Of a stretch of DNA of 32,350 nt, positions 1 through 32,350 are shown piece by piece; the first letter of the stretch is position 1, and each line of letters opens with the position of its first letter. The stretch covers positions 1 to 32,350 of the forward strand of contig CAZCVW010000004.1 of NCBI GenBank assembly GCA_964502185.1, in the 5' to 3' direction. The position numbers were made by a program, and so were the translations under genes. A model generated the notes under the pieces. That model saw only the letters and a list, made by a program, of their open reading frames with translations, did not search any database and was not told where the DNA came from. This stretch comes from an uncultured Burkholderiales bacterium (GTDB taxonomy: Bacteria > Actinomycetota > Acidimicrobiia > IMCC26256 > BP-133).

Positions 1-1
1 C

Positions 2-376
2 CCGGAGGACAGCCGGGACGTCGTCGACCAGCTCACCGACGGGCGCGGGGCCGACGTCGCCGTCGACGCCGTCGGCGGGCCCCGCCCACTGCAGTCCGCC
101 TGCGACCTCGTGCGGGCCCGGGGCACGGTCGTATCCGTCGGCGCCCACTTCGACACCACATTCGCCTATCCGGTGGCCCGGGCATTCGCGGACGAGCTCT
201 CGCTCCGCTTCGCCATCGGCGACGGCATCCGGCTGCGCGACCGCCTGCTGGCGCTCGTCACCGCCGGGGTGATCGACCCGACCGTCGTGGTGACCGCCCG
301 AGTCGGGCTCGACGCCGTCCCCGCCGCCTACCAGCGCTTTTCGGATCACCAGGAGGTCAAAGTCCTTATCCTGTGA
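2..376 (+). CDS. Zn-dependent alcohol dehydrogenase-like (medium-chain dehydrogenase/reductase) protein, C-terminal part; the 5' end lies outside the window
   Basis: The frame is open from the window edge (PEDSRDVVDQLTDGRGADVAVDAVGG...ARGTVVSVG...) and ends ...YQRFSDHQEVKVLIL*. This is the usual cofactor-domain and C-terminal pattern of MDR dehydrogenases. The listed ORF 110..376 is only the part after an internal start-like codon. Confidence 0.7.
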   Translation, partial: PEDSRDVVDQLTDGRGADVAVDAVGGPRPLQSACDLVRARGTVVSVGAHFDTTFAYPVARAFADELSLRFAIGDGIRLRDRLLALVTAGVIDPTVVVTARVGLDAVPAAYQRFSDHQEVKVLIL

Positions 377-2709
377 CCGGGTTCCGGCAACCGAGAGGGA
401 ACGCGGTGGCGAGGCGAAGCTCAGAAACGCTTCTAGGCGGGCCAGCCGGCGCCGTGCCGGTCGAGGCGCCCCAACCGGGGCGGCCCGGCGGTGAAGGCGT
501 GGCTGCGGCCCTGCAGGTCGTCGCCGCCCTCCGCCGAGCCGCGTCCGTGAGCCCGGAGGCGGTGATGGTGAAGACGGCACAGGTCCTCGCCGGCCTGGCC
601 GGCTCCACCGAGGCCGCGCTGATCACCCCGTTAGGCAGCTCCTGGCGGGTCGTCGGGGCCAGCACACCCGAGAGCTCCATCGCTTCGGCCCTCGAGGCGC
701 TCCCACTGGAGGCCCGCGAGTGGACGACCGTCCATGCCCTCGACGCTATGGGCCTCTCGGTCATACCCTTACGGCCCGGCTCCCTGGCGCTCGCCGTTGC
801 CGTCGTCCTCGACCCGTCGAGCCCCGCGGCGACGGAGCTCCAACTCGCCGCCCAGGGGTGCGAGCTCCTCATCGCCGACGCCGAGCGGATTGCCGAGATG
901 CAGGACCTCGTGACGGAGCTCGGCGCCCTCGAGGCGGTGACCATCGACATCCTCTCGGTCCGGGAGGTCGACCAGGTCCTCCTCTCCATCGCCCGCCAGA
1001 CCCTCGCCCTGGTCGAGTCCGACATGGCCGGTGTGTTCCTGCGCGACGGCGAGCGCCTCGTCATGCGCTCCTGCGTCGGCCATCGTCGGGCCCGTACCGC
1101 CCACCTGTGCATCGAGCCTGGCCAGGGGCTGGCAGGACGGGTGCTCGAGACCGCGGAACCCTGCAAGGTCGACAGCTACCTCGAGAGCGACGCCATCAGC
1201 CACCACTTCAACCCGCTCGCCCTGGCCGAGGACACCCAGTCCGCGCTGGGCGCTCCGCTGATCGTGCACGGTGAGGTGATCGGTGTCCTCGAGGTGTGGC
1301 GCCGGCGCAGATCCGTGTTCAGCGACCGCCATGTCCGGCGGATCGTGGCTCTGGCCAATCTCGCGGCTATCGCCATCGAGAACGCCCGCCTGTACGACCG
1401 CCAGCACGAGAGCGTCCGCCTGCTGGCGGCCGCCGAAGAGTCCCTCAGCGTGCAGCTGAACGTGGTCACTGATGTGCATGCCCTGCAGCGCGCTCTCATC
1501 GGTCACGTCCTGGACGGCGGGGGCCTGACCGCGATCGTCCGCACGGTCGCCGAGCAGGTGGGCGGGGAGGTCGGCGTCTTCTCGTCCGAGGGCGAGCCGG
1601 TCGCGTCGTACCCTCTCACCGCGGCGGCGGGGGTCATGCGCGCCGAGATCCGGCGCCGAGCCCACGCCGGCGGTGGGACGTCCGGCAGCACGAGCACCGC
1701 TCTGGACGACGGCCGGTGGCTCACCGTCCAGGAGATCCGAGCCGGGCAGGACCGGCTCGGATGGTTCTGCCTGCTCGCCGCGCAGCGGCCCGGGAGTGGC
1801 GTCGTCCTGGCGGTCGGCGAGGCCGCTCTGTGCTGCGCGCTCAGCCAGCTCGAGCAGCGGGCGGCTGACCAGGCGCTTTCCGACGCCCGGGAGCAGATCG
1901 TCTGGGATCTCCTCGAAGCCTCGCCCGATCACCGCCTGGCGGCCGTCAGCCGGGCGGCGCGCCTCCGGATCAACGTCTCGCGGCCGCACCGGGTGTTGCG
2001 CGGCACCATCGAGAACCTCGAAGACCTTGCCCGAGCGGCGGAATGGGACACCGTCCGCCTCGAGCGGCTCCGCCGTCAGATCCTCGGAATGGTCCGGAGA
2101 GTCATCGGGGATCGAGACGCCGGTGAGCTCGTCGCCGCCCGGGGTGACACCCTCACCGCGATCGTCGCGTGCACCGAGCCGGCCGCGGTGCGCGACCTGA
2201 TCCGGGCCTTGCGGTTGGAGGCGTCACGCCTCGTCCCCGGCCTGGCGACCGCCTGGGGTGTAAGCGGTAGCCGGGACGATCCCCTCGATCTGCGGACGGC
2301 TCACCGCGAGGCGGACGTGGCGCTCCTCGCCGCCCAGCGCCTCGGCGCCGACGGCTTGGCGATTCACGACGAGCTGGGAGTCATCCGCCTGCTCCTCGCC
2401 TCCGACTCCGACCCGAACCTGCAGAGCTTCGTGGACGACGCGATCGGCCCTGTCATCGAACACGATCGCCGGCACGACGGTGAGCTCATGAAGACCCTCC
2501 GCGCTTACTTCGCCGCCGACTGCTCGCAGCAGGAGGCCGCCAAACAGCTCTACGTCCACCACAAGACGCTCCGGTACCGCCTCGACCGCATCGAAGCGCT
2601 CACGTCCCTCGACTTGCGCCGCCACGACGACCGCGTCCGCGCCGACCTCGCCCTCAAGATCTTCGACGTGGCCCACCTCGGTGCCGCCGCCGACGACGGC
2701 GACAGTTGA
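373..2709 (+). CDS. GAF-domain plus PucR/CdaR-type helix-turn-helix transcriptional regulator
   Basis: It has a GAF-like block (LLSIARQTLALVESDMAGVFLRDGERLVMRSCVGH...GVLEVWRRRRSVFSDRHVRRIVALANLAAIAIENARLYD). It also has a C-terminal PucR-type HTH (LMKTLRAYFAADCSQQEAAKQLYVHHKTLRYRLDRIEALTSLDL). The GTG at 373 overlaps the upstream stop (GTGA). An in-frame ATG at 565 with GGAGG 4 nt upstream is an alternative start. Confidence 0.8.
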   Translation: MTGFRQPRGNAVARRSSETLLGGPAGAVPVEAPQPGRPGGEGVAAALQVVAALRRAASVSPEAVMVKTAQVLAGLAGSTEAALITPLGSSWRVVGASTPESSIASALEALPLEAREWTTVHALDAMGLSVIPLRPGSLALAVAVVLDPSSPAATELQLAAQGCELLIADAERIAEMQDLVTELGALEAVTIDILSVREVDQVLLSIARQTLALVESDMAGVFLRDGERLVMRSCVGHRRARTAHLCIEPGQGLAGRVLETAEPCKVDSYLESDAISHHFNPLALAEDTQSALGAPLIVHGEVIGVLEVWRRRRSVFSDRHVRRIVALANLAAIAIENARLYDRQHESVRLLAAAEESLSVQLNVVTDVHALQRALIGHVLDGGGLTAIVRTVAEQVGGEVGVFSSEGEPVASYPLTAAAGVMRAEIRRRAHAGGGTSGSTSTALDDGRWLTVQEIRAGQDRLGWFCLLAAQRPGSGVVLAVGEAALCCALSQLEQRAADQALSDAREQIVWDLLEASPDHRLAAVSRAARLRINVSRPHRVLRGTIENLEDLARAAEWDTVRLERLRRQILGMVRRVIGDRDAGELVAARGDTLTAIVACTEPAAVRDLIRALRLEASRLVPGLATAWGVSGSRDDPLDLRTAHREADVALLAAQRLGADGLAIHDELGVIRLLLASDSDPNLQSFVDDAIGPVIEHDRRHDGELMKTLRAYFAADCSQQEAAKQLYVHHKTLRYRLDRIEALTSLDLRRHDDRVRADLALKIFDVAHLGAAADDGDS

Positions 2710-2727
2710 TCCCGATCGGCGGTGACG

Positions 2728-4530
2728 TCAGCTCGACGTCAGCCGCTGGTGTTCCGCTTCGTCCCAAGCCCGGAGCGCCTGGCGGTCCGGCACACCGGCC
2801 AGACCACCGGCGAAGTCCGCCGAGACGGCGTCCCGCGTGACGAGCACGTCGAGGACGGACGGAGCCCGCTCGATCGCCCGCTTGAGCGCTCCCGGAAGTT
2901 CGTCGGCCGTCTCGACCCGCTCGCCGTACGCACCCAGGGCCTGGGCCAGGACGTCGTAGCGACATCCTGGCAACTCCACCCCGACCAGGTTCCCGCCGTA
3001 GTTCTGCAGCTGGTCGTGGCGCTCGATGTTCCAGGCCTCGTTGTTGGCGACGACGAACACGGCCCGGGCGCCCGTCCGCACCGCGGTGTCGACCTCCATG
3101 GCCGTGAATCCGAAGGAACCGTCACCGATCAACGCGAAGACCGGCCGGCCGGGGAAGTTGAGAGCGGCGGAGGTGGCGAACGGTACGCCGACGCCGAGGC
3201 AGCCGAGCGGCCCGGGATCGAGGTACGCCGGGGTCACCAGGGCGACCCGGGCGAAGGACAGGATGTCCCCGCCGTCGGCGACGACCACCGAATCCGCACC
3301 GATCACGTCGTTCAACGCGGCGATCAGCGTGTACGGGTGCATCCGGCCGTCGGCGCCGGGACCACAGTCCCGCATCGTGGCCGCTAGTTCCCGGGCCCGC
3401 TCGGCGTTGGCCGCAACCAGTTCGTCGCGCCAGCCCGGGTCGGCGTCATGCGGCGCGCAACCGGCGGCGAGCAGGCTCGCCAGAGCGACCTCGGCATCGG
3501 CTTTCACCTCGGCGTCCCCACGCCGGTTGTCCGCCGTCTCCTCGCGGGTCGGACCGATACGGACGAAGCGGGCGTCGGGAGCGAAGACGGCGCGTGACCC
3601 GTACGCGACCTGAAAGTCGAGGCGCCGCTCGAGCGTGACGACGGTATCGGCTTCCCGCATCGCCCGTCCCCGCATGGCGGGGACGAAGCTCGGATGGTCG
3701 TGCGGGACCACGCCGCGGCTCTCCGCCGTGTCGAGGTAGAGGGCGCCGGTCTCATCGAGGAAGCGCACGAGGTCGGGCCCGCAGCGACGGGCCCCTCGAC
3801 CGGCGATCACGAGCGGGCGGCGCGCCTGCCTCAGCACCTCCACCGCGGCGGCGACGGCGTCCGGGTCGGGTCGGCGACGGTCCCGAGGCCGGGGCTGAAA
3901 CCAGGAACGGTCGAGCTCGGCGTCCGCGAGGGTCTCGCGCAACAGATCAGTGGGGAAGTCGATGTAGGCGGGCCCGGGCGGGCCGTCGGACCCGAGGGCA
4001 GCGTCCAGGACGGCGTCGAGCCGGGGAAGCACGTGGTGGCGCTCGGAGACCACTTCGACCCGGCGGCAGAGGGGCGCCACGACGGCCGCCTGCGGGATGT
4101 CCTGCAGTCCACCCATACCCGTCTGAGGCCGGGGGACGCGGCCGGAGATGATGAGGACGGGCGAGCGGGACATTCCCGCGTTGGCGATCCCGGTCACCGC
4201 GTTGGTGAGGCCTGGCCCGGCGGTCACCAGCGCCACACCCGGTCGACCGGTTAGCTCTGCTTCGGCGTGCGCCATGTAGACCGCGGCACACTCGTGGCGA
4301 ACATCGACGACCTGGATGCCGAGGCGCGCGACTTCGTCCCAAATCGGAAGGACATGCCCTCCGCAAAGCCCGTAGACACGTTCGACCCCGTGGGCGGCCA
4401 GGAACTCCGCCACGGCCCGCGCCACCGTCCACCGATCTATTTCCCGACCGTCGCCCGGTTCGCTGGAGGGCCCCGACTGTTCGGTCTTCATGTTCTCGAA
4501 CCACTCTCGGGCCAGGCCGCATCCGGGCAT
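2728..4530 (-). CDS. Thiamine-diphosphate enzyme, oxalyl-CoA decarboxylase / 2-hydroxyacyl-CoA lyase-like (ThDP enzyme 1)
   Basis: The PYR domain carries the catalytic-Glu context (VRHECAAVYMAHAEAELTGRPGVALVTAGPGLTNAVTGIANA). The PP domain carries the ThDP/Mg motif GDGSFGFTAMEVDTAVRTGARAVFVVANNEAWN. The GDxxFGF..ME layout is what I remember from OXC/HACL rather than acetolactate synthases. The ATG at 4530 lies 10 nt after the mutase small-subunit stop, with GGAG in between. ATG 4491 (MKTEQSG...) is an alternative start. Confidence 0.85.
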   Translation of the reverse strand: MPGCGLAREWFENMKTEQSGPSSEPGDGREIDRWTVARAVAEFLAAHGVERVYGLCGGHVLPIWDEVARLGIQVVDVRHECAAVYMAHAEAELTGRPGVALVTAGPGLTNAVTGIANAGMSRSPVLIISGRVPRPQTGMGGLQDIPQAAVVAPLCRRVEVVSERHHVLPRLDAVLDAALGSDGPPGPAYIDFPTDLLRETLADAELDRSWFQPRPRDRRRPDPDAVAAAVEVLRQARRPLVIAGRGARRCGPDLVRFLDETGALYLDTAESRGVVPHDHPSFVPAMRGRAMREADTVVTLERRLDFQVAYGSRAVFAPDARFVRIGPTREETADNRRGDAEVKADAEVALASLLAAGCAPHDADPGWRDELVAANAERARELAATMRDCGPGADGRMHPYTLIAALNDVIGADSVVVADGGDILSFARVALVTPAYLDPGPLGCLGVGVPFATSAALNFPGRPVFALIGDGSFGFTAMEVDTAVRTGARAVFVVANNEAWNIERHDQLQNYGGNLVGVELPGCRYDVLAQALGAYGERVETADELPGALKRAIERAPSVLDVLVTRDAVSADFAGGLAGVPDRQALRAWDEAEHQRLTSS

Positions 4531-4540
4531 GACGCTCCGA

Positions 4541-4957
4541 TCATCGCTGGTCGGCGGGCGTGTACGCGTCCTCGTCAGGGACCCGCTCGCGGATGAAACG
4601 GACGATCTCGTCGGTGTGGGTGCCCGGCGGGAAGCACCCCGCCACGCCGCACTCGCCCAGGGCGGCGATGTCTTCCCGGAGGAGACTCCCGCCGGCCAGC
4701 AGCAGAATTTCGCCGGCGCCCGCCTCCTCGAGTCGCTGCCGCAGCTCCGTCATGATCGGCACGTGCTGCCCCGAGAGGTTGGAGACACCGATCACGTGCA
4801 CGTCCTCTTGGACCGCCATGCGCACAGTCTCGGAGACCGTCGTGCGCAGCCCGGTGTAGATCACCTCCATCCCGGCATCTCGCAGCGAGCGAGCGACGAC
4901 CTTGACGCCGACATCGTGGCCATCGATGCCAGGCTTGGCCAGCAGCACACGGATCAT
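4541..4957 (-). CDS. Acyl-CoA mutase small subunit, cobalamin-binding domain (operon 1)
   Basis: The 138-aa product MIRVLLAKPGIDGHDVGVKVVARSLRDAGMEVIYTG... contains the DxHxxG B12-binding motif (DGHDVG). A strong GGAGGAG RBS lies just upstream of ATG 4957. The longer listed ORF (to 5710) is a shadow extension inside the large-subunit gene. Confidence 0.9.
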   Translation of the reverse strand: MIRVLLAKPGIDGHDVGVKVVARSLRDAGMEVIYTGLRTTVSETVRMAVQEDVHVIGVSNLSGQHVPIMTELRQRLEEAGAGEILLLAGGSLLREDIAALGECGVAGCFPPGTHTDEIVRFIRERVPDEDAYTPADQR

Positions 4958-4995
4958 CGTCGAACTCCTCCGTCGCAACCGGGAACGACCGCCGG

Positions 4996-6639
4996 CTAGT
5001 AGATCGCGGGCGCCCGGAAGGCGCCGAACACGTCGATGAGGGCGGCGATGATCTCGCCCTGGGTCGCCCCGTTTCCGATGGCATCCAACACTGCCGGCAT
5101 CGTGTTCTCGTTGCGCTCCGCCACCGCCCGTACCTGGTCCAGGCTTCGCTGCACCGGGACGTCGTCGCGGGACGACCGGAAGGCGCTGAGGCGGCGCAGC
5201 TGCTCCTCCTCGGAGGCGTCGTCGACTCGGAAGGTCTCGAGCTCGTACTCCTCGTGCTCTATCCGGTAGGCGTTGACTCCGACCACGACCCGCTGACCGG
5301 AGAGGATCTCCTTCTGCATGGCGTATGCGTTGTCGCTGATGATGCGCTCGAAGGTCCCGTCCTCGGCGCAGGTGATCGCTCCCCCGCGAGCGTCGATGTC
5401 GGCGATCCAGTCGTATGTCCGCCGTTCCACCTCGTCGGTGAGACTCTCGACGTAGTACGAGCCGGCCAAGGGATCCACTGTGTTGGTGACGCCCGTCTCG
5501 TGGGCGATGACCTGCTGCGTCCGGAGCGACAGCGTCTGAGCCTTCTCCGAAGGGATCGAGAAGGCTTCGTCGTAGCATGACACGGCCATCGACTGCGTCC
5601 CGCCGACGGCCGCCGCCAGCGCCTGGACGGCGCCCCGGATCAGGTTGACCTCCGGTTGCTGGTACGTCATGGTGCTGCCGCCGGTTTGGACGTGCATCCG
5701 GAACCGACACGAATGCGGGTGCTTGGCCCCGAAGCGGTCGCGCAGGAGATGGGCCCAGATCCGCCGCGCCGCCCGGAATTTGGCGACCTCCTCGAAGAAG
5801 TCGCTCTGGACGTTCATGATGAACGAGAAGCGAGGGGCGAAGTCGTCGATGTCAAGGCCGCGCCCGAGCAGCTCCTCGATGTAGGAGATGGCCTGGGAGA
5901 AGGTGAAGGCCAACTCCTGGTCGGCCGTCGTGGCCGCCTCTCGGATGTTGTATCCGTTGATGTTGATTCCGTTCCATCGGGGCATGTTCCGGGCGCAGAA
6001 CTCCAGGAGGTCACCGGCGAGCTTGACCGACGGGCGGGGGGGGAAGATGTACGTCTTCTGGGCGTAGAAGTCCTTGAGCGGGTCGTTCTGCGTGGTGCCC
6101 GCCAGCTGGCGGATGTCGTACCCACGGCTCTTCGCCATGACGACGTACATCCCGAAGATCACGACGGCGGGGTGGTTGATCGTCTGGGAGACACTGATCT
6201 CGTCCAGGGCGATGCCCTCAAAGAGGTCGTGCATGTCGGCCAGCGTGTCGATCGCCACGCCGCTACGACCGACCTCCCCCTTCGAACGCGGGTCGTCCGA
6301 GTCCAGCCCGATGAGGGTCGGCACGTCGAAGTCGTTCGAGATGCCCGTCTGCCCATGGGCGATCACGTACTTGTTGCGGGCGTTCGTCTCGGGCGCCGTC
6401 CCCAGGCCGACCACCTGTCGCTGCGTCCACACCCGCCCGCGGTACATCGTCTCGTACGGCCCCCGGGTGAACGGGAAGAACCCCGCCCGCCCGACCCGCT
6501 CCTCGAAGCTCCAGTCGCTCAGGTCCTCGGGTTCGTACGCCTGCTTGACGGGGATGCCGGATCCGGTGACGAACCGTCGCTCCTCACCCGAGGCGGGTTC
6601 GGGTTGCTGCGGGTCGAGTTTGTCGCGCAGGTCCGTCAT
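4996..6639 (-). CDS. Coenzyme-B12 acyl-CoA mutase large (substrate-binding) subunit, divergent member of the methylmalonyl-/isobutyryl-/hydroxyisobutyryl-CoA mutase family (operon 1)
   Basis: Family hallmarks are present: FPFTRGPYETMYRGRVWTQRQ, GQTGISNDFDVPTLIGLDSDDP, NINGYNIREA, DFFEEVAKFRAARRIW, TQSMAVSCYDEAFSIPSE, LRTQQVIAHETGV. An AGGAAAGGAAA RBS lies before ATG 6639. Confidence 0.9.
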   Translation of the reverse strand: MTDLRDKLDPQQPEPASGEERRFVTGSGIPVKQAYEPEDLSDWSFEERVGRAGFFPFTRGPYETMYRGRVWTQRQVVGLGTAPETNARNKYVIAHGQTGISNDFDVPTLIGLDSDDPRSKGEVGRSGVAIDTLADMHDLFEGIALDEISVSQTINHPAVVIFGMYVVMAKSRGYDIRQLAGTTQNDPLKDFYAQKTYIFPPRPSVKLAGDLLEFCARNMPRWNGININGYNIREAATTADQELAFTFSQAISYIEELLGRGLDIDDFAPRFSFIMNVQSDFFEEVAKFRAARRIWAHLLRDRFGAKHPHSCRFRMHVQTGGSTMTYQQPEVNLIRGAVQALAAAVGGTQSMAVSCYDEAFSIPSEKAQTLSLRTQQVIAHETGVTNTVDPLAGSYYVESLTDEVERRTYDWIADIDARGGAITCAEDGTFERIISDNAYAMQKEILSGQRVVVGVNAYRIEHEEYELETFRVDDASEEEQLRRLSAFRSSRDDVPVQRSLDQVRAVAERNENTMPAVLDAIGNGATQGEIIAALIDVFGAFRAPAIY

Positions 6640-6722
6640 CGCGGTTTCCTTTCCTGGACGCTGAAGCGAGCGAGGCCGGCGCCGCGAAGGACTTGTTGCC
6701 TCACCCGAAGACCGATGGTAAC

Positions 6723-6735
6723 TTGGTCAGACCTT
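6723..6735. promoter_or_regulatory. Putative FadR/GntR-type operator, copy 1 (TTGGTCAGACCTT)
   Basis: This is one of five copies of the dyad TTGGyCwGACCAw. It lies in the divergent gap, 83 nt upstream of mutase operon 1 (ATG 6639) and 174 nt upstream of the dehydrogenase (ATG 6910). One arm is degenerate (ACCTT). Confidence 0.5.
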
Positions 6736-6909
6736 AGCGGTCCAGTGCTCGACGTCGGCGAAAGCCCATACGCAGGCTACGGGCGGCCATCGCGTCCGCG
6801 CTTCGATCTCGAAGAGCCGGACAGGGGTTGCCCTGATCAACACCCCCTCTTCCGCCGGCGCGAGCCCGCCGCTCATCCGACGACTCGACGGAAACGAGGT
6901 ACGTACGAG

Positions 6910-7812
6910 ATGCGAGCGAGCGCCAAGTCGGTTGGGCTCATCGGCCTCGGGAACATCGGCGGGGGCATGTGCAGCCGGCTCCTCGAATGTGGCTACGAGG
7001 TCTTCGGCTTCGACGTCTCGGAGGCCGCCGCGGCGGCCGCGGAGAAGGCGGGGGCGACGCTCTTGGGGTCGCCGGCCGAGGTGGCGGAAGCCACGCACGT
7101 GACCGTGACGTCCCTGCCCAACTCGGCCATTGTGTTCGAGGCGTGCACCGGCCCCAAGGGCTGGCTCGAGGGAGCCAGCCCCGGCGACACTGTCATCGAG
7201 ACCTCCACCATCGAGCCCGCCGCCATTCGACGGCTGGCTGAAGCGGCCGAGGCCAGGGGTGCTCGTGTCCTGGATGTGGCGCTGAGTGGCGAGCCTCCTC
7301 AGGCGGCCGCGGGCGAGTTGGTGTTCCAGGTCGGCGGCGACGACGAGCTCTTCGGCGAGCACCAGGCCCTCCTTGAGGCGATGTCCAAGAAGATCAACCG
7401 AACCGGCGGGATCGGCACCGCCAAGATCGTCAAGCTCGTCAACAACCTGATGTCGATCGGCAACATCGCCGTAGCGAGCGAGGCCTTCGTCCTCGGCGTG
7501 AAGTGCGGCATGGATCCGGAGCGGCTCTTCGAGATCCTTTCTGTATCCGGAGGCCGCTCCGCGCACTTCAACCACGACTTCCCCGGAGTGCTCGAAGGGA
7601 ACTACACGCCCGGGTTCAAGACGAGCCTGGCCGTCAAGGACCTGCGCCTCATCCTCGACCTGGCGTCATCCGAGGAGTACCCGACACGACTCGCCCAGGT
7701 CATCGAAGCTCTCTACTCAGAGGCCGTCGAGCGCGGCAGCGCTGATGAGCACTTCACGTCCGTGGTGAAGATCTACGAGGACCTCGTCGGGACCAAGGTC
7801 TCCCGGCCGTAG
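6910..7812 (+). CDS. NAD(P)-dependent beta-hydroxyacid dehydrogenase (3-hydroxyisobutyrate dehydrogenase family)
   Basis: It has an N-terminal Rossmann motif (VGLIGLGNIGGGM) and the family core (TSLPNS..., GGIGTAKIVKLVNNLMSIGNIAVASEAFVLG, GFKTSLAVKDLRL). The ATG at 6910 is preceded by GAGG. The upstream part of listed ORF 5656..7812 is antisense to the mutase gene and is not coding. Confidence 0.85.
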   Translation: MRASAKSVGLIGLGNIGGGMCSRLLECGYEVFGFDVSEAAAAAAEKAGATLLGSPAEVAEATHVTVTSLPNSAIVFEACTGPKGWLEGASPGDTVIETSTIEPAAIRRLAEAAEARGARVLDVALSGEPPQAAAGELVFQVGGDDELFGEHQALLEAMSKKINRTGGIGTAKIVKLVNNLMSIGNIAVASEAFVLGVKCGMDPERLFEILSVSGGRSAHFNHDFPGVLEGNYTPGFKTSLAVKDLRLILDLASSEEYPTRLAQVIEALYSEAVERGSADEHFTSVVKIYEDLVGTKVSRP

Positions 7813-8058
7813 CCGGGCGCCATCAGCAATCCAACCGTCTTGGCAATCGGACCGGGCCGGCGAACGCCCGGCTATGACCAGCAGGCGTCGGCTGGAGCCA
7901 GCCCGCCCGTGGCGACACGCCTAGAAGGCGTCAGCTGACGCGGCATCGCTGCGCAGCGACTCCCTGGAAACGCCGAGCGCGGCGCGTGTGGTGCCGAGCG
8001 CTGGGCAACGTGGCTGAAGTGAGTGGGCCATAGTTTTGATAGCTGGCCTACTTGACAT

Positions 8059-8071
8059 TTGGCCAGACCAA
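8059..8071. promoter_or_regulatory. Putative FadR/GntR-type operator, copy 2 (TTGGCCAGACCAA)
   Basis: Same dyad as the other copies, 115 nt upstream of the membrane-protein start. A consensus -35-like TTGACA (8052-8057) abuts it, so the site would sit in a promoter spacer. Confidence 0.5.
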
Positions 8072-8185
8072 ACTAATGATGCCCTCGTATTCATAGCGCC
8101 CCGATTGCGCTCAGCCCGGATTGTGGCGGGCGCGTTCCCGGCCCGGTACCAAAAGGGGGAAGGCCGGGGATCCCGGCCAAACACG

Positions 8186-9325
8186 ATGACTCAGATGGGC
8201 GAAGACGTACACGTTGAAGCGGAGGTTGGTGCCACAGCGGCGGCGGTCCCACGGTGGGGAGCGGCGACGCCACTCGTGATCACGGCTGGCATCTGGATCG
8301 TCTCGCTTCTCACATGGTGGCTACTTGCCGATCCGGACTGGAGTCCCTTTGGTGCGTCGCAGGCGGCCGTCGGCGCCCTACTGTTCTGGACCATCCTGGC
8401 GTTCATCTTCACCGGCTTCACGTTCGGCAACTGGCCGTTCAGCCGGCTTTCGCAGCCACTCGCCGGCGTCGCCCAGGTCGCGTTCGACGTGGCCTTTGCC
8501 TTCTTCGCCGTGTGGCTCTTCACGTTCGTCCTGGGAGCCTGGGACCCGACGTTCTCCCACGCCGCCCCGGGTGGTGCGGGCTTCACGGCGGCCGCCTTCG
8601 TCGTCCTCATCGGCTTCTACGCATACGCCCTCGTGGCCGCCAGTTGGGGCGGCTACCCGTTTGAAAACGTCGGCCAACCAACCGCCGGGGTGGCGCAGTT
8701 TTTCCTGGCTGCATTCATCACGCTCCTCGGCACCGTCGTCCTGATCTACCCCAACTTCAGCGCAGCGCTGGCGGCCGACGCACCCCTCGCGCTCCCGACC
8801 GCCACCGGGTGGGTCTACGAGTCGATCGTCGTCCTACTCCTCGCGGCCATGCTGTGGGACAACTGGCCTTGGGCGATGATCAAGAACCGGCATTTGCGCG
8901 CCTTGGGCGCAGTGGCGGTGAGCCTCGCCGGAGGCTACCTCCTGTTCGTCATCTTCAAGGCCATCGTGAAAGCCGTTGTACCTGAGAGCATCGAGGCCAT
9001 GGACACGTTCGCGGTGGACCTGGAGGCGGCTCAGCTCGGCGTGTGCTTCTCGCTTTGGAGCCTTACCTGGGGCCTGGTGTGGGGAGCGCCGCCCCAGTCG
9101 CTGGGCACCGTCGGAAACCGCTTGGCGCGTACCGCGATCGTGACCGTCTTGTCGGTGGCGACGTACGCGATCTTCATGAACTTCTTTGCCACCAAGGTGC
9201 TTCACTTCGCCGCGCTCGAGGACAGCTACGGCGGGTCCCCGCTCGTCTGGATGGACTGGGTGATCCTCGTGGTGCTCTGGTACGCGGTCGCCTTCGGAGG
9301 CTTCCTGTCGACCCGCCGAGCGTAG
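8186..9325 (+). CDS. Polytopic integral membrane protein of unknown family (candidate substrate transporter)
   Basis: About 10 hydrophobic segments are visible. There is a repeated motif: NWPFSRLSQPLAGVAQVAF, GYPFENVGQPTAGVAQFFL, and a weaker NWPWAMIKNRHLRALGAVAV. I chose the start at ATG 8186 (MTQMGEDV...), and the exact start is uncertain. Confidence 0.6.
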   Translation: MTQMGEDVHVEAEVGATAAAVPRWGAATPLVITAGIWIVSLLTWWLLADPDWSPFGASQAAVGALLFWTILAFIFTGFTFGNWPFSRLSQPLAGVAQVAFDVAFAFFAVWLFTFVLGAWDPTFSHAAPGGAGFTAAAFVVLIGFYAYALVAASWGGYPFENVGQPTAGVAQFFLAAFITLLGTVVLIYPNFSAALAADAPLALPTATGWVYESIVVLLLAAMLWDNWPWAMIKNRHLRALGAVAVSLAGGYLLFVIFKAIVKAVVPESIEAMDTFAVDLEAAQLGVCFSLWSLTWGLVWGAPPQSLGTVGNRLARTAIVTVLSVATYAIFMNFFATKVLHFAALEDSYGGSPLVWMDWVILVVLWYAVAFGGFLSTRRA

Positions 9326-9390
9326 GCCTGACGATTGCCGCATTTGCGGGCTTGACACCGCGGTTGCGCTGTGTGAGATTGCATCCGACT

Positions 9391-9403
9391 TTGGTCTGAC
9401 CAT
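9391..9403. promoter_or_regulatory. Putative FadR/GntR-type operator, copy 3 (TTGGTCTGACCAT)
   Basis: Same dyad, 28 nt upstream of the CoA-ligase TTG start. A TTGACA lies at 9352-9357, followed 17 nt later by GAGATT, which would place the site just downstream of a possible promoter. Confidence 0.5.
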
Positions 9404-9431
9404 TCAAACGCCAACGAGCTGAGGGGGCACC

Positions 9432-10859
9432 TTGGCCTTCACGTCGCCTGAGGAGTGGCCTCCGCCGCCGAGCGGTGCCACGTCTCCTTCGGCCGAGAGC
9501 CCCTATTGGAACCGGACGGTCGAGACGATGGATCCGGCCGATCGTGAGCGACTCATCGTCTGCAAGCTCAAGGCTCAGCTGGACTACTGCTACGAGAACT
9601 CCGGGTTCTACCGGGAGAAATGGGACGCCGTCGGCGTCGATCCGGGCAAGGTCTCGTCGCTCGACGACCTTCGGCGGTTTCCGCTGCTGCGGAAGCAGGA
9701 GCTCCGGACTGAACAGGCGGAACACCCGCCGTTCGGTCGTTACCTCTGTGTCCCCCGGGAAGAGGTACTGCGGATCCACGGAACGTCGGGTACCACCGGG
9801 CGGCCCACCGCCTTCGGTGTGAGCCGGGGCGACTGGCACCGCATTGCCGCCGCTCATGCTCGGATCATGTGGGCCGCCGGCATCCGCCCGTCCGACACCA
9901 TCTTTCTCGGATCGTTCTTCGGCTTGTACTGGGGCGGTTGGGGAGCGCTCATCGGCGGCGAGCGGCTGGGCGCCACCTGCTTCCCCTTCGGCGCCGGAGT
10001 CCCCGGCCAGACCCAGCAGGCGGTGGAGTGGTTGGCCCAGATGCGGCCCACCGCCTTCTACGGCACGCCCTCCTACGCCCTCCGGATCGCCGAGGTGGCC
10101 CGGGAGGCGGGATTTGACCCGGTCGACTTTGGCATCCGCGTCCTGTTCTTCTCAGGGGAACCGGGCGCCGGCATTCCGTCCACCAAGCGATTGATCGAAA
10201 GAAGCTTCGGAGGAGCCTGCATCGACATGGGGTCCATGGCGGAGATGTCACCGTGGATGACCAACGCCGAGTGCAGCGAGCGCAGCGGGATGCACTTGTG
10301 GGACGACATCGTCTACACGGAATTGCTCGATCCCGTGACGGAGGAGCCGGTGAGTCCAGGTGAGGTGGGTGTGCCGGTCTACACGCACCTGGAACGCGAG
10401 TCCCAGCCGATGATCCGGCTGTGGTCGGGTGATCTTTCCAGGTACACGAGCGAACCGTGCGGTTGCGGGCGGACGTACCGGCGGCTTCCCGACGGTCTTT
10501 TCGGACGGGCCGATGACATGCTTGTGATCAGAGGCGAAAACGTCTATCCGGCTGCCATCGAGGAGGCGATCCGGGCGGCCGGCTGCGAGGGTGAATTCCG
10601 GGTGGAGGTCGTCCGGGAGCACGCGATGGACGAGCTGACGGTACGGGCGGAAGCGGTGGCCGGGTGCTCCGAAAGCGATCTCCAACAGGCCGTCCTCAGC
10701 CAGCTCAAGAAGAAGCTCGGTCTCAGGGCCGCGGTGGAGATCGTGCGCGCCGGATCGCTGGAGCGAACAGAGTTCAAGTCTCGGCGTATTTCTGATCGCC
10801 GTGACCTGAGCCAGGAGCTCAAGACCCTGCAGGAAGCCTCGAATGGGACGTCGGCTTGA
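9432..10859 (+). CDS. Phenylacetate-CoA ligase-like (PaaK family) AMP-forming acid-CoA ligase
   Basis: It is collinear with PaaK as I remember it: ETMDPADRERL..., FPLLRKQELR, RIHGTSGTTGRPTAF, GWGALIGGERLGATCFPFG, FYGTPSYALRIAE, FFSGEP, GRADDMLVIRGENVYPAAIEE. The TTG start at 9432 has GAGGGGG 4 nt upstream. Confidence 0.85.
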   Translation: MAFTSPEEWPPPPSGATSPSAESPYWNRTVETMDPADRERLIVCKLKAQLDYCYENSGFYREKWDAVGVDPGKVSSLDDLRRFPLLRKQELRTEQAEHPPFGRYLCVPREEVLRIHGTSGTTGRPTAFGVSRGDWHRIAAAHARIMWAAGIRPSDTIFLGSFFGLYWGGWGALIGGERLGATCFPFGAGVPGQTQQAVEWLAQMRPTAFYGTPSYALRIAEVAREAGFDPVDFGIRVLFFSGEPGAGIPSTKRLIERSFGGACIDMGSMAEMSPWMTNAECSERSGMHLWDDIVYTELLDPVTEEPVSPGEVGVPVYTHLERESQPMIRLWSGDLSRYTSEPCGCGRTYRRLPDGLFGRADDMLVIRGENVYPAAIEEAIRAAGCEGEFRVEVVREHAMDELTVRAEAVAGCSESDLQQAVLSQLKKKLGLRAAVEIVRAGSLERTEFKSRRISDRRDLSQELKTLQEASNGTSA

Positions 10860-10892
10860 GCTTTCCACCGCGCCTGAGCTTTCCACCGCGCC
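10857..10892. repeat. Perfect 18-bp tandem duplication TGAGCTTTCCACCGCGCC x2, beginning with the CoA-ligase stop codon
   Basis: By direct reading, 10857-10874 equals 10875-10892. Each unit begins with an in-frame TGA. Confidence 0.9.
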
Positions 10893-10902
10893 ATGGCGGT
10901 GG
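10883..10902 (+). terminator. Candidate stem-loop after the CoA-ligase gene (CCACCGC-GCCATG-GCGGTGG)
   Basis: It has a 7-bp GC-rich stem and a 6-nt loop, formed partly from the second repeat unit. There is no U-tract, so it is weak as an intrinsic terminator. Confidence 0.3.
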
Positions 10903-11162
10903 GCCGGCCTGTTGGGCGATCGAGGAGGTGACCACATAGAGCATCAGGCGTCAGTGGTTCAACGGCGGGAGTTATAACCTAGAGCGGGAAGATCCAGGAG
11001 TACATTCTGCTGGTGCAGGGCGGCACCACGACATTTCTCGCGCCGGGCGCACGATCGCTTCGCCGTGTGCAGGATCTGCCATGAGACGAATTGCGGATCG
11101 CCGGAACGCCGGGCGGATCCGCGGCGTGGAAGTAGACGATTTTCTGAGGAGGAATGTCTGCG

Positions 11163-12410
11163 ATGAACAAACTCGAACTGATGCCCCTTGAAGAGACTGT
11201 CAAGTGGGCAAAGCACAATTCTTGGTATGTGGCTGACCTGCTGGCGAGGAGGGGCACGGAGGGCGAAAACCCCCTGATCCCGAGGGCCGAGTACGAGATG
11301 CTGTCCTTCCAGACCACCTTCCTGCAGCACCCATGGCTGTACCTCTGGCTAGGGGAGAAGGTGGGGATGGAGGGAATAAGAGCGACCTGCAGCTCAGGCC
11401 ACCGAGAGTTCGGGATCAAGACCATTACCCCGTGCAACATACAGTGGGGCTGTGGGATCGCCTTGTTCGGCAGGTTGTTTCTCATCGATGGCGGCCTTAT
11501 CGGGCCCAACGACTACATCGATAACCTCAGGATCATCTACAGCTTCTGGAGGACCGTGTTCGAGGGCTATATGCGGGAAGGGAAGCCGGCGGTCATGGAC
11601 GTGGGGTACGCCCTGCAAGTGCTCGACCAGGACGTGGTGGAGGACCTGAGTCTGCAGGTGGAACCTCTAGACGACCCGGAGCTGCGGGCCACAGTGGGCC
11701 AGTTCAACTCCTTAATCCAGCTCATGGGCTTCCTGGACCACTATGACTGCCGGCTGGGCCTGGGCGACACCGGCCCCTATGAGGTGGGCGACAGGCTGAT
11801 CCTGGTCAGGGACTGCTTCGTGAACGAGAAGTCGTTCCCATGGACCTTCGTGGTCGGGGACCTGCCGTTCTCCTACAGCCTGGTGTTGACCTACGACAAG
11901 AAGAAGATGATGCGAGACCGCAAGAGCGGCAAGATGAAGATGTTCTCCATATACAACACCGGCACCCTGTTTTGCGACCCCCCTGATTACGAGGATCAGG
12001 CGTTGCTGGAGGTCGCGGTGTACATGAGAGACGAGGATTATCCCAATGGCAAGACAACCAGGATACCGCTGAGCGAGCTGCAGACCCACATCCAGAAACT
12101 GGAGGCGGCCGTGGAGCGGATGTACATGTACCTGGCCATGAAGCCCAAGTTCGACAAGATACTGGAGGGTAATTGGGTCTACGTGGCCGCTTCGCTTCCC
12201 TATGTCCGCGCCCATGACCTCGAGGCGGAGGCGGCCGCGATGGGGTTCTGGGATATGGACCTTAGGAGCATGGAATACTTGCTCAAGGGCTATACCAAGG
12301 CTGGGGAAGTCCAACGGAACGCGACGGCTGGTCTGGGGGCTCCTCCTCCGCAGATGCCCGGGTTCCGCTGCAGGGGGACCAAGGACGGTAGGTACGAGAT
12401 AGTACGTTAA
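11163..12410 (+). CDS. Hypothetical protein, no family recognised (low-GC island gene 1)
   Basis: This is a long ORF in a compositionally distinct stretch. It uses AGG/AGA/ATA codons (CTG GCG AGG AGG; GGA ATA AGA) that are rare in the flanks. GAGGAGGA at 11146-11153 abuts the first ATG (11154) but is well spaced for the second ATG at 11163. Confidence 0.6.
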   Translation: MNKLELMPLEETVKWAKHNSWYVADLLARRGTEGENPLIPRAEYEMLSFQTTFLQHPWLYLWLGEKVGMEGIRATCSSGHREFGIKTITPCNIQWGCGIALFGRLFLIDGGLIGPNDYIDNLRIIYSFWRTVFEGYMREGKPAVMDVGYALQVLDQDVVEDLSLQVEPLDDPELRATVGQFNSLIQLMGFLDHYDCRLGLGDTGPYEVGDRLILVRDCFVNEKSFPWTFVVGDLPFSYSLVLTYDKKKMMRDRKSGKMKMFSIYNTGTLFCDPPDYEDQALLEVAVYMRDEDYPNGKTTRIPLSELQTHIQKLEAAVERMYMYLAMKPKFDKILEGNWVYVAASLPYVRAHDLEAEAAAMGFWDMDLRSMEYLLKGYTKAGEVQRNATAGLGAPPPQMPGFRCRGTKDGRYEIVR

Positions 12411-12450
12411 TGCAAAAGGCCAGCAAGTGGCTAAACGGAAAGGGGCGACA

Positions 12451-12522
12451 ATGGCTGAGCCAGGAATCAAGGAAGAAGGCGAGACAATGGCTGGGCTAAG
12501 AGTCAAGGAAGAAAGCGAGAAG
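12451..12522 (+). repeat. Imperfect 36-bp tandem repeat (2 units, 29/36 identical) at the 5' end of island gene 2
   Basis: Hand alignment of atggctgagccaggaatcaaggaagaaggcgagaca against atggctgggctaagagtcaaggaagaaagcgagaag. Each unit begins with ATG. Confidence 0.8.
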
Positions 12523-12945
12523 AGGTTTCAGTGGTCCCACGAGGAGTGGGAGGTTGACCTGAACCTCAAGACGGCCGATGAGTTTGAGGCGTGGCTCAAC
12601 AAGGAGACCAAGTACTTCATCAGGGCCAACGCCGGCTTCTATGGCCAGTGCGTCATCGTGTGCATAGAGTCTAAGGATGATGAGTTCCTGTGCTACGTGG
12701 ACTACTACAAGGGTAAGTTCCCGCCCTGGTACACCGCCGAGGAGCTGGCGGTGCTGGACATAGACAAGCTTCGCATGGAGCCCGCCGAGATTAAGTGGGA
12801 TAACTGGGAGTGGACGACCTTAAGGAAAGATGACTTTCCGCTGCGTCTGAAGGAGGTCATTTTCCTGTACCCGCCCCAGCAGCCGACCATACCGTGGCTC
12901 TTCCTGTCGCCAGAGGAGAGCGGCTTGGCGACGATGGAGATATAG
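12451..12945 (+). CDS. Hypothetical acidic Trp-rich protein, no family recognised (low-GC island gene 2)
   Basis: The ORF has AAAGGGG 5 nt before ATG 12451. GTG 12427 and ATG 12487 are alternative starts. The N-terminus is an imperfect 36-nt tandem repeat (MAEPGIKEEGET / MAGLRVKEESEK). Confidence 0.55.
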   Translation: MAEPGIKEEGETMAGLRVKEESEKRFQWSHEEWEVDLNLKTADEFEAWLNKETKYFIRANAGFYGQCVIVCIESKDDEFLCYVDYYKGKFPPWYTAEELAVLDIDKLRMEPAEIKWDNWEWTTLRKDDFPLRLKEVIFLYPPQQPTIPWLFLSPEESGLATMEI

Positions 12946-12966
12946 GAAGGAAGAGGCGGAGCACAA

Positions 12967-13446
12967 ATGGATAACGACATCGCAGGGTACAGGTATATCG
13001 GCCAGGGCTACAGTGTGGTGCCCGTGGGGAAGCACGAGGGTATTGCCATGAACGTCACGACGCCACAGGAAATGATAAAGCTGATGTCCAACCCGCAGAA
13101 AATCAAGGAGACCGTGGTGATCACGCCCGGCGGCACCACCACCTTTGTGGCCCCGCTTCTTTACAAGAAGCCGGCCGGCATCGTGACCTATGCCGGGACG
13201 CCGGAGTCTCATTTGGGAATCGTAGGGCGGAACTTTGGTATCGCCATCGTCATGACGCTCAAGCTGGAAGGGATGGACTCCATCCCCGATGGCACACCCG
13301 TGCTGCTCGACTGTGAGGGCAAGCTAGGGCGCGTTTACGTAAAGGCAGAGGCGGGCGCCGAGTCGCAGCAGTCAGCGGATGGGTCGGTCCAGTCGCAGCA
13401 GTCAGCGGATGGGTCGGTCCTGGGGGATGGGTCGGTCCTCGGGTAG
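12967..13446 (+). CDS. Free-standing PEP-utilising-enzyme mobile (phosphohistidine swivel) domain protein
   Basis: GQGYSVVPVGKHEGIAMNV...ETVVITPGGTTTFVAPLLYKKPAGIVTYAGTPESHLGIVGRNFGIAIVMT...DGTPVLLDCEGKLGRVYV follows the swivel-domain pattern (G..G.a.G......ilV...t.P......a.GivT..Gg.tSH.aivaR..giP.v). The conserved His sits in TPESH. There is no ATP-grasp or acceptor domain. The C-terminal tail is repetitive. Confidence 0.8.
   Translation: MDNDIAGYRYIGQGYSVVPVGKHEGIAMNVTTPQEMIKLMSNPQKIKETVVITPGGTTTFVAPLLYKKPAGIVTYAGTPESHLGIVGRNFGIAIVMTLKLEGMDSIPDGTPVLLDCEGKLGRVYVKAEAGAESQQSADGSVQSQQSADGSVLGDGSVLG
13361..13438 (+). repeat. 30-bp perfect tandem repeat x2 plus a partial third unit, in frame at the 3' end of the swivel-domain gene
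   Basis: 13361-13390 equals 13391-13420 (agtcgcagcagtcagcggatgggtcggtcc). ggatgggtcggtcc recurs at 13425-13438. The repeat encodes SQQSADGSV SQQSADGSV LGDGSVLG. Confidence 0.9.
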
Positions 13447-13538
13447 GAATTGCAATGGGGGAAAAGGCTAATGCTGTCTAGTGCGTTGGGGTGATGTGGG
13501 GCGACCTAGCGCGCCGGACAACGTGTTGCGGGGTGACT

Positions 13539-14105
13539 ATGCTGGATGAACATGCATTTTTGGTGTTGAACGCGCTATACCTCAAAAAGATGGCTTCAGT
13601 CGGAGACTTGGCTGAAATTTCGGGCCTGCCTGCCGACCAAGTACGGGCAATGGTGAGCGGCTTCGTGGAGCGAGGTTGGTTGCTGGATATGGGCGGCGAG
13701 CTTCTCATCCAGCCCGAGGGAATGGCGCAGGTGCAAGGCTACTATCGCGAAACCTATTCGGACCTTTCGCAAAGCGAAGAGATGCCGCGATGGCATGCGC
13801 GGTTCGAGCCCATCAACAGTCAATTCATCAAGCTTGTCACCGACTGGCAGCAAACCGGAGGCGATCCCAGAGTCCAGGACCGCGTAATTGCGACGGTCGA
13901 GCGGCTCGTCAAGTTAATCGGCGAGATTACGCAGCTGGTGCCACGGTACGCCGGCTACATTCGCCGGTTCGAACGAAGTGTGACCACAGTCGACCAAGGG
14001 AATCCTGACTTCGTTTGCACTCCGACCGTCGATTCTTTGCACAACATTTGGTTCGAGTTCCACGAGGACATCCTCATGATTCTAGGGAAGGAGCGGACGG
14101 AGTGA
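13539..14105 (+). CDS. Winged-helix-like N-terminal domain protein of unknown family, paralogue A (low-GC copy); partner of the PPDK-like gene
   Basis: It is a paralogue of 14382..15002, sharing RWHARFE/RWMARFE and the near-identical end DSLHNIWFEFHEDILMILGKERTE / DSVHNIWFELHEDILVILGKERLE. The N-terminus LVLNALYLKKMASVGDLAEISGLPADQVRAMVSGFVERGWL looks like a wHTH. I chose the start at ATG 13539 by alignment with the paralogue. Its stop is overlapped by the GTG of the truncated PPDK fragment (GTGA). Confidence 0.65.
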   Translation: MLDEHAFLVLNALYLKKMASVGDLAEISGLPADQVRAMVSGFVERGWLLDMGGELLIQPEGMAQVQGYYRETYSDLSQSEEMPRWHARFEPINSQFIKLVTDWQQTGGDPRVQDRVIATVERLVKLIGEITQLVPRYAGYIRRFERSVTTVDQGNPDFVCTPTVDSLHNIWFEFHEDILMILGKERTE

Positions 14106-14284
14106 CTCCTCGTTCGGCCGGGAGTGTCTCGGCCGACCTGACGTTCGTGCACCGTTTCGAGGACGCTGACCCCTCCCAGCCGGGACTTTTCGGCGGGAAC
14201 GGAGCGGGGCTCGCTCGGATGACCGCCGCCGGCCTGCCCGTGCCCCGGGGGTTTGTCATCACCACCGAAGCGTGTCGTGCCTAT
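14022..14284 (+). repeat. Imperfect direct repeat, copy 1 (about 260 bp; pairs with 14919..15181)
   Basis: Hand alignment of the 3' end of paralogue A plus the following ~180 nt against the 3' end of paralogue B plus the 5' end of the PPDK-like gene. There is one 3-nt indel, and by eye about four-fifths of positions are identical. Confidence 0.8.
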
Positions 14285-14356
14285 AGGGGCGGTTGGCGGA
14301 GCCGTCGAAAGACTGCCCCGCCTCCCGCCCCCGCGCCGGCACCGTCTGCAGGGTAA
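14102..14356 (+). pseudogene. Truncated N-terminal fragment of a pyruvate,phosphate-dikinase-like gene (duplication relic)
   Basis: VTPRSAGSVSADLTFVHRFEDADPSQPGLFGGNGAGLARMTAAGLPVPRGFVITTEACRAY matches residues 1-62 of the intact 846-aa protein. It then diverges into RGGWRSRRKTAPPPAPAPAPSAG*. It begins with the same GTGA overlap with the preceding gene as the intact copy does. Confidence 0.7.
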
Positions 14357-14381
14357 CGACCGAGACGCGGGGGGGAATGAC

Positions 14382-15002
14382 ATGACCGGGGCCGACATTG
14401 AGGACACCAGGTACGCCGTCCTGAGCACGATCGTGTTCAAGAAAATGGCGACGGCGGGGGCGGTGGCCAACGCTACGGCCGTCGACCTCGATACGGTGCG
14501 GGCGGTCCTCGACGACCTGGAGTCGTCCGGAGCGGTGTTCCGGGCCGAGGACCAGGCCTTCCCCACCGAGATCGCCGAGAAGCAGGTCCGGGAGTACGCC
14601 GACAGCCGCTACGGGGCCGTGCGGAGCGACCCGGCCGTCGAGCGCTGGATGGCCCGCTTCGAGACACAGAACCGGCATTTCCTGGAGACTGTCTCGGCCT
14701 GGCAGCAGATCGACGCCGGCGGCAAGAAGGTGGCGAACGACCACACCGATCCGGAGTACGACGCCCATGTCCTCGCCCGCGTCGACGCCACGCTGGCCCG
14801 GATGGGCAAGCTCATCGACGAGCTGGCGACCAAGGTGCCCCGGGTCGCCCGCTACGGGGAGCGGCTGCAGGAGGCCTTCGACAAGGTCGACGCCGGCGAC
14901 CCCCGCTACCTCTCCGATCCGACGATCGACTCGGTGCACAACATCTGGTTCGAGCTTCACGAGGACATCCTCGTCATCCTGGGAAAGGAGCGGCTCGAGT
15001 GA
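14382..15002 (+). CDS. Winged-helix-like N-terminal domain protein of unknown family, paralogue B (high-GC copy); translationally coupled to the PPDK-like gene
   Basis: ATG 14382 follows a GGGGGGA RBS. It is a paralogue of 13539..14105. Its TGA stop (15000-15002) overlaps GTG 14999 of the next gene. Confidence 0.7.
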   Translation: MTGADIEDTRYAVLSTIVFKKMATAGAVANATAVDLDTVRAVLDDLESSGAVFRAEDQAFPTEIAEKQVREYADSRYGAVRSDPAVERWMARFETQNRHFLETVSAWQQIDAGGKKVANDHTDPEYDAHVLARVDATLARMGKLIDELATKVPRVARYGERLQEAFDKVDAGDPRYLSDPTIDSVHNIWFELHEDILVILGKERLE

Positions 15003-15181
15003 CTTCCCGCTCGGCCGGGACTGGCTCGGCCGGCCCGACGCTCGTCTACCGCTTCGAGGACGCCGACGCCTCCCAGCCGGGGCTCTTCGGGGGCAAGGGA
15101 GCGGGGCTCGCCCGGATGACCGCCGCCGGCCTACCGGTACCGCCGGGATTCGTCATCACCACCGAAGCGTGTCGCGCCTTC
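14919..15181 (+). repeat. Imperfect direct repeat, copy 2 (pairs with 14022..14284)
   Basis: See copy 1. This copy spans the paralogue B / PPDK-like gene junction. Confidence 0.8.
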
Positions 15182-17539
15182 ATGGCCAACGGGGCGGTCC
15201 CCGAGGGCTTGATCGAAGACGTCCACCGGCATCTGGCCGAGCTGGAGCAGACGACCGGGCGGCGCTTCGGGGGCGGACCGACGCCGCTCCTCGTGTCGGT
15301 ACGGTCCGGGGCCCCCATCTCGATGCCGGGGATGATGGACACGATCCTGAACCTCGGACTCAGCCAGGAGGCGGCCGTCGCCCTGGCCGCCGCCACTGGT
15401 GACGTCGCCTTCATGGCCGACGTCTACAGCCGGTTCTACCGCATGTTCGCCGACATCGTGCTGGGGGGCGGTGGCGACGCCGTCACCGAGGCCGCCGGCC
15501 CGATCCGGGCGGCGATTACGCCCAGCTCCGATGCCACCGCCGTGTTCTCCGAACTCCAGGCGGCGTGCCGGCAGGCGACGCTCGACGAGGTCGGCGACGC
15601 CGTCCCCGACGACCCGTACGAGCAGCTCGAGCGGGCCATCGGCGCCGTGTTCGAGTCATGGAACTCCCGCCGGGCCGTCACCTACCGTCGGTTCCACAAG
15701 ATCGCCGACGACCTGGGCACCGCCGTGGTCATCCAGACGATGGTGTTCGGCAACCTCGGACAGACATCGGGCACCGGGGTGGCGTTCACCCGTGACCCTC
15801 TCACCGGGGAACCGACCCTCTACGGCGAGTACCTCGAAGGGGCCCAGGGCGAGGACGTGGTGGCGGGCACGTCGACGCCCGCCACCCTGGCGCAGGCGGC
15901 CGAGCGGATGCCGGAGGTGTTCGCCGAGTTCACCCGGGTGGCCCAAGAGTTGGAGAGCGTCTACCGCGACGTGGTCGACATCGAGTTCACCGTGGAGCGG
16001 GGGAAGCTCTACCTGCTGCAGGTCCGCAGCGCCAAGCGCACGGCCGAGGCGGCCATCCGGATCGCCGCCGATTTCCTGCGTGACCGCAAGGTTGCGCCGG
16101 CGGAGGCGCTGGCCAAGGTCTCGACGGAGCAGATCCGCCAGGCCGAGCGGCCCAGCTTCGAGACGGCGGCGGTGGCCGCCGCCCGACAGGCCGGGGCGCT
16201 GGCGTCCGGCATCGGGGCGTCGCCGGGACAAGTGAGCGGGATCGTCGTGGTCGACCCCGACCGGGCGGTCGAGGTGGCCGCCACCGGCGAGTCGGTGATC
16301 CTGGCCCGGCCGACCACGAGCCCGCTCGACCTCCACGGAATGATCGCCGCTACCGGGATCGTAACCGCCCTCGGCGGCGCCACCAGCCACGCCGCGGTGG
16401 TGGCCAGGGCGCTGGGAAAGCCCTGCGTGGTCGGCTGCGCCGACGTCGAGATCGATCTCGACGGGCGTGGCTTCCGGGTAGGTGAACGTTCATTCGCGGA
16501 GGGCGATCCCGTCTCCATCGACGGCGCCAGCGGCGAAATCTTCGCCGGCCGGCTGCCGACGACGCAAGTGGAGCTGTCGGGGGCGGACCTGGCGGAAGTG
16601 CTGGGCGTGGCCGACGACGCCGCCCGTTGCCGCCTCTTCGGGCGGGCGACGACGCCCGAGCAGGTGAAGAGCGTGCTCGACCGGGGCGTGCAGGCCATCG
16701 CCACCCGTCTCGGGGACGTGCTCGCCACCACCGGGCACCTCGAGGAGCTCATCGCTCTCCTCGTCGCCCACGAAGTCGACGGGACCAAACTGGACGGCTT
16801 CGAGGAGATCATCGCCGACGTCCTCACGCCCGTCCTCCTGGCGGCCGGCGAGGCCGACATCGTCGTCCGGGCCGTCGACCTCTCTTCCGACGAGGCGATG
16901 GAGCTTCTCGACGCGCCGGCCCTCCTGGCGCGACACCCCCGCTTCCACCTGCCCCTAGGAGTGCCGGAGTTCCTGACCATCCAGGTCGCCGGGTTAGCCC
17001 TGGCCGCCAAGCGCAGCGGCCACCCCCGGCCGCCCCAGCTGAGCGTCCGCCACGTGACCGATCCCAACGAGGCGCAGGAGATCCAGCGGATCGCCCGGGA
17101 AGAGCTGCTCCGGCGGGGGCTCGGTCCGGTGCTCGTGGGACCGACGCTCACGAGCCCCCGGGCCGCTCAACTCGCCCCCGAGATCGCCCGGTACAGCGAC
17201 CTCATCTGGCTCGAGGTCCGGGGCCTCCAGGCCAAGCTCTACGGGTACCCGGCGAGCCTGTGGTTCACCGGTGACCCGCTCGACGAGTACGTCCGGAAAC
17301 GGATGCTCTCGAGCGACCCGCGGGCCACGATGGACGAGTCGATGCGCGTGCTCCTCGCCTCGGTGGCGACGGCGCGGATCTCGAACCCGGGCTGCCGAGT
17401 AGGCGTGCGGCTGAGCGGCCCGGTGTCAGAGGAGCTGGCCGCCGGCTTCTACCGACTCGGGTTCCGCACCTTCGCCGTCGACGCCGACGAAGTGCGGACG
17501 GCGCGGCTGGCCTTCGGCAAGGCGGCGCTTTCGGAGTGA
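14999..17539 (+). CDS. Pyruvate,phosphate dikinase-like protein: intact ATP-grasp and phosphohistidine domains, degenerate PEP/pyruvate-binding domain
   Basis: N-terminal PPDK signatures are present ([91 protein letters not shown]). The swivel domain is present ([22 protein letters not shown]). The C-terminal third is collinear with the PPDK TIM barrel but lacks its catalytic motifs (see findings). Confidence 0.85.
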   Translation: [846 protein letters not shown]

Positions 17540-17576
17540 CGGAAATCTACTTGGGACGAACAACAAAGGAGCAGGC

Positions 17577-18353
17577 ATGGCGAACGAGCTGAAGGAATGG
17601 CGGAGGGTCCTCGAGGGGCTTCCCGGGGACGAGGTCTACCAAGTGACCGAACCCCTCGACGGGGTGGAGTTCCTCCATCTCATGGAACAGCGCCGGATGG
17701 CGTTCTGGAATTCGAAACCGGACAACGAGAAGAGTCACTACCAGGGCTACAGCGCCATCTCCCGGGAGCAGCTGATCGACTCCCTGCGGCGGCAGACGCA
17801 CGCCGAGCTCGCCGCCGTCCACGCTCCGAACCTGAGCTTCGACGTCTGCCCCTGGCAGGACATCAAGATGGACTACGCCCGCCAGATGAACGAGGAGGGC
17901 CGGCACTTCAACCTGATCCGCGAACACCTGCTCGACCTTGGCGGCTCGTGGGACGACGACTACAGCCCCGACTTCCCCGAGTGGAACGCGTTGTTCAACC
18001 TCTTCCTCACCGTTGAGAACCGCTACTTCCTCGACCCCGCCAAAGAGGTCGTGGCCCGAGCCAGCGTGCTGAACTTCGGCATCGAGGGCTGGGACCACCT
18101 CTACGTGCAGCCGACATTCCTGAAATTCATTAGCGACGTCGACGAGACCCTGGCCCAGATCTACGAGGAAATCATCATGCCCGACGAGACGTTCCATTAC
18201 TCGATCGGGCAGCGGATCCTGCGGGACCACTGCGACCGCCCCGACCTCCAGCGTCTCGCCGTTTATTTCATCGACCGAGGGATGGTCGCCCACCACGCCG
18301 TGAACGTCGCCTTCCCCGCCTACCACAAGCGGCAGGGGTTCCATTCCGAATGA
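17577..18353 (+). CDS. Ferritin-like four-helix-bundle diiron-carboxylate protein (resembles the DUF455 family as I remember it)
   Basis: The E ... ExxH ... E ... ExxH ligand pattern is present: THAELAAVH, QMNEEGRHFNLIREHL, NFGIEGWDH, MPDETFHYSIG. An AAGGAG RBS lies before ATG 17577. GC content is visibly lower than in neighbouring genes. Confidence 0.65.
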   Translation: MANELKEWRRVLEGLPGDEVYQVTEPLDGVEFLHLMEQRRMAFWNSKPDNEKSHYQGYSAISREQLIDSLRRQTHAELAAVHAPNLSFDVCPWQDIKMDYARQMNEEGRHFNLIREHLLDLGGSWDDDYSPDFPEWNALFNLFLTVENRYFLDPAKEVVARASVLNFGIEGWDHLYVQPTFLKFISDVDETLAQIYEEIIMPDETFHYSIGQRILRDHCDRPDLQRLAVYFIDRGMVAHHAVNVAFPAYHKRQGFHSE

Positions 18354-18850
18354 TCTCTGAGAAGCTGACGGATTCGAACGCAGGGGTCGCCGGATCGGCG
18401 GCGACCCCTCCCGAGAAACTCCATCCGCCCACGACCGGTGAGGACGCGTCCACTTGGCCGGCGCTGCAGCCCGGAAGCGAGGTCGCCCCCGCCCCCGCGC
18501 CACCCGCCGAGGGTCACCGGCTCTTCGACACCCAACTCCACCGGTCGGACCTCATTGAACGGAAACCGGTCCGAGTCAAGCGCGAGGGCGAGGACATCGT
18601 CTGCGTTCTCGCGGGCGGGGCAGTCTACGCCTTCAGGAACCGCTGTCCGCACACCGGTTACCTCCTGCACGAGGGGCGGGTCCGCGGCTGCGTCGTCACC
18701 TGCATCTCGCACCTGGCGCAGTTCGACCTCCGAGACGGCCACGTGGTGGCGCTCCCGATGGAGGGCCGGAGCATCGAGACCGGTCCCCTGGCCGTCTACC
18801 GGGTCGTCGAGCGGGATGGCGCCGTCTTCGTCGAACTCCCCGAGGAGTAG
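18350..18850 (+). CDS. Rieske [2Fe-2S] domain protein (ferredoxin-type)
   Basis: The Rieske motif CxH...CxxH is present: NRCPHTGYLLHEGRVRGCVVTCISHLAQFD. ATG 18350 overlaps the previous stop (ATGA). The first ~55 residues are low-complexity, so the real start might be internal. Confidence 0.8.
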   Translation: MISEKLTDSNAGVAGSAATPPEKLHPPTTGEDASTWPALQPGSEVAPAPAPPAEGHRLFDTQLHRSDLIERKPVRVKREGEDIVCVLAGGAVYAFRNRCPHTGYLLHEGRVRGCVVTCISHLAQFDLRDGHVVALPMEGRSIETGPLAVYRVVERDGAVFVELPEE

Positions 18851-18853
18851 GCC

Positions 18854-20368
18854 GTGCCGAGCACGGCTCCTTGCCGGATGTTCCTTTTCCGTCACGGGCA
18901 GGCGCAGATGCCCGACGAGCGGGGACAGTTCTGGAATTACTCCGAGGCCGAGCTGGCGCCGGCGGGGCGACGCCGGGCCGCGGAGCTGGCGGCCGAGCTG
19001 GCGGCCGTCCCCCTCGACGCCGTGTTCACCTCGGACCTGCTCCGGGCCCGGCAGACGGCGGAGGCCATCGCCGCGCCTCAGGCCGCCCCGGTCTTCCCCG
19101 ACGCTCGACTGCGGGAGCTGAACATCGGGGACTTCGAGGGGATGACGCTCCCGCGGCTGCGCCAGGTCGACCGCCGCTTCCTGCCGTGGCTGGAGGTCTA
19201 CTTCGAAGGCCGCCACGCCGGTGTGGACTTCCACGTCCCGGCCGACCTGCCGTGGCCCGGAGGCGAGTCCGTGGCCGGGGCGCTCCGGCGGGTGCTCCCC
19301 GCCTTCCTCGAGATCGCCCGCGGGTGGCAGGGCCGCACGGTCGCCGTGTGCACCCACGCCTACGTGCTCCAGGCACTCCTGTGCCACATCGTCGGGGTTG
19401 ACGTCGCGCAGTACTGGAGCTTCGCCGGCCTGCCTGCCTCGCTCACGTTGGCGGAGGTCGGCTCCGACGGCCGCGGCGTCGTCCGGACCCTGAACGGCGA
19501 CCTCGAGCTCGCCACGCTCGTCGGCGGCCGGCTGCCGCTGCGTCGAGAAGAAGGGTGCCGTCCGGCAGGCGGCTCCACCGTGGCCGGCTCCGGCTCCGAC
19601 GACCTGCGCTCCACCTGCCGGGTCTTCCTCGTCCGTCACGGGCAGGCGATGGTCGTCGAGGAGGGGGGGCCGGTGTTCAGCCATCATCCCATTGGGTTGA
19701 CAGCCGACGGCCGCCGGCAGGCGCAGCGGCTCGCCTCGACGCTGGCGCCGGTCCGCCTCGACGCCGTGTACACCTCGGACCTCAACCGCGCCCGGGAGAC
19801 GGCCGAGCCGGTGGCCGCCGTGCAGGGACTGTCGCCCGTCGTCGTTCCGGAGCTGCGCGAGATCTCGCTCGGTGACTTCGAGGGAATGACGTTGGCCCGG
19901 GTGCACGCCGAACATGACCGCTTCATCCCTTGGTTGGAGGTGGCCTTCAACGAGCGGTTCCCCTCCGACGAGTTCCACCATCCCGCCGAACTCGTCTTCC
20001 CCGGCGGGGAGAGCGTGGTCTCGGTGTACGAGCGCGTCATCGAGCCGTTCCTGCGCATCGTCCGAGCTCACCTCGGGGGGACGATCGCCGTGGTGGGCCA
20101 CGGATGGGTGATTCAACCCCTGCTCTGCCATGTCCTCGGCGCGCCCACCACCAGCTACTTCCGCTTGCAGCTGCGCTATGCCGCTCCGGCGCTCGTGGAG
20201 GTCGACGCCGACGGGTTCGGGGTCCTCGAAGTCCTCAATGCGGGCACCCACGTGGGGGAGGCGACGGGACCAGGCGTGGCGGGCGCGGAGGCGGGGGCGG
20301 CGACGCAGGAGAGGTTACGGTCCGACGAGAGCCCGGCGCCGCCGAGGAGGAAGGGAGGCAGCAGATGA
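18854..20368 (+). CDS. Fusion of two histidine-phosphatase (phosphoglycerate-mutase-like) domains
   Basis: There are two full repeats, each with RHG (MFLFRHGQAQ / VFLVRHGQAM), SDLxRAxxTAE, GDFEGMTL, PGGES and a distal catalytic His (VCTHAY / VVGHGW). GTG 18854 lies 6 nt after a GAGGAG RBS. Confidence 0.8.
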   Translation: MPSTAPCRMFLFRHGQAQMPDERGQFWNYSEAELAPAGRRRAAELAAELAAVPLDAVFTSDLLRARQTAEAIAAPQAAPVFPDARLRELNIGDFEGMTLPRLRQVDRRFLPWLEVYFEGRHAGVDFHVPADLPWPGGESVAGALRRVLPAFLEIARGWQGRTVAVCTHAYVLQALLCHIVGVDVAQYWSFAGLPASLTLAEVGSDGRGVVRTLNGDLELATLVGGRLPLRREEGCRPAGGSTVAGSGSDDLRSTCRVFLVRHGQAMVVEEGGPVFSHHPIGLTADGRRQAQRLASTLAPVRLDAVYTSDLNRARETAEPVAAVQGLSPVVVPELREISLGDFEGMTLARVHAEHDRFIPWLEVAFNERFPSDEFHHPAELVFPGGESVVSVYERVIEPFLRIVRAHLGGTIAVVGHGWVIQPLLCHVLGAPTTSYFRLQLRYAAPALVEVDADGFGVLEVLNAGTHVGEATGPGVAGAEAGAATQERLRSDESPAPPRRKGGSR

Positions 20369-20556
20369 AGGCTCGTGTGGATGCCGGCCTGTGCCAGGCC
20401 CACGGGCAGTGCAACGACATCTGCCCCGACATCTTCAAGATCGACGAATGGGGCTACGCCTACACCGAAGACGAGCCGGTGCCGGAGGGACTCGAGCGTG
20501 CCGTCCGCCAGGCGGTCACCGCCTGCCCGGAGCGGGCCATCACCGTCGAGGACTGA
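20365..20556 (+). CDS. Small single-cluster ferredoxin (3Fe-4S/4Fe-4S type)
   Basis: The 63-aa product MKARVDAGLCQAHGQCNDICPDIFKIDEWGYAY...AVTACPERAITVED has the CxxxGxCxxxCP...CP pattern of actinobacterial P450/oxygenase ferredoxins. ATG 20365 overlaps the upstream stop (ATGA), and a GGGAGG RBS is present. Confidence 0.8.
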   Translation: MKARVDAGLCQAHGQCNDICPDIFKIDEWGYAYTEDEPVPEGLERAVRQAVTACPERAITVED

Positions 20557-20580
20557 CCGGCAGGGACGGGAGGAGTCAGG

Positions 20581-21675
20581 ATGACGGGAACCACCACCGA
20601 GCCCGCCGTCGACGTGGTCGACCACCGGAAGTTCGAGGAGCGGGTCGCTCGCCTCTTCGTTCACGTGGGGGTGCCAGCCCCCCAGGCCGCGGGGATCGCC
20701 GAGATCCTCGTCCTGGCCGACCTGCGGGGGATCGAGAGCCATGGCACCAACTTCGCCCCCCGCTACATTCGGGGGCTGGCCCGGGGCGAGCTCAATCCCG
20801 ACCCCCAGCTGCGGGTCGTCGGAGGGCGTGGTGCGGTGGCCGTGCTCGACGCCGACAACGGCCTCGGTTACGTCTCGGCCCGAGCCGCCATGGAACGCGC
20901 CATCGAGCTCGCTGCCGACCACGCCGTCGGCGCCGTCGCCGTGCGCAATTCGAACCACTTCGGAATGGCCGGCTTCTACGCCCTGCAGGCCACCGACGCC
21001 GGGATGATCGGCCACGCCACCACGGACGGGCCGCCCCACACGGTGGCCTGGGGCACGCGCCGGCCCGTCGTCTGCAACAACCCGATCGCCTGGGCCTTCC
21101 CCACCGGAACGCCGCCGCCCGTGCTCGTCGACACGGCCCTCACCGGGGTGAAGGAGAAGATCCGGCTGGCGGCCCAGCGGGGCGAGGCGATCCCGCCGGA
21201 CTGGGCGGTCGGTCCCGACGGGCGCCCCACCACCGACCCCGCCGTTGCCCTCGAGGGATCCCTTCTCCCCATCGGCGGCCCGAAGGGCTCCGCCCTCATC
21301 GTGGCCAACGAGTTGCTCTCAGGAGCGCTCTCGGGAGCCCACTTCTCCTTCGAGATCTCCCCGGCGCTGGTGATGGGCTCCGACCACCACGACCGGTGGG
21401 GCTGCGGGCACTTCCTCCTCGCGCTCGATCCCTCCGGCTTCGTCGGGACGGACGCATTCCGCAAGCGGGCGGACGAACTCGTCCGCGCCCTGCGGGAGGC
21501 GGAGCCGGCCGAAGGCGTCGAGCGCGTGTACCTCCCGGGCGAGCGGGAGTGGCTGCTCTCCGAGGAGCGCAGGCGGTCAGGTCTGCCCGTTGCCCGGGCG
21601 ACGCTGGCGGCGCTCGACGCCGTCGCCGTCGAAGTGGGAGCGGGCGTCGCGTTCGGTGAACTGGCCGAAGGCTGA
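20581..21675 (+). CDS. Ldh2-family (type-2 malate/L-lactate dehydrogenase-like) NAD(P)H-dependent 2-hydroxyacid/2-oxoacid oxidoreductase
   Basis: Family motifs are present: LRGIESHGTNFAPRYIRGL, AVRNSNHFGMAGFYA, NNPIAWAFP, GGPKGSALIVANELLSGALSG. A GGGAGGAG RBS lies before ATG 20581. Confidence 0.85.
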   Translation: MTGTTTEPAVDVVDHRKFEERVARLFVHVGVPAPQAAGIAEILVLADLRGIESHGTNFAPRYIRGLARGELNPDPQLRVVGGRGAVAVLDADNGLGYVSARAAMERAIELAADHAVGAVAVRNSNHFGMAGFYALQATDAGMIGHATTDGPPHTVAWGTRRPVVCNNPIAWAFPTGTPPPVLVDTALTGVKEKIRLAAQRGEAIPPDWAVGPDGRPTTDPAVALEGSLLPIGGPKGSALIVANELLSGALSGAHFSFEISPALVMGSDHHDRWGCGHFLLALDPSGFVGTDAFRKRADELVRALREAEPAEGVERVYLPGEREWLLSEERRRSGLPVARATLAALDAVAVEVGAGVAFGELAEG

Positions 21676-21720
21676 TCCGGGGAAGGGGAGGCGATGACGT
21701 AGAATCGTGGTTGAAAGGTC

Positions 21721-22542
21721 TTGCCAATACAGAAAGGCTCGGCTGTGGAGGAACTCGCAGGGCCGTTTGCTCCGGTCAAGCGCCGACGTGCCTTCGAGGA
21801 CATCATCGTCCAGATCGAGAACGCCATTCATGAAGGGCGTCTCACGGTGGGCGACCGGCTCCCGCCCGAGCGTGAGCTCGCCGAGATCTTCCAGGTCTCC
21901 CGGGCGTCGGTGCGCGAGGCGCTGCGAGTCCTCGAGGCGTTCGGGGTCCTGAGCGCGCGCCGGGGAACCGGACCGGACTCCGGTTCGATCGTCTCGGCGC
22001 AGAACGAGAGCCCGCTCTCGGGTCTCCTCCGGCTGTACGCCTCACTCTTGAAGATGCCGCTTCTGGACCTCCTCGAGGTGCGCGAGGCGCTCGAGACGCT
22101 CACCGCGCGCCGGGCGGCCGGGCGGGCCGGCCCCGAGGACCTCGAGCGTCTCGCTGCCATCATCGAAAGCATGCGCAACTGCCGCGAGCCCGAGGAGTTC
22201 CTGACCCTGGACACGGAGTTCCACCTCACCCTGGCTCGGGCGTCGGGGAACTCGGTCGCTCCCCTCATCATGGGGGCCCTCCGGGACGCGATTGCCCAAC
22301 AGATGCTGCGGGCCTTCAAGGCGCTCGAGGAGTCGGGGAACTGGGTGTCGGAACGCACCTGGCTGGTGCGTGAACATGCCCAGCTGATGGAGACCATCGC
22401 GTCGAGAGACCCGGACGCCGCCGCCCACGCCTTCAGTCAGCACGTGCACGACTTCTACAAGCGGGTCCTCCAGGACCACGAGGTCGCCCCCCAGCAACCG
22501 GCGCGGGCCGCCGCCCCGCAAAAACGCCGCCGGCTCGCCTGA
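21721..22542 (+). CDS. GntR-family transcriptional regulator, FadR subfamily (FCD C-terminal domain)
   Basis: The N-terminal wHTH is AFEDIIVQIENAIHEGRLTVGDRLPPERELAEIFQVSRASVREALRVLEAFGVLSARRGTG. The all-helical C-terminal domain carries an FCD-like pattern (LLEVREALE..., FHLTLARASGN, EHAQLMETI). The start is uncertain: TTG 21721, or GTG 21745 with GAAAGG upstream. Confidence 0.85.
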   Translation: MPIQKGSAVEELAGPFAPVKRRRAFEDIIVQIENAIHEGRLTVGDRLPPERELAEIFQVSRASVREALRVLEAFGVLSARRGTGPDSGSIVSAQNESPLSGLLRLYASLLKMPLLDLLEVREALETLTARRAAGRAGPEDLERLAAIIESMRNCREPEEFLTLDTEFHLTLARASGNSVAPLIMGALRDAIAQQMLRAFKALEESGNWVSERTWLVREHAQLMETIASRDPDAAAHAFSQHVHDFYKRVLQDHEVAPQQPARAAAPQKRRRLA

Positions 22543-22565
22543 TCGGCCGACTTCGCCCGCCCCCC

Positions 22566-23615
22566 TCAGGGCCGGAGCTGCTCCTCGGCCAGCAGTCCGG
22601 CCAGCACCGCCTCGGCGAGCGCTAGGAACTGGTCGACACTGGCCACGCCTCCCGCCAGTTCGCCCACCAGTACCCGCAGCGGAGGCCGGTAGGGCACGAG
22701 GTAGTCGAAGACGAGGTCGCCGTCTGCCCGTCCGAGCATCATGACGCCGGCGTACTCGGCCACGTGCGAGACGAACTCCGCCGAGCGGGCCTCGTCGCGG
22801 ACGGAGGCGTAGGCCTCGTAGCACGCACGCGCCTCGGTGAGGAGCGCCACCCGCCAGTGCGGGCGGGCGAAGCCGAGAAGGACGAAGTGGGCCAGGATGA
22901 TGCCGACGTCGAAGGCGGGATGGCCCCACTGGGCACACTCGAAATCGAGCTTGGTGATGCCGCCGTCGTGGACGAGCACGTTCTTCGGGGTGATATCCGC
23001 GTCGACCAGCACCCGTGCCTCGTCCCGGTTGCGGCGTAGGGCCGTCTCGATCAGCGGGGCGAGGTCCGGGTTAGCCGACGCTGCGCTGCGGACGCTCTGC
23101 TCCCGGAGAGCGAAGCCGGGATTGAAACCGAAGTCCCGGGCGATCTCCGGGGACTCGAGCGTGATGGCGTGGAGATGGCCGACATAGTCGCCCAGTCGCC
23201 GGCCGGTGCCGGGATGGAACCGCCCGGCCAGCAGCTCTGTGTCGTAGAGCACGGCGTCATCGGGCGCCGGCGTCATCACCGACACGTAGTTCTCGGGGTC
23301 GTCGTCCAGGATCGTCGGGATGGGGGCAAGGGATCCGAGGAGCCTCTTGATGGCCTTCATGGCCGCCACTTCCATGAGGGCGCGCCGGATGTCGGCCTGC
23401 AGGACGGTGCGCCGAGCGGCCTCGAACGACTGCTTCACGATGTAGACCCGGCCGCCGCCCTCCACCCGGAAGACGTTGTTCACGTAGCCGCCCGAGAGCG
23501 TTCGCACGACGGCGTCACCGCTGTGCTCCAAAAGGCCGCGGCCCAGCAGGTACCCGACGATGTTCCTCTCGTCAAGCTCGATCAGCGGAGAGGCGGGCCG
23601 CTGCGAGGTCACCAT
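22566..23615 (-). CDS. Aminoglycoside-phosphotransferase-fold small-molecule kinase (methylthioribose-kinase-like)
   Basis: It has SGGYVNNVFRV (nucleotide loop), VKQS (Lys), VLVDADITPKNVLV (catalytic loop) and LDFECAQWGHPAFDVG (metal-binding segment). Its start lies 16 nt downstream of the HcmA-like stop, with a GAAAGG RBS. Confidence 0.8.
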   Translation of the reverse strand: MVTSQRPASPLIELDERNIVGYLLGRGLLEHSGDAVVRTLSGGYVNNVFRVEGGGRVYIVKQSFEAARRTVLQADIRRALMEVAAMKAIKRLLGSLAPIPTILDDDPENYVSVMTPAPDDAVLYDTELLAGRFHPGTGRRLGDYVGHLHAITLESPEIARDFGFNPGFALREQSVRSAASANPDLAPLIETALRRNRDEARVLVDADITPKNVLVHDGGITKLDFECAQWGHPAFDVGIILAHFVLLGFARPHWRVALLTEARACYEAYASVRDEARSAEFVSHVAEYAGVMMLGRADGDLVFDYLVPYRPPLRVLVGELAGGVASVDQFLALAEAVLAGLLAEEQLRP

Positions 23616-23630
23616 GTCCCGGCCTTTCTT

Positions 23631-25336
<1,706 letters not shown>

Positions 25337-25340
<4 letters not shown>

Positions 25341-26311
25341 GGGCGTCCTTTCGATCTGCCGCTCAACTCGCGCTCGAGGAGCGCGTGCGCGGCCGTCCAT
25401 GGGTCCGTCGTGCGCCGGCACAGCGCCTCGACCGCGGTCTCGAAGGCCGATCCGGGAACGGGCCGGTCGAGGCGTTCGTGGACGAGGGCGGTGAGCAGCG
25501 TCTTCAGCCGGTGGCGTGCCATCAACCGCCGGCGCTCCTCCATGCTGCCGGAAGCGAGCAGCCAGTCGTAATGCTGGTCAAGGGCCTCGGCCAATTCGGT
25601 CACGCCCTGACCGCTCTCGGCGCACGTCGGAAGCACCGGAGCGAGCCATCCATTTACGGCGCTGAAGCCGAGCATGGACCTCAGCTCGGCCATCGTGCGG
25701 TCAGCACCCTCCCGATCGGCCTTGTTCACGACATGCACATCAGCTGTCTCCAGCAGGCCCGCCTTGAGCGCCTGGACATCGTCTCCCAGCCCGGGGGCGG
25801 AAACGACGACGACGCTATGAGCCGCCTGCGCGATCTCAACCTCGTCTTGGCCCACGCCCACCGTCTCCACCAAGACGACGTCCTTGCCGGCCGCGTCGAG
25901 CACGGCGACCGCGTCGGCGGTAGCACGGGCGATCCCGCCGAGCGCGCCACGAGTGGCCATGGAGCGAATGAACACCTCGGGGTCGTCCCACAGCGCCTGC
26001 ATCCGAATCCGGTCGCCGAGGACCGACCCGCCCGAGTAGGGACTGGACGGATCGACCGCCACGATCCCGAGGGTCAAGCCCCGCCGGCGGAGGTCAACGC
26101 CGAGGGCTGCGACCAGGGTGCTCTTGCCGGCGCCCGCCGGGCCGGTGACGCCGATCACCCGTGCCCGGCCGCCCGCTCGGTAGAGCTCGGCCAGGTCGTC
26201 CGCCCCGTCGAGCGCTCCCCGTTCGACGCGGGAGATCATCCGGGCGATGGATGCAACCTCCCCGGCGAGGACGCCTCGGGCCAGGTCGGTGTCCGCCCCG
26301 GTGGCCGTCAT
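25337..26311 (-). CDS. meaB: MeaB/ArgK-type G-protein chaperone for B12-dependent mutases
   Basis: It has a P-loop (GVTGPAGAGKSTLV), AVDPSSPYSGGSVLGDRIRM, ETVGVGQ and VNKAD. It is translationally coupled on both sides by ATGA overlaps. Confidence 0.9.
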
Positions 26312-26742
26312 CCGGCCTGCGTCGCCTGCCGGTCGCGGACGAGACGCTCTACGGTGGCCACGATGGTCGCCGGAGGTGTGTCCTGCCCGAGAATGTCCGC
26401 CACGCCCATCGCCTTCAGGGCGGCCACGTCTTCATCCGGCATGACCCCACCGGCGACGAGGACCTTGTCGTCGACTCCGTGCTGCCGCATGAGCTCCAGG
26501 AGACGCGGCAGGAGCGTCATGTGCGCGCCCGAGAGCAGGCTGACGCCAATGGCATCGACATCTTCTTGCACGGCGGAGGCGATGACCTGCTCGGGGGTCC
26601 GGTGGAGGCCAGTGTAAATGACCTCCATGCCGCCGTCACGCAGGGCCCGGGCGACCACCTTCACGCCGCGGTCGTGGCCGTCGAGGCCCACCTTGGCCAC
26701 CAAGACCCGGATCGGGCCCTGCGCACCGTCGACCGGCGGCAT
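26308..26742 (-). CDS. hcmB: Acyl-CoA mutase small subunit, cobalamin-binding domain (operon 2, HcmB-like)
   Basis: The 144-aa product MPPVDGAQGPIRVLVAKVGLDGHDRGVKVVARALRDGGMEVIYTG... contains DxHxxG. A GGGAGA RBS lies before ATG 26742. The rest of the listed ORF (to 27075) is not protein-like. Confidence 0.9.
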   Translation of the reverse strand: MPPVDGAQGPIRVLVAKVGLDGHDRGVKVVARALRDGGMEVIYTGLHRTPEQVIASAVQEDVDAIGVSLLSGAHMTLLPRLLELMRQHGVDDKVLVAGGVMPDEDVAALKAMGVADILGQDTPPATIVATVERLVRDRQATQAG

Positions 26743-26763
26743 GTTCGTTCTCCCTCTTGTCAA

Positions 26764-26776
26764 TTGGTCAGACCAA
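26764..26776. promoter_or_regulatory. Putative FadR/GntR-type operator, copy 4 (TTGGTCAGACCAA; perfect 6+1+6 dyad)
   Basis: This is a perfect palindrome around a central A, 21 nt upstream of the hcmB-like ATG. Confidence 0.6.
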
Positions 26777-26836
26777 GGTACTCCAGGACCCAGCGGAAGG
26801 CAACGTCGGCCGACCGCCATCGGGTTGAATCCCCGG

Positions 26837-27046
26837 TCACGCCAGAACGCGAACGTCTCCGCCGTTCGCCACGTCAACGGGGCCATCGAAGAAGCGCTGG
26901 GCCTCCGCGATGGCTCGTTTCGGGTCGCTTCCTGGTCGCAGGTGCGTGAGGACCAGGCTACGGACGCCGGCTTCGGCGGCGATGGCACCCGCCTGGACAG
27001 TCTGGATCGGCGTGGCCGGCGAACGGACGTACGAGCTTTGGGTTGA
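26837..27046 (-). pseudogene. 3' relic of a metallo-beta-lactamase-fold hydrolase gene (no start codon, N-terminal ~200 codons missing)
   Basis: My hand translation immediately after the ZIP stop, in the same frame, gives STQSSYVRSPATPIQTVQAGAIAAEAGVRSLVLTHLRPGSDPKRAIAEAQRFFDGPVDVANGGDVRVLA*. This is the characteristic C-terminal (H)xTPxQA...AGVxxLVLTHL block of MBL-fold proteins. It is not in the ORF track because it has no start codon. Confidence 0.45.
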
Positions 27047-28294
27047 TCATCCTCCGACGACGAGCGCGGTGGCAAACATCAGGGCGAACCCCATGGCGGC
27101 GCCGACGAGAAGCAGCCCCGGGTCCGTCGTCCGGCGGCGGGCGTAGCGGGCGAGCTCATCGATCACCTCAGCGATGGCGCCGACGCCGACAGCGAGAAAC
27201 AGCGTCCCGAGCAGCACCGAGAAGGCGAGTCCGCCCAGGACAGTTCCGGCCACCGTGGGGAGGCCCGCGACCAGACCCAGGCCGATCAGGTGCCACCATC
27301 TCGGTAGACAGGGCATGGTCGGGGAGGCGATGGCGATTCCCTCGGTGGTGTTGTGAAGGGCGAAGCCGACGACGAGTGCGGTCCCGAGGGCGATCTCTCC
27401 CCGGGCGTGCGCCGAACCGACCGCCAAGCCCTCCCCGAAATTGTGCAGCCCGATCCCCACGGCGATGAGGTAGGCAAGGGACAGGGGGGACGGTATGGCC
27501 TCCCCCGGTCCGCCTCCGACAGCCCCCCTTGGTCCACCGCGGTGACGGCGTCGGCTCAGATAGGCAAGCCCGGCATAGGTGCCAACCGCCCCGGCGAACA
27601 CGAGGGCCGGCCCCTGGAAGACGGAGGCGAGCTCGCTGGCCAGTTCGAGGGACTCGCCGAGGGCGTCGACAGCCAGGAACATGAGCAGTCCGCCTGTGAA
27701 CCCGAGCAGGAACCGCAGGCCGCGCCGACCGAGGCGGGCCAGGGCCGGTAGGAACAGCAGGCCGATGAAGACGGGGAGGACGCCCATGTAGGTGCCGAGA
27801 AGGACGTAGCCGATCACGGTCCGGCCGCTGGCCGTGGGGGTCTCGGCAGCGGCCTCGACGTCGTGGACGTACGTCATACCCGTCGAGTCGACCACGGCGA
27901 TGGACAGCGGCTCCCCCGCCACCCATGGATAGGGGATGCGAAGGCGGGCGGACTCCAGCCGGTCGAGGTTCCGGCCCGGCTCCACGGTGAACACCCGATA
28001 GGCCTCGTCGATCATTACCTGGCTCACGTCGAGCGACGTCGGGCCGGTGTTGCGGATTGAGATCGTGATCACGTCCGGGGCCAAGGTGACCTGCTCGAAG
28101 GCGAGTTCGGGGATGGCGGCCGGCTGTGGGCGGAGCAATCTCTCGACCCCGGCTTGGCGCATGAGCACCAGCGCGGCCAGCGTTCCCACGATCGCCACTA
28201 CGAGGCCGGCGACCCAACCCCAGCCGGCCCGCGCTGCAGGCTGTGTCACCATTGCCGCTTCGGCGCCGTCTCCGACCGGCTCGTGCAGGTCCAC
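27047..28294 (-). CDS. ZIP-family divalent-metal transporter with an extra N-terminal extracytoplasmic domain
   Basis: ZIP signatures are present (GIGLHNFGEGLAVG, GFALHNTTEGIAI) along with multiple TM segments. I chose GTG 28294 as the start because GGAGGGG lies 8 nt upstream. ATG 28252 is an alternative. The listed 683-aa ORF continues as a shadow frame over the oxidase gene. Confidence 0.8.
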   Translation of the reverse strand: MDLHEPVGDGAEAAMVTQPAARAGWGWVAGLVVAIVGTLAALVLMRQAGVERLLRPQPAAIPELAFEQVTLAPDVITISIRNTGPTSLDVSQVMIDEAYRVFTVEPGRNLDRLESARLRIPYPWVAGEPLSIAVVDSTGMTYVHDVEAAAETPTASGRTVIGYVLLGTYMGVLPVFIGLLFLPALARLGRRGLRFLLGFTGGLLMFLAVDALGESLELASELASVFQGPALVFAGAVGTYAGLAYLSRRRHRGGPRGAVGGGPGEAIPSPLSLAYLIAVGIGLHNFGEGLAVGSAHARGEIALGTALVVGFALHNTTEGIAIASPTMPCLPRWWHLIGLGLVAGLPTVAGTVLGGLAFSVLLGTLFLAVGVGAIAEVIDELARYARRRTTDPGLLLVGAAMGFALMFATALVVGG

Positions 28295-28353
28295 CTCAGG
28301 TACCCCTCCGGGGACGGCGCGCTGGCGGGGCCAGACGACGCGGGCCGGGAGGT

Positions 28354-29346
28354 TCACGTGCTCACCTGGAACATGCCCATCCAGCCCAGCTCGGAGAACT
28401 CGGTCTGATGGGCGTGGAACATGTAGGTGCCAGGGAACTTGTACGTGAGCTCGAGGACGGCCCGCTCGACCTGGGCGAGGACGGTGACGTCGGTGAAGTT
28501 GTTGGGGGTGAGGGACGTCCCGGTGCGGTACTCGGAGAAGAAGTTGGCGTGGGTATGCAGTGAGTTGAGCGGATCGAACTCGGTCAGGTTCACCAGGTAG
28601 ATCCGCACCAGCTCCCCGACCCGCAGCGGGATCGGGTGGCGCACGTAATGGAAGGCCACCGTGTTGACAGCATAGATCTCGTTCTCGCCGTCGAGGTTGG
28701 TGTCGAACCCGTTCATCGTCATGACGAGCTCCCGGGCCGGCGGTCGCGGCTCGGGCGGGTCGATGATGAACACGCCGTAGAGGCCCTTGTGGATGTGACG
28801 GCGTAGCGGGGGCACGTGGCAGTGGTAGAGGTGAAGCCCGAACGGCTCGGCGTCGAACTCGTAGGTGAACTCCCCGCCGGGCTGCACGACCTCGAAGACG
28901 CCGTCCATCCCGGCGGCGTGGATCCCGTGGAAGTGGATGGTGTGGGGGTGGGTGCCGGCGTTTACGAAGTGGATCTGCAGGCGATCGCCCTGCGTGCAGC
29001 GCAGCGTCGGGCCGGGGACGCGGCCGTTGTAGGTCCAGGCGGGGAACATGATGCCCGGGGCGACCTCGATCTCCTGGTCCACGGCGTAGAGCTTCCACGT
29101 CCGCAGCGTCCGCCCGTCGGCCAGGGTCGAGACGGTGCCGTAGTCGAAGTCGGTGAGGTAGGCGGAAGGGTCGAAGCGGGAGAGGTCCACCTCACCCACC
29201 ACCATGTTCCCGCCATGATCAGCGGCGTGACTGTCATGGATTGCGGCCGTCCGTGCGTTCGCCCCATCGCGCCCGACCACCGAGGCGACGCCGGCAGCAG
29301 CTAGGGCCCCGGCTCCACGAAGCAGTTCGCGGCGGGTGAATTTCAA
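28354..29346 (-). CDS. Tat-secreted two-domain multicopper oxidase (cupredoxin fold, nitrite-reductase-like architecture)
   Basis: Copper motifs occur in the order HTIHFHG, LYHCHV, LHTH, FHAH. With a TTG start at 29346 (GGAGGA just upstream) the N-terminus is MKFTRRELLRGAGALAAAGVASV, a classic twin-arginine signal. The listed ORF extends to TTG 29424. Confidence 0.8.
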   Translation of the reverse strand: MKFTRRELLRGAGALAAAGVASVVGRDGANARTAAIHDSHAADHGGNMVVGEVDLSRFDPSAYLTDFDYGTVSTLADGRTLRTWKLYAVDQEIEVAPGIMFPAWTYNGRVPGPTLRCTQGDRLQIHFVNAGTHPHTIHFHGIHAAGMDGVFEVVQPGGEFTYEFDAEPFGLHLYHCHVPPLRRHIHKGLYGVFIIDPPEPRPPARELVMTMNGFDTNLDGENEIYAVNTVAFHYVRHPIPLRVGELVRIYLVNLTEFDPLNSLHTHANFFSEYRTGTSLTPNNFTDVTVLAQVERAVLELTYKFPGTYMFHAHQTEFSELGWMGMFQVST

Positions 29347-29434
29347 CGGTCCTCCGGGGCGCCGTGTCGCCGCGGGGCCGGGACGGCTCTCGAAAAGAGC
29401 CAAACCGAGGCCCGCTGGCACCAAGACGGATACA

Positions 29435-29447
29435 TTGGCCAGACCAT
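29435..29447. promoter_or_regulatory. Putative FadR/GntR-type operator, copy 5 (TTGGCCAGACCAT)
   Basis: Same dyad, in the divergent gap between the oxidase (start 29346, minus) and ThDP enzyme 2 (ATG 29510, plus). The flank GACCATGTTACCA resembles the reverse complement of the copy-1 flank (GACCAAGTTACCA). Confidence 0.5.
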
Positions 29448-29509
29448 GTTACCAAGGCTCCGCCCCTTGTCGCGTCGGTGGGGGGCCCAGGCGCAGTAGG
29501 TTCGGCCCC

Positions 29510-31087
29510 ATGTGCCCGAACGTGGCGACTGCCGAGGCCATCCGTCGACATGGGGTCCGCGTCGTCTTCTCCGCGGTGGAGCAACGCTATGCACCGTTGT
29601 GCCGGCGCCTGGAGGAGTCCGGCGTCCCGGTCGTGGAAACGCTCCACGAGCAGACGGCTGCTTTCGCGGCCGAAGCCTGGGCGAAGGTGACTCGGGAACC
29701 AGGTGTACTCCTCCTCAGCGGGCCACTTGCCTTGTCAAGGGCGATCACCGGCCTGGCCAATGCCTTCTCGAACGGGTCTCCGATGGTGGTGGTCGACGAC
29801 CCTGCGGGGGCGTCCGGCCGCAACGAGCACGTCGCCCGACACCTAGCGATGGCGGCCACCATCGCCCGATCGACCCGGACCGCGAGTGCCGCCGACCTCC
29901 CCAGTGTCATCGGCGCAGCACGCGCGCTCGCGAACCTGCCTCCCCGGGGACCAGTTCTCATCGAGATCGATGGCGAGGCCTCCGGTGCCGTGACCAGCGA
30001 CGCCACACCGCCACCAGGAGCGCCGGACGGTAAAGCGCTGGCGCACGTCGCCGCTCTCCTTGCCGCAGCTGAGCGACCAGTCCTCGTAGCTGGCGGCGGG
30101 GTTTATTGGTCGAAGGCGGAGGCATCTCTACGCCGCTTCGCCGAAGGCCTCGGGGTGCCGGTCGTGATGAACGGGATGGGCCGCGGCACGCTGCCGGCTG
30201 ACCACGACCTGGCCATCTCGCGGGCCCGACCCCTCGCCCTGCGGGAGGCCGATCTGGTGCTCGTGGCGGGGACTCCGCTCGATTTCCGCCTCGGCTACGG
30301 TCGGTTCGACAAGGCCGGCGTCGTTCACCTCTGCGAGCACGTCTCTCAGGTCGCGAGGCACGTCGAGCTGGCCGGCTCGCTGGTGGGGGACCATGGCCGG
30401 CTCTTCGAGATGCTCATCGCGGCCGGTGGCGCCGGACGCCGTACCAAGGGTTGGATCGAGCAACTCCGAGACGAGGAGACGAGCCGTCGTGCCGCGGAGG
30501 ACGCGGATCTGCAGGCCGACAGCACGCCGATCCGCCCTCCCCGCTTCTACGGCGAGTTACGGAAGCGGCTGGCCCGGGATGCCGTCGTCATCGGCGACGG
30601 GGGGGACTTCGTCTCGTACGCCGGGCGTTATGTCGACACCTTCACACCTGGCTGTTTCCTAGACCCCGGTCCATTCGGTTGCCTCGGGATCGGAATGGGC
30701 TACGCAATGGGGGCCAGACTGGCCCACCCGCGCCGGCAGGTCGTCGTCCTCTTCGGCGATGGCGCCGCCGGCTTCTCGTTGATGGAACTCGCCACGCTGG
30801 TCCGCCACGGGTTGCCTGTGGTGGCGATCGTGGGCAACAACAGCGGCTGGGGGCTCGAGAAGCACCACATGCAGGCGATGTTCGGCTATGCCGTGGTGGC
30901 CGATCTGCCGCCCGGCACCCGCTATGACAAGGTGGCGGAGGCCCTGGGGGCCCAGGGCCATCTCGTCACCGAACCGGGCGAGATCGGTCCTGCATTAGAT
31001 CACGCCTTTGCCACCGAGGGTCCGGTGGTCATAAACGTGATGCTTGATCCAGCAGATACCTATCACCGCTCCACCCTCCTCGCCTGA
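29510..31087 (+). CDS. Thiamine-diphosphate enzyme, OXC/HACL-like PP domain with a degenerate PYR domain (ThDP enzyme 2)
   Basis: The PP domain is intact: GDGGDFVSYAGRY...LDPGPFGCLGIGMGYAMGA...VVLFGDGAAGFSLMELATLVRHGLPVVAIVGNNSGWG. The N-terminal domain keeps LHEQTAAFAAEAW but lacks the usual FGxPG and GPG motifs. I chose ATG 29510 as the start, and the listed ORF begins at 29336. Confidence 0.8.
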   Translation: MCPNVATAEAIRRHGVRVVFSAVEQRYAPLCRRLEESGVPVVETLHEQTAAFAAEAWAKVTREPGVLLLSGPLALSRAITGLANAFSNGSPMVVVDDPAGASGRNEHVARHLAMAATIARSTRTASAADLPSVIGAARALANLPPRGPVLIEIDGEASGAVTSDATPPPGAPDGKALAHVAALLAAAERPVLVAGGGVYWSKAEASLRRFAEGLGVPVVMNGMGRGTLPADHDLAISRARPLALREADLVLVAGTPLDFRLGYGRFDKAGVVHLCEHVSQVARHVELAGSLVGDHGRLFEMLIAAGGAGRRTKGWIEQLRDEETSRRAAEDADLQADSTPIRPPRFYGELRKRLARDAVVIGDGGDFVSYAGRYVDTFTPGCFLDPGPFGCLGIGMGYAMGARLAHPRRQVVVLFGDGAAGFSLMELATLVRHGLPVVAIVGNNSGWGLEKHHMQAMFGYAVVADLPPGTRYDKVAEALGAQGHLVTEPGEIGPALDHAFATEGPVVINVMLDPADTYHRSTLLA

Positions 31088-31103
31088 GCCAAAGCTCATC
31101 GGG

Positions 31104-31856
31104 TCAGGGCACCGATGGCTCGAGCAGCGTCGCCTCCAACCGGCATAGGGTCGTCTCGCCGACCCCGGCAGCCGTTGCCCAACCTCTAACCCCGCCGTAG
31201 CTCTCCTCCAGCATGTGGAGGAATTCCCGCATGATGCGGGGCTCGGAATCCAACGCGCTCGAGGGAAGCTGATTGAGCCTCTCGGCGTAGCTGGGACGAC
31301 GACGCAGGAAATCAATGATCTCGTCCCGCGCATGATGCTTGGCGGCATAGTCAGACACCACGATTTCGGCCTCGACCCCGAGACAGCCGAGCAATAGGGC
31401 CGCGAGAACACCCGTGCGGTCCTTGCCGGCGGAGCAGTGGAACACGAGTGGCTGCGCCTGGGAAATCGTCTCCAGAGCCTGGACGATGTTCTCCTGAGCC
31501 AGGTCGAGGTAGCTGAAGTAGCGGTCCACGAGCCCGGTTTCGATTCGTCCCGGCCCGTAATCCCGTTTCTCTTGGAGTATCGGGAGGTTCACATACCGCA
31601 GCGGCTCGTGCTCAAGCGGTCCCAGCCCATCGTGCCGGATCTCTCGAGCACTACGAAGGTCCAGCACCGTCACCAGACCCAGACGCTCTCGGACGATCTC
31701 GAGGTCACCGTCGGTCAGTTCCTGGAGGCTGTTGCTTCGGAACACACGGCCAAAGCGTGTTTGCCGGCCGTCACCTGTGCGGTGGCCGCCCAGGTCGCGG
31801 AAGTTGATGGCACCGGCGAGCGAGAGCGACCGTCGGTGATTCGGCAGAGAAGCCAT
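31104..31856 (-). CDS. Tyrosine/serine phosphatase-like protein (CX5R active site; bacterial tyrosine-phosphatase family)
   Basis: NFRDLGG lies near the N-terminus and VFHCSAGKDRTGVLAALLLG is a HCx5R(S/T) P-loop. The start is ATG 31856 (MASLPNHRR...) or ATG 31871. The Arg-rich upstream part of the listed 348-aa ORF is not credible. Confidence 0.8.
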   Translation of the reverse strand: MASLPNHRRSLSLAGAINFRDLGGHRTGDGRQTRFGRVFRSNSLQELTDGDLEIVRERLGLVTVLDLRSAREIRHDGLGPLEHEPLRYVNLPILQEKRDYGPGRIETGLVDRYFSYLDLAQENIVQALETISQAQPLVFHCSAGKDRTGVLAALLLGCLGVEAEIVVSDYAAKHHARDEIIDFLRRRPSYAERLNQLPSSALDSEPRIMREFLHMLEESYGGVRGWATAAGVGETTLCRLEATLLEPSVP

Positions 31857-32032
31857 CGGTGGCTTCAGCATAATGGATCTCGTCGGTATTCCCACAAACA
31901 TCAGTTCCCACGACGCCAACATGGCCCGGCGAGCTGCTCGCGACACATCCGCGGACCAACCCCCGGGACGCATCGGCGCAGTCGCCAATGTTTCGGTCGC
32001 TCTCGTTCCCTCCCGCCGAAGTCCGCGCCGTC

Positions 32033-32350
32033 TCAATAGCGGTCGAGACGGGCGCGAACCTCGGCTTCGGCGTCGCTGCCTCGGCGGACGTAGGTCGCGA
32101 TCGTGAAGCCGAGGTTGTGGTGGCCGAGGTTGTGGCTTACTTCTTCCCAAGGGAGGCCGGGTTCGTGGTGCAGCCAGGTGGCCGCATGGAGTCGGGCCCT
32201 TGACATCGACGAGGTCTTCAGCCGCATCACGGCGCCGAGGTCGAAAGGTCGCGAGCAGGTAGCCCGTAAATTCCTCGGATTTCTTCGGGGCCAGGCCAGA
32301 TCCTCGCCCCGGAGAACCTCAGCCTTCGCGGACTCGGCCGTCTTCGACGA
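32033..32350 (-). CDS. Tyrosine-recombinase (phage-integrase family)-like C-terminal segment; the frame is open to the window edge; possibly degenerate
   Basis: The box-II-like end is ...SRARLHAATWLHHEPGLPWEEVSHNLGHHNLGFTIATYVRR. Compare the canonical HDLRHTAATWL...LGH....T..Y.H. The R-H spacing is off by one residue, so it may be a relic. My hand translation shows the frame stays open from 32230 to 32350. Confidence 0.4.
   Translation of the reverse strand, partial: SSKTAESAKAEVLRGEDLAWPRRNPRNLRATCSRPFDLGAVMRLKTSSMSRARLHAATWLHHEPGLPWEEVSHNLGHHNLGFTIATYVRRGSDAEAEVRARLDRY

Follow-up and report, generated by a model that had tools for sequence, protein, structure and literature searches.

Which protein reads the short palindrome that recurs before the 2-hydroxyisobutyrate genes of this locus, and what would it do to their transcription? 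The stretch analysed (the window) comprises 32,350 nt. [quoted passage not shown]

A palindrome repeated in promoter gaps

An exact search of the window for TTGGYCWGACCWW returned five matches, at 6723, 8059, 9391, 26764 and 29435, exactly the copies listed in an earlier note on this DNA. Across 100 dinucleotide-preserving shuffles, 0.00 matches were expected against the 5 observed, in line with its estimate of a chance occurrence far below one. Under a gene map drawn from Pfam/NCBIfam calls, frame analysis and orthologue N-termini, all five copies are intergenic and upstream of starts, as had been claimed. Because only 9.1% of the window is non-coding (~7.6% if the Rieske-ferredoxin ORF at 18350-18850 is counted as a gene), finding 5/5 copies in non-coding DNA by chance has P ~3-6e-6. 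The repetition of the 13-bp palindrome is confirmed, and the count of five omitted a sixth, weaker copy. The six sites, listed without a strand, are as follows.

6723-6735: operator 1, TTGGTCAGACCTT (exact search; non-window weight matrix 22.3 bits), in the 270 bp that separate the divergently read mutase-1/B12/HACL operon (minus) and dehydrogenase (plus); 83 nt to the mutase-1 ATG (6639, minus), 174 nt to the dehydrogenase ATG (6910)
8059-8071: operator 2, TTGGCCAGACCAA (exact search; non-window matrix 23.5 bits); 114 nt to the membrane-protein ATG (8186)
9391-9403: operator 3, TTGGTCTGACCAT (exact search; non-window matrix 27.1 bits), with exactly the core of the C. glutamicum LldR operator; 28 nt to the HCL TTG (9432)
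21715-21727: operator 6, weak, AAGGTCTTGCCAA, one mismatch (minus strand), upstream of the regulator gene; 17 nt upstream of its start and 9 nt downstream of TAGAAT
26764-26776: operator 4, TTGGTCAGACCAA (exact search on both strands; matrix 29.7 bits), a perfect palindrome with the LldR operator core; 21 nt to the B12 small-subunit ATG (26742, minus)
29435-29447: operator 5, TTGGCCAGACCAT (exact search; matrix 27.5 bits), between a multicopper oxidase (minus) and ThDP enzyme 2 (plus); 62 nt to the ThDP-2 ATG (29510), 10 nt to the oxidase TTG (29424, minus)

The weight matrix was built solely from sites in other contigs, and its top six window matches are these six sites: the exact five come first (22-30 bits), 21715-21727 ranks sixth at 13.8 bits, and the best coding match reaches 9.1 bits. 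The comparison of coding with intergenic occurrence proposed earlier gave 20/20 WWGGYCNGRCCWW matches intergenic (binomial 2e-21) across 149 kb from seven loci with gene calls, of which 9% is non-coding. In L053 the automatic gene call for the 2-hydroxyisobutyrate-CoA ligase (HCL) ORF (363-1886) would put one dyad within that ORF; its start was treated as over-extended.

The regulator and its family

21745-22542, plus strand: LldR-like regulator gene, 265 aa (Pfam GntR wHTH 8e-18, FCD 4e-25)

The earlier note placed the regulator at 21721-22542; a GntR gene does lie there, but orthologue N-termini put its start at GTG 21745 and not at TTG 21721. Its best PDB match is C. glutamicum LldR (2DI3, E 8.6e-30, full length), and the Zn ligands Asp144, His148, His196 and His218 (D/H/H/H) are kept together with Arg102, as in LldR. 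At the residues equated in the LldR paper with FadR Arg35/Arg45/Arg49/Gly66, the regulator has the ER, SR and REALR motifs and the wing Gly in common with LldR. An identity as acyl-CoA-binding FadR was rejected, with FadR_C at 23.4 bits (cutoff 23.6) and NCBIfam FadR at 48 bits (189). Judged by its sequence, the protein is an LldR/PdhR/GlcC-like regulator with a metal-binding FCD domain.

The dyad agrees with this family. It fits the FadR-subfamily consensus TNGTNNNACNA exactly, and the operator core TGGTCTGACCA footprinted for C. glutamicum LldR recurs unchanged in the window at 9392 and 26765. The high-affinity LldR operator TtgTGGTCTGACCAtgA was footprinted, with a Kd of 81 nM, and LldR represses from -4 to +13.

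Target genes, promoter layouts and conservation

2728-6639, minus strand: target operon of HcmA-like mutase large subunit (6639-4996), B12 small subunit (~4951-4541) and actinobacterial 2-hydroxyacyl-CoA lyase (4530-2728) (sequence searches; 4R3U E 1.3e-163; NF058623 744 bits, cutoff 600), also found in L060
6910-7812, plus strand: target gene, 3-hydroxyisobutyrate-dehydrogenase-family dehydrogenase (Pfam NAD_binding_2 and NAD_binding_11; NCBIfam)
8186-9325, plus strand: target gene, integral membrane protein and candidate transporter (domain search and frame analysis; no family in a Pfam search)
9432-10859, plus strand: target gene, HCL (6HDW, 2-hydroxyisobutyryl-CoA synthetase, E 5.7e-153)
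22566-26742, minus strand: target operon of B12 small subunit (26742-26308), MeaB-type chaperone (26311-25337), HcmA orthologue (25421-23631) and APH-family kinase (23615-22566) (4R3U E 1.2e-244; Pfam)
29510-31087, plus strand: probable target, ThDP enzyme 2, a predicted PRK05858-type enzyme (domain/family searches)

The set predicted to be under control comprises HCL, HcmAB/MeaB, the second Hcm-like mutase with the 2-hydroxyacyl-CoA lyase, the dehydrogenase, the membrane protein, the second ThDP enzyme and the regulator itself. The proposal that a FadR-subfamily GntR repressor uses the dyads at both mutase operons, uptake and CoA activation holds in each computational test applied: it is supported by the GntR and FCD domains, the LldR kinship, the identical cores, the conserved orthologous promoters and the weak copy kept before the regulator gene. 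The oxidase-ZIP unit had also been assigned to the regulon; because its genes are absent from all related loci, this membership has no comparative support. Nor is the suggested read-through from the 9391 promoter into the central genes supported.

Each window site has a counterpart before the same gene in related actinobacterial contigs, with dyads at orthologous promoters in L001, L002, L016, L019, L023, L051, L053, L054, L056, L058, L059 and L060. From conservation and sequence we infer the following promoter hexamers.

6739-6744 (-35 TGGACC) and 6720-6715 (-10 TACCAT), minus strand: candidate mutase-1/HACL promoter, dyad within the 18-nt spacer
6696-6724, plus strand: candidate dehydrogenase promoter by sequence reading, -35 TTGCCT (6696-6701), 17 nt, -10 TAACTT (6719-6724)
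8052-8080, plus strand: putative membrane-protein promoter, -35 TTGACA (8052-8057), operator 2 in the spacer, -10 AATGAT/TAATGA (~8074-8080); promoter scan score 10/12
9352-9379, plus strand: candidate HCL promoter, -35 TTGACA (9352-9357), 16 nt, -10 TGAGAT (9374-9379)
21700-21705, plus strand: candidate internal regulator-gene -10 TAGAAT, from conservation
26775-26803, minus strand: candidate hcmB2-meaB-hcmA2-APH promoter, -35 TTGCCT (26803-26798), 17 nt, -10 TACCTT (26780-26775) overlapping the dyad
29431-29436, plus strand: candidate ThDP-enzyme-2 -10 TACATT, overlapping operator 5; sequence reading found the -10 and no convincing -35

Three layouts are conserved, with the dyad overlapping the -10, lying in the -35/-10 spacer or standing just downstream of the -10. 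In the divergent gap, the counterpart of operator 1 is AAGGTCTGACCAA in L058, L059 and L060 and AAGGTCCGACCAA in L023. The arrangement TGGACC-N3-dyad-N2-TA(G/C)CAT is kept in the window, L058, L059 and L060; L023 has TGGACC-N3-dyad, its -10 falling beyond the stretch printed. On the opposite strand, the last two T of the dehydrogenase -10 are the dyad's first two bases, a layout (class A) that recurs before the dehydrogenase gene in L051, L054 and L003, with the dyad itself recorded upstream of that gene in L051 and L054. The membrane-protein layout, TTGACAT-dyad-NCTAAKGAT, is kept in L019 and persists as a relic in L023, while L058 and L059 keep the dyad and adjoining flanks; orthologues of this gene follow a dyad in L019, L003, L058 and L059.

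Operator 3 begins 11 nt downstream of the HCL -10. A dyad precedes HCL in L001, L023, L051, L053, L056/L059, L058 and L060, and the promoter layout is kept before HCL in L001 and L023 and before PPDK in L019. Before the hcmB-like gene the dyad holds the same place in L001, L002/L053, L016, L019, L023 and L056, and the TTG(C/T)NN-17/18-TAnnTT+GGTCTGACC layout is kept in six loci. Two copies had been described as adjoining TTGACA; the hexamer at 8052-8057 is a plausible -35, but the one near 26764, a minus-strand hexamer, follows the dyad when read in the direction of the gene and is unconserved in orthologues, and was therefore rejected as the -35 of the mutase-2 operon. The dyad before ThDP enzyme 2 recurs with its orthologue in L019 and L054. 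Upstream of the regulator, the variant AAGGTCTKGCCAA is kept in L001, L003 and L016-L022, and a weak variant occurs in at least 10 contigs; TAGAAT, TACAAT, TAGACT, TAGAGT, TACAAC or TACAGT stands at the same place in 12/13 sequences compared, the exception being L003. The regulator gene is probably autoregulated.

Wherever a promoter is conserved, its dyad fills the spacer or else overlaps or follows the inferred -10; none (0) lies upstream of a -35. These positions indicate repression.

Alternative explanations

A FadR/LldR-type paralogue from another part of the genome, such as a genuine lactate regulator or a global carbon regulator, might occupy the operators in vivo and leave the local regulator a minor or shared role. 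High-GC actinobacteria typically encode many FCD regulators, and the core TGGTCWGACCA is common to distant LldR-like regulators, so that such a paralogue could bind the sites: it occurs with C. glutamicum LldR, with a Conexibacter homologue of 52% identity whose surroundings are unrelated, and with 33-36%-identical homologues on L026 and L040. We nevertheless regard this as unlikely, since the dyad co-occurs with a close orthologue of the local regulator in every sizeable related contig, a weak copy is conserved in the regulator's own promoter, and in L055 the regulator-permease-hcmB-hcl-meaB-hcmA operon lies directly behind TTGACA-17-TAAGGTCCGACCTTA, its first gene encoding a 57%-identical regulator. 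Binding by other local regulators, namely the GAF/PucR protein (1-2709) or the MarR-like proteins (13491-14105 and 14253-15002), is very improbable. These genes are present in the window, PucR homologues occur in L023, L054, L058 and L059 and MarR-like ones in most related loci, and MarR dimers also bind palindromes; against this, the motif matches the FadR-subfamily consensus, the MarR_2 match is below the Pfam threshold (20.1 bits vs 27), and L003 and L055 carry dyads and regulator but lack MarR-like and PucR homologues within 10 kb. M. petroleiphilum PM1 provides a natural control. It retains PucR-like (39% identity) and MarR-like (46%) proteins, the whole unk418 module and hcm genes, the sole component replaced being the GntR protein (30% identity), and the dyad was not found in its locus. 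The dyad thus tracks the LldR-like regulator and not the PucR/GAF or MarR-like proteins.

Activation, or dual action at some promoters, by the same regulator is a slim prospect. FadR itself activates fabA/fabB, and a C. glutamicum study reportedly describes a positive effect of LldR on ldhA, but the dyads sit where repressors do. That the repeats bind no protein at all, and reflect chance recurrence, duplicated promoter segments or a small hairpin/terminator, is scarcely credible; the palindromic form is its one support. The shuffles speak against chance. Flanks differ between sites and the three promoter layouts are unrelated, so the sites are not segment duplications, and a terminator fits poorly with a 5- to 6-bp stem, a 1- to 3-nt loop, no T-run and a place upstream, not downstream, of genes. 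An Rfam search matched no family, and the dyads are kept across contigs whose regulators are just 57-89% identical while flanks diverge. Together, the shuffles, the differing flanks, the non-window matrix ranking and the 20/20 intergenic matches effectively refute such an origin.

Proposed mechanism and effector

Under the favoured reading of an LldR-like repressor, a regulator dimer would bind each 13-bp palindrome (consensus TTGGTCWGACCAA, essential core GGTC-N-GACC). The bound dimer is proposed to block transcription because the sites overlap -10/+1, fill the -35/-10 spacer or directly follow the -10. Six units would be affected: (i) the hcmB-meaB-hcmA-APH operon; (ii) the HCL ligase gene; (iii) the membrane-protein gene; (iv) the divergent dehydrogenase and mutase-1/B12/2-hydroxyacyl-CoA-lyase operon, one dyad serving both; (v) ThDP enzyme 2; and (vi), more weakly, the regulator's own gene. 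A small 2-hydroxy carboxylate at the FCD metal site would release the repressor. The regulator had been described as acyl-CoA- or acid-responsive; the FadR scores below cutoff speak against acyl-CoA, and a free 2-hydroxy acid is likelier because the protein resembles LldR, PdhR and GlcC with their metal-binding FCD and not FadR. From the pathway and the likeness to lactate, pyruvate and glycolate sensors, the effector is most likely free 2-hydroxyisobutyrate (2-methyl-lactate). The regulon is well supported yet conventional, of a known kind. In published work, hcl/hcm clusters usually come with a GntR gene, and 2-HIBA induces the lyase-HCL cluster of A. chiangmaiensis 29- to 39-fold (PMC7176365).

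A conserved hairpin and leader occupy the 10860-11153 gap, which argues for a separate control of the unk418 module.

Distribution of the dyads

The search of the window with TTGGYCWGACCWW recovers five dyads at 6723, 8059, 9391, 26764 and 29435 (sites 1 to 5), exactly as the earlier note had placed and spelled them, against an expected count of 0.00 in 100 dinucleotide-preserving shuffles of the window. At 26764 the palindrome is perfect, TGGT-N3-ACC(A/T) is present in three of the five strong sites, and the sites at 8059 and 29435 have TGGC as left half and an intact right half, GACCA. This arrangement matches the palindromic operator of the FadR subfamily (TNGTNNNACNA or TGGTN3ACCA), a consensus quoted in PMC11472048 and PMC2602784. 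A search allowing two mismatches revealed one notable extra site, a degenerate sixth copy at 21715-21727 (site 6), along with a few GC-rich background matches within genes. On the gene map each of the five dyads, and the sixth as well, occupies an intergenic gap, which bears out the earlier description of all copies as non-coding; because the non-coding share of the window is 9.1%, or about 7.6% with the ferredoxin ORF counted as a gene, the probability of finding five of five sites in non-coding DNA by chance is about 3-6e-6.

Related contigs, which are syntenic and carry regulators 57-89% identical to that of the window, were found by regulator-protein scans and comprise genome contigs (L001-L003), metagenome contigs (L016-L024) and contigs from homologue look-ups (L051-L060). 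One of them, L051, belongs to the cultured Pseudonocardia sulfidoxydans and has a 74%-identical regulator and two dyads. A symmetrised weight matrix, built from 20 dyads in related contigs only, with the window sites left out, ranks 26764 (29.7 bits), 29435 (27.5) and 9391 (27.1) at the top of the window, followed by 8059 (23.5 bits), 6723 (22.3) and 21715 (13.8), and then by a seventh match that is coding and scores 9.1 bits. Across seven gene-called loci (149 kb, 9.3% non-coding), matches to WWGGYCNGRCCWW are intergenic in 20 of 20 cases (binomial 2e-21), a count for which the automatic HCL start in L053, judged over-extended, was moved from 363 to 430, as the original start would make one site coding. 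A role of the dyads as terminators, hairpins or known RNA elements was rejected, given no T-run, a position upstream of genes and no Rfam match, and their origin as duplicated promoter segments was rejected on flanks of three different layouts.

Gene organization

Because the G+C content of the window is 67.6%, the gene map was based on codon-position GC, Pfam and NCBIfam families, and orthologue N-termini. [quoted passage not shown] A Pfam domain search of the window found no lldD or Lactate_perm gene.

Table. Gene map of the window (coordinates, strand, product)
1-2709, +, GAF and PucR-HTH regulator, 5' end cut off
4530-2728, -, actinobacterial 2-hydroxyacyl-CoA lyase (NF058623, 744 bits vs cutoff 600)
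about 4951-4541, -, B12 small subunit
6639-4996, -, HcmA-like mutase large subunit, mutase 1 (4R3U, E 1.3e-163)
6910-7812, +, 3-hydroxyisobutyrate-dehydrogenase-family enzyme
8186-9325, +, membrane protein without Pfam family
9432-10859, +, 2-HIBA-CoA ligase HCL (6HDW, E 5.7e-153)
11154-12410, +, unk418, unannotated, 418 aa (no Pfam/NCBIfam family)
12427-12945, +, unk172, unannotated, 172 aa (no Pfam/NCBIfam family)
12967-13446, +, stand-alone PEP-utiliser swivel-domain protein
13491-14105 and 14253-15002, +, two weakly MarR-like paralogues
14999-17539, +, PPDK-like protein without PEP/pyruvate domain
17577-18353, +, DUF455 protein (diiron-oxygenase-like)
18350-18850, +, Rieske-type ferredoxin, 166 aa
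18854-20368, +, double His_Phos protein
20581-21675, +, Ldh_2 dehydrogenase
21745-22542, +, GntR and FCD regulator
23615-22566, -, APH-family kinase
25421-23631, -, HcmA orthologue (4R3U, E 1.2e-244; RQI and Asp117 kept)
26311-25337, -, MeaB (Pfam)
26742-26308, -, B12 small subunit, hcmB-like (B12-binding Pfam)
about 28195-27047, -, ZIP-like membrane protein
29424-28354, -, multicopper oxidase
29510-31087, +, ThDP enzyme 2
32150-31104, -, tyrosine phosphatase (Y_phosphatase3)

An LldR-like regulator of the FadR subfamily

The regulator combines an N-terminal GntR wHTH (PF00392, E 8e-18, 64.3 bits vs a cutoff of 27) with an all-helical C-terminal FCD domain (PF07729, E 4.4e-25, 88.9 bits vs 24.3), and its best PDB match, by a wide margin and over its full length, is C. 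glutamicum LldR (2DI3, E 8.6e-30). The architecture of a GntR wHTH and a Zn-binding FCD domain is shared with LldR: the DNA-contacting PERE, VSRA, VREALR and G-T-G segments align with identical LldR positions, the Zn ligands of the LldR-like group (Gao et al. 2008), Asp144, His148, His196 and His218, correspond to D, H, H and H, and LldR Arg102 is also conserved in the alignment. LldR itself conserves FadR Arg35, Arg45, Arg49 and Gly66 and binds 5'-TtgTGGTCTGACCAtgA-3' in DNase I footprints and ITC with a Kd of 81 nM, at a site running from -4 to +13 in the cgl2917-lldD promoter, where it acts as a repressor (PMC2602784). Window positions 9392-9402 and 26765-26775 match the 11-bp core of the LldR operator, TGGTCTGACCA, exactly. 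LldR represses from a TSS-overlapping site and senses a small 2-hydroxy acid.

The two systems differ in several respects. In the alignment, the pocket residues His174, Thr175 and Tyr222 of LldR are replaced by Gln, Met and Phe, and the score against the LldR equivalog (NF007741, listed as LldR) is 114.6 bits vs a cutoff of 311. The predicted target genes here are a 2-HIBA-CoA ligase, mutase and lyase set rather than lldD and lactate permease, six putative operators lie in one 23-kb locus compared with two LldR-bound regions in C. glutamicum (PMC2602784), and the presumed effector is 2-HIBA instead of lactate.

The comparison with E. coli FadR reveals the same wHTH, equivalents of Arg35, Arg45, Arg49 and Gly66, and the half-site logic of the fad/fab operators, TGGT-N3-ACCA within a 17-bp pseudopalindrome, but FadR carries an acyl-CoA-binding FadR_C domain and no metal site, in which the regulator differs. 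The score for FadR_C (PF07840) is 23.4 bits, just short of the cutoff of 23.6, and the FadR equivalogs score 48.4 vs 189 (NF003444) and 43.3 vs 249 (TIGR02812). The best NCBIfam similarities of the window regulator are to NanR (118.8 bits), LldR (114.6), PdhR (107.9) and GlcC (99.4), all well short of the cutoffs of 260-330; PdhR, GlcC and NanR, the E. coli FCD regulators for pyruvate, glycolate and sialic acid, have the same architecture and small-carboxylate sensing, but their operators and regulons differ from those of the window. As the FadR-subfamily (FCD) signatures are present and the LldR and FadR equivalog scores fall below cutoff, the protein appears to be a new member of a known family. 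The FadR-subfamily assignment in the earlier note is supported by the GntR and FCD domains, the operator and the contacts. Judged from these signatures, the regulator belongs to the FadR subfamily in the sense of Rigali, within the metal-binding, small-carboxylate LldR-like group and not the acyl-CoA FadR group.

Conservation and promoter layout

A sigma-70 consensus scan is of little use on actinobacterial promoters, which were inferred from conservation; the sole promoter that it found is at 8052-8080 (TTGACA-17-AATGAT). A counterpart of site 4 occupies the same position 5' of the hcmB-like gene in L001, L002/L053, L016, L019, L023 and L056, with an invariant layout of a putative -35 TTG(C/T)NN, 17-18 nt, and a -10 TAnnTT whose final TT forms the first two bases of the dyad. 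The TTGACA beside 26764, pointed out in the earlier note, was discarded as a -35 element, being unconserved and located 3' of the dyad in gene orientation. Site 3 has counterparts 5' of HCL in L001, L023, L051, L053, L056/L059, L058 and L060, where TTGACA, 16-18 nt and TGAGAT or a similar hexamer are followed about 10 nt downstream by the dyad; in L019 this promoter type and dyad precede the PPDK-like gene. The layout of site 2, TTGACAT-dyad-NCTAAKGAT with the operator within the spacer, is found again in L019 and survives as a relic in L023. In L058 and L059, the dyad and its flanks are preserved 5' of the membrane-protein gene.

The site 1 dyad, AAGGTCTGACCAA, is conserved between dehydrogenase and lyase in L058 and L059, is represented by AAGGTCCGACCAA at the corresponding position in L023, and in L060 lies between the dehydrogenase and the mutase-1/B12/lyase operon, arranged as in the window. 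The layout reads TGGACC-N3-dyad-N2-TA(G/C)CAT towards the lyase, and towards the dehydrogenase the dyad overlaps a TAnnTT -10; on these putative hexamers, a single predicted operator thus serves two overlapping divergent promoters. In L019 and L054, the counterpart of site 5 is a dyad 5' of the ThDP-2 orthologue. None of the related loci has the oxidase and ZIP genes, which had also been placed in the regulon, so comparison lends no support to their inclusion.

At site 6, the window, L001, L003 and L016-L022 all have a conserved block of (T/C)A(G/C)A(A/C)T, 3-9 nt, AAGGTCTKGCCAA, a ribosome-binding site and the start codon of the regulator. As a sequence pattern, this arrangement is a classic signature of negative autoregulation, and it is the strongest single argument tying the motif to its predicted binder, the product of 21745-22542.

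Candidate binders of the dyads

The presence of DISCRIMINATING was set against that of the other local regulators in L003, L055 and the megaplasmid of Methylibium petroleiphilum PM1 (L050). PM1 carries the central module (unk418 at 90% identity, unk172 77%, PEP-swivel 72%, MarR-like 46%) as well as a PucR-like protein (39%), hcmB-hcl-meaB-hcmA, a ThDP enzyme and a tyrosine phosphatase; its GntR regulator, at 30% identity, falls in a different branch of the FadR subfamily, and the dyad was not found anywhere in 21.6 kb of this locus. Conversely, the regulator and the dyads are present in L003 and L055, where no homologue of the PucR or MarR-like proteins lies within 10 kb. The PucR/GAF and MarR-like proteins were ruled out as dyad binders mainly by the natural control that PM1 provides.

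L055 has an operon that begins with the gene for the 57%-identical regulator, followed by a lactate permease (Lactate_perm) gene and then by hcmB, hcl, meaB and hcmA; TTGACA-17 nt-TAAGGTCCGACCTTA precedes the operon. A more distant case is plasmid pELW1-1 of Mycolicibacterium sp. ELW1 (L049), where the FCD regulator is 39% identical and ibc cluster 2, devoted to 2-HIBA, has TGGTN3ACCA dyads in five intergenic gaps (5775, 9015, 16127, 16221 and 18082) whose central and flanking bases are unlike those of the window (e.g. ATGGTCTAACCAC); it is probably a parallel regulon in a cultured isobutene degrader. Perfect or near-perfect copies of the dyad also occur in the comparison contigs L040 (144-156), L026 (2090-2102) and L057 (1673 and 8005), beside distant LldR-like regulators (33-52% identity) in unrelated gene contexts. 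The DNA specificity is therefore predicted to be a property of a broad LldR-like clade, and cross-talk with paralogues encoded elsewhere in the genome is possible.

Proposed mechanism and effector

We infer a mechanism in which a regulator dimer would bind each dyad and block RNA polymerase binding, open-complex formation or promoter clearance, the weak operator at the regulator's own promoter would provide negative feedback, and an effector at the FCD metal site would release the protein from DNA. The target genes encode activation of 2-HIBA (HCL), its isomerisation (HcmAB and MeaB), and cleavage or synthesis by the 2-hydroxyacyl-CoA lyase; 2-HIBA is 2-methyl-lactate. The lyase-HCL cluster of Actinomycetospora chiangmaiensis shows a 29- to 39-fold induction by 2-HIBA (PMC7176365), and its locus was absent among the 120 matches listed in the lyase homologue search. 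In A. chiangmaiensis DSM 45062, an intergenic region separates the GntR and lyase genes (WP_018331912/WP_018331913). Based on the target pathway and the published induction of such clusters, free 2-HIBA is proposed by analogy as the effector, with a roughly even chance of being correct, and a CoA ester or another 2-hydroxy acid is possible. An acyl-CoA effector, one of the two kinds suggested in the earlier note, is unlikely, since the FadR_C and FadR equivalog scores lie below cutoff.

Relation to known systems

A GntR/FadR gene beside hcl/hcm was listed but not characterised by Rohwerder et al. 2020 (PMC7176365), and the GntR/FadR-family gene of ELW1 ibc cluster 2 was likewise only listed (PMC13188929). 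As in those clusters, the regulator here stands beside HCL, HcmAB and MeaB/MeaH, often with a ThDP lyase. Full-text literature searches found no operator, regulon or effector study for this gene, and no description of a 2-HIBA-responsive transcription factor was found in the searchable literature. In its workings the system resembles LldR and local catabolic repressors of the FadR type; it is an expected type and not a new mechanism. What it adds is a concrete predicted operator and regulon for the GntR/FadR-type gene of 2-HIBA, MTBE/TBA and isobutene degradation clusters. Membership in this regulon would group the membrane protein, ThDP enzyme 2 and the APH-like kinase into one physiological response, which in relatives would take in Rieske oxygenases and PPDK-like genes.

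The joint reading, in which the regulator is a dedicated 2-HIBA sensor and its regulon ties the unk418 module to tertiary-alcohol/2-HIBA metabolism, strikes us as rather improbable. If true, the two fates of 2-hydroxyisobutyryl-CoA, by the B12 mutase and by the ThDP lyase, would be co-induced through a single repressor, together with a second Hcm-like mutase in one operon with the lyase. The regulon would then serve as a guide to unknown chemistry: the dyad 5' of MdpJ-like Rieske oxygenases and of PPDK-like/phosphatase genes in relatives would link the module to the pathway, and unk418, unk172, the PEP-swivel and the PPDK-like protein would form a new ATP- or phosphoryl-dependent step. The predicted repressor/operator pair (TTGGTCWGACCAA) could serve as a biosensor for 2-hydroxyisobutyrate, which is used as a chemical building block, arises as a metabolite of fuel oxygenates and acts as the donor in lysine 2-hydroxyisobutyrylation.

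Control of the central module

The gap between HCL and unk418 (294 nt, window 10860-11153) has a conserved GC hairpin (CCACCGCGCCATGGCGGTGG) directly 3' of HCL, then two conserved leader blocks, in common with L002, L019, L023, L056 and L058; neither a dyad nor an Rfam match was found in it. Because the hairpin and leader are conserved and the leader blocks precede unk418 in L019 though HCL is not upstream there, the central genes need no read-through, and separate control of the module appears at least as likely as read-through from the HCL promoter. The gap may be a separate promoter/leader of the module, bound by another regulator, perhaps the PucR-like or a MarR-like one.

The best-conserved cluster protein is unk418, which is 90% identical to PM1 WP_011831855, compared with 50-65% for hcmA and hcl. 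Its 128 relatives found are all annotated as hypothetical, and its AlphaFold (AF2) model (pLDDT 85.5, pTM 0.86) had no significant PDB fold match. The ferredoxin gene at 18350-18850 fills an apparent 500-nt gap, encodes CPH...CxxH, is 67% identical in L001 and overlaps the DUF455 stop by 4 nt; this overlap suggests that the DUF455 protein and the ferredoxin form a two-component oxygenase.

Other genes of the cluster

Mutase 1 (operon 2728-6639 (-); L060 7929-11731) is about 50% identical to HcmA. Kurteva-Yaneva and colleagues reportedly described the Ile90/Asp117 signature and the residue roles in HcmA in 2015; mutase 1 keeps Asp117 and has RQV instead of RQI, with Val at the Ile90 position. 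Its operon also encodes the actinobacterial 2-hydroxyacyl-CoA lyase, which places the lyase and mutase routes in one transcription unit and is reminiscent of the acetone plus formyl-CoA route proposed for Desulfococcus biacutus.

Relatives encode a LigXa_C-like Rieske oxygenase and a PDR-type reductase resembling the tert-butyl-alcohol monooxygenase MdpJ/MdpK of PM1, genes that are absent from the window itself. The dyad lies directly 5' of them in L019, L002, L053 and L054; in L003 the membrane-protein gene precedes the pair, and a variant dyad at 2763, GAGGTCTGACCAC, lies about 600 nt 5' of that gene. Bacterial microcompartment shell genes adjoin the PucR/GAF regulator or the cluster in five relatives, with BMC domains in all five loci, EutN/CcmL in L053, L058 and L059, and a CsoS1D-like protein only in L058 and L059. 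An aldehyde dehydrogenase also occurs in L053, L058 and L059 and an MreB/FtsA-like protein in L058/L059, and the compartment may handle aldehydes in a manner linked to the 2-HIBA pathway.

Table. Accessory genes in related contigs
MdpJ/MdpK-like: L019 17124-19653; L002 15232-17715; L053 15226-17646; L054 10907-12572; L003 4589-7038
Bacterial microcompartment: L058 16312-19856; L059 16343-19893; L003 2376-2720; L053 19985-20618; L054 1090-1461

The APH-family kinase (22566-23615 (-)) follows hcmA in the window and, among close relatives (73% or more) where the region was captured, in L001, L002/L053, L016, L019, L023, L054 and L056, but not in L055 or PM1. The double His_Phos phosphatase (18854-20368 (+)) and the Y_phosphatase3 protein (31104-32150 (-)) are conserved cluster members, and the phosphoryl-transfer chemistry of the kinase and both phosphatases has no place in the known 2-HIBA pathway. 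The multicopper oxidase carries a twin-arginine signal, FTRRELLRGAG, and is followed by the ZIP-like transporter with an extra N-terminal domain (27047-29424 (-)); given the absence of both genes from related loci, the pair resembles an insertion that separates ThDP enzyme 2 from the hcmB operon.

Follow-up and report, generated by a model that had tools for sequence, protein, structure and literature searches.

The stretch of DNA analysed (32,350 nt; the window) contains a block of low GC content located downstream of an acyl-CoA ligase gene and upstream of the gene for an enzyme resembling pyruvate, phosphate dikinase (PPDK-like; Table 1). The initial annotation had recognised four co-directional genes in this block, which was confirmed, with lengths now set at 418, 172, 159 and 204 aa (the first three were given as 416, 165 and 159 aa). 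The limits of the block, placed at 10930 and 14105, were moved to approximately 10872 and 14293 based on identity to a related locus, L009.

Table 1 Features of the low-GC block and adjacent genes, with positions counted from the first nucleotide of the window
Feature	Position	Strand	Basis or remark
429-aa multi-pass membrane protein, possible transporter	8036..9325	+	Context gene; homologues near cassettes
PaaK/HCL-type acyl-CoA ligase	9432..10859	+	Context gene; AMP-binding and AMP-binding_C_2
Recently exchanged block (four genes and truncated PPDK 5′ remnant)	10872..14293	+	Identity to L009, dS, GC
418-aa protein, proposed acceptor-substrate (catalytic) subunit	11154..12410	+	Conservation, motifs, no family match
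172-aa ORF, accessory protein	12427..12945	+	Longest ORF; likely 152 aa from ATG at 12487
Stand-alone phosphohistidine swivel, 159 aa, His82	12967..13446	+	PF00391, E 4e-7
Partner protein, 204 aa (family approximately 190-204 aa), proposed adaptor	13491..14105	+	Winged-helix-like N-terminus and helical bundle
Truncated PPDK-like 5′ remnant, approximately 62 codons	14102..14293	+	Overlaps partner stop codon
Second partner paralogue, 206 aa	14382..15002	+	ATG at 14382; listed as 249-aa ORF from 14253
PPDK-like 846-aa enzyme: ATP-grasp, swivel (His464), degenerate C-terminal TIM barrel	14999..17539	+	Pfam, alignment
DUF455-like protein, Rieske ferredoxin-like protein, double histidine-phosphatase	17577..20368	+	Pfam

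Searches of Pfam, NCBIfam, PHROG, PADLOC and PDB sequences gave no match for the 418-aa or the 172-aa protein, in agreement with the earlier view that these two orphan proteins cannot be assigned to any family, and the profile of the 418-aa family had 0 matches among PDB sequences. The 418-aa family has at least 128 homologues (337 representative clusters) and two invariant motifs rich in Arg, Lys, His and Asp (RxTEG..IPRxxYE and HxDxRLGLGDxGPY), and the gene is under very strong purifying selection (dN 0.03-0.08, dN/dS approximately 0.05). Foldseek analysis of the AlphaFold model (pTM 0.82) returned no neighbour in the PDB, and the predicted fold appears to be without a known neighbour. The 172-aa protein has only close homologues among those found (66-88% identity, mostly 152-165 aa), which always adjoin a gene of the 418-aa type and are confined to the short-form cassette; no similarity was seen between this protein and long-form members of the 418-aa family. 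A tandem duplication of 36 nt at 12440-12511 gives the 172-aa ORF its N-terminal extension, and the internal ATG is the suggested start because the family length is approximately 152 aa.

The 159-aa protein consists of the PEP-utiliser mobile domain alone, as previously proposed. When the two are aligned, His82 in its motif GTPESHLGIVGR is the counterpart of His464 in the PPDK-like protein (GGATSHAAVVAR). This histidine is kept in all relatives and fusions examined; the C-terminal tail of the swivel contains tandem repeats of 30 nt and 18 nt. The protein encoded upstream of the PPDK-like gene is indeed a paralogue of the 204-aa partner (37% identity, E 2e-42). Homology of the 204-aa partner begins near residue 12-17, so its translation may in fact start at the ATG near 13539. 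Matches of the partner paralogues to MarR/IclR/TrmB helix-turn-helix (HTH) families were weak and below Pfam thresholds, and partner conservation is highest in the C-terminal helical region (HNIWFExHEDIL..LGKER) rather than in the HTH. Classification as a MarR-family transcription factor, which is how the partner is annotated in Methylibium petroleiphilum PM1, was rejected since the MarR_2 match was below the cut-off (20.1 bits versus 27) and the partner is also found fused to the 418-family domain.

The 204-aa gene had been considered an extra partner copy carried by the insertion. This view was abandoned, as in loci L008, L010 and L020 the 204-aa-type partner immediately precedes the PPDK-like gene and is the normal partner; the second partner is missing at the corresponding position in all three. 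Judged by gene order, it is the second partner that is unusual in the window; its true start is put at 14382, and its stop codon overlaps with the GTG from which the PPDK-like gene is translated. The truncated PPDK-like remnant has a translation (VTPRSAGSVSADLTFVHRFEDADPSQPGLFGGNGAGLARMTAAGLPVPRGFVITTEACRA) matching the N-terminus of the 846-aa protein, its DNA is 84% identical to 14988-15179, and L009 contains the same remnant with an identical end point. Based on these alignments, the remnant (14102 to approximately 14290) is taken to mark the right junction of the block. In L009, the ligase and the PPDK-like gene beside the cassette are both reduced to fragments.

Windowed computation confirmed that the GC dip is real, with values less extreme than those claimed. 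The GC of the block (0.585) is the lowest of all 3.4-kb stretches in the 32-kb window (mean 0.675, sd 0.031). Island lines had been reported as 45-50% GC; the computed value for the block is 58-59%, with a mean of 58% for its 60-nt lines (range 45-72%) and only 12% of lines at or below 50%, and the flanks are 66% (left) and 70% (right) rather than approximately 75%. The orphan genes (418-aa and 172-aa) have a GC3 of 0.82, the same as the upstream ligase (0.81), and a GC1/GC2 of 0.43-0.51 versus 0.55-0.65; the dip can be mostly attributed to amino-acid composition because most of it is located at codon positions 1 and 2. The low GC of the cassette is seen again in every host with GC3 following that of the host, therefore GC alone is no proof of a lower-GC donor, and the donor previously proposed on this basis is not retained. 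An excess of the rare codons AGG/AGA/ATA was found in the two orphan genes (4.8 and 5.2 per 100 codons, relative to 0.1-0.8 in nearly all others), and none in the swivel or partner genes, to which the claim had also been extended.

Horizontal acquisition itself was upheld by other evidence. DNA identity to L009 is 88-91% over 10872-14293 and 77-78% in the flanks, and identity to L008 is 87% in the block and 81% in the flanks, with dS values relative to L009, L008 and L001 of 0.14-0.66 within the block against 0.35-1.6 for the flanks. The 418-aa protein shares 88-95% identity across Actinomycetota and several proteobacterial lineages, the PPDK remnant is shared, the position of the cassette varies among clusters that are otherwise similar, and the PM1 copy adjoins IS elements on a conjugative megaplasmid. 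These comparisons show that the four genes of the low-GC block have been exchanged horizontally as a module, with recent exchange among actinobacteria and older exchange between phyla.

In the 846-aa PPDK-like protein, Pfam detected PPDK_N (E 7e-46) and PEP-utilizers (E 4e-22), with no detection of PF02896 at E<=0.1. Residues 16-568 align to Clostridium symbiosum PPDK (E 1e-142), and the ATP-grasp domain and swivel His motif GGxTSHAA are present. Residues 674-845 align weakly (E 0.025), with replacement of E745 by T, N768 by R, D769 by G and C831 by R (C. symbiosum numbering), which we take to be the catalytic residues of the PPDK PEP/pyruvate site (Mg2+/substrate residues and the catalytic Cys); their loss is stated with moderate confidence because this C-terminal alignment is weak. 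The TIGR01828 match (636 bits versus a cut-off of 843) covers model positions 3-557 of 865 only, and assignment as a true PPDK (TIGR01828/EC 2.7.9.1) was rejected on the basis of this score, the undetected PF02896 and the replaced acceptor residues; the PRK05878 cut-off was passed (549.9 versus 456 bits). A degenerate TIM-barrel remnant is kept, contrary to the suggestion that the resident protein has lost its acceptor domain. The system contains two swivel domains, one as a free protein (His82) and one within the PPDK-like protein (His464). We know of no described case of His-to-His transfer from swivel to swivel.

Comparison across genomes showed a near-universal association of the cassette with the PPDK-like gene. 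The long-form gene order is swivel, 418-family gene, approximately 200-aa partner and PPDK-like gene (62/64 loci), with the swivel directly upstream of the 418-family gene in 64/64 long-form genome loci, and the partner and PPDK-like genes directly downstream in all except two loci on cut contigs. In the short form, the order 418-172-swivel-partner is unbroken in 14/14 untruncated loci. The PPDK-like gene does not adjoin the cassette in four betaproteobacterial loci or in PM1; in PM1 it is approximately 22 kb away. Natural triple fusions of swivel, 418-domain and partner occur (P0179, P0183 and P0187; the P0179 model has a pLDDT of 91.6 and a pTM of 0.83), as do double fusions of swivel and 418-domain, and of 418-domain and partner (P0180, P0209, P0220 and P0289). 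Rhodococcus opacus B4 plasmid pROB02 encodes a triple fusion within a Cre-like cluster (P450, ferredoxin, reductase, ALDH, ADH and phosphatase), alongside a 571-aa PPDK. This co-occurrence and the fusions support the functional tie that had been proposed, and indicate a strong functional link of the block to the PPDK-like gene.

The upstream ligase shares 50% identity with the ligase in the hcmB-hcl-meaH-hcmA operon of Piscinibacter and Methylibium. The 429-aa membrane protein has no Pfam or NCBIfam match; homologues with 57-77% identity adjoin the cassettes of L001 and L008, and others with approximately 33% adjoin those of proteobacterial loci, PM1 among them. Phosphatases (His_Phos_1, Y_phosphatase3, HAD) and dehydrogenases recur next to the system, with a histidine phosphatase after the PPDK-like gene in L008, L010 and PM1, and the three genes downstream of the PPDK-like gene in the window may represent oxidation and dephosphorylation steps. 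The window also encodes a close homologue of actinobacterial 2-hydroxyisobutyryl-CoA lyase (E 1e-164 to 7PT1), an enzyme that interconverts its thioester with acetone and formyl-CoA (PMC7176365), and 2-hydroxyisobutyryl-CoA mutase-like genes with MeaB. Relatives of the system adjoin fuel-oxygenate (MTBE) degradation genes and a bacterial microcompartment. Such neighbours suggest a place in tert-butyl/2-hydroxyisobutyrate or C3 diol/ketol metabolism.

The block and its PPDK-like neighbour most likely constitute an ATP-driven enzyme that phosphorylates a small metabolite. We favour, as probable on balance, a multi-component small-molecule dikinase in which the block would be the acceptor half and the adjacent PPDK-like protein the ATP-using half; the orphan proteins are plausible as the acceptor module, and no description of such a system was found in the accessible literature, consistent with the initial annotation. 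In this scheme, ATP bound within the PPDK-like enzyme's ATP-grasp domain would give rise to a phosphohistidine at His464 of that enzyme's swivel and/or, directly, at His82 of the free swivel, and the approximately 200-aa partner would dock the acceptor module to the PPDK-like enzyme, whose TIM-barrel acceptor site would be defunct. The swivel would then carry the phosphoryl group to the 418-aa protein, which, assisted in the short form by the 152/172-aa protein, would bind a hydroxy or keto metabolite that is small and neutral, and catalyse its phosphorylation. The product would pass to nearby dehydrogenases or oxygenases before nearby phosphatases remove the phosphate, as in the phosphorylate-oxidise-dephosphorylate sequence of the Cre pathway. 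The catalytic role of the 418-aa protein is proposed from conservation and fusion because it resembles no known phosphotransferase or substrate-binding fold. Against this scheme stand that unfamiliar fold, the presence of two swivel domains, the separation of the PPDK-like gene from the cassette in four betaproteobacterial loci and PM1, the fragmentary ligase and PPDK-like genes of L009, and the winged-helix-like domain of the partner with its MarR annotation in PM1.

A more specific proposal, to which we assign a rather low probability, takes the 418-aa family to be a phosphoryl-acceptor enzyme of a new class. With the free swivel, the adaptor and a PPDK-derived ATP module, it would capture as phosphate esters C3/C4 alcohols, diols or ketones that are small, neutral and membrane-permeant; candidate substrates are tert-butyl alcohol, 2-methylpropane-1,2-diol and acetol/1,2-propanediol. 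If true, the MIC1-type bacterial microcompartment would have its missing signature enzyme in the long form, and the short form would be an unrecognised step from MTBE/TBA to 2-hydroxyisobutyrate, on the PM1 megaplasmid.

Alternatively, the PPDK-like machinery may phosphorylate the enol of acetone or a related ketone, as PPDK does for pyruvate, with the 418-aa protein coupling the phosphoenol to a step of C-C bond formation or rearrangement; the 2-hydroxyisobutyryl-CoA lyase and mutase genes would then be fed by an acetone-activating enzyme of a second type. Phosphorylation of an enolate is PPDK chemistry, and the lyase and mutase-like genes in the window, together with the TPP-enzyme and gamma-carbonic-anhydrase genes downstream of hcmA in PM1, fit such a role. 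However, no carboxylase or biotin domain is conserved alongside the system, the phosphatases that are its most constant neighbours better fit a removable phosphate handle than a consumed phosphoenol, and the linkage of long-form loci is with an aldehyde-oxidising microcompartment rather than with lyase or mutase genes, making this alternative improbable.

It is quite unlikely that the system is a regulatory phosphorelay or sensor controlling expression of the catabolic cluster, with the partner as a MarR-like DNA-binding regulator, the 418-aa protein as a ligand sensor and the swivel His as a switch driven by the PPDK-like kinase. The weak HTH matches in both paralogues and the MarR annotation in PM1 are consistent with this, as are helix-helix-hairpin elements in the fusion model that would fit a winged helix, and PucR/GAF regulators are frequent neighbours. 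These matches are under the Pfam thresholds, however, and partner conservation peaks outside the HTH; translation of the partner is coupled to that of the PPDK-like gene, fusions join the partner to an enzyme-like domain, the loci already have dedicated regulators (PucR, GntR and IclR), and for a 418-aa sensor approximately 90% identity between phyla would be out of the ordinary. Selfish or phage/IS-derived cargo functionally unrelated to the PPDK-like gene, suggested by the atypical base composition, the rare codons and the IS elements beside the Piscinibacter and PM1 copies, is highly improbable given the 62/64 co-occurrence, the gene fusions, the lack of PHROG or PADLOC matches and a cassette without transposase or integrase.

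The proposed small-molecule dikinase can be compared with several known systems. Truncated mycobacterial-type PPDK (PRK05878, 534 aa), for which we know of no established function, has a two-domain layout also found in the 571-aa Rhodococcus PPDK, whereas the window protein has an additional degenerate C-terminal domain of approximately 280 aa. The 846-aa protein resembles PPDK and PEP synthase in its ATP-grasp and swivel alignment and its catalytic His motif, and differs in having a barely recognisable C-terminal PEP/pyruvate domain and in being genetically tied to three or four further proteins. Rifampin phosphotransferase (RPH) has the same three stations in one polypeptide: an ATP-grasp domain, the swivel His and a distinct site for the small molecule. 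The presumed substrate domain here has no similarity to that of RPH or HpeH in profile and fold searches; Foldseek with the 418-aa and triple-fusion models gave no match beyond the swivel, with the RPH structures 5fbt and 5hv1 aligning over approximately 119 columns only. Conversion of 3-hydroxypyridine depends genetically on a gene pair annotated as PPDK and PEP-utilising mobile subunit (bioRxiv 10.1101/2020.01.08.898148). The two-component dikinases HpeHI, CreHI and PpsAB(C) phosphorylate small molecules (hydroxyphenylethanone, 4-cresol and phenol) via a swivel His (PMC12167813). Their H/A component carries a swivel at its C-terminus, after a RIF-binding-like substrate domain, and their I/B component is an ATP-grasp domain alone (approximately 40 kDa), in contrast to the 846-aa protein with its own swivel and degenerate TIM barrel; here the swivel is a free protein (N-terminal in natural fusions), with an extra approximately 200-aa partner and, in the short form, an approximately 150-aa protein. 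As read from the genes, both kinds of system comprise several polypeptides and sit in catabolic clusters with phosphatase and oxidising enzymes; the ATP dependence and the phosphohistidine swivel carrier of the known enzymes are predicted here as well, and a small neutral molecule is likewise the proposed substrate. By this analogy, the best reading is a working mode like that of HpeHI, CreHI and PpsAB, with an unrelated acceptor module.

Conserved gene order and natural gene fusions connect the low-GC cassette of the window (418-aa, 172-aa, swivel and partner genes, all in the same direction) with the PPDK-like gene beside it. Within its family, the 418-aa protein represents the short form, and the commoner, long form has approximately 470-477 aa and is approximately 32% identical to it; a search of 1.8 billion representative sequences with the family profile returned 337 clusters. 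A stand-alone swivel gene was found directly upstream of the 418-family gene in 64 of 64 long-form genome loci, and the partner and PPDK-like genes directly downstream in 62 of the 64, the other two being cut contigs. The order 418-172-swivel-partner was unbroken in all 14 complete short-form loci. Swivel, 418-domain and partner are also naturally fused into single proteins of 772-794 aa (representatives P0179, P0183 and P0187), and further natural fusions join the swivel to the 418-domain or the 418-domain to the partner. These fusions show that the swivel, the 418-aa protein and the partner form, as judged from their sequences, one working unit. The functional tie to the PPDK-like system proposed in the initial annotation is thus borne out by the linkage in long-form loci and by the fusions. 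The 152/172-aa protein has close homologues only and occurs solely with the short form; an equivalence with an N- or C-terminal extension of the long form was rejected due to the absence of similarity in BLAST, and tblastn found no such sequence in any long-form locus.

Features of the window and of related loci in other genomes
Feature	Location	Strand	Remark
2-Hydroxyisobutyryl-CoA lyase homologue, mutase-like set (large subunit, MeaB, B12 subunit), second mutase-family large subunit	2728-4530, 4996-6639, 23631-27075	-	
429-aa multi-pass membrane protein	8036-9325		upstream; no family assignment
PaaK/HCL-type CoA ligase	9432-10859		upstream of cassette
418-aa protein	11154-12410	+	ORF
172-aa protein	12427-12945	+	longest ORF; other start gives 152 aa
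159-aa swivel protein	12967-13446	+	ORF
204-aa partner	13491-14105	+	ORF
Second ~200-aa partner	14253-15002 (ORF)		downstream; true start ATG 14382
846-aa PPDK-like protein	14999-17539		downstream
DUF455-like, Rieske, double histidine phosphatase, Ldh_2 dehydrogenase, GntR regulator			after PPDK-like gene
Long-form operon by microcompartment locus	L022-L088, e.g. L087 14644-21434, L088 14669-21434		
PM1 megaplasmid, L089/L090	NC_008826.1 481668-484557 and 505222-510918		cassette; PPDK-like operon
R. opacus B4 pROB02, L091	NC_012521.1 122974-135244		793-aa swivel+418-domain+partner fusion

The two orphan proteins (418 aa and 172 aa) had been left without a family at the outset, and HMM and structure searches did not change this. 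Neither had a match in Pfam, NCBIfam, PHROGs or PADLOC scans, PDB searches with single sequences gave nothing meaningful, the 418-family profile matched no PDB sequence, and Foldseek searches of the PDB using AlphaFold models of the window 418-aa protein (pLDDT 79, pTM 0.82) and of a natural triple fusion (pLDDT 91.6, pTM 0.83) returned no neighbour except for the swivel domain. The 418 family has no Pfam domain, the source names shown for its members all read "hypothetical protein", and its invariant motifs are rich in Arg, Lys, His and Asp, with R33, E36, R44, K89, R107, H196, D198, R200 and D205 among the invariant positions. The partner region of the fusion model consists of a helix-helix-hairpin unit followed by long helices, a predicted arrangement that is compatible with the weak winged-helix matches of this protein. 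The phosphohistidine motif is kept in the free swivel, where GTPESH82LGIVGR aligns with GGATSH464AAVVAR of the PPDK-like protein. Residues 16-568 of the latter align to C. symbiosum PPDK (E 1e-142), and the C-terminal 280 residues give a weak TIM-barrel match in which Glu745, Asn768, Asp769 and Cys831 are replaced by Thr, Arg, Gly and Arg. The 846-aa protein was rejected as a genuine PPDK due to these PEP-site replacements, which are read from a weak C-terminal alignment, and because PF02896 was not detected and the TIGR01828 cut-off was not reached.

Directly after the stop codon of the 204-aa partner gene, and overlapping it by GTGA, is a fragment of the PPDK 5′ end (14102-14293; first ~62 codons) that shares 84% DNA identity with the true start of the 846-aa gene (14988-15179), after which homology stops and the second partner follows. 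The exchanged block ends on its right side with this remnant. L009, a related locus in a Propionibacteriales MAG, has the remnant too, cut off at the identical position, and in the related loci L008, L010 and L020 an intact PPDK-like gene comes straight after a 204-aa-type partner. From these arrangements we conclude that the transferred unit was 418-172-swivel-partner plus the PPDK stub, that the 204-aa gene, previously read as an extra partner copy brought along by the cassette, is the canonical partner, and that the second partner and the resident PPDK-like gene derive from a different version of the operon. Three small tandem duplications occur in the block or on its border: an 18-nt repeat across the ligase stop codon (10854-10889; missing in L008 and L009), a 36-nt repeat that gives two alternative starts for the 172-aa ORF (12440-12511), and a perfect 30-nt repeat with 18-nt repeats that encode the SQQSADGSV tail of the swivel protein (13361-13442). 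A repeat search found only such duplications, and neither inverted nor direct terminal repeats at the ends of the block. In L009 (9309-13300) the flanking CoA ligase and PPDK-like genes are short 5′ fragments and the cassette is intact, so this locus is either decaying or dependent on genes elsewhere in the genome.

Horizontal acquisition of the block, as initially proposed, is supported independently of GC content by cross-phylum identity, dS contrast, variable position and a plasmid copy. A scan of one genome per species identified 213 relatives of the 418-aa protein, with copies at 88-95% amino acid identity in Propionibacteriales and other Actinomycetota MAGs, Pseudonocardia sulfidoxydans and Solirubrobacterales, and also in Burkholderiales, Piscinibacter, Methylibium, Rubrivivax, Steroidobacter and a MAG labelled Deltaproteobacteria. 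Relative to the actinobacterial loci L009, L008 and L001, dS was 0.14-0.66 for the cassette and 0.35-1.6 for flanking genes, and DNA identity to L009 was 88-91% over 10872-14293 and 77-78% beyond. Relative to proteobacteria, dS was saturated (1.2-1.8) with a dN of just 0.06-0.08 for the 418-aa gene, indicating that the proteobacterial transfers are old and that the 418-aa protein is very strongly constrained. The cassette lies 3′ of the ligase in the window and L008, 5′ of it in L001-L004, and adjoins the hcmB-hcl-meaH-hcmA operon in Betaproteobacteria. M. petroleiphilum PM1 has a copy on its conjugative megaplasmid (599 kb), next to IS630, IS256 and IS3 elements, and three transposase genes precede the Piscinibacter copy. 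A phage, IS or defence origin of the cassette was rejected since PHROGs and PADLOC scans gave no match; homology of the orphan proteins to phage or IS functions, raised in the initial annotation, was likewise absent from these scans.

The block has a GC content of 58-59%, compared to 66% and 70% in the left and right flanks, and is the lowest-GC 3.4-kb stretch in the window (about 2.9 sd under the mean). An earlier estimate of 45-50% GC applies to a minority of 60-nt lines (12% at or below 50%) and not overall, the line mean being 58%. At third codon positions the two orphan genes (GC3 0.82) equal the upstream ligase, and the shortfall is at codon positions 1 and 2. In 14 of 14 short-form loci examined in other organisms, GC content is lower by 3-11 points in the cassette than in its flanks, and GC3 tracks the host (0.90 in the Piscinibacter copy). 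Much of the dip can therefore be attributed to the proteins themselves, and GC alone was rejected as proof of a lower-GC donor. The AGG/AGA/ATA excess first ascribed to the cassette genes holds for the two orphan genes, with 4.8 and 5.2 such codons per 100, and not for the remaining cassette genes (0.1-0.8 elsewhere). It is shared by the closest relatives (L008, L009 and L020) and missing from the Methylibium, Piscinibacter and Pseudonocardia sulfidoxydans copies, which fits incomplete amelioration in the window's lineage.

Other genes of the window are those for a PucR/GAF regulator, for a close homologue of the 2-hydroxyisobutyryl-CoA lyase known from actinobacteria (E 1e-164 to PDB 7PT1), and for two members of the methylmalonyl-CoA-mutase family, which are accompanied by MeaB and a B12-binding subunit. 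The lyase and mutase-family genes place the cassette in a setting of 2-hydroxyisobutyrate/acetone-type metabolism (PMC7176365), and due to the presence of the lyase homologue and the mutase-like set in one window, both known 2-hydroxyisobutyryl-CoA routes may coexist in a single organism. In many loci, that of PM1 among them, the 429-aa membrane protein is found with the cassette, and it may be a transporter for the substrate of the cassette system. The DUF455-like (ferritin-like) and Rieske genes (17577-18850) overlap by 4 nt (18350-18353). This pair is 3′ of the PPDK-like gene in the window, L001-L004 and L018, upstream of the operon on the opposite strand in L064, and missing in L008 and L010; it may represent a candidate oxygenase for a phosphorylated intermediate. 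Rfam models had no hit anywhere in the window, and hence no riboswitch upstream of the cassette. A promoter/terminator consensus scan of 10700-14500 found nothing, such a scan being uninformative for a high-GC actinobacterium.

Long-form context was counted in the 39 loci whose 10-kb flanks were complete. Of these, 37 encode a HAD hydrolase and a DUF7064/7065 protein, 37 an aldehyde dehydrogenase, and 31-34 microcompartment shell proteins (EutN, BMC-H, CsoS1D-like) and an MreB-like protein. The microcompartment locus that almost always adjoins the long-form operon in L022-L088 also contains AldDH, Ldh_1-like and Zn-ADH genes. To our knowledge, the MIC1-type microcompartment has no known signature enzyme. 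The gene content of the long-form locus matches the composition of this type (Axen et al.). Ornithinicoccus hortensis and Pseudonocardia hydrocarbonoxydans are examples of hosts with such a microcompartment. Short-form loci in Proteobacteria have the same neighbours. On the PM1 plasmid, the cassette is followed by the gene of a PucR-like regulator and by the hcm (2-HIBA mutase) operon, and ~22 kb further along a PPDK-like gene (WP_049820974; 45% identical) is located in an Ldh_2-HIT-PPDK-like-NAD(P) oxidoreductase-histidine phosphatase operon, divergent from a Y_phosphatase3 gene and from a gene pair for a Rieske oxygenase and a PDR/VanB reductase, which we take to be the TBA hydroxylase MdpJ/MdpK (Mpe_B0555/B0554). 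Names in the PM1 record for genes of the cassette system, among them WP_011831855 to WP_011831858, are generic or uninformative (hypothetical protein; PEP-utilizing enzyme; MarR family regulator; pyruvate, phosphate dikinase). Neighbours of the pROB02 fusion are a 571-aa two-domain PPDK, P450, ferredoxin, reductase, ALDH, ADH and a tyrosine-type phosphatase; by analogy, this cluster is the gene logic of the Cre pathway.

The block and the PPDK-like protein fit a multi-component dikinase. The PPDK-derived protein would be the source of ATP-dependent histidine phosphorylation and the free swivel the phosphoryl shuttle, the acceptor site would be provided by the 418-aa protein, plus the 152-aa protein in the short form, and the partner would join the ATP half to the acceptor half. 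The recurrent phosphatases and dehydrogenases suggest, by analogy with CreHI/CreD, that phosphate on the substrate may be a temporary handle, and this view agrees with the proposal that HpeHI serves in trapping or scavenging (PMC12167813). The 2-hydroxyisobutyrate/TBA genes, together with the aldehyde-oxidising microcompartment and its lactate-dehydrogenase-like and Zn-ADH enzymes, point to small C3/C4 alcohols, diols or ketols as the candidate substrate class.

No named function for the cassette proteins was found in the literature on 2-HIBA, acetone, microcompartments, PM1 locus tags and dikinases (Kane 2007 and Hristova 2007, on PM1, lie outside this set). If correct, the proposal would extend swivel-histidine dikinases past central metabolism, antibiotic inactivation and phenol-type substrates, and add a new four- or five-part architecture with an acceptor fold not yet seen in the PDB. 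It would also provide testable candidates for the step that supplies the aldehyde dehydrogenase in the MIC1-type microcompartment, and for the role of the PM1 megaplasmid genes that have the TBA hydroxylase on one side and the 2-hydroxyisobutyryl-CoA mutase operon on the other. The 846-aa protein falls outside PPDK itself. HpeHI, CreHI, PpsAB and RPH share a similar working principle with the window system, which nevertheless departs from them in the features that define them: there is no relationship between its acceptor domain and the RIF-binding domain, its swivel is placed differently, and its ATP component, unlike theirs, is a three-domain PPDK derivative.

Follow-up and report, generated by a model that had tools for sequence, protein, structure and literature searches.

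Which reaction brings a ferritin-like diiron protein, a Rieske protein, a histidine phosphatase, a ferredoxin and a hydroxyacid dehydrogenase together in one block of genes? The block lies on the plus strand of a 32,350-nucleotide stretch of DNA, here called the window. It encodes a 258-aa diiron ferritin-like protein as the putative oxygenase component (17577..18353), a 166-aa Rieske [2Fe-2S] ferredoxin (18350..18850), a 504-aa tandem histidine phosphatase with a GTG start (18854..20368), a 63-aa single-cluster ferredoxin (20365..20556) and a 364-aa NAD(P)-dependent 2-hydroxyacid/2-oxoacid oxidoreductase of the Ldh2 family (20581..21675). A re-check of the open reading frames and a Pfam search bore out the five genes and their domain assignments as given in an earlier note. 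The junctions stand as well: ATGA overlaps occur at 18350 and 20365, 3 nt (18851-18853) separate the Rieske and phosphatase genes, and 24 nt lie ahead of 20581. The diiron gene is preceded by a 37-nt gap containing an AAGGAG site. Good ribosome binding sites had been claimed for all five genes; clear Shine-Dalgarno-like sites are present in four of them, whereas that of the Rieske gene is weak (CAGGGG). The lower GC content noted for the diiron gene is real (62.5% versus 67-73% in the adjoining genes). Since its GC3 of 0.90 equals that of its neighbours, with a GC2 of 0.34, the dip comes from amino acid composition and not from foreign origin.

Conservation and transcription of the block

Judged from sequence, the five genes form a real, rare and conserved operon for a putative iron-dependent oxygenase. 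That they make up one unit with the upstream phosphotransferase gene, as had been proposed, is supported by a gene order conserved in at least 10 distinct loci from Acidimicrobiia, Solirubrobacterales, Pseudonocardia, other Actinomycetota, Chloroflexi and Dormiibacterota, and the start and stop codons overlap in orthologous loci too. The order diiron-Rieske-phosphatase is found in every related locus of sufficient length except two, the P. sulfidoxydans locus (L012), which has no histidine phosphatase, and a degraded-looking contig (L007), which has no Rieske gene. The ferredoxin and Ldh2 genes come next wherever the contig goes on, with NuoF-like or HIBADH-like genes inserted. In an out-group homologue (P0018) the diiron-Rieske pair is kept, and ETF, an anion transporter and a HIBADH-like gene accompany it. 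Transcripts of the orthologous operon occur in metatranscriptomes from permafrost and peat, where contigs of the Solirubrobacterales orthologue span several gene junctions; this RNA evidence consists of assembled, unstranded contigs from a related organism and not from the source organism. No paper describing the five-gene set was found in the literature, in keeping with the earlier impression that the combination is unfamiliar from characterised pathways.

The diiron protein and its electron supply

The E/ExxH/E/ExxH ligand set reported for the diiron protein is present, and E77, E107xxH110, E170 and E204xxH207 are invariant in an alignment of 16 family members. The protein is a member of a very small family that borders on DUF455, its Pfam match being sub-threshold (30.9 versus 34.3 bits), and the wider family has weak profile similarity to DUF455 and MiaE_2. 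The family stands apart as a clade comprising about 16 clusters: 16 word-index matches were found among 5.8 billion proteins, 45 matches among 1.84 billion representatives, and carriers in 6 of 185,579 species genomes. No sequence match was found in the PDB. The AF2 model is all-helical (pLDDT 90.8), and Foldseek relates it only weakly to diiron enzymes (best E 0.012), the top matches being FlcD (8w1q, 9b9m, 3bjd) and PqqC at TM 0.60-0.66 and 12-19% identity, with T4moH, MMOH and COQ7 also among them. Because the fold matches are weak, the type of reaction, whether hydroxylation, desaturation, oxidative cleavage or N-oxygenation, is not fixed by them. The earlier note had considered that the protein might prove to be a non-catalytic ferritin. 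It is instead a catalytic-type ferritin-like protein and not a storage ferritin, a 258-aa multi-helix chain that almost always has a Rieske partner, encoded next to it in all intact loci.

The Rieske protein has a core of about 110 aa behind a disordered N-terminal extension (Pfam Rieske, 55 bits). Its nearest NCBIfam models are dioxygenase ferredoxin subunits, and its CPH...CxxH motif is kept in all orthologues and in the out-group. In all intact loci its gene comes after the diiron gene, and we infer that it is the direct electron donor to the diiron protein. The small ferredoxin matches Fer4_15 (56 bits) and Fer4_13 in Pfam and has a CxxHxxC...CP cysteine pattern conserved across orthologues. 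Both carriers had been proposed as donors to the diiron protein; this holds for the Rieske protein, but the ferredoxin, judged by a reductase fusion and the gene order in relatives, probably passes electrons from a NuoF-like reductase on to the Rieske protein. The window does lack a flavin reductase, as had been stated: the NuoF-like protein of relatives gave no tblastn match in it, and no such Pfam domain was detected. On sequence evidence, the missing component is supplied in relatives by a NuoF-like FMN/4Fe-4S protein, whose gene lies between the phosphatase and ferredoxin genes in two loci (L003 and L029) and between the Rieske and ferredoxin genes in L012, and is fused to the ferredoxin gene in L013.

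The arrangement resembles the four-component toluene/alkene monooxygenases T4MO and ToMO, in which electrons pass from a reductase through the Rieske ferredoxin T4moC to a diiron hydroxylase. In both, a Rieske-type ferredoxin stands beside a carboxylate-bridged diiron protein with E/ExxH/E/ExxH ligands, and relatives of the block also have an NAD(P)H-linked reductase. However, the hydroxylase of T4MO and ToMO is an alpha-beta-gamma complex, whereas that of the block is a single 258-aa protein with neither a Phenol_Hydrox Pfam match nor an effector protein; their reductase is FNR-like, unlike the NuoF-like one in relatives of the block, and the block has an extra small ferredoxin. The small diiron hydroxylases of the DUF455, MiaE and COQ7 families agree with the diiron protein in size, all-helical fold and ligand motif, but it falls below the DUF455 gathering threshold, forms its own clade and has a dedicated Rieske partner. 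The heme-oxygenase-like diiron oxidases (FlcD, AetD, CADD and the PqqC/TenA fold) include its top structural matches, yet its ExxH-pair ligand spacing is that of classical ferritins. Heme-oxygenase-like diiron oxidases usually need no Rieske partner.

The dikinase module and the surrounding 2-hydroxyisobutyrate genes

Position 14382, from which the earlier note proposed to test for a single transcript, is the start of a separate 206-aa gene (14382..15002, plus strand). The PPDK-like gene begins at 14999 with a GTGA overlap (14999..17539, plus strand) and encodes 846 aa comprising an ATP-grasp domain, a swivel His domain and a divergent PEP-utilizer-type barrel. Residues 16-568 match PPDK with E 1e-142 and retain the GGATSHAAVVAR motif, and the profile of the C-terminal domain matches that of PPDK with E 6e-17. 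Two Arg positions are retained in this domain, and Glu745, Asn768/Asp769 and Cys831 are replaced. The catalytic His and the ATP-grasp domain are thus kept and the pyruvate-site Mg and Cys residues are lost, which argues for an acceptor other than pyruvate. The coupling of this gene to the block stands through its conserved linkage, but the residues for pyruvate/PEP catalysis are missing from the protein, which belongs to a module of four. Sequence comparison suggests that these four are the PPDK-like protein, a stand-alone swivel protein, a protein of about 420-470 aa and a winged-helix protein.

The winged-helix protein is the product of the 206-aa gene. It has a novel helical domain, gave no Pfam match and is a paralogue of the product of the gene at 13491-14105; its AF2 model (pLDDT 94.7) matches known folds in the N-terminal wHTH only. 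Its more than 140 homologues adjoin a PPDK-like gene in the loci inspected, which points to a partner of the dikinase, and it could alternatively be simply a regulator. The rest of the module (11154..14105, plus strand; Pfam) encodes uncharacterised proteins of 418 and 172 aa, a 159-aa protein that is a stand-alone swivel (PEP-utilizers) domain, and the 204-aa winged-helix paralogue. GC3 in this interval is below that of adjoining genes, and orthologues of the 418-aa and swivel proteins stand alongside the PPDK-like gene in Pseudonocardia and Bradyrhizobium. The 5' end of another PPDK-like gene survives as a remnant (14102..14282, plus strand), which matches 14999-15179 at 85% identity across 181 nt and opens with the same GTGA overlap. 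In three other lineages (L012, L013/L030 and L029) the block is located inside the dikinase operon, between the winged-helix and PPDK-like genes; no dikinase was seen on the Chloroflexi and Dormiibacterota loci, whose contigs are short. Elsewhere the module travels with a HAD phosphatase and a lactate/malate-type dehydrogenase (Ldh_1), so that a triad of kinase, phosphatase and 2-hydroxyacid dehydrogenase recurs with non-homologous parts. It is also associated with a microcompartment having Zn-ADH, aldehyde dehydrogenase, Ldh_1 and HAD, and is found without any hcm or hcl genes. Dikinases derived from PEP synthase and PPDK, such as phenylphosphate synthase (PpsABC) and rifampicin phosphotransferase, likewise combine ATP-grasp and swivel phospho-His domains, a multi-protein build and a lost pyruvate site; the family is reportedly described by Schmeling and colleagues (2004). 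In contrast with these enzymes, the partner proteins in the window (418-aa, 172-aa and winged-helix) have no known relatives, and the C-terminal barrel is retained but altered.

The phosphatase contains two His_Phos_1 stretches (286 bits in total, Pfam) that are 47.6% identical to each other and each carry an RHG motif; in other lineages it is single-domain. The dephosphorylation step proposed for it is putative, as its fold would suit a phosphomutase just as well. Against the NCBIfam model for alpha-ribazole phosphatase it reaches 211.9 bits (cut-off 162.9), the two domains being added together. The Ldh2 protein matches Ldh_2 with 370 bits (Pfam) without reaching an NCBIfam equivalog cut-off. 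Its closest solved relative is L-sulfolactate dehydrogenase (2x06, E 7e-61), and the similarity is family-level only (224 bits against a 500-bit cut-off). A GntR/FCD-family regulator gene (21721..22542, plus strand; Pfam) follows Ldh2 here and in four related loci (L003, L008, L013 and L029).

The earlier note did not recognise the combination from any characterised pathway. The block sits inside the known gene cluster for 2-hydroxyisobutyrate (2-HIBA) and acetone breakdown, a location unnoticed earlier, which on sequence grounds has hcl on one side and hcmAB/meaH on the other. The hcl gene for 2-hydroxyisobutyrate-CoA ligase (9432..10859, plus strand) encodes a product that scores 513 bits with 2-hydroxyisobutyryl-CoA synthetase 6HDW and 247 bits with PaaK. 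On the minus strand, hcmB (26308-27075, B12-binding domain), the meaH/MeaB-like GTPase gene (25337-26311, MeaB domain), hcmA (23631-25421, 816 bits versus 4R3U_A) and an APH-family kinase gene (22566-23615, APH domain; domains from Pfam) form one operon (22566..27075), and HcmA retains the Ile90, Asp117 and Gln208 positions. Farther upstream are the gene for the actinobacterial 2-hydroxyacyl-CoA lyase, a TPP lyase (2728-4530, minus strand; NCBIfam NF058623, 744 bits at a cut-off of 600; 552 bits versus 7PT1), a second HcmA-like large subunit paralogous to HcmA (4996-6639, minus strand) and a HIBADH-like dehydrogenase identified by profile matches (about 6901-7812, plus strand), a gene frequent in related loci. 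Sequence comparison confirmed hcl, hcmA and the lyase as orthologues of characterised enzymes. The window thus shares HCL, HcmA/B, MeaH, the lyase and a GntR regulator with the described bacterial 2-HIBA pathway (PMC7176365); it differs in the five genes and the dikinase module, of which no mention was found in the literature on that pathway. The B12 mutase co-occurs with the block everywhere. The lyase was seen in the window and in L007, L011 and L026, directly upstream of the diiron gene in the latter three, and was not found within 10 kb of the Solirubrobacterales or L013 loci.

A tentative route and its alternatives

We read the five genes, at a little under an even chance, as the half of a conserved catabolic operon that is responsible for oxygenation and processing, working together with the dikinase module and the surrounding 2-HIBA genes. 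On the best reading of the sequences, just as tentative, phosphorylation would assist an oxygenase route that feeds or flanks 2-HIBA/acetone metabolism. The dikinase module would use ATP to phosphorylate a small, pyruvate-sized acceptor, neutral or weakly bound; acetone or another methyl ketone (converted to the enol phosphate) is one candidate, and 2-HIBA or another tertiary or 2-hydroxy compound is a second. Domain content, gene order and a fusion suggest that electrons would pass from NAD(P)H through the NuoF-like FMN/4Fe-4S flavoprotein, encoded outside the window, to the small ferredoxin, the Rieske protein and the diiron centre, where the phosphorylated intermediate would be hydroxylated with O2. 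The tandem phosphatase would then remove or shift the phosphate, and Ldh2, in most relatives together with the HIBADH-like dehydrogenase, would oxidise the resulting hydroxy compound or acid. 2-HIBA itself, as a tertiary alcohol, is not oxidisable by Ldh2. The route would join hcl, HcmAB/MeaH and the TPP lyase, either supplying a 2-HIBA-type acid or consuming acetone released by the lyase; the acetone link is weakened because the lyase occurs in only some lineages. An aldehyde dehydrogenase, needed by most schemes, is absent from the cluster. The missing phosphatase at the P. sulfidoxydans locus and the possible regulatory role of the winged-helix protein also count against this route.

Two more specific versions of the route are each rather unlikely as they stand. 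In one, the block and the dikinase would oxidise acetone or another methyl ketone downstream of the lyase, through phosphoenolacetone, a hydroxylated phospho-intermediate, acetol or propanediol, and lactate to pyruvate by way of Ldh2, in place of the MimABCD monooxygenase of Actinomycetospora. The position of the lyase gene is consistent with it, as is the precedent of Actinomycetospora, whose diiron monooxygenase hydroxylates the acetone that the lyase sets free (PMC7176365). PPDK works by phosphorylating the enol of a methyl ketone; its fold and those of Ldh and His_Phos (the latter that of phosphoglycerate mutase) are all found in lower glycolysis and may together suit carboxylate-free C3 analogues, and the dikinase-associated microcompartment would suit a volatile C3 substrate. 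The permafrost and peat habitat also speaks for this version. But the Cys and Mg residues for enolisation are lost, the lack of an aldehyde dehydrogenase weighs here as well, and it is the mutase, not the lyase, that accompanies the block everywhere. The other version, no more likely, has the block making 2-HIBA or 2-hydroxy-2-methylbutyrate for hcl and HcmAB from a natural precursor. Candidates include a branched C4/C5 acid, diol or phospho-ester such as aminoisobutyrate, 3-hydroxyisovalerate, 2,3-dihydroxyisovalerate or a compound with a tert-butyl or isopropyl group. In classical clusters hcl and the GntR-hcm genes are contiguous, whereas here the block separates them, and the natural source of 2-HIBA is stated as unknown (PMC7176365); hcl implies a free-acid intermediate, HIBADH-like genes are frequent, and the 2-HIBA cluster of Mycolicibacterium ELW1 also has ilvC, a histidine phosphatase and cobalamin genes (PMC13188929). 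All these precursors are speculative, however, known chemistry does not tie an Ldh2-type reaction and a phospho-intermediate to 2-HIBA, and the dikinase module also occurs apart from hcm and hcl.

It is improbable that the oxygenase, phosphatase and Ldh2 act on a sulfolactate-type sulfonated hydroxy acid, in the manner of the ComB and ComC steps and with oxygenolytic C-S cleavage. Coenzyme M synthesis by ComA/ComB/ComC (PEP to phosphosulfolactate, sulfolactate and sulfopyruvate) does run from an enol phosphate to a 2-phospho-hydroxy acid and employs a phosphatase and an Ldh2-family dehydrogenase, and the closest solved Ldh2 relative is of this type. HIBADH-like proteins are similar to sulfolactaldehyde reductase, the nearest full-length out-group diiron homologue is encoded in a cluster with two Xsc and two Pta genes, an NtaA/DmoA monooxygenase and TauE, L007 has a fragment of ComA close to its cluster, and the only cultured carrier is an oxidiser of sulfur compounds. 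But Xsc, a sulfite exporter, sulfite dehydrogenase and ComA/ComB are lacking from the window and the intact orthologous loci, the phosphatase has another fold, the Ldh2 similarity stays at family level, and the tie to the 2-HIBA mutase is universal. A still slimmer prospect is that the mutase depends on the redox proteins and the CobC-like phosphatase for its supply or reactivation of cobalamin, and that these carry out no catabolic step. The alpha-ribazole phosphatase score, the ELW1 cobalamin genes and the constant presence of the mutase would fit, yet that score adds up two domains, the adenosyltransferase and other cob genes are absent, B12 metabolism is not known to involve a dikinase, an Ldh2 or a diiron oxygenase, the diiron-Rieske pair exists without a mutase in the out-group, and the block is inserted into the dikinase operon. 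Very unlikely, finally, is chance adjacency of independent genes, or a diiron protein that is a non-catalytic ferritin or iron store. Its sub-threshold DUF455 match would allow this, but gene order is kept across several phyla, codons overlap in the block and its orthologues, RNA contigs span the junctions, the Rieske partner is adjacent in all intact loci, and ferritin/Dps monomers are four-helix proteins of about 160 aa. The five-gene set, which no paper found describes, is located inside the known 2-HIBA/acetone gene cluster of permafrost soil bacteria.

Gene order around the diiron block and its 2-HIBA setting

The five genes at 17577-21675, on the forward strand, encode a diiron protein, a Rieske protein, a tandem histidine phosphatase, a ferredoxin and an Ldh2-type dehydrogenase. 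The five ORFs sit where the earlier note had placed them, and Pfam agrees on the Rieske, two His_Phos_1, Fer4_15 and Ldh_2 domains. The tight junctions that had been described are also borne out by the sequence, with ATGA overlaps at 18350 and 20365, a 3-nt gap at 18851-18853 (TAG-GCC-GTG) and a 24-nt gap ahead of the ATG at 20581. The ATG at 17577 is preceded by 37 nt containing an AAGGAG site. Good ribosome-binding sites had been claimed for all five genes; a clear Shine-Dalgarno sequence is found in four of them, and the site of the Rieske gene is weak. Position 14382 needs a correction, as it opens a separate 206-aa gene, and the PPDK-like gene begins at 14999. No internal promoter-like site was found by scanning, and the 2 terminator-like sites observed are fewer than the 7.1 expected from shuffles, such a scan being uninformative for a high-GC actinobacterium. 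An Rfam search returned no riboswitch and no other RNA. The window has a GC content of about 68% and comes from a permafrost metagenome; of the species genomes, an Acidimicrobiia MAG is the closest to it.

Related loci were collected from 6 of 185,579 species genomes by means of two invariant peptide motifs, from 14 metagenome loci and from further exact-protein look-ups, and every locus was compared with the proteins of the window. The order diiron, Rieske, histidine phosphatase recurs in every locus long enough to show it, with two exceptions. The locus of Pseudonocardia sulfidoxydans (L012) lacks the phosphatase and a degraded-looking contig (L007) lacks the Rieske gene. The ferredoxin and Ldh2 genes come next wherever the contig continues, and a HIBADH-like dehydrogenase is inserted ahead of Ldh2 in the Chloroflexi and Dormiibacterota loci and lies nearby in several other loci and in the window. 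Overlapping start and stop codons are likewise present in the orthologous operons. Many permafrost and peat metatranscriptomes contain the Solirubrobacterales orthologue, whose diiron protein is 72% identical. All genes of this locus are covered by RNA contigs assembled from four runs, which also span the dikinase-diiron intergenic region, the diiron-Rieske junction and the phosphatase-reductase junction. These contigs, which are short and unstranded and could include DNA carry-over, support co-transcription in the Solirubrobacterales relative.

The block lies inside a gene cluster for 2-hydroxyisobutyrate (2-HIBA), a context that the earlier note had missed. The gene at 9432-10859 encodes an orthologue of the 2-HIBA-CoA ligase Hcl, scoring 513 bits against the crystallised enzyme 6HDW and 247 bits against PaaK. 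The protein encoded at 23631-25421 matches HcmA, the large subunit of the B12 mutase, with 816 bits against 4R3U_A; it keeps the Ile90, Asp117 and Gln208 positions that separate HcmA from methylmalonyl-CoA mutase, and its gene is flanked by those for a MeaB-like chaperone and a B12-binding subunit. An actinobacterial 2-hydroxyacyl-CoA lyase is encoded at 2728-4530 (NF058623, 744 bits against a cut-off of 600; 552 bits against 7PT1). The HcmAB mutase and the 2-hydroxyacyl-CoA lyase have both been used in synthetic C1 and methacrylate pathways. The hcmA, meaB and hcmB genes are found in every related locus that extends far enough, and hcl usually. Several related loci have either the lyase gene, placed directly upstream of the diiron gene, or a gene for a 3-hydroxyacyl-CoA dehydrogenase.

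Several other features of the cluster are worth recording. Beside the lyase, 4996-6639 on the reverse strand encodes another HcmA-like large subunit of a mutase, which shares 50% identity with the main copy and has Val at the HcmA Ile90 position. It is accompanied by neither a small subunit nor a chaperone of its own, and its substrate may be a different 2-hydroxyacyl-CoA. An APH-family kinase (22566-23615, reverse strand) closes the hcmB-meaH-hcmA operon, 15 nt past hcmA, and is kept beside mutase or dikinase genes in three related loci (L003, L008 and L012). It has no relative in the PDB, the similarity being weak, N-terminal and limited to methylthioribose (MTR) kinase. Just upstream of hcl, 8036-9325 encodes a 429-aa multi-pass membrane protein without a family match and without a counterpart in the related loci, a candidate transporter. 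No credible gene could be assigned to 27076-28353, between hcmB and a two-domain multicopper oxidase (28354-29424), where the long ORFs have no family match and resemble out-of-frame Arg/Pro-rich artefacts.

None of the five block genes is named in the published descriptions of the 2-HIBA pathway that were consulted, PMC7176365 and PMC13188929 among them. The 2-HIBA cluster of the isobutylene degrader Mycolicibacterium sp. ELW1 (ibc cluster 2) also includes, each without an assigned role, a histidine phosphatase family protein, an ilvC paralogue, an MFS transporter and the TPP lyase (PMC13188929). With the acetone gene clusters of Desulfococcus and Desulfosarcina, the window has only the TPP enzyme and the mutase in common. 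We found no paper that links the 2-HIBA mutase to a dikinase or to a ferritin-like protein, and the literature matches to "DUF455" were mostly to the irrelevant DUF4553. The sense that this combination of genes is uncharacterised holds against the literature searched.

The diiron protein and its electron carriers

The ligand set E77, E107xxH110, E170 and E204xxH207 is invariant across 16 sequences and falls entirely within predicted helices of the AF2 model, and many Arg, His and Tyr residues are also invariant in the family alignment. Such relatives are rare. A word-index search of 5.8 billion proteins gave 16, 15 of them full-length at 59-95% identity, and an exhaustive HMM search of 1.84 billion cluster representatives gave 45 proteins at E ≤ 1e-3 and 5 at E ≤ 1e-30, the distant matches being weak DUF455, MiaE-like or ferritin-like proteins. 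Against DUF455 (PF04305) itself the protein scores 30.9 bits, below the gathering threshold of 34.3, and its relatives are weak too. A PDB sequence search with the family profile gave no real match. The AF2 model is all-helical with a pLDDT of 90.8. Foldseek returned weak matches (best E 0.012, TM 0.60-0.66) in which heme-oxygenase-like diiron enzymes (FlcD, PqqC, CADD, AetD) are mixed with ferritin-like proteins (T4moH, MMOH, COQ7, Dps-like). FlcD and PqqC are the best matches, but their E values are 0.012 or above and ferritin-like proteins score similarly. Because the matches are weak and mixed, the type of reaction cannot be read from the structure. Taken together, these results place the protein in a new and very small family of helical-bundle proteins of the diiron type.

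The diiron gene had been noted as less GC-rich than its neighbours, and the dip is real (62.5% versus 67-73%). Its GC3 of 0.90 is the same as that of the neighbours, which rules out a foreign origin and ascribes the dip to amino-acid composition. The nearest out-group homologues are found in two further loci (L017, 5061-5825, and L018, 1782-2615). One out-group gene is flanked by an MFS transporter and a PucR-like regulator, and its cluster also contains two sulfoacetaldehyde acetyltransferases (Xsc), two Pta, TauE and an NtaA/DmoA monooxygenase; the other locus has the order MFS anion transporter, HIBADH-like, diiron, Rieske and fused ETF.

The Rieske protein (CPH...CxxH) and the ferredoxin (CxxHxxC...CP) keep their cluster-binding motifs in the orthologues. 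The earlier note had remarked that no flavin reductase is present; none is found in the window, nor in its closest relative. In Solirubrobacterales, Pseudonocardia and two further loci (L013 and L029), a gene for a NuoF-like FMN/4Fe-4S protein lies just upstream of the ferredoxin gene, and in L013 a single ORF of 393 aa (11858-13039) joins the NuoF-like reductase to the Fer4_15 ferredoxin. This fusion supports a functional link between the two, and the NuoF-like protein of the relatives is probably the flavin reductase whose absence had been noted. Based on domain content, gene order and the fusion, electrons would pass from the NuoF-like reductase to the ferredoxin, then to the Rieske protein and finally to the diiron centre. 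A Rieske ferredoxin donor is a feature shared with group 2 of the soluble diiron monooxygenases (SDIMO), and the Rieske gene adjoins the diiron gene in all intact loci. The other SDIMO components are a hydroxylase alpha subunit (Phenol_Hydrox) about 500 aa long, beta and gamma subunits and an effector protein; no Pfam match to these is found in the window or the orthologous loci.

The PPDK-like dikinase module

Upstream of the block, residues 16-568 of the PPDK-like protein (14999-17539) align with Clostridium symbiosum PPDK at E 1e-142, covering the ATP-grasp nucleotide domain and the swivel domain with a conserved catalytic His motif, GGATSHAAVVAR. The full-length PPDK model TIGR01828 gives 636 bits, below its cut-off of 843, over model positions 3-557 of 865. 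The profile of the C-terminal domain is still recognisable as a PEP-utilizer barrel (E 6e-17 to PPDK and 2e-6 to Enzyme I). In C. symbiosum numbering, the pyruvate/PEP site of PPDK comprises Glu745 and Asp769 as Mg ligands, Asn768, and Cys831 as proton donor. In the profile alignment of this stretch to PPDK (E 8e-10), Ser stands opposite the MIEIP Glu, R-A/G opposite the ND pair and Arg/Asn opposite the Cys. Two Arg positions, which bind the PEP phosphate in the C. symbiosum enzyme, are the only residues of the pyruvate site to survive. With both Mg ligands, the Asn and the Cys replaced, a true PPDK is ruled out; the protein is thus not a pyruvate/PEP enzyme. A search with its C-terminal domain returned only 7 matches, all fragmentary.

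The PPDK-like gene belongs to a four-gene module with the order stand-alone swivel domain, unknown protein of about 470 aa, winged-helix protein and PPDK-like protein, which is fixed in Pseudonocardia sp. WMMC193, Cryptosporangium and Bradyrhizobium. In the window, the stretch 11154-14105 encodes counterparts of the first three proteins of the module. For the 418-aa and 172-aa proteins, no relatives were found in Pfam, NCBIfam or the PDB. The 206-aa winged-helix protein encoded upstream of the PPDK-like gene has more than 140 homologues; its model is confident, and only the wHTH domain resembles known folds, so that it may be either a regulator or a subunit. The block lies inside the module, between the winged-helix and PPDK-like genes, in L012, L013/L030 and L029, which is the strongest evidence for one shared pathway of dikinase and oxygenase.

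The module region also carries traces of rearrangement. A truncated 5' fragment of a second PPDK-like gene at 14102-14282 is 85% identical over 181 nt to 14999-15179 and opens with the same GTGA overlap, after a paralogous winged-helix gene (13491-14105); a duplication of the dikinase pair was followed by deletion of one copy. The four genes at 11154-14105 have a GC content of 56-61% and a GC3 of 0.69-0.82, lower than the genes after them (GC3 0.85-0.93), and the 418-aa protein is 88% identical to its counterpart in a Solirubrobacterales MAG. This stretch looks like a recently transferred sub-block.

In four loci the module stands beside a microcompartment locus: L014 (Pseudonocardia sp. WMMC193), L016 (Bradyrhizobium sp. 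6(2017)), L020 (Cryptosporangium) and L021. The microcompartment locus encodes the shell proteins EutN, BMC-H and BMC-T and an actin-like protein, together with an aldehyde dehydrogenase, a Zn-ADH, an Ldh_1-type dehydrogenase, a HAD phosphatase, DUF7064 and a PucR-like regulator. The dikinase module may be the missing signature enzyme of this orphan microcompartment; the dikinase is not mentioned in the microcompartment catalogue.

Candidate pathways

The tandem phosphatase has two histidine phosphatase branch 1 domains (286 bits in total in Pfam), with the motifs FRHGQ and VRHGQ and downstream His residues; two domains are found in the Acidimicrobiia-like and Solirubrobacterales lineages and one elsewhere. 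Ldh2 matches the Ldh_2 domain with 369.9 bits over profile positions 2-332 of 333, and its scores for the equivalogs of defined specificity (sulfolactate, ureidoglycolate, diketogulonate and others) are far under the cut-offs, as with 224 against 500. The combination of kinase, phosphatase and 2-hydroxyacid dehydrogenase is seen repeatedly around the dikinase module, the last two being HAD and Ldh_1 proteins in the microcompartment loci and His_Phos and Ldh_2 proteins here. The recurrence of this trio in non-homologous form suggests a phosphorylated intermediate that is later dephosphorylated and then dehydrogenated.

We favour a phosphorylation-assisted oxygenase route attached to 2-HIBA/acetone metabolism, in which we infer the substrate and every catalytic step. 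Its direction could be either of two, which we regard as about equally plausible. The block could oxidise the acetone released by the lyase, as in Actinomycetospora, where acetone released in this way is oxidised via a different diiron enzyme (PMC7176365), or it could make a 2-HIBA-type acid from a natural precursor. A role in a sulfonate route is less likely; the Xsc/Pta/TauE cluster around one out-group diiron homologue and the best solved relative of Ldh2 point that way, but the intact loci carry no sulfonate genes. Also less likely is a B12 support role for the block. The phosphatase does score 211.9 bits, summed over its two domains, against a cut-off of 162.9 for the CobC alpha-ribazole phosphatase (TIGR03162), and the ELW1 cluster is in line with such a role (PMC13188929). 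The oxygenase, Ldh2 and the dikinase would be left unexplained by it, however, and no cob gene context is found in the window. That the genes are adjacent by chance, or that the diiron protein is a storage ferritin, is effectively excluded.

A specific form of the phosphorylation-assisted route, which we consider rather improbable as a whole, has a PPDK-derived, four-protein, ATP-driven dikinase phosphorelay trap a small volatile carbonyl or alcohol in the form of a phosphate ester or enol phosphate, acetone being the most attractive candidate. A single-subunit ferritin-like diiron oxygenase of a new class, fed by the NuoF-like reductase through the ferredoxin and the Rieske protein, would then hydroxylate it, and the same module would supply the signature enzyme missing from the orphan microcompartment type of Pseudonocardia, Cryptosporangium and Bradyrhizobium. 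This would be a previously unknown activation route.

The block is built from known superfamilies and is not categorically new. What is new is a small family of putative diiron oxygenases, whose proposed electron chain is unusual, and a multi-protein PPDK-derived dikinase whose second home is an uncharacterised microcompartment. The diiron family, the dikinase and the tie to both the 2-HIBA cluster and the orphan microcompartment make this a good lead. As an operon welded into the 2-HIBA cluster, it offers a direct and testable lead on the natural source and metabolic setting of 2-HIBA, and one of its carriers, P. sulfidoxydans NBRC 16205, is a cultured type strain, so that experiments are possible. 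With an orthologue apparently transcribed in thawing permafrost and peat soils, it may bear on the turnover of small volatile carbon compounds there.
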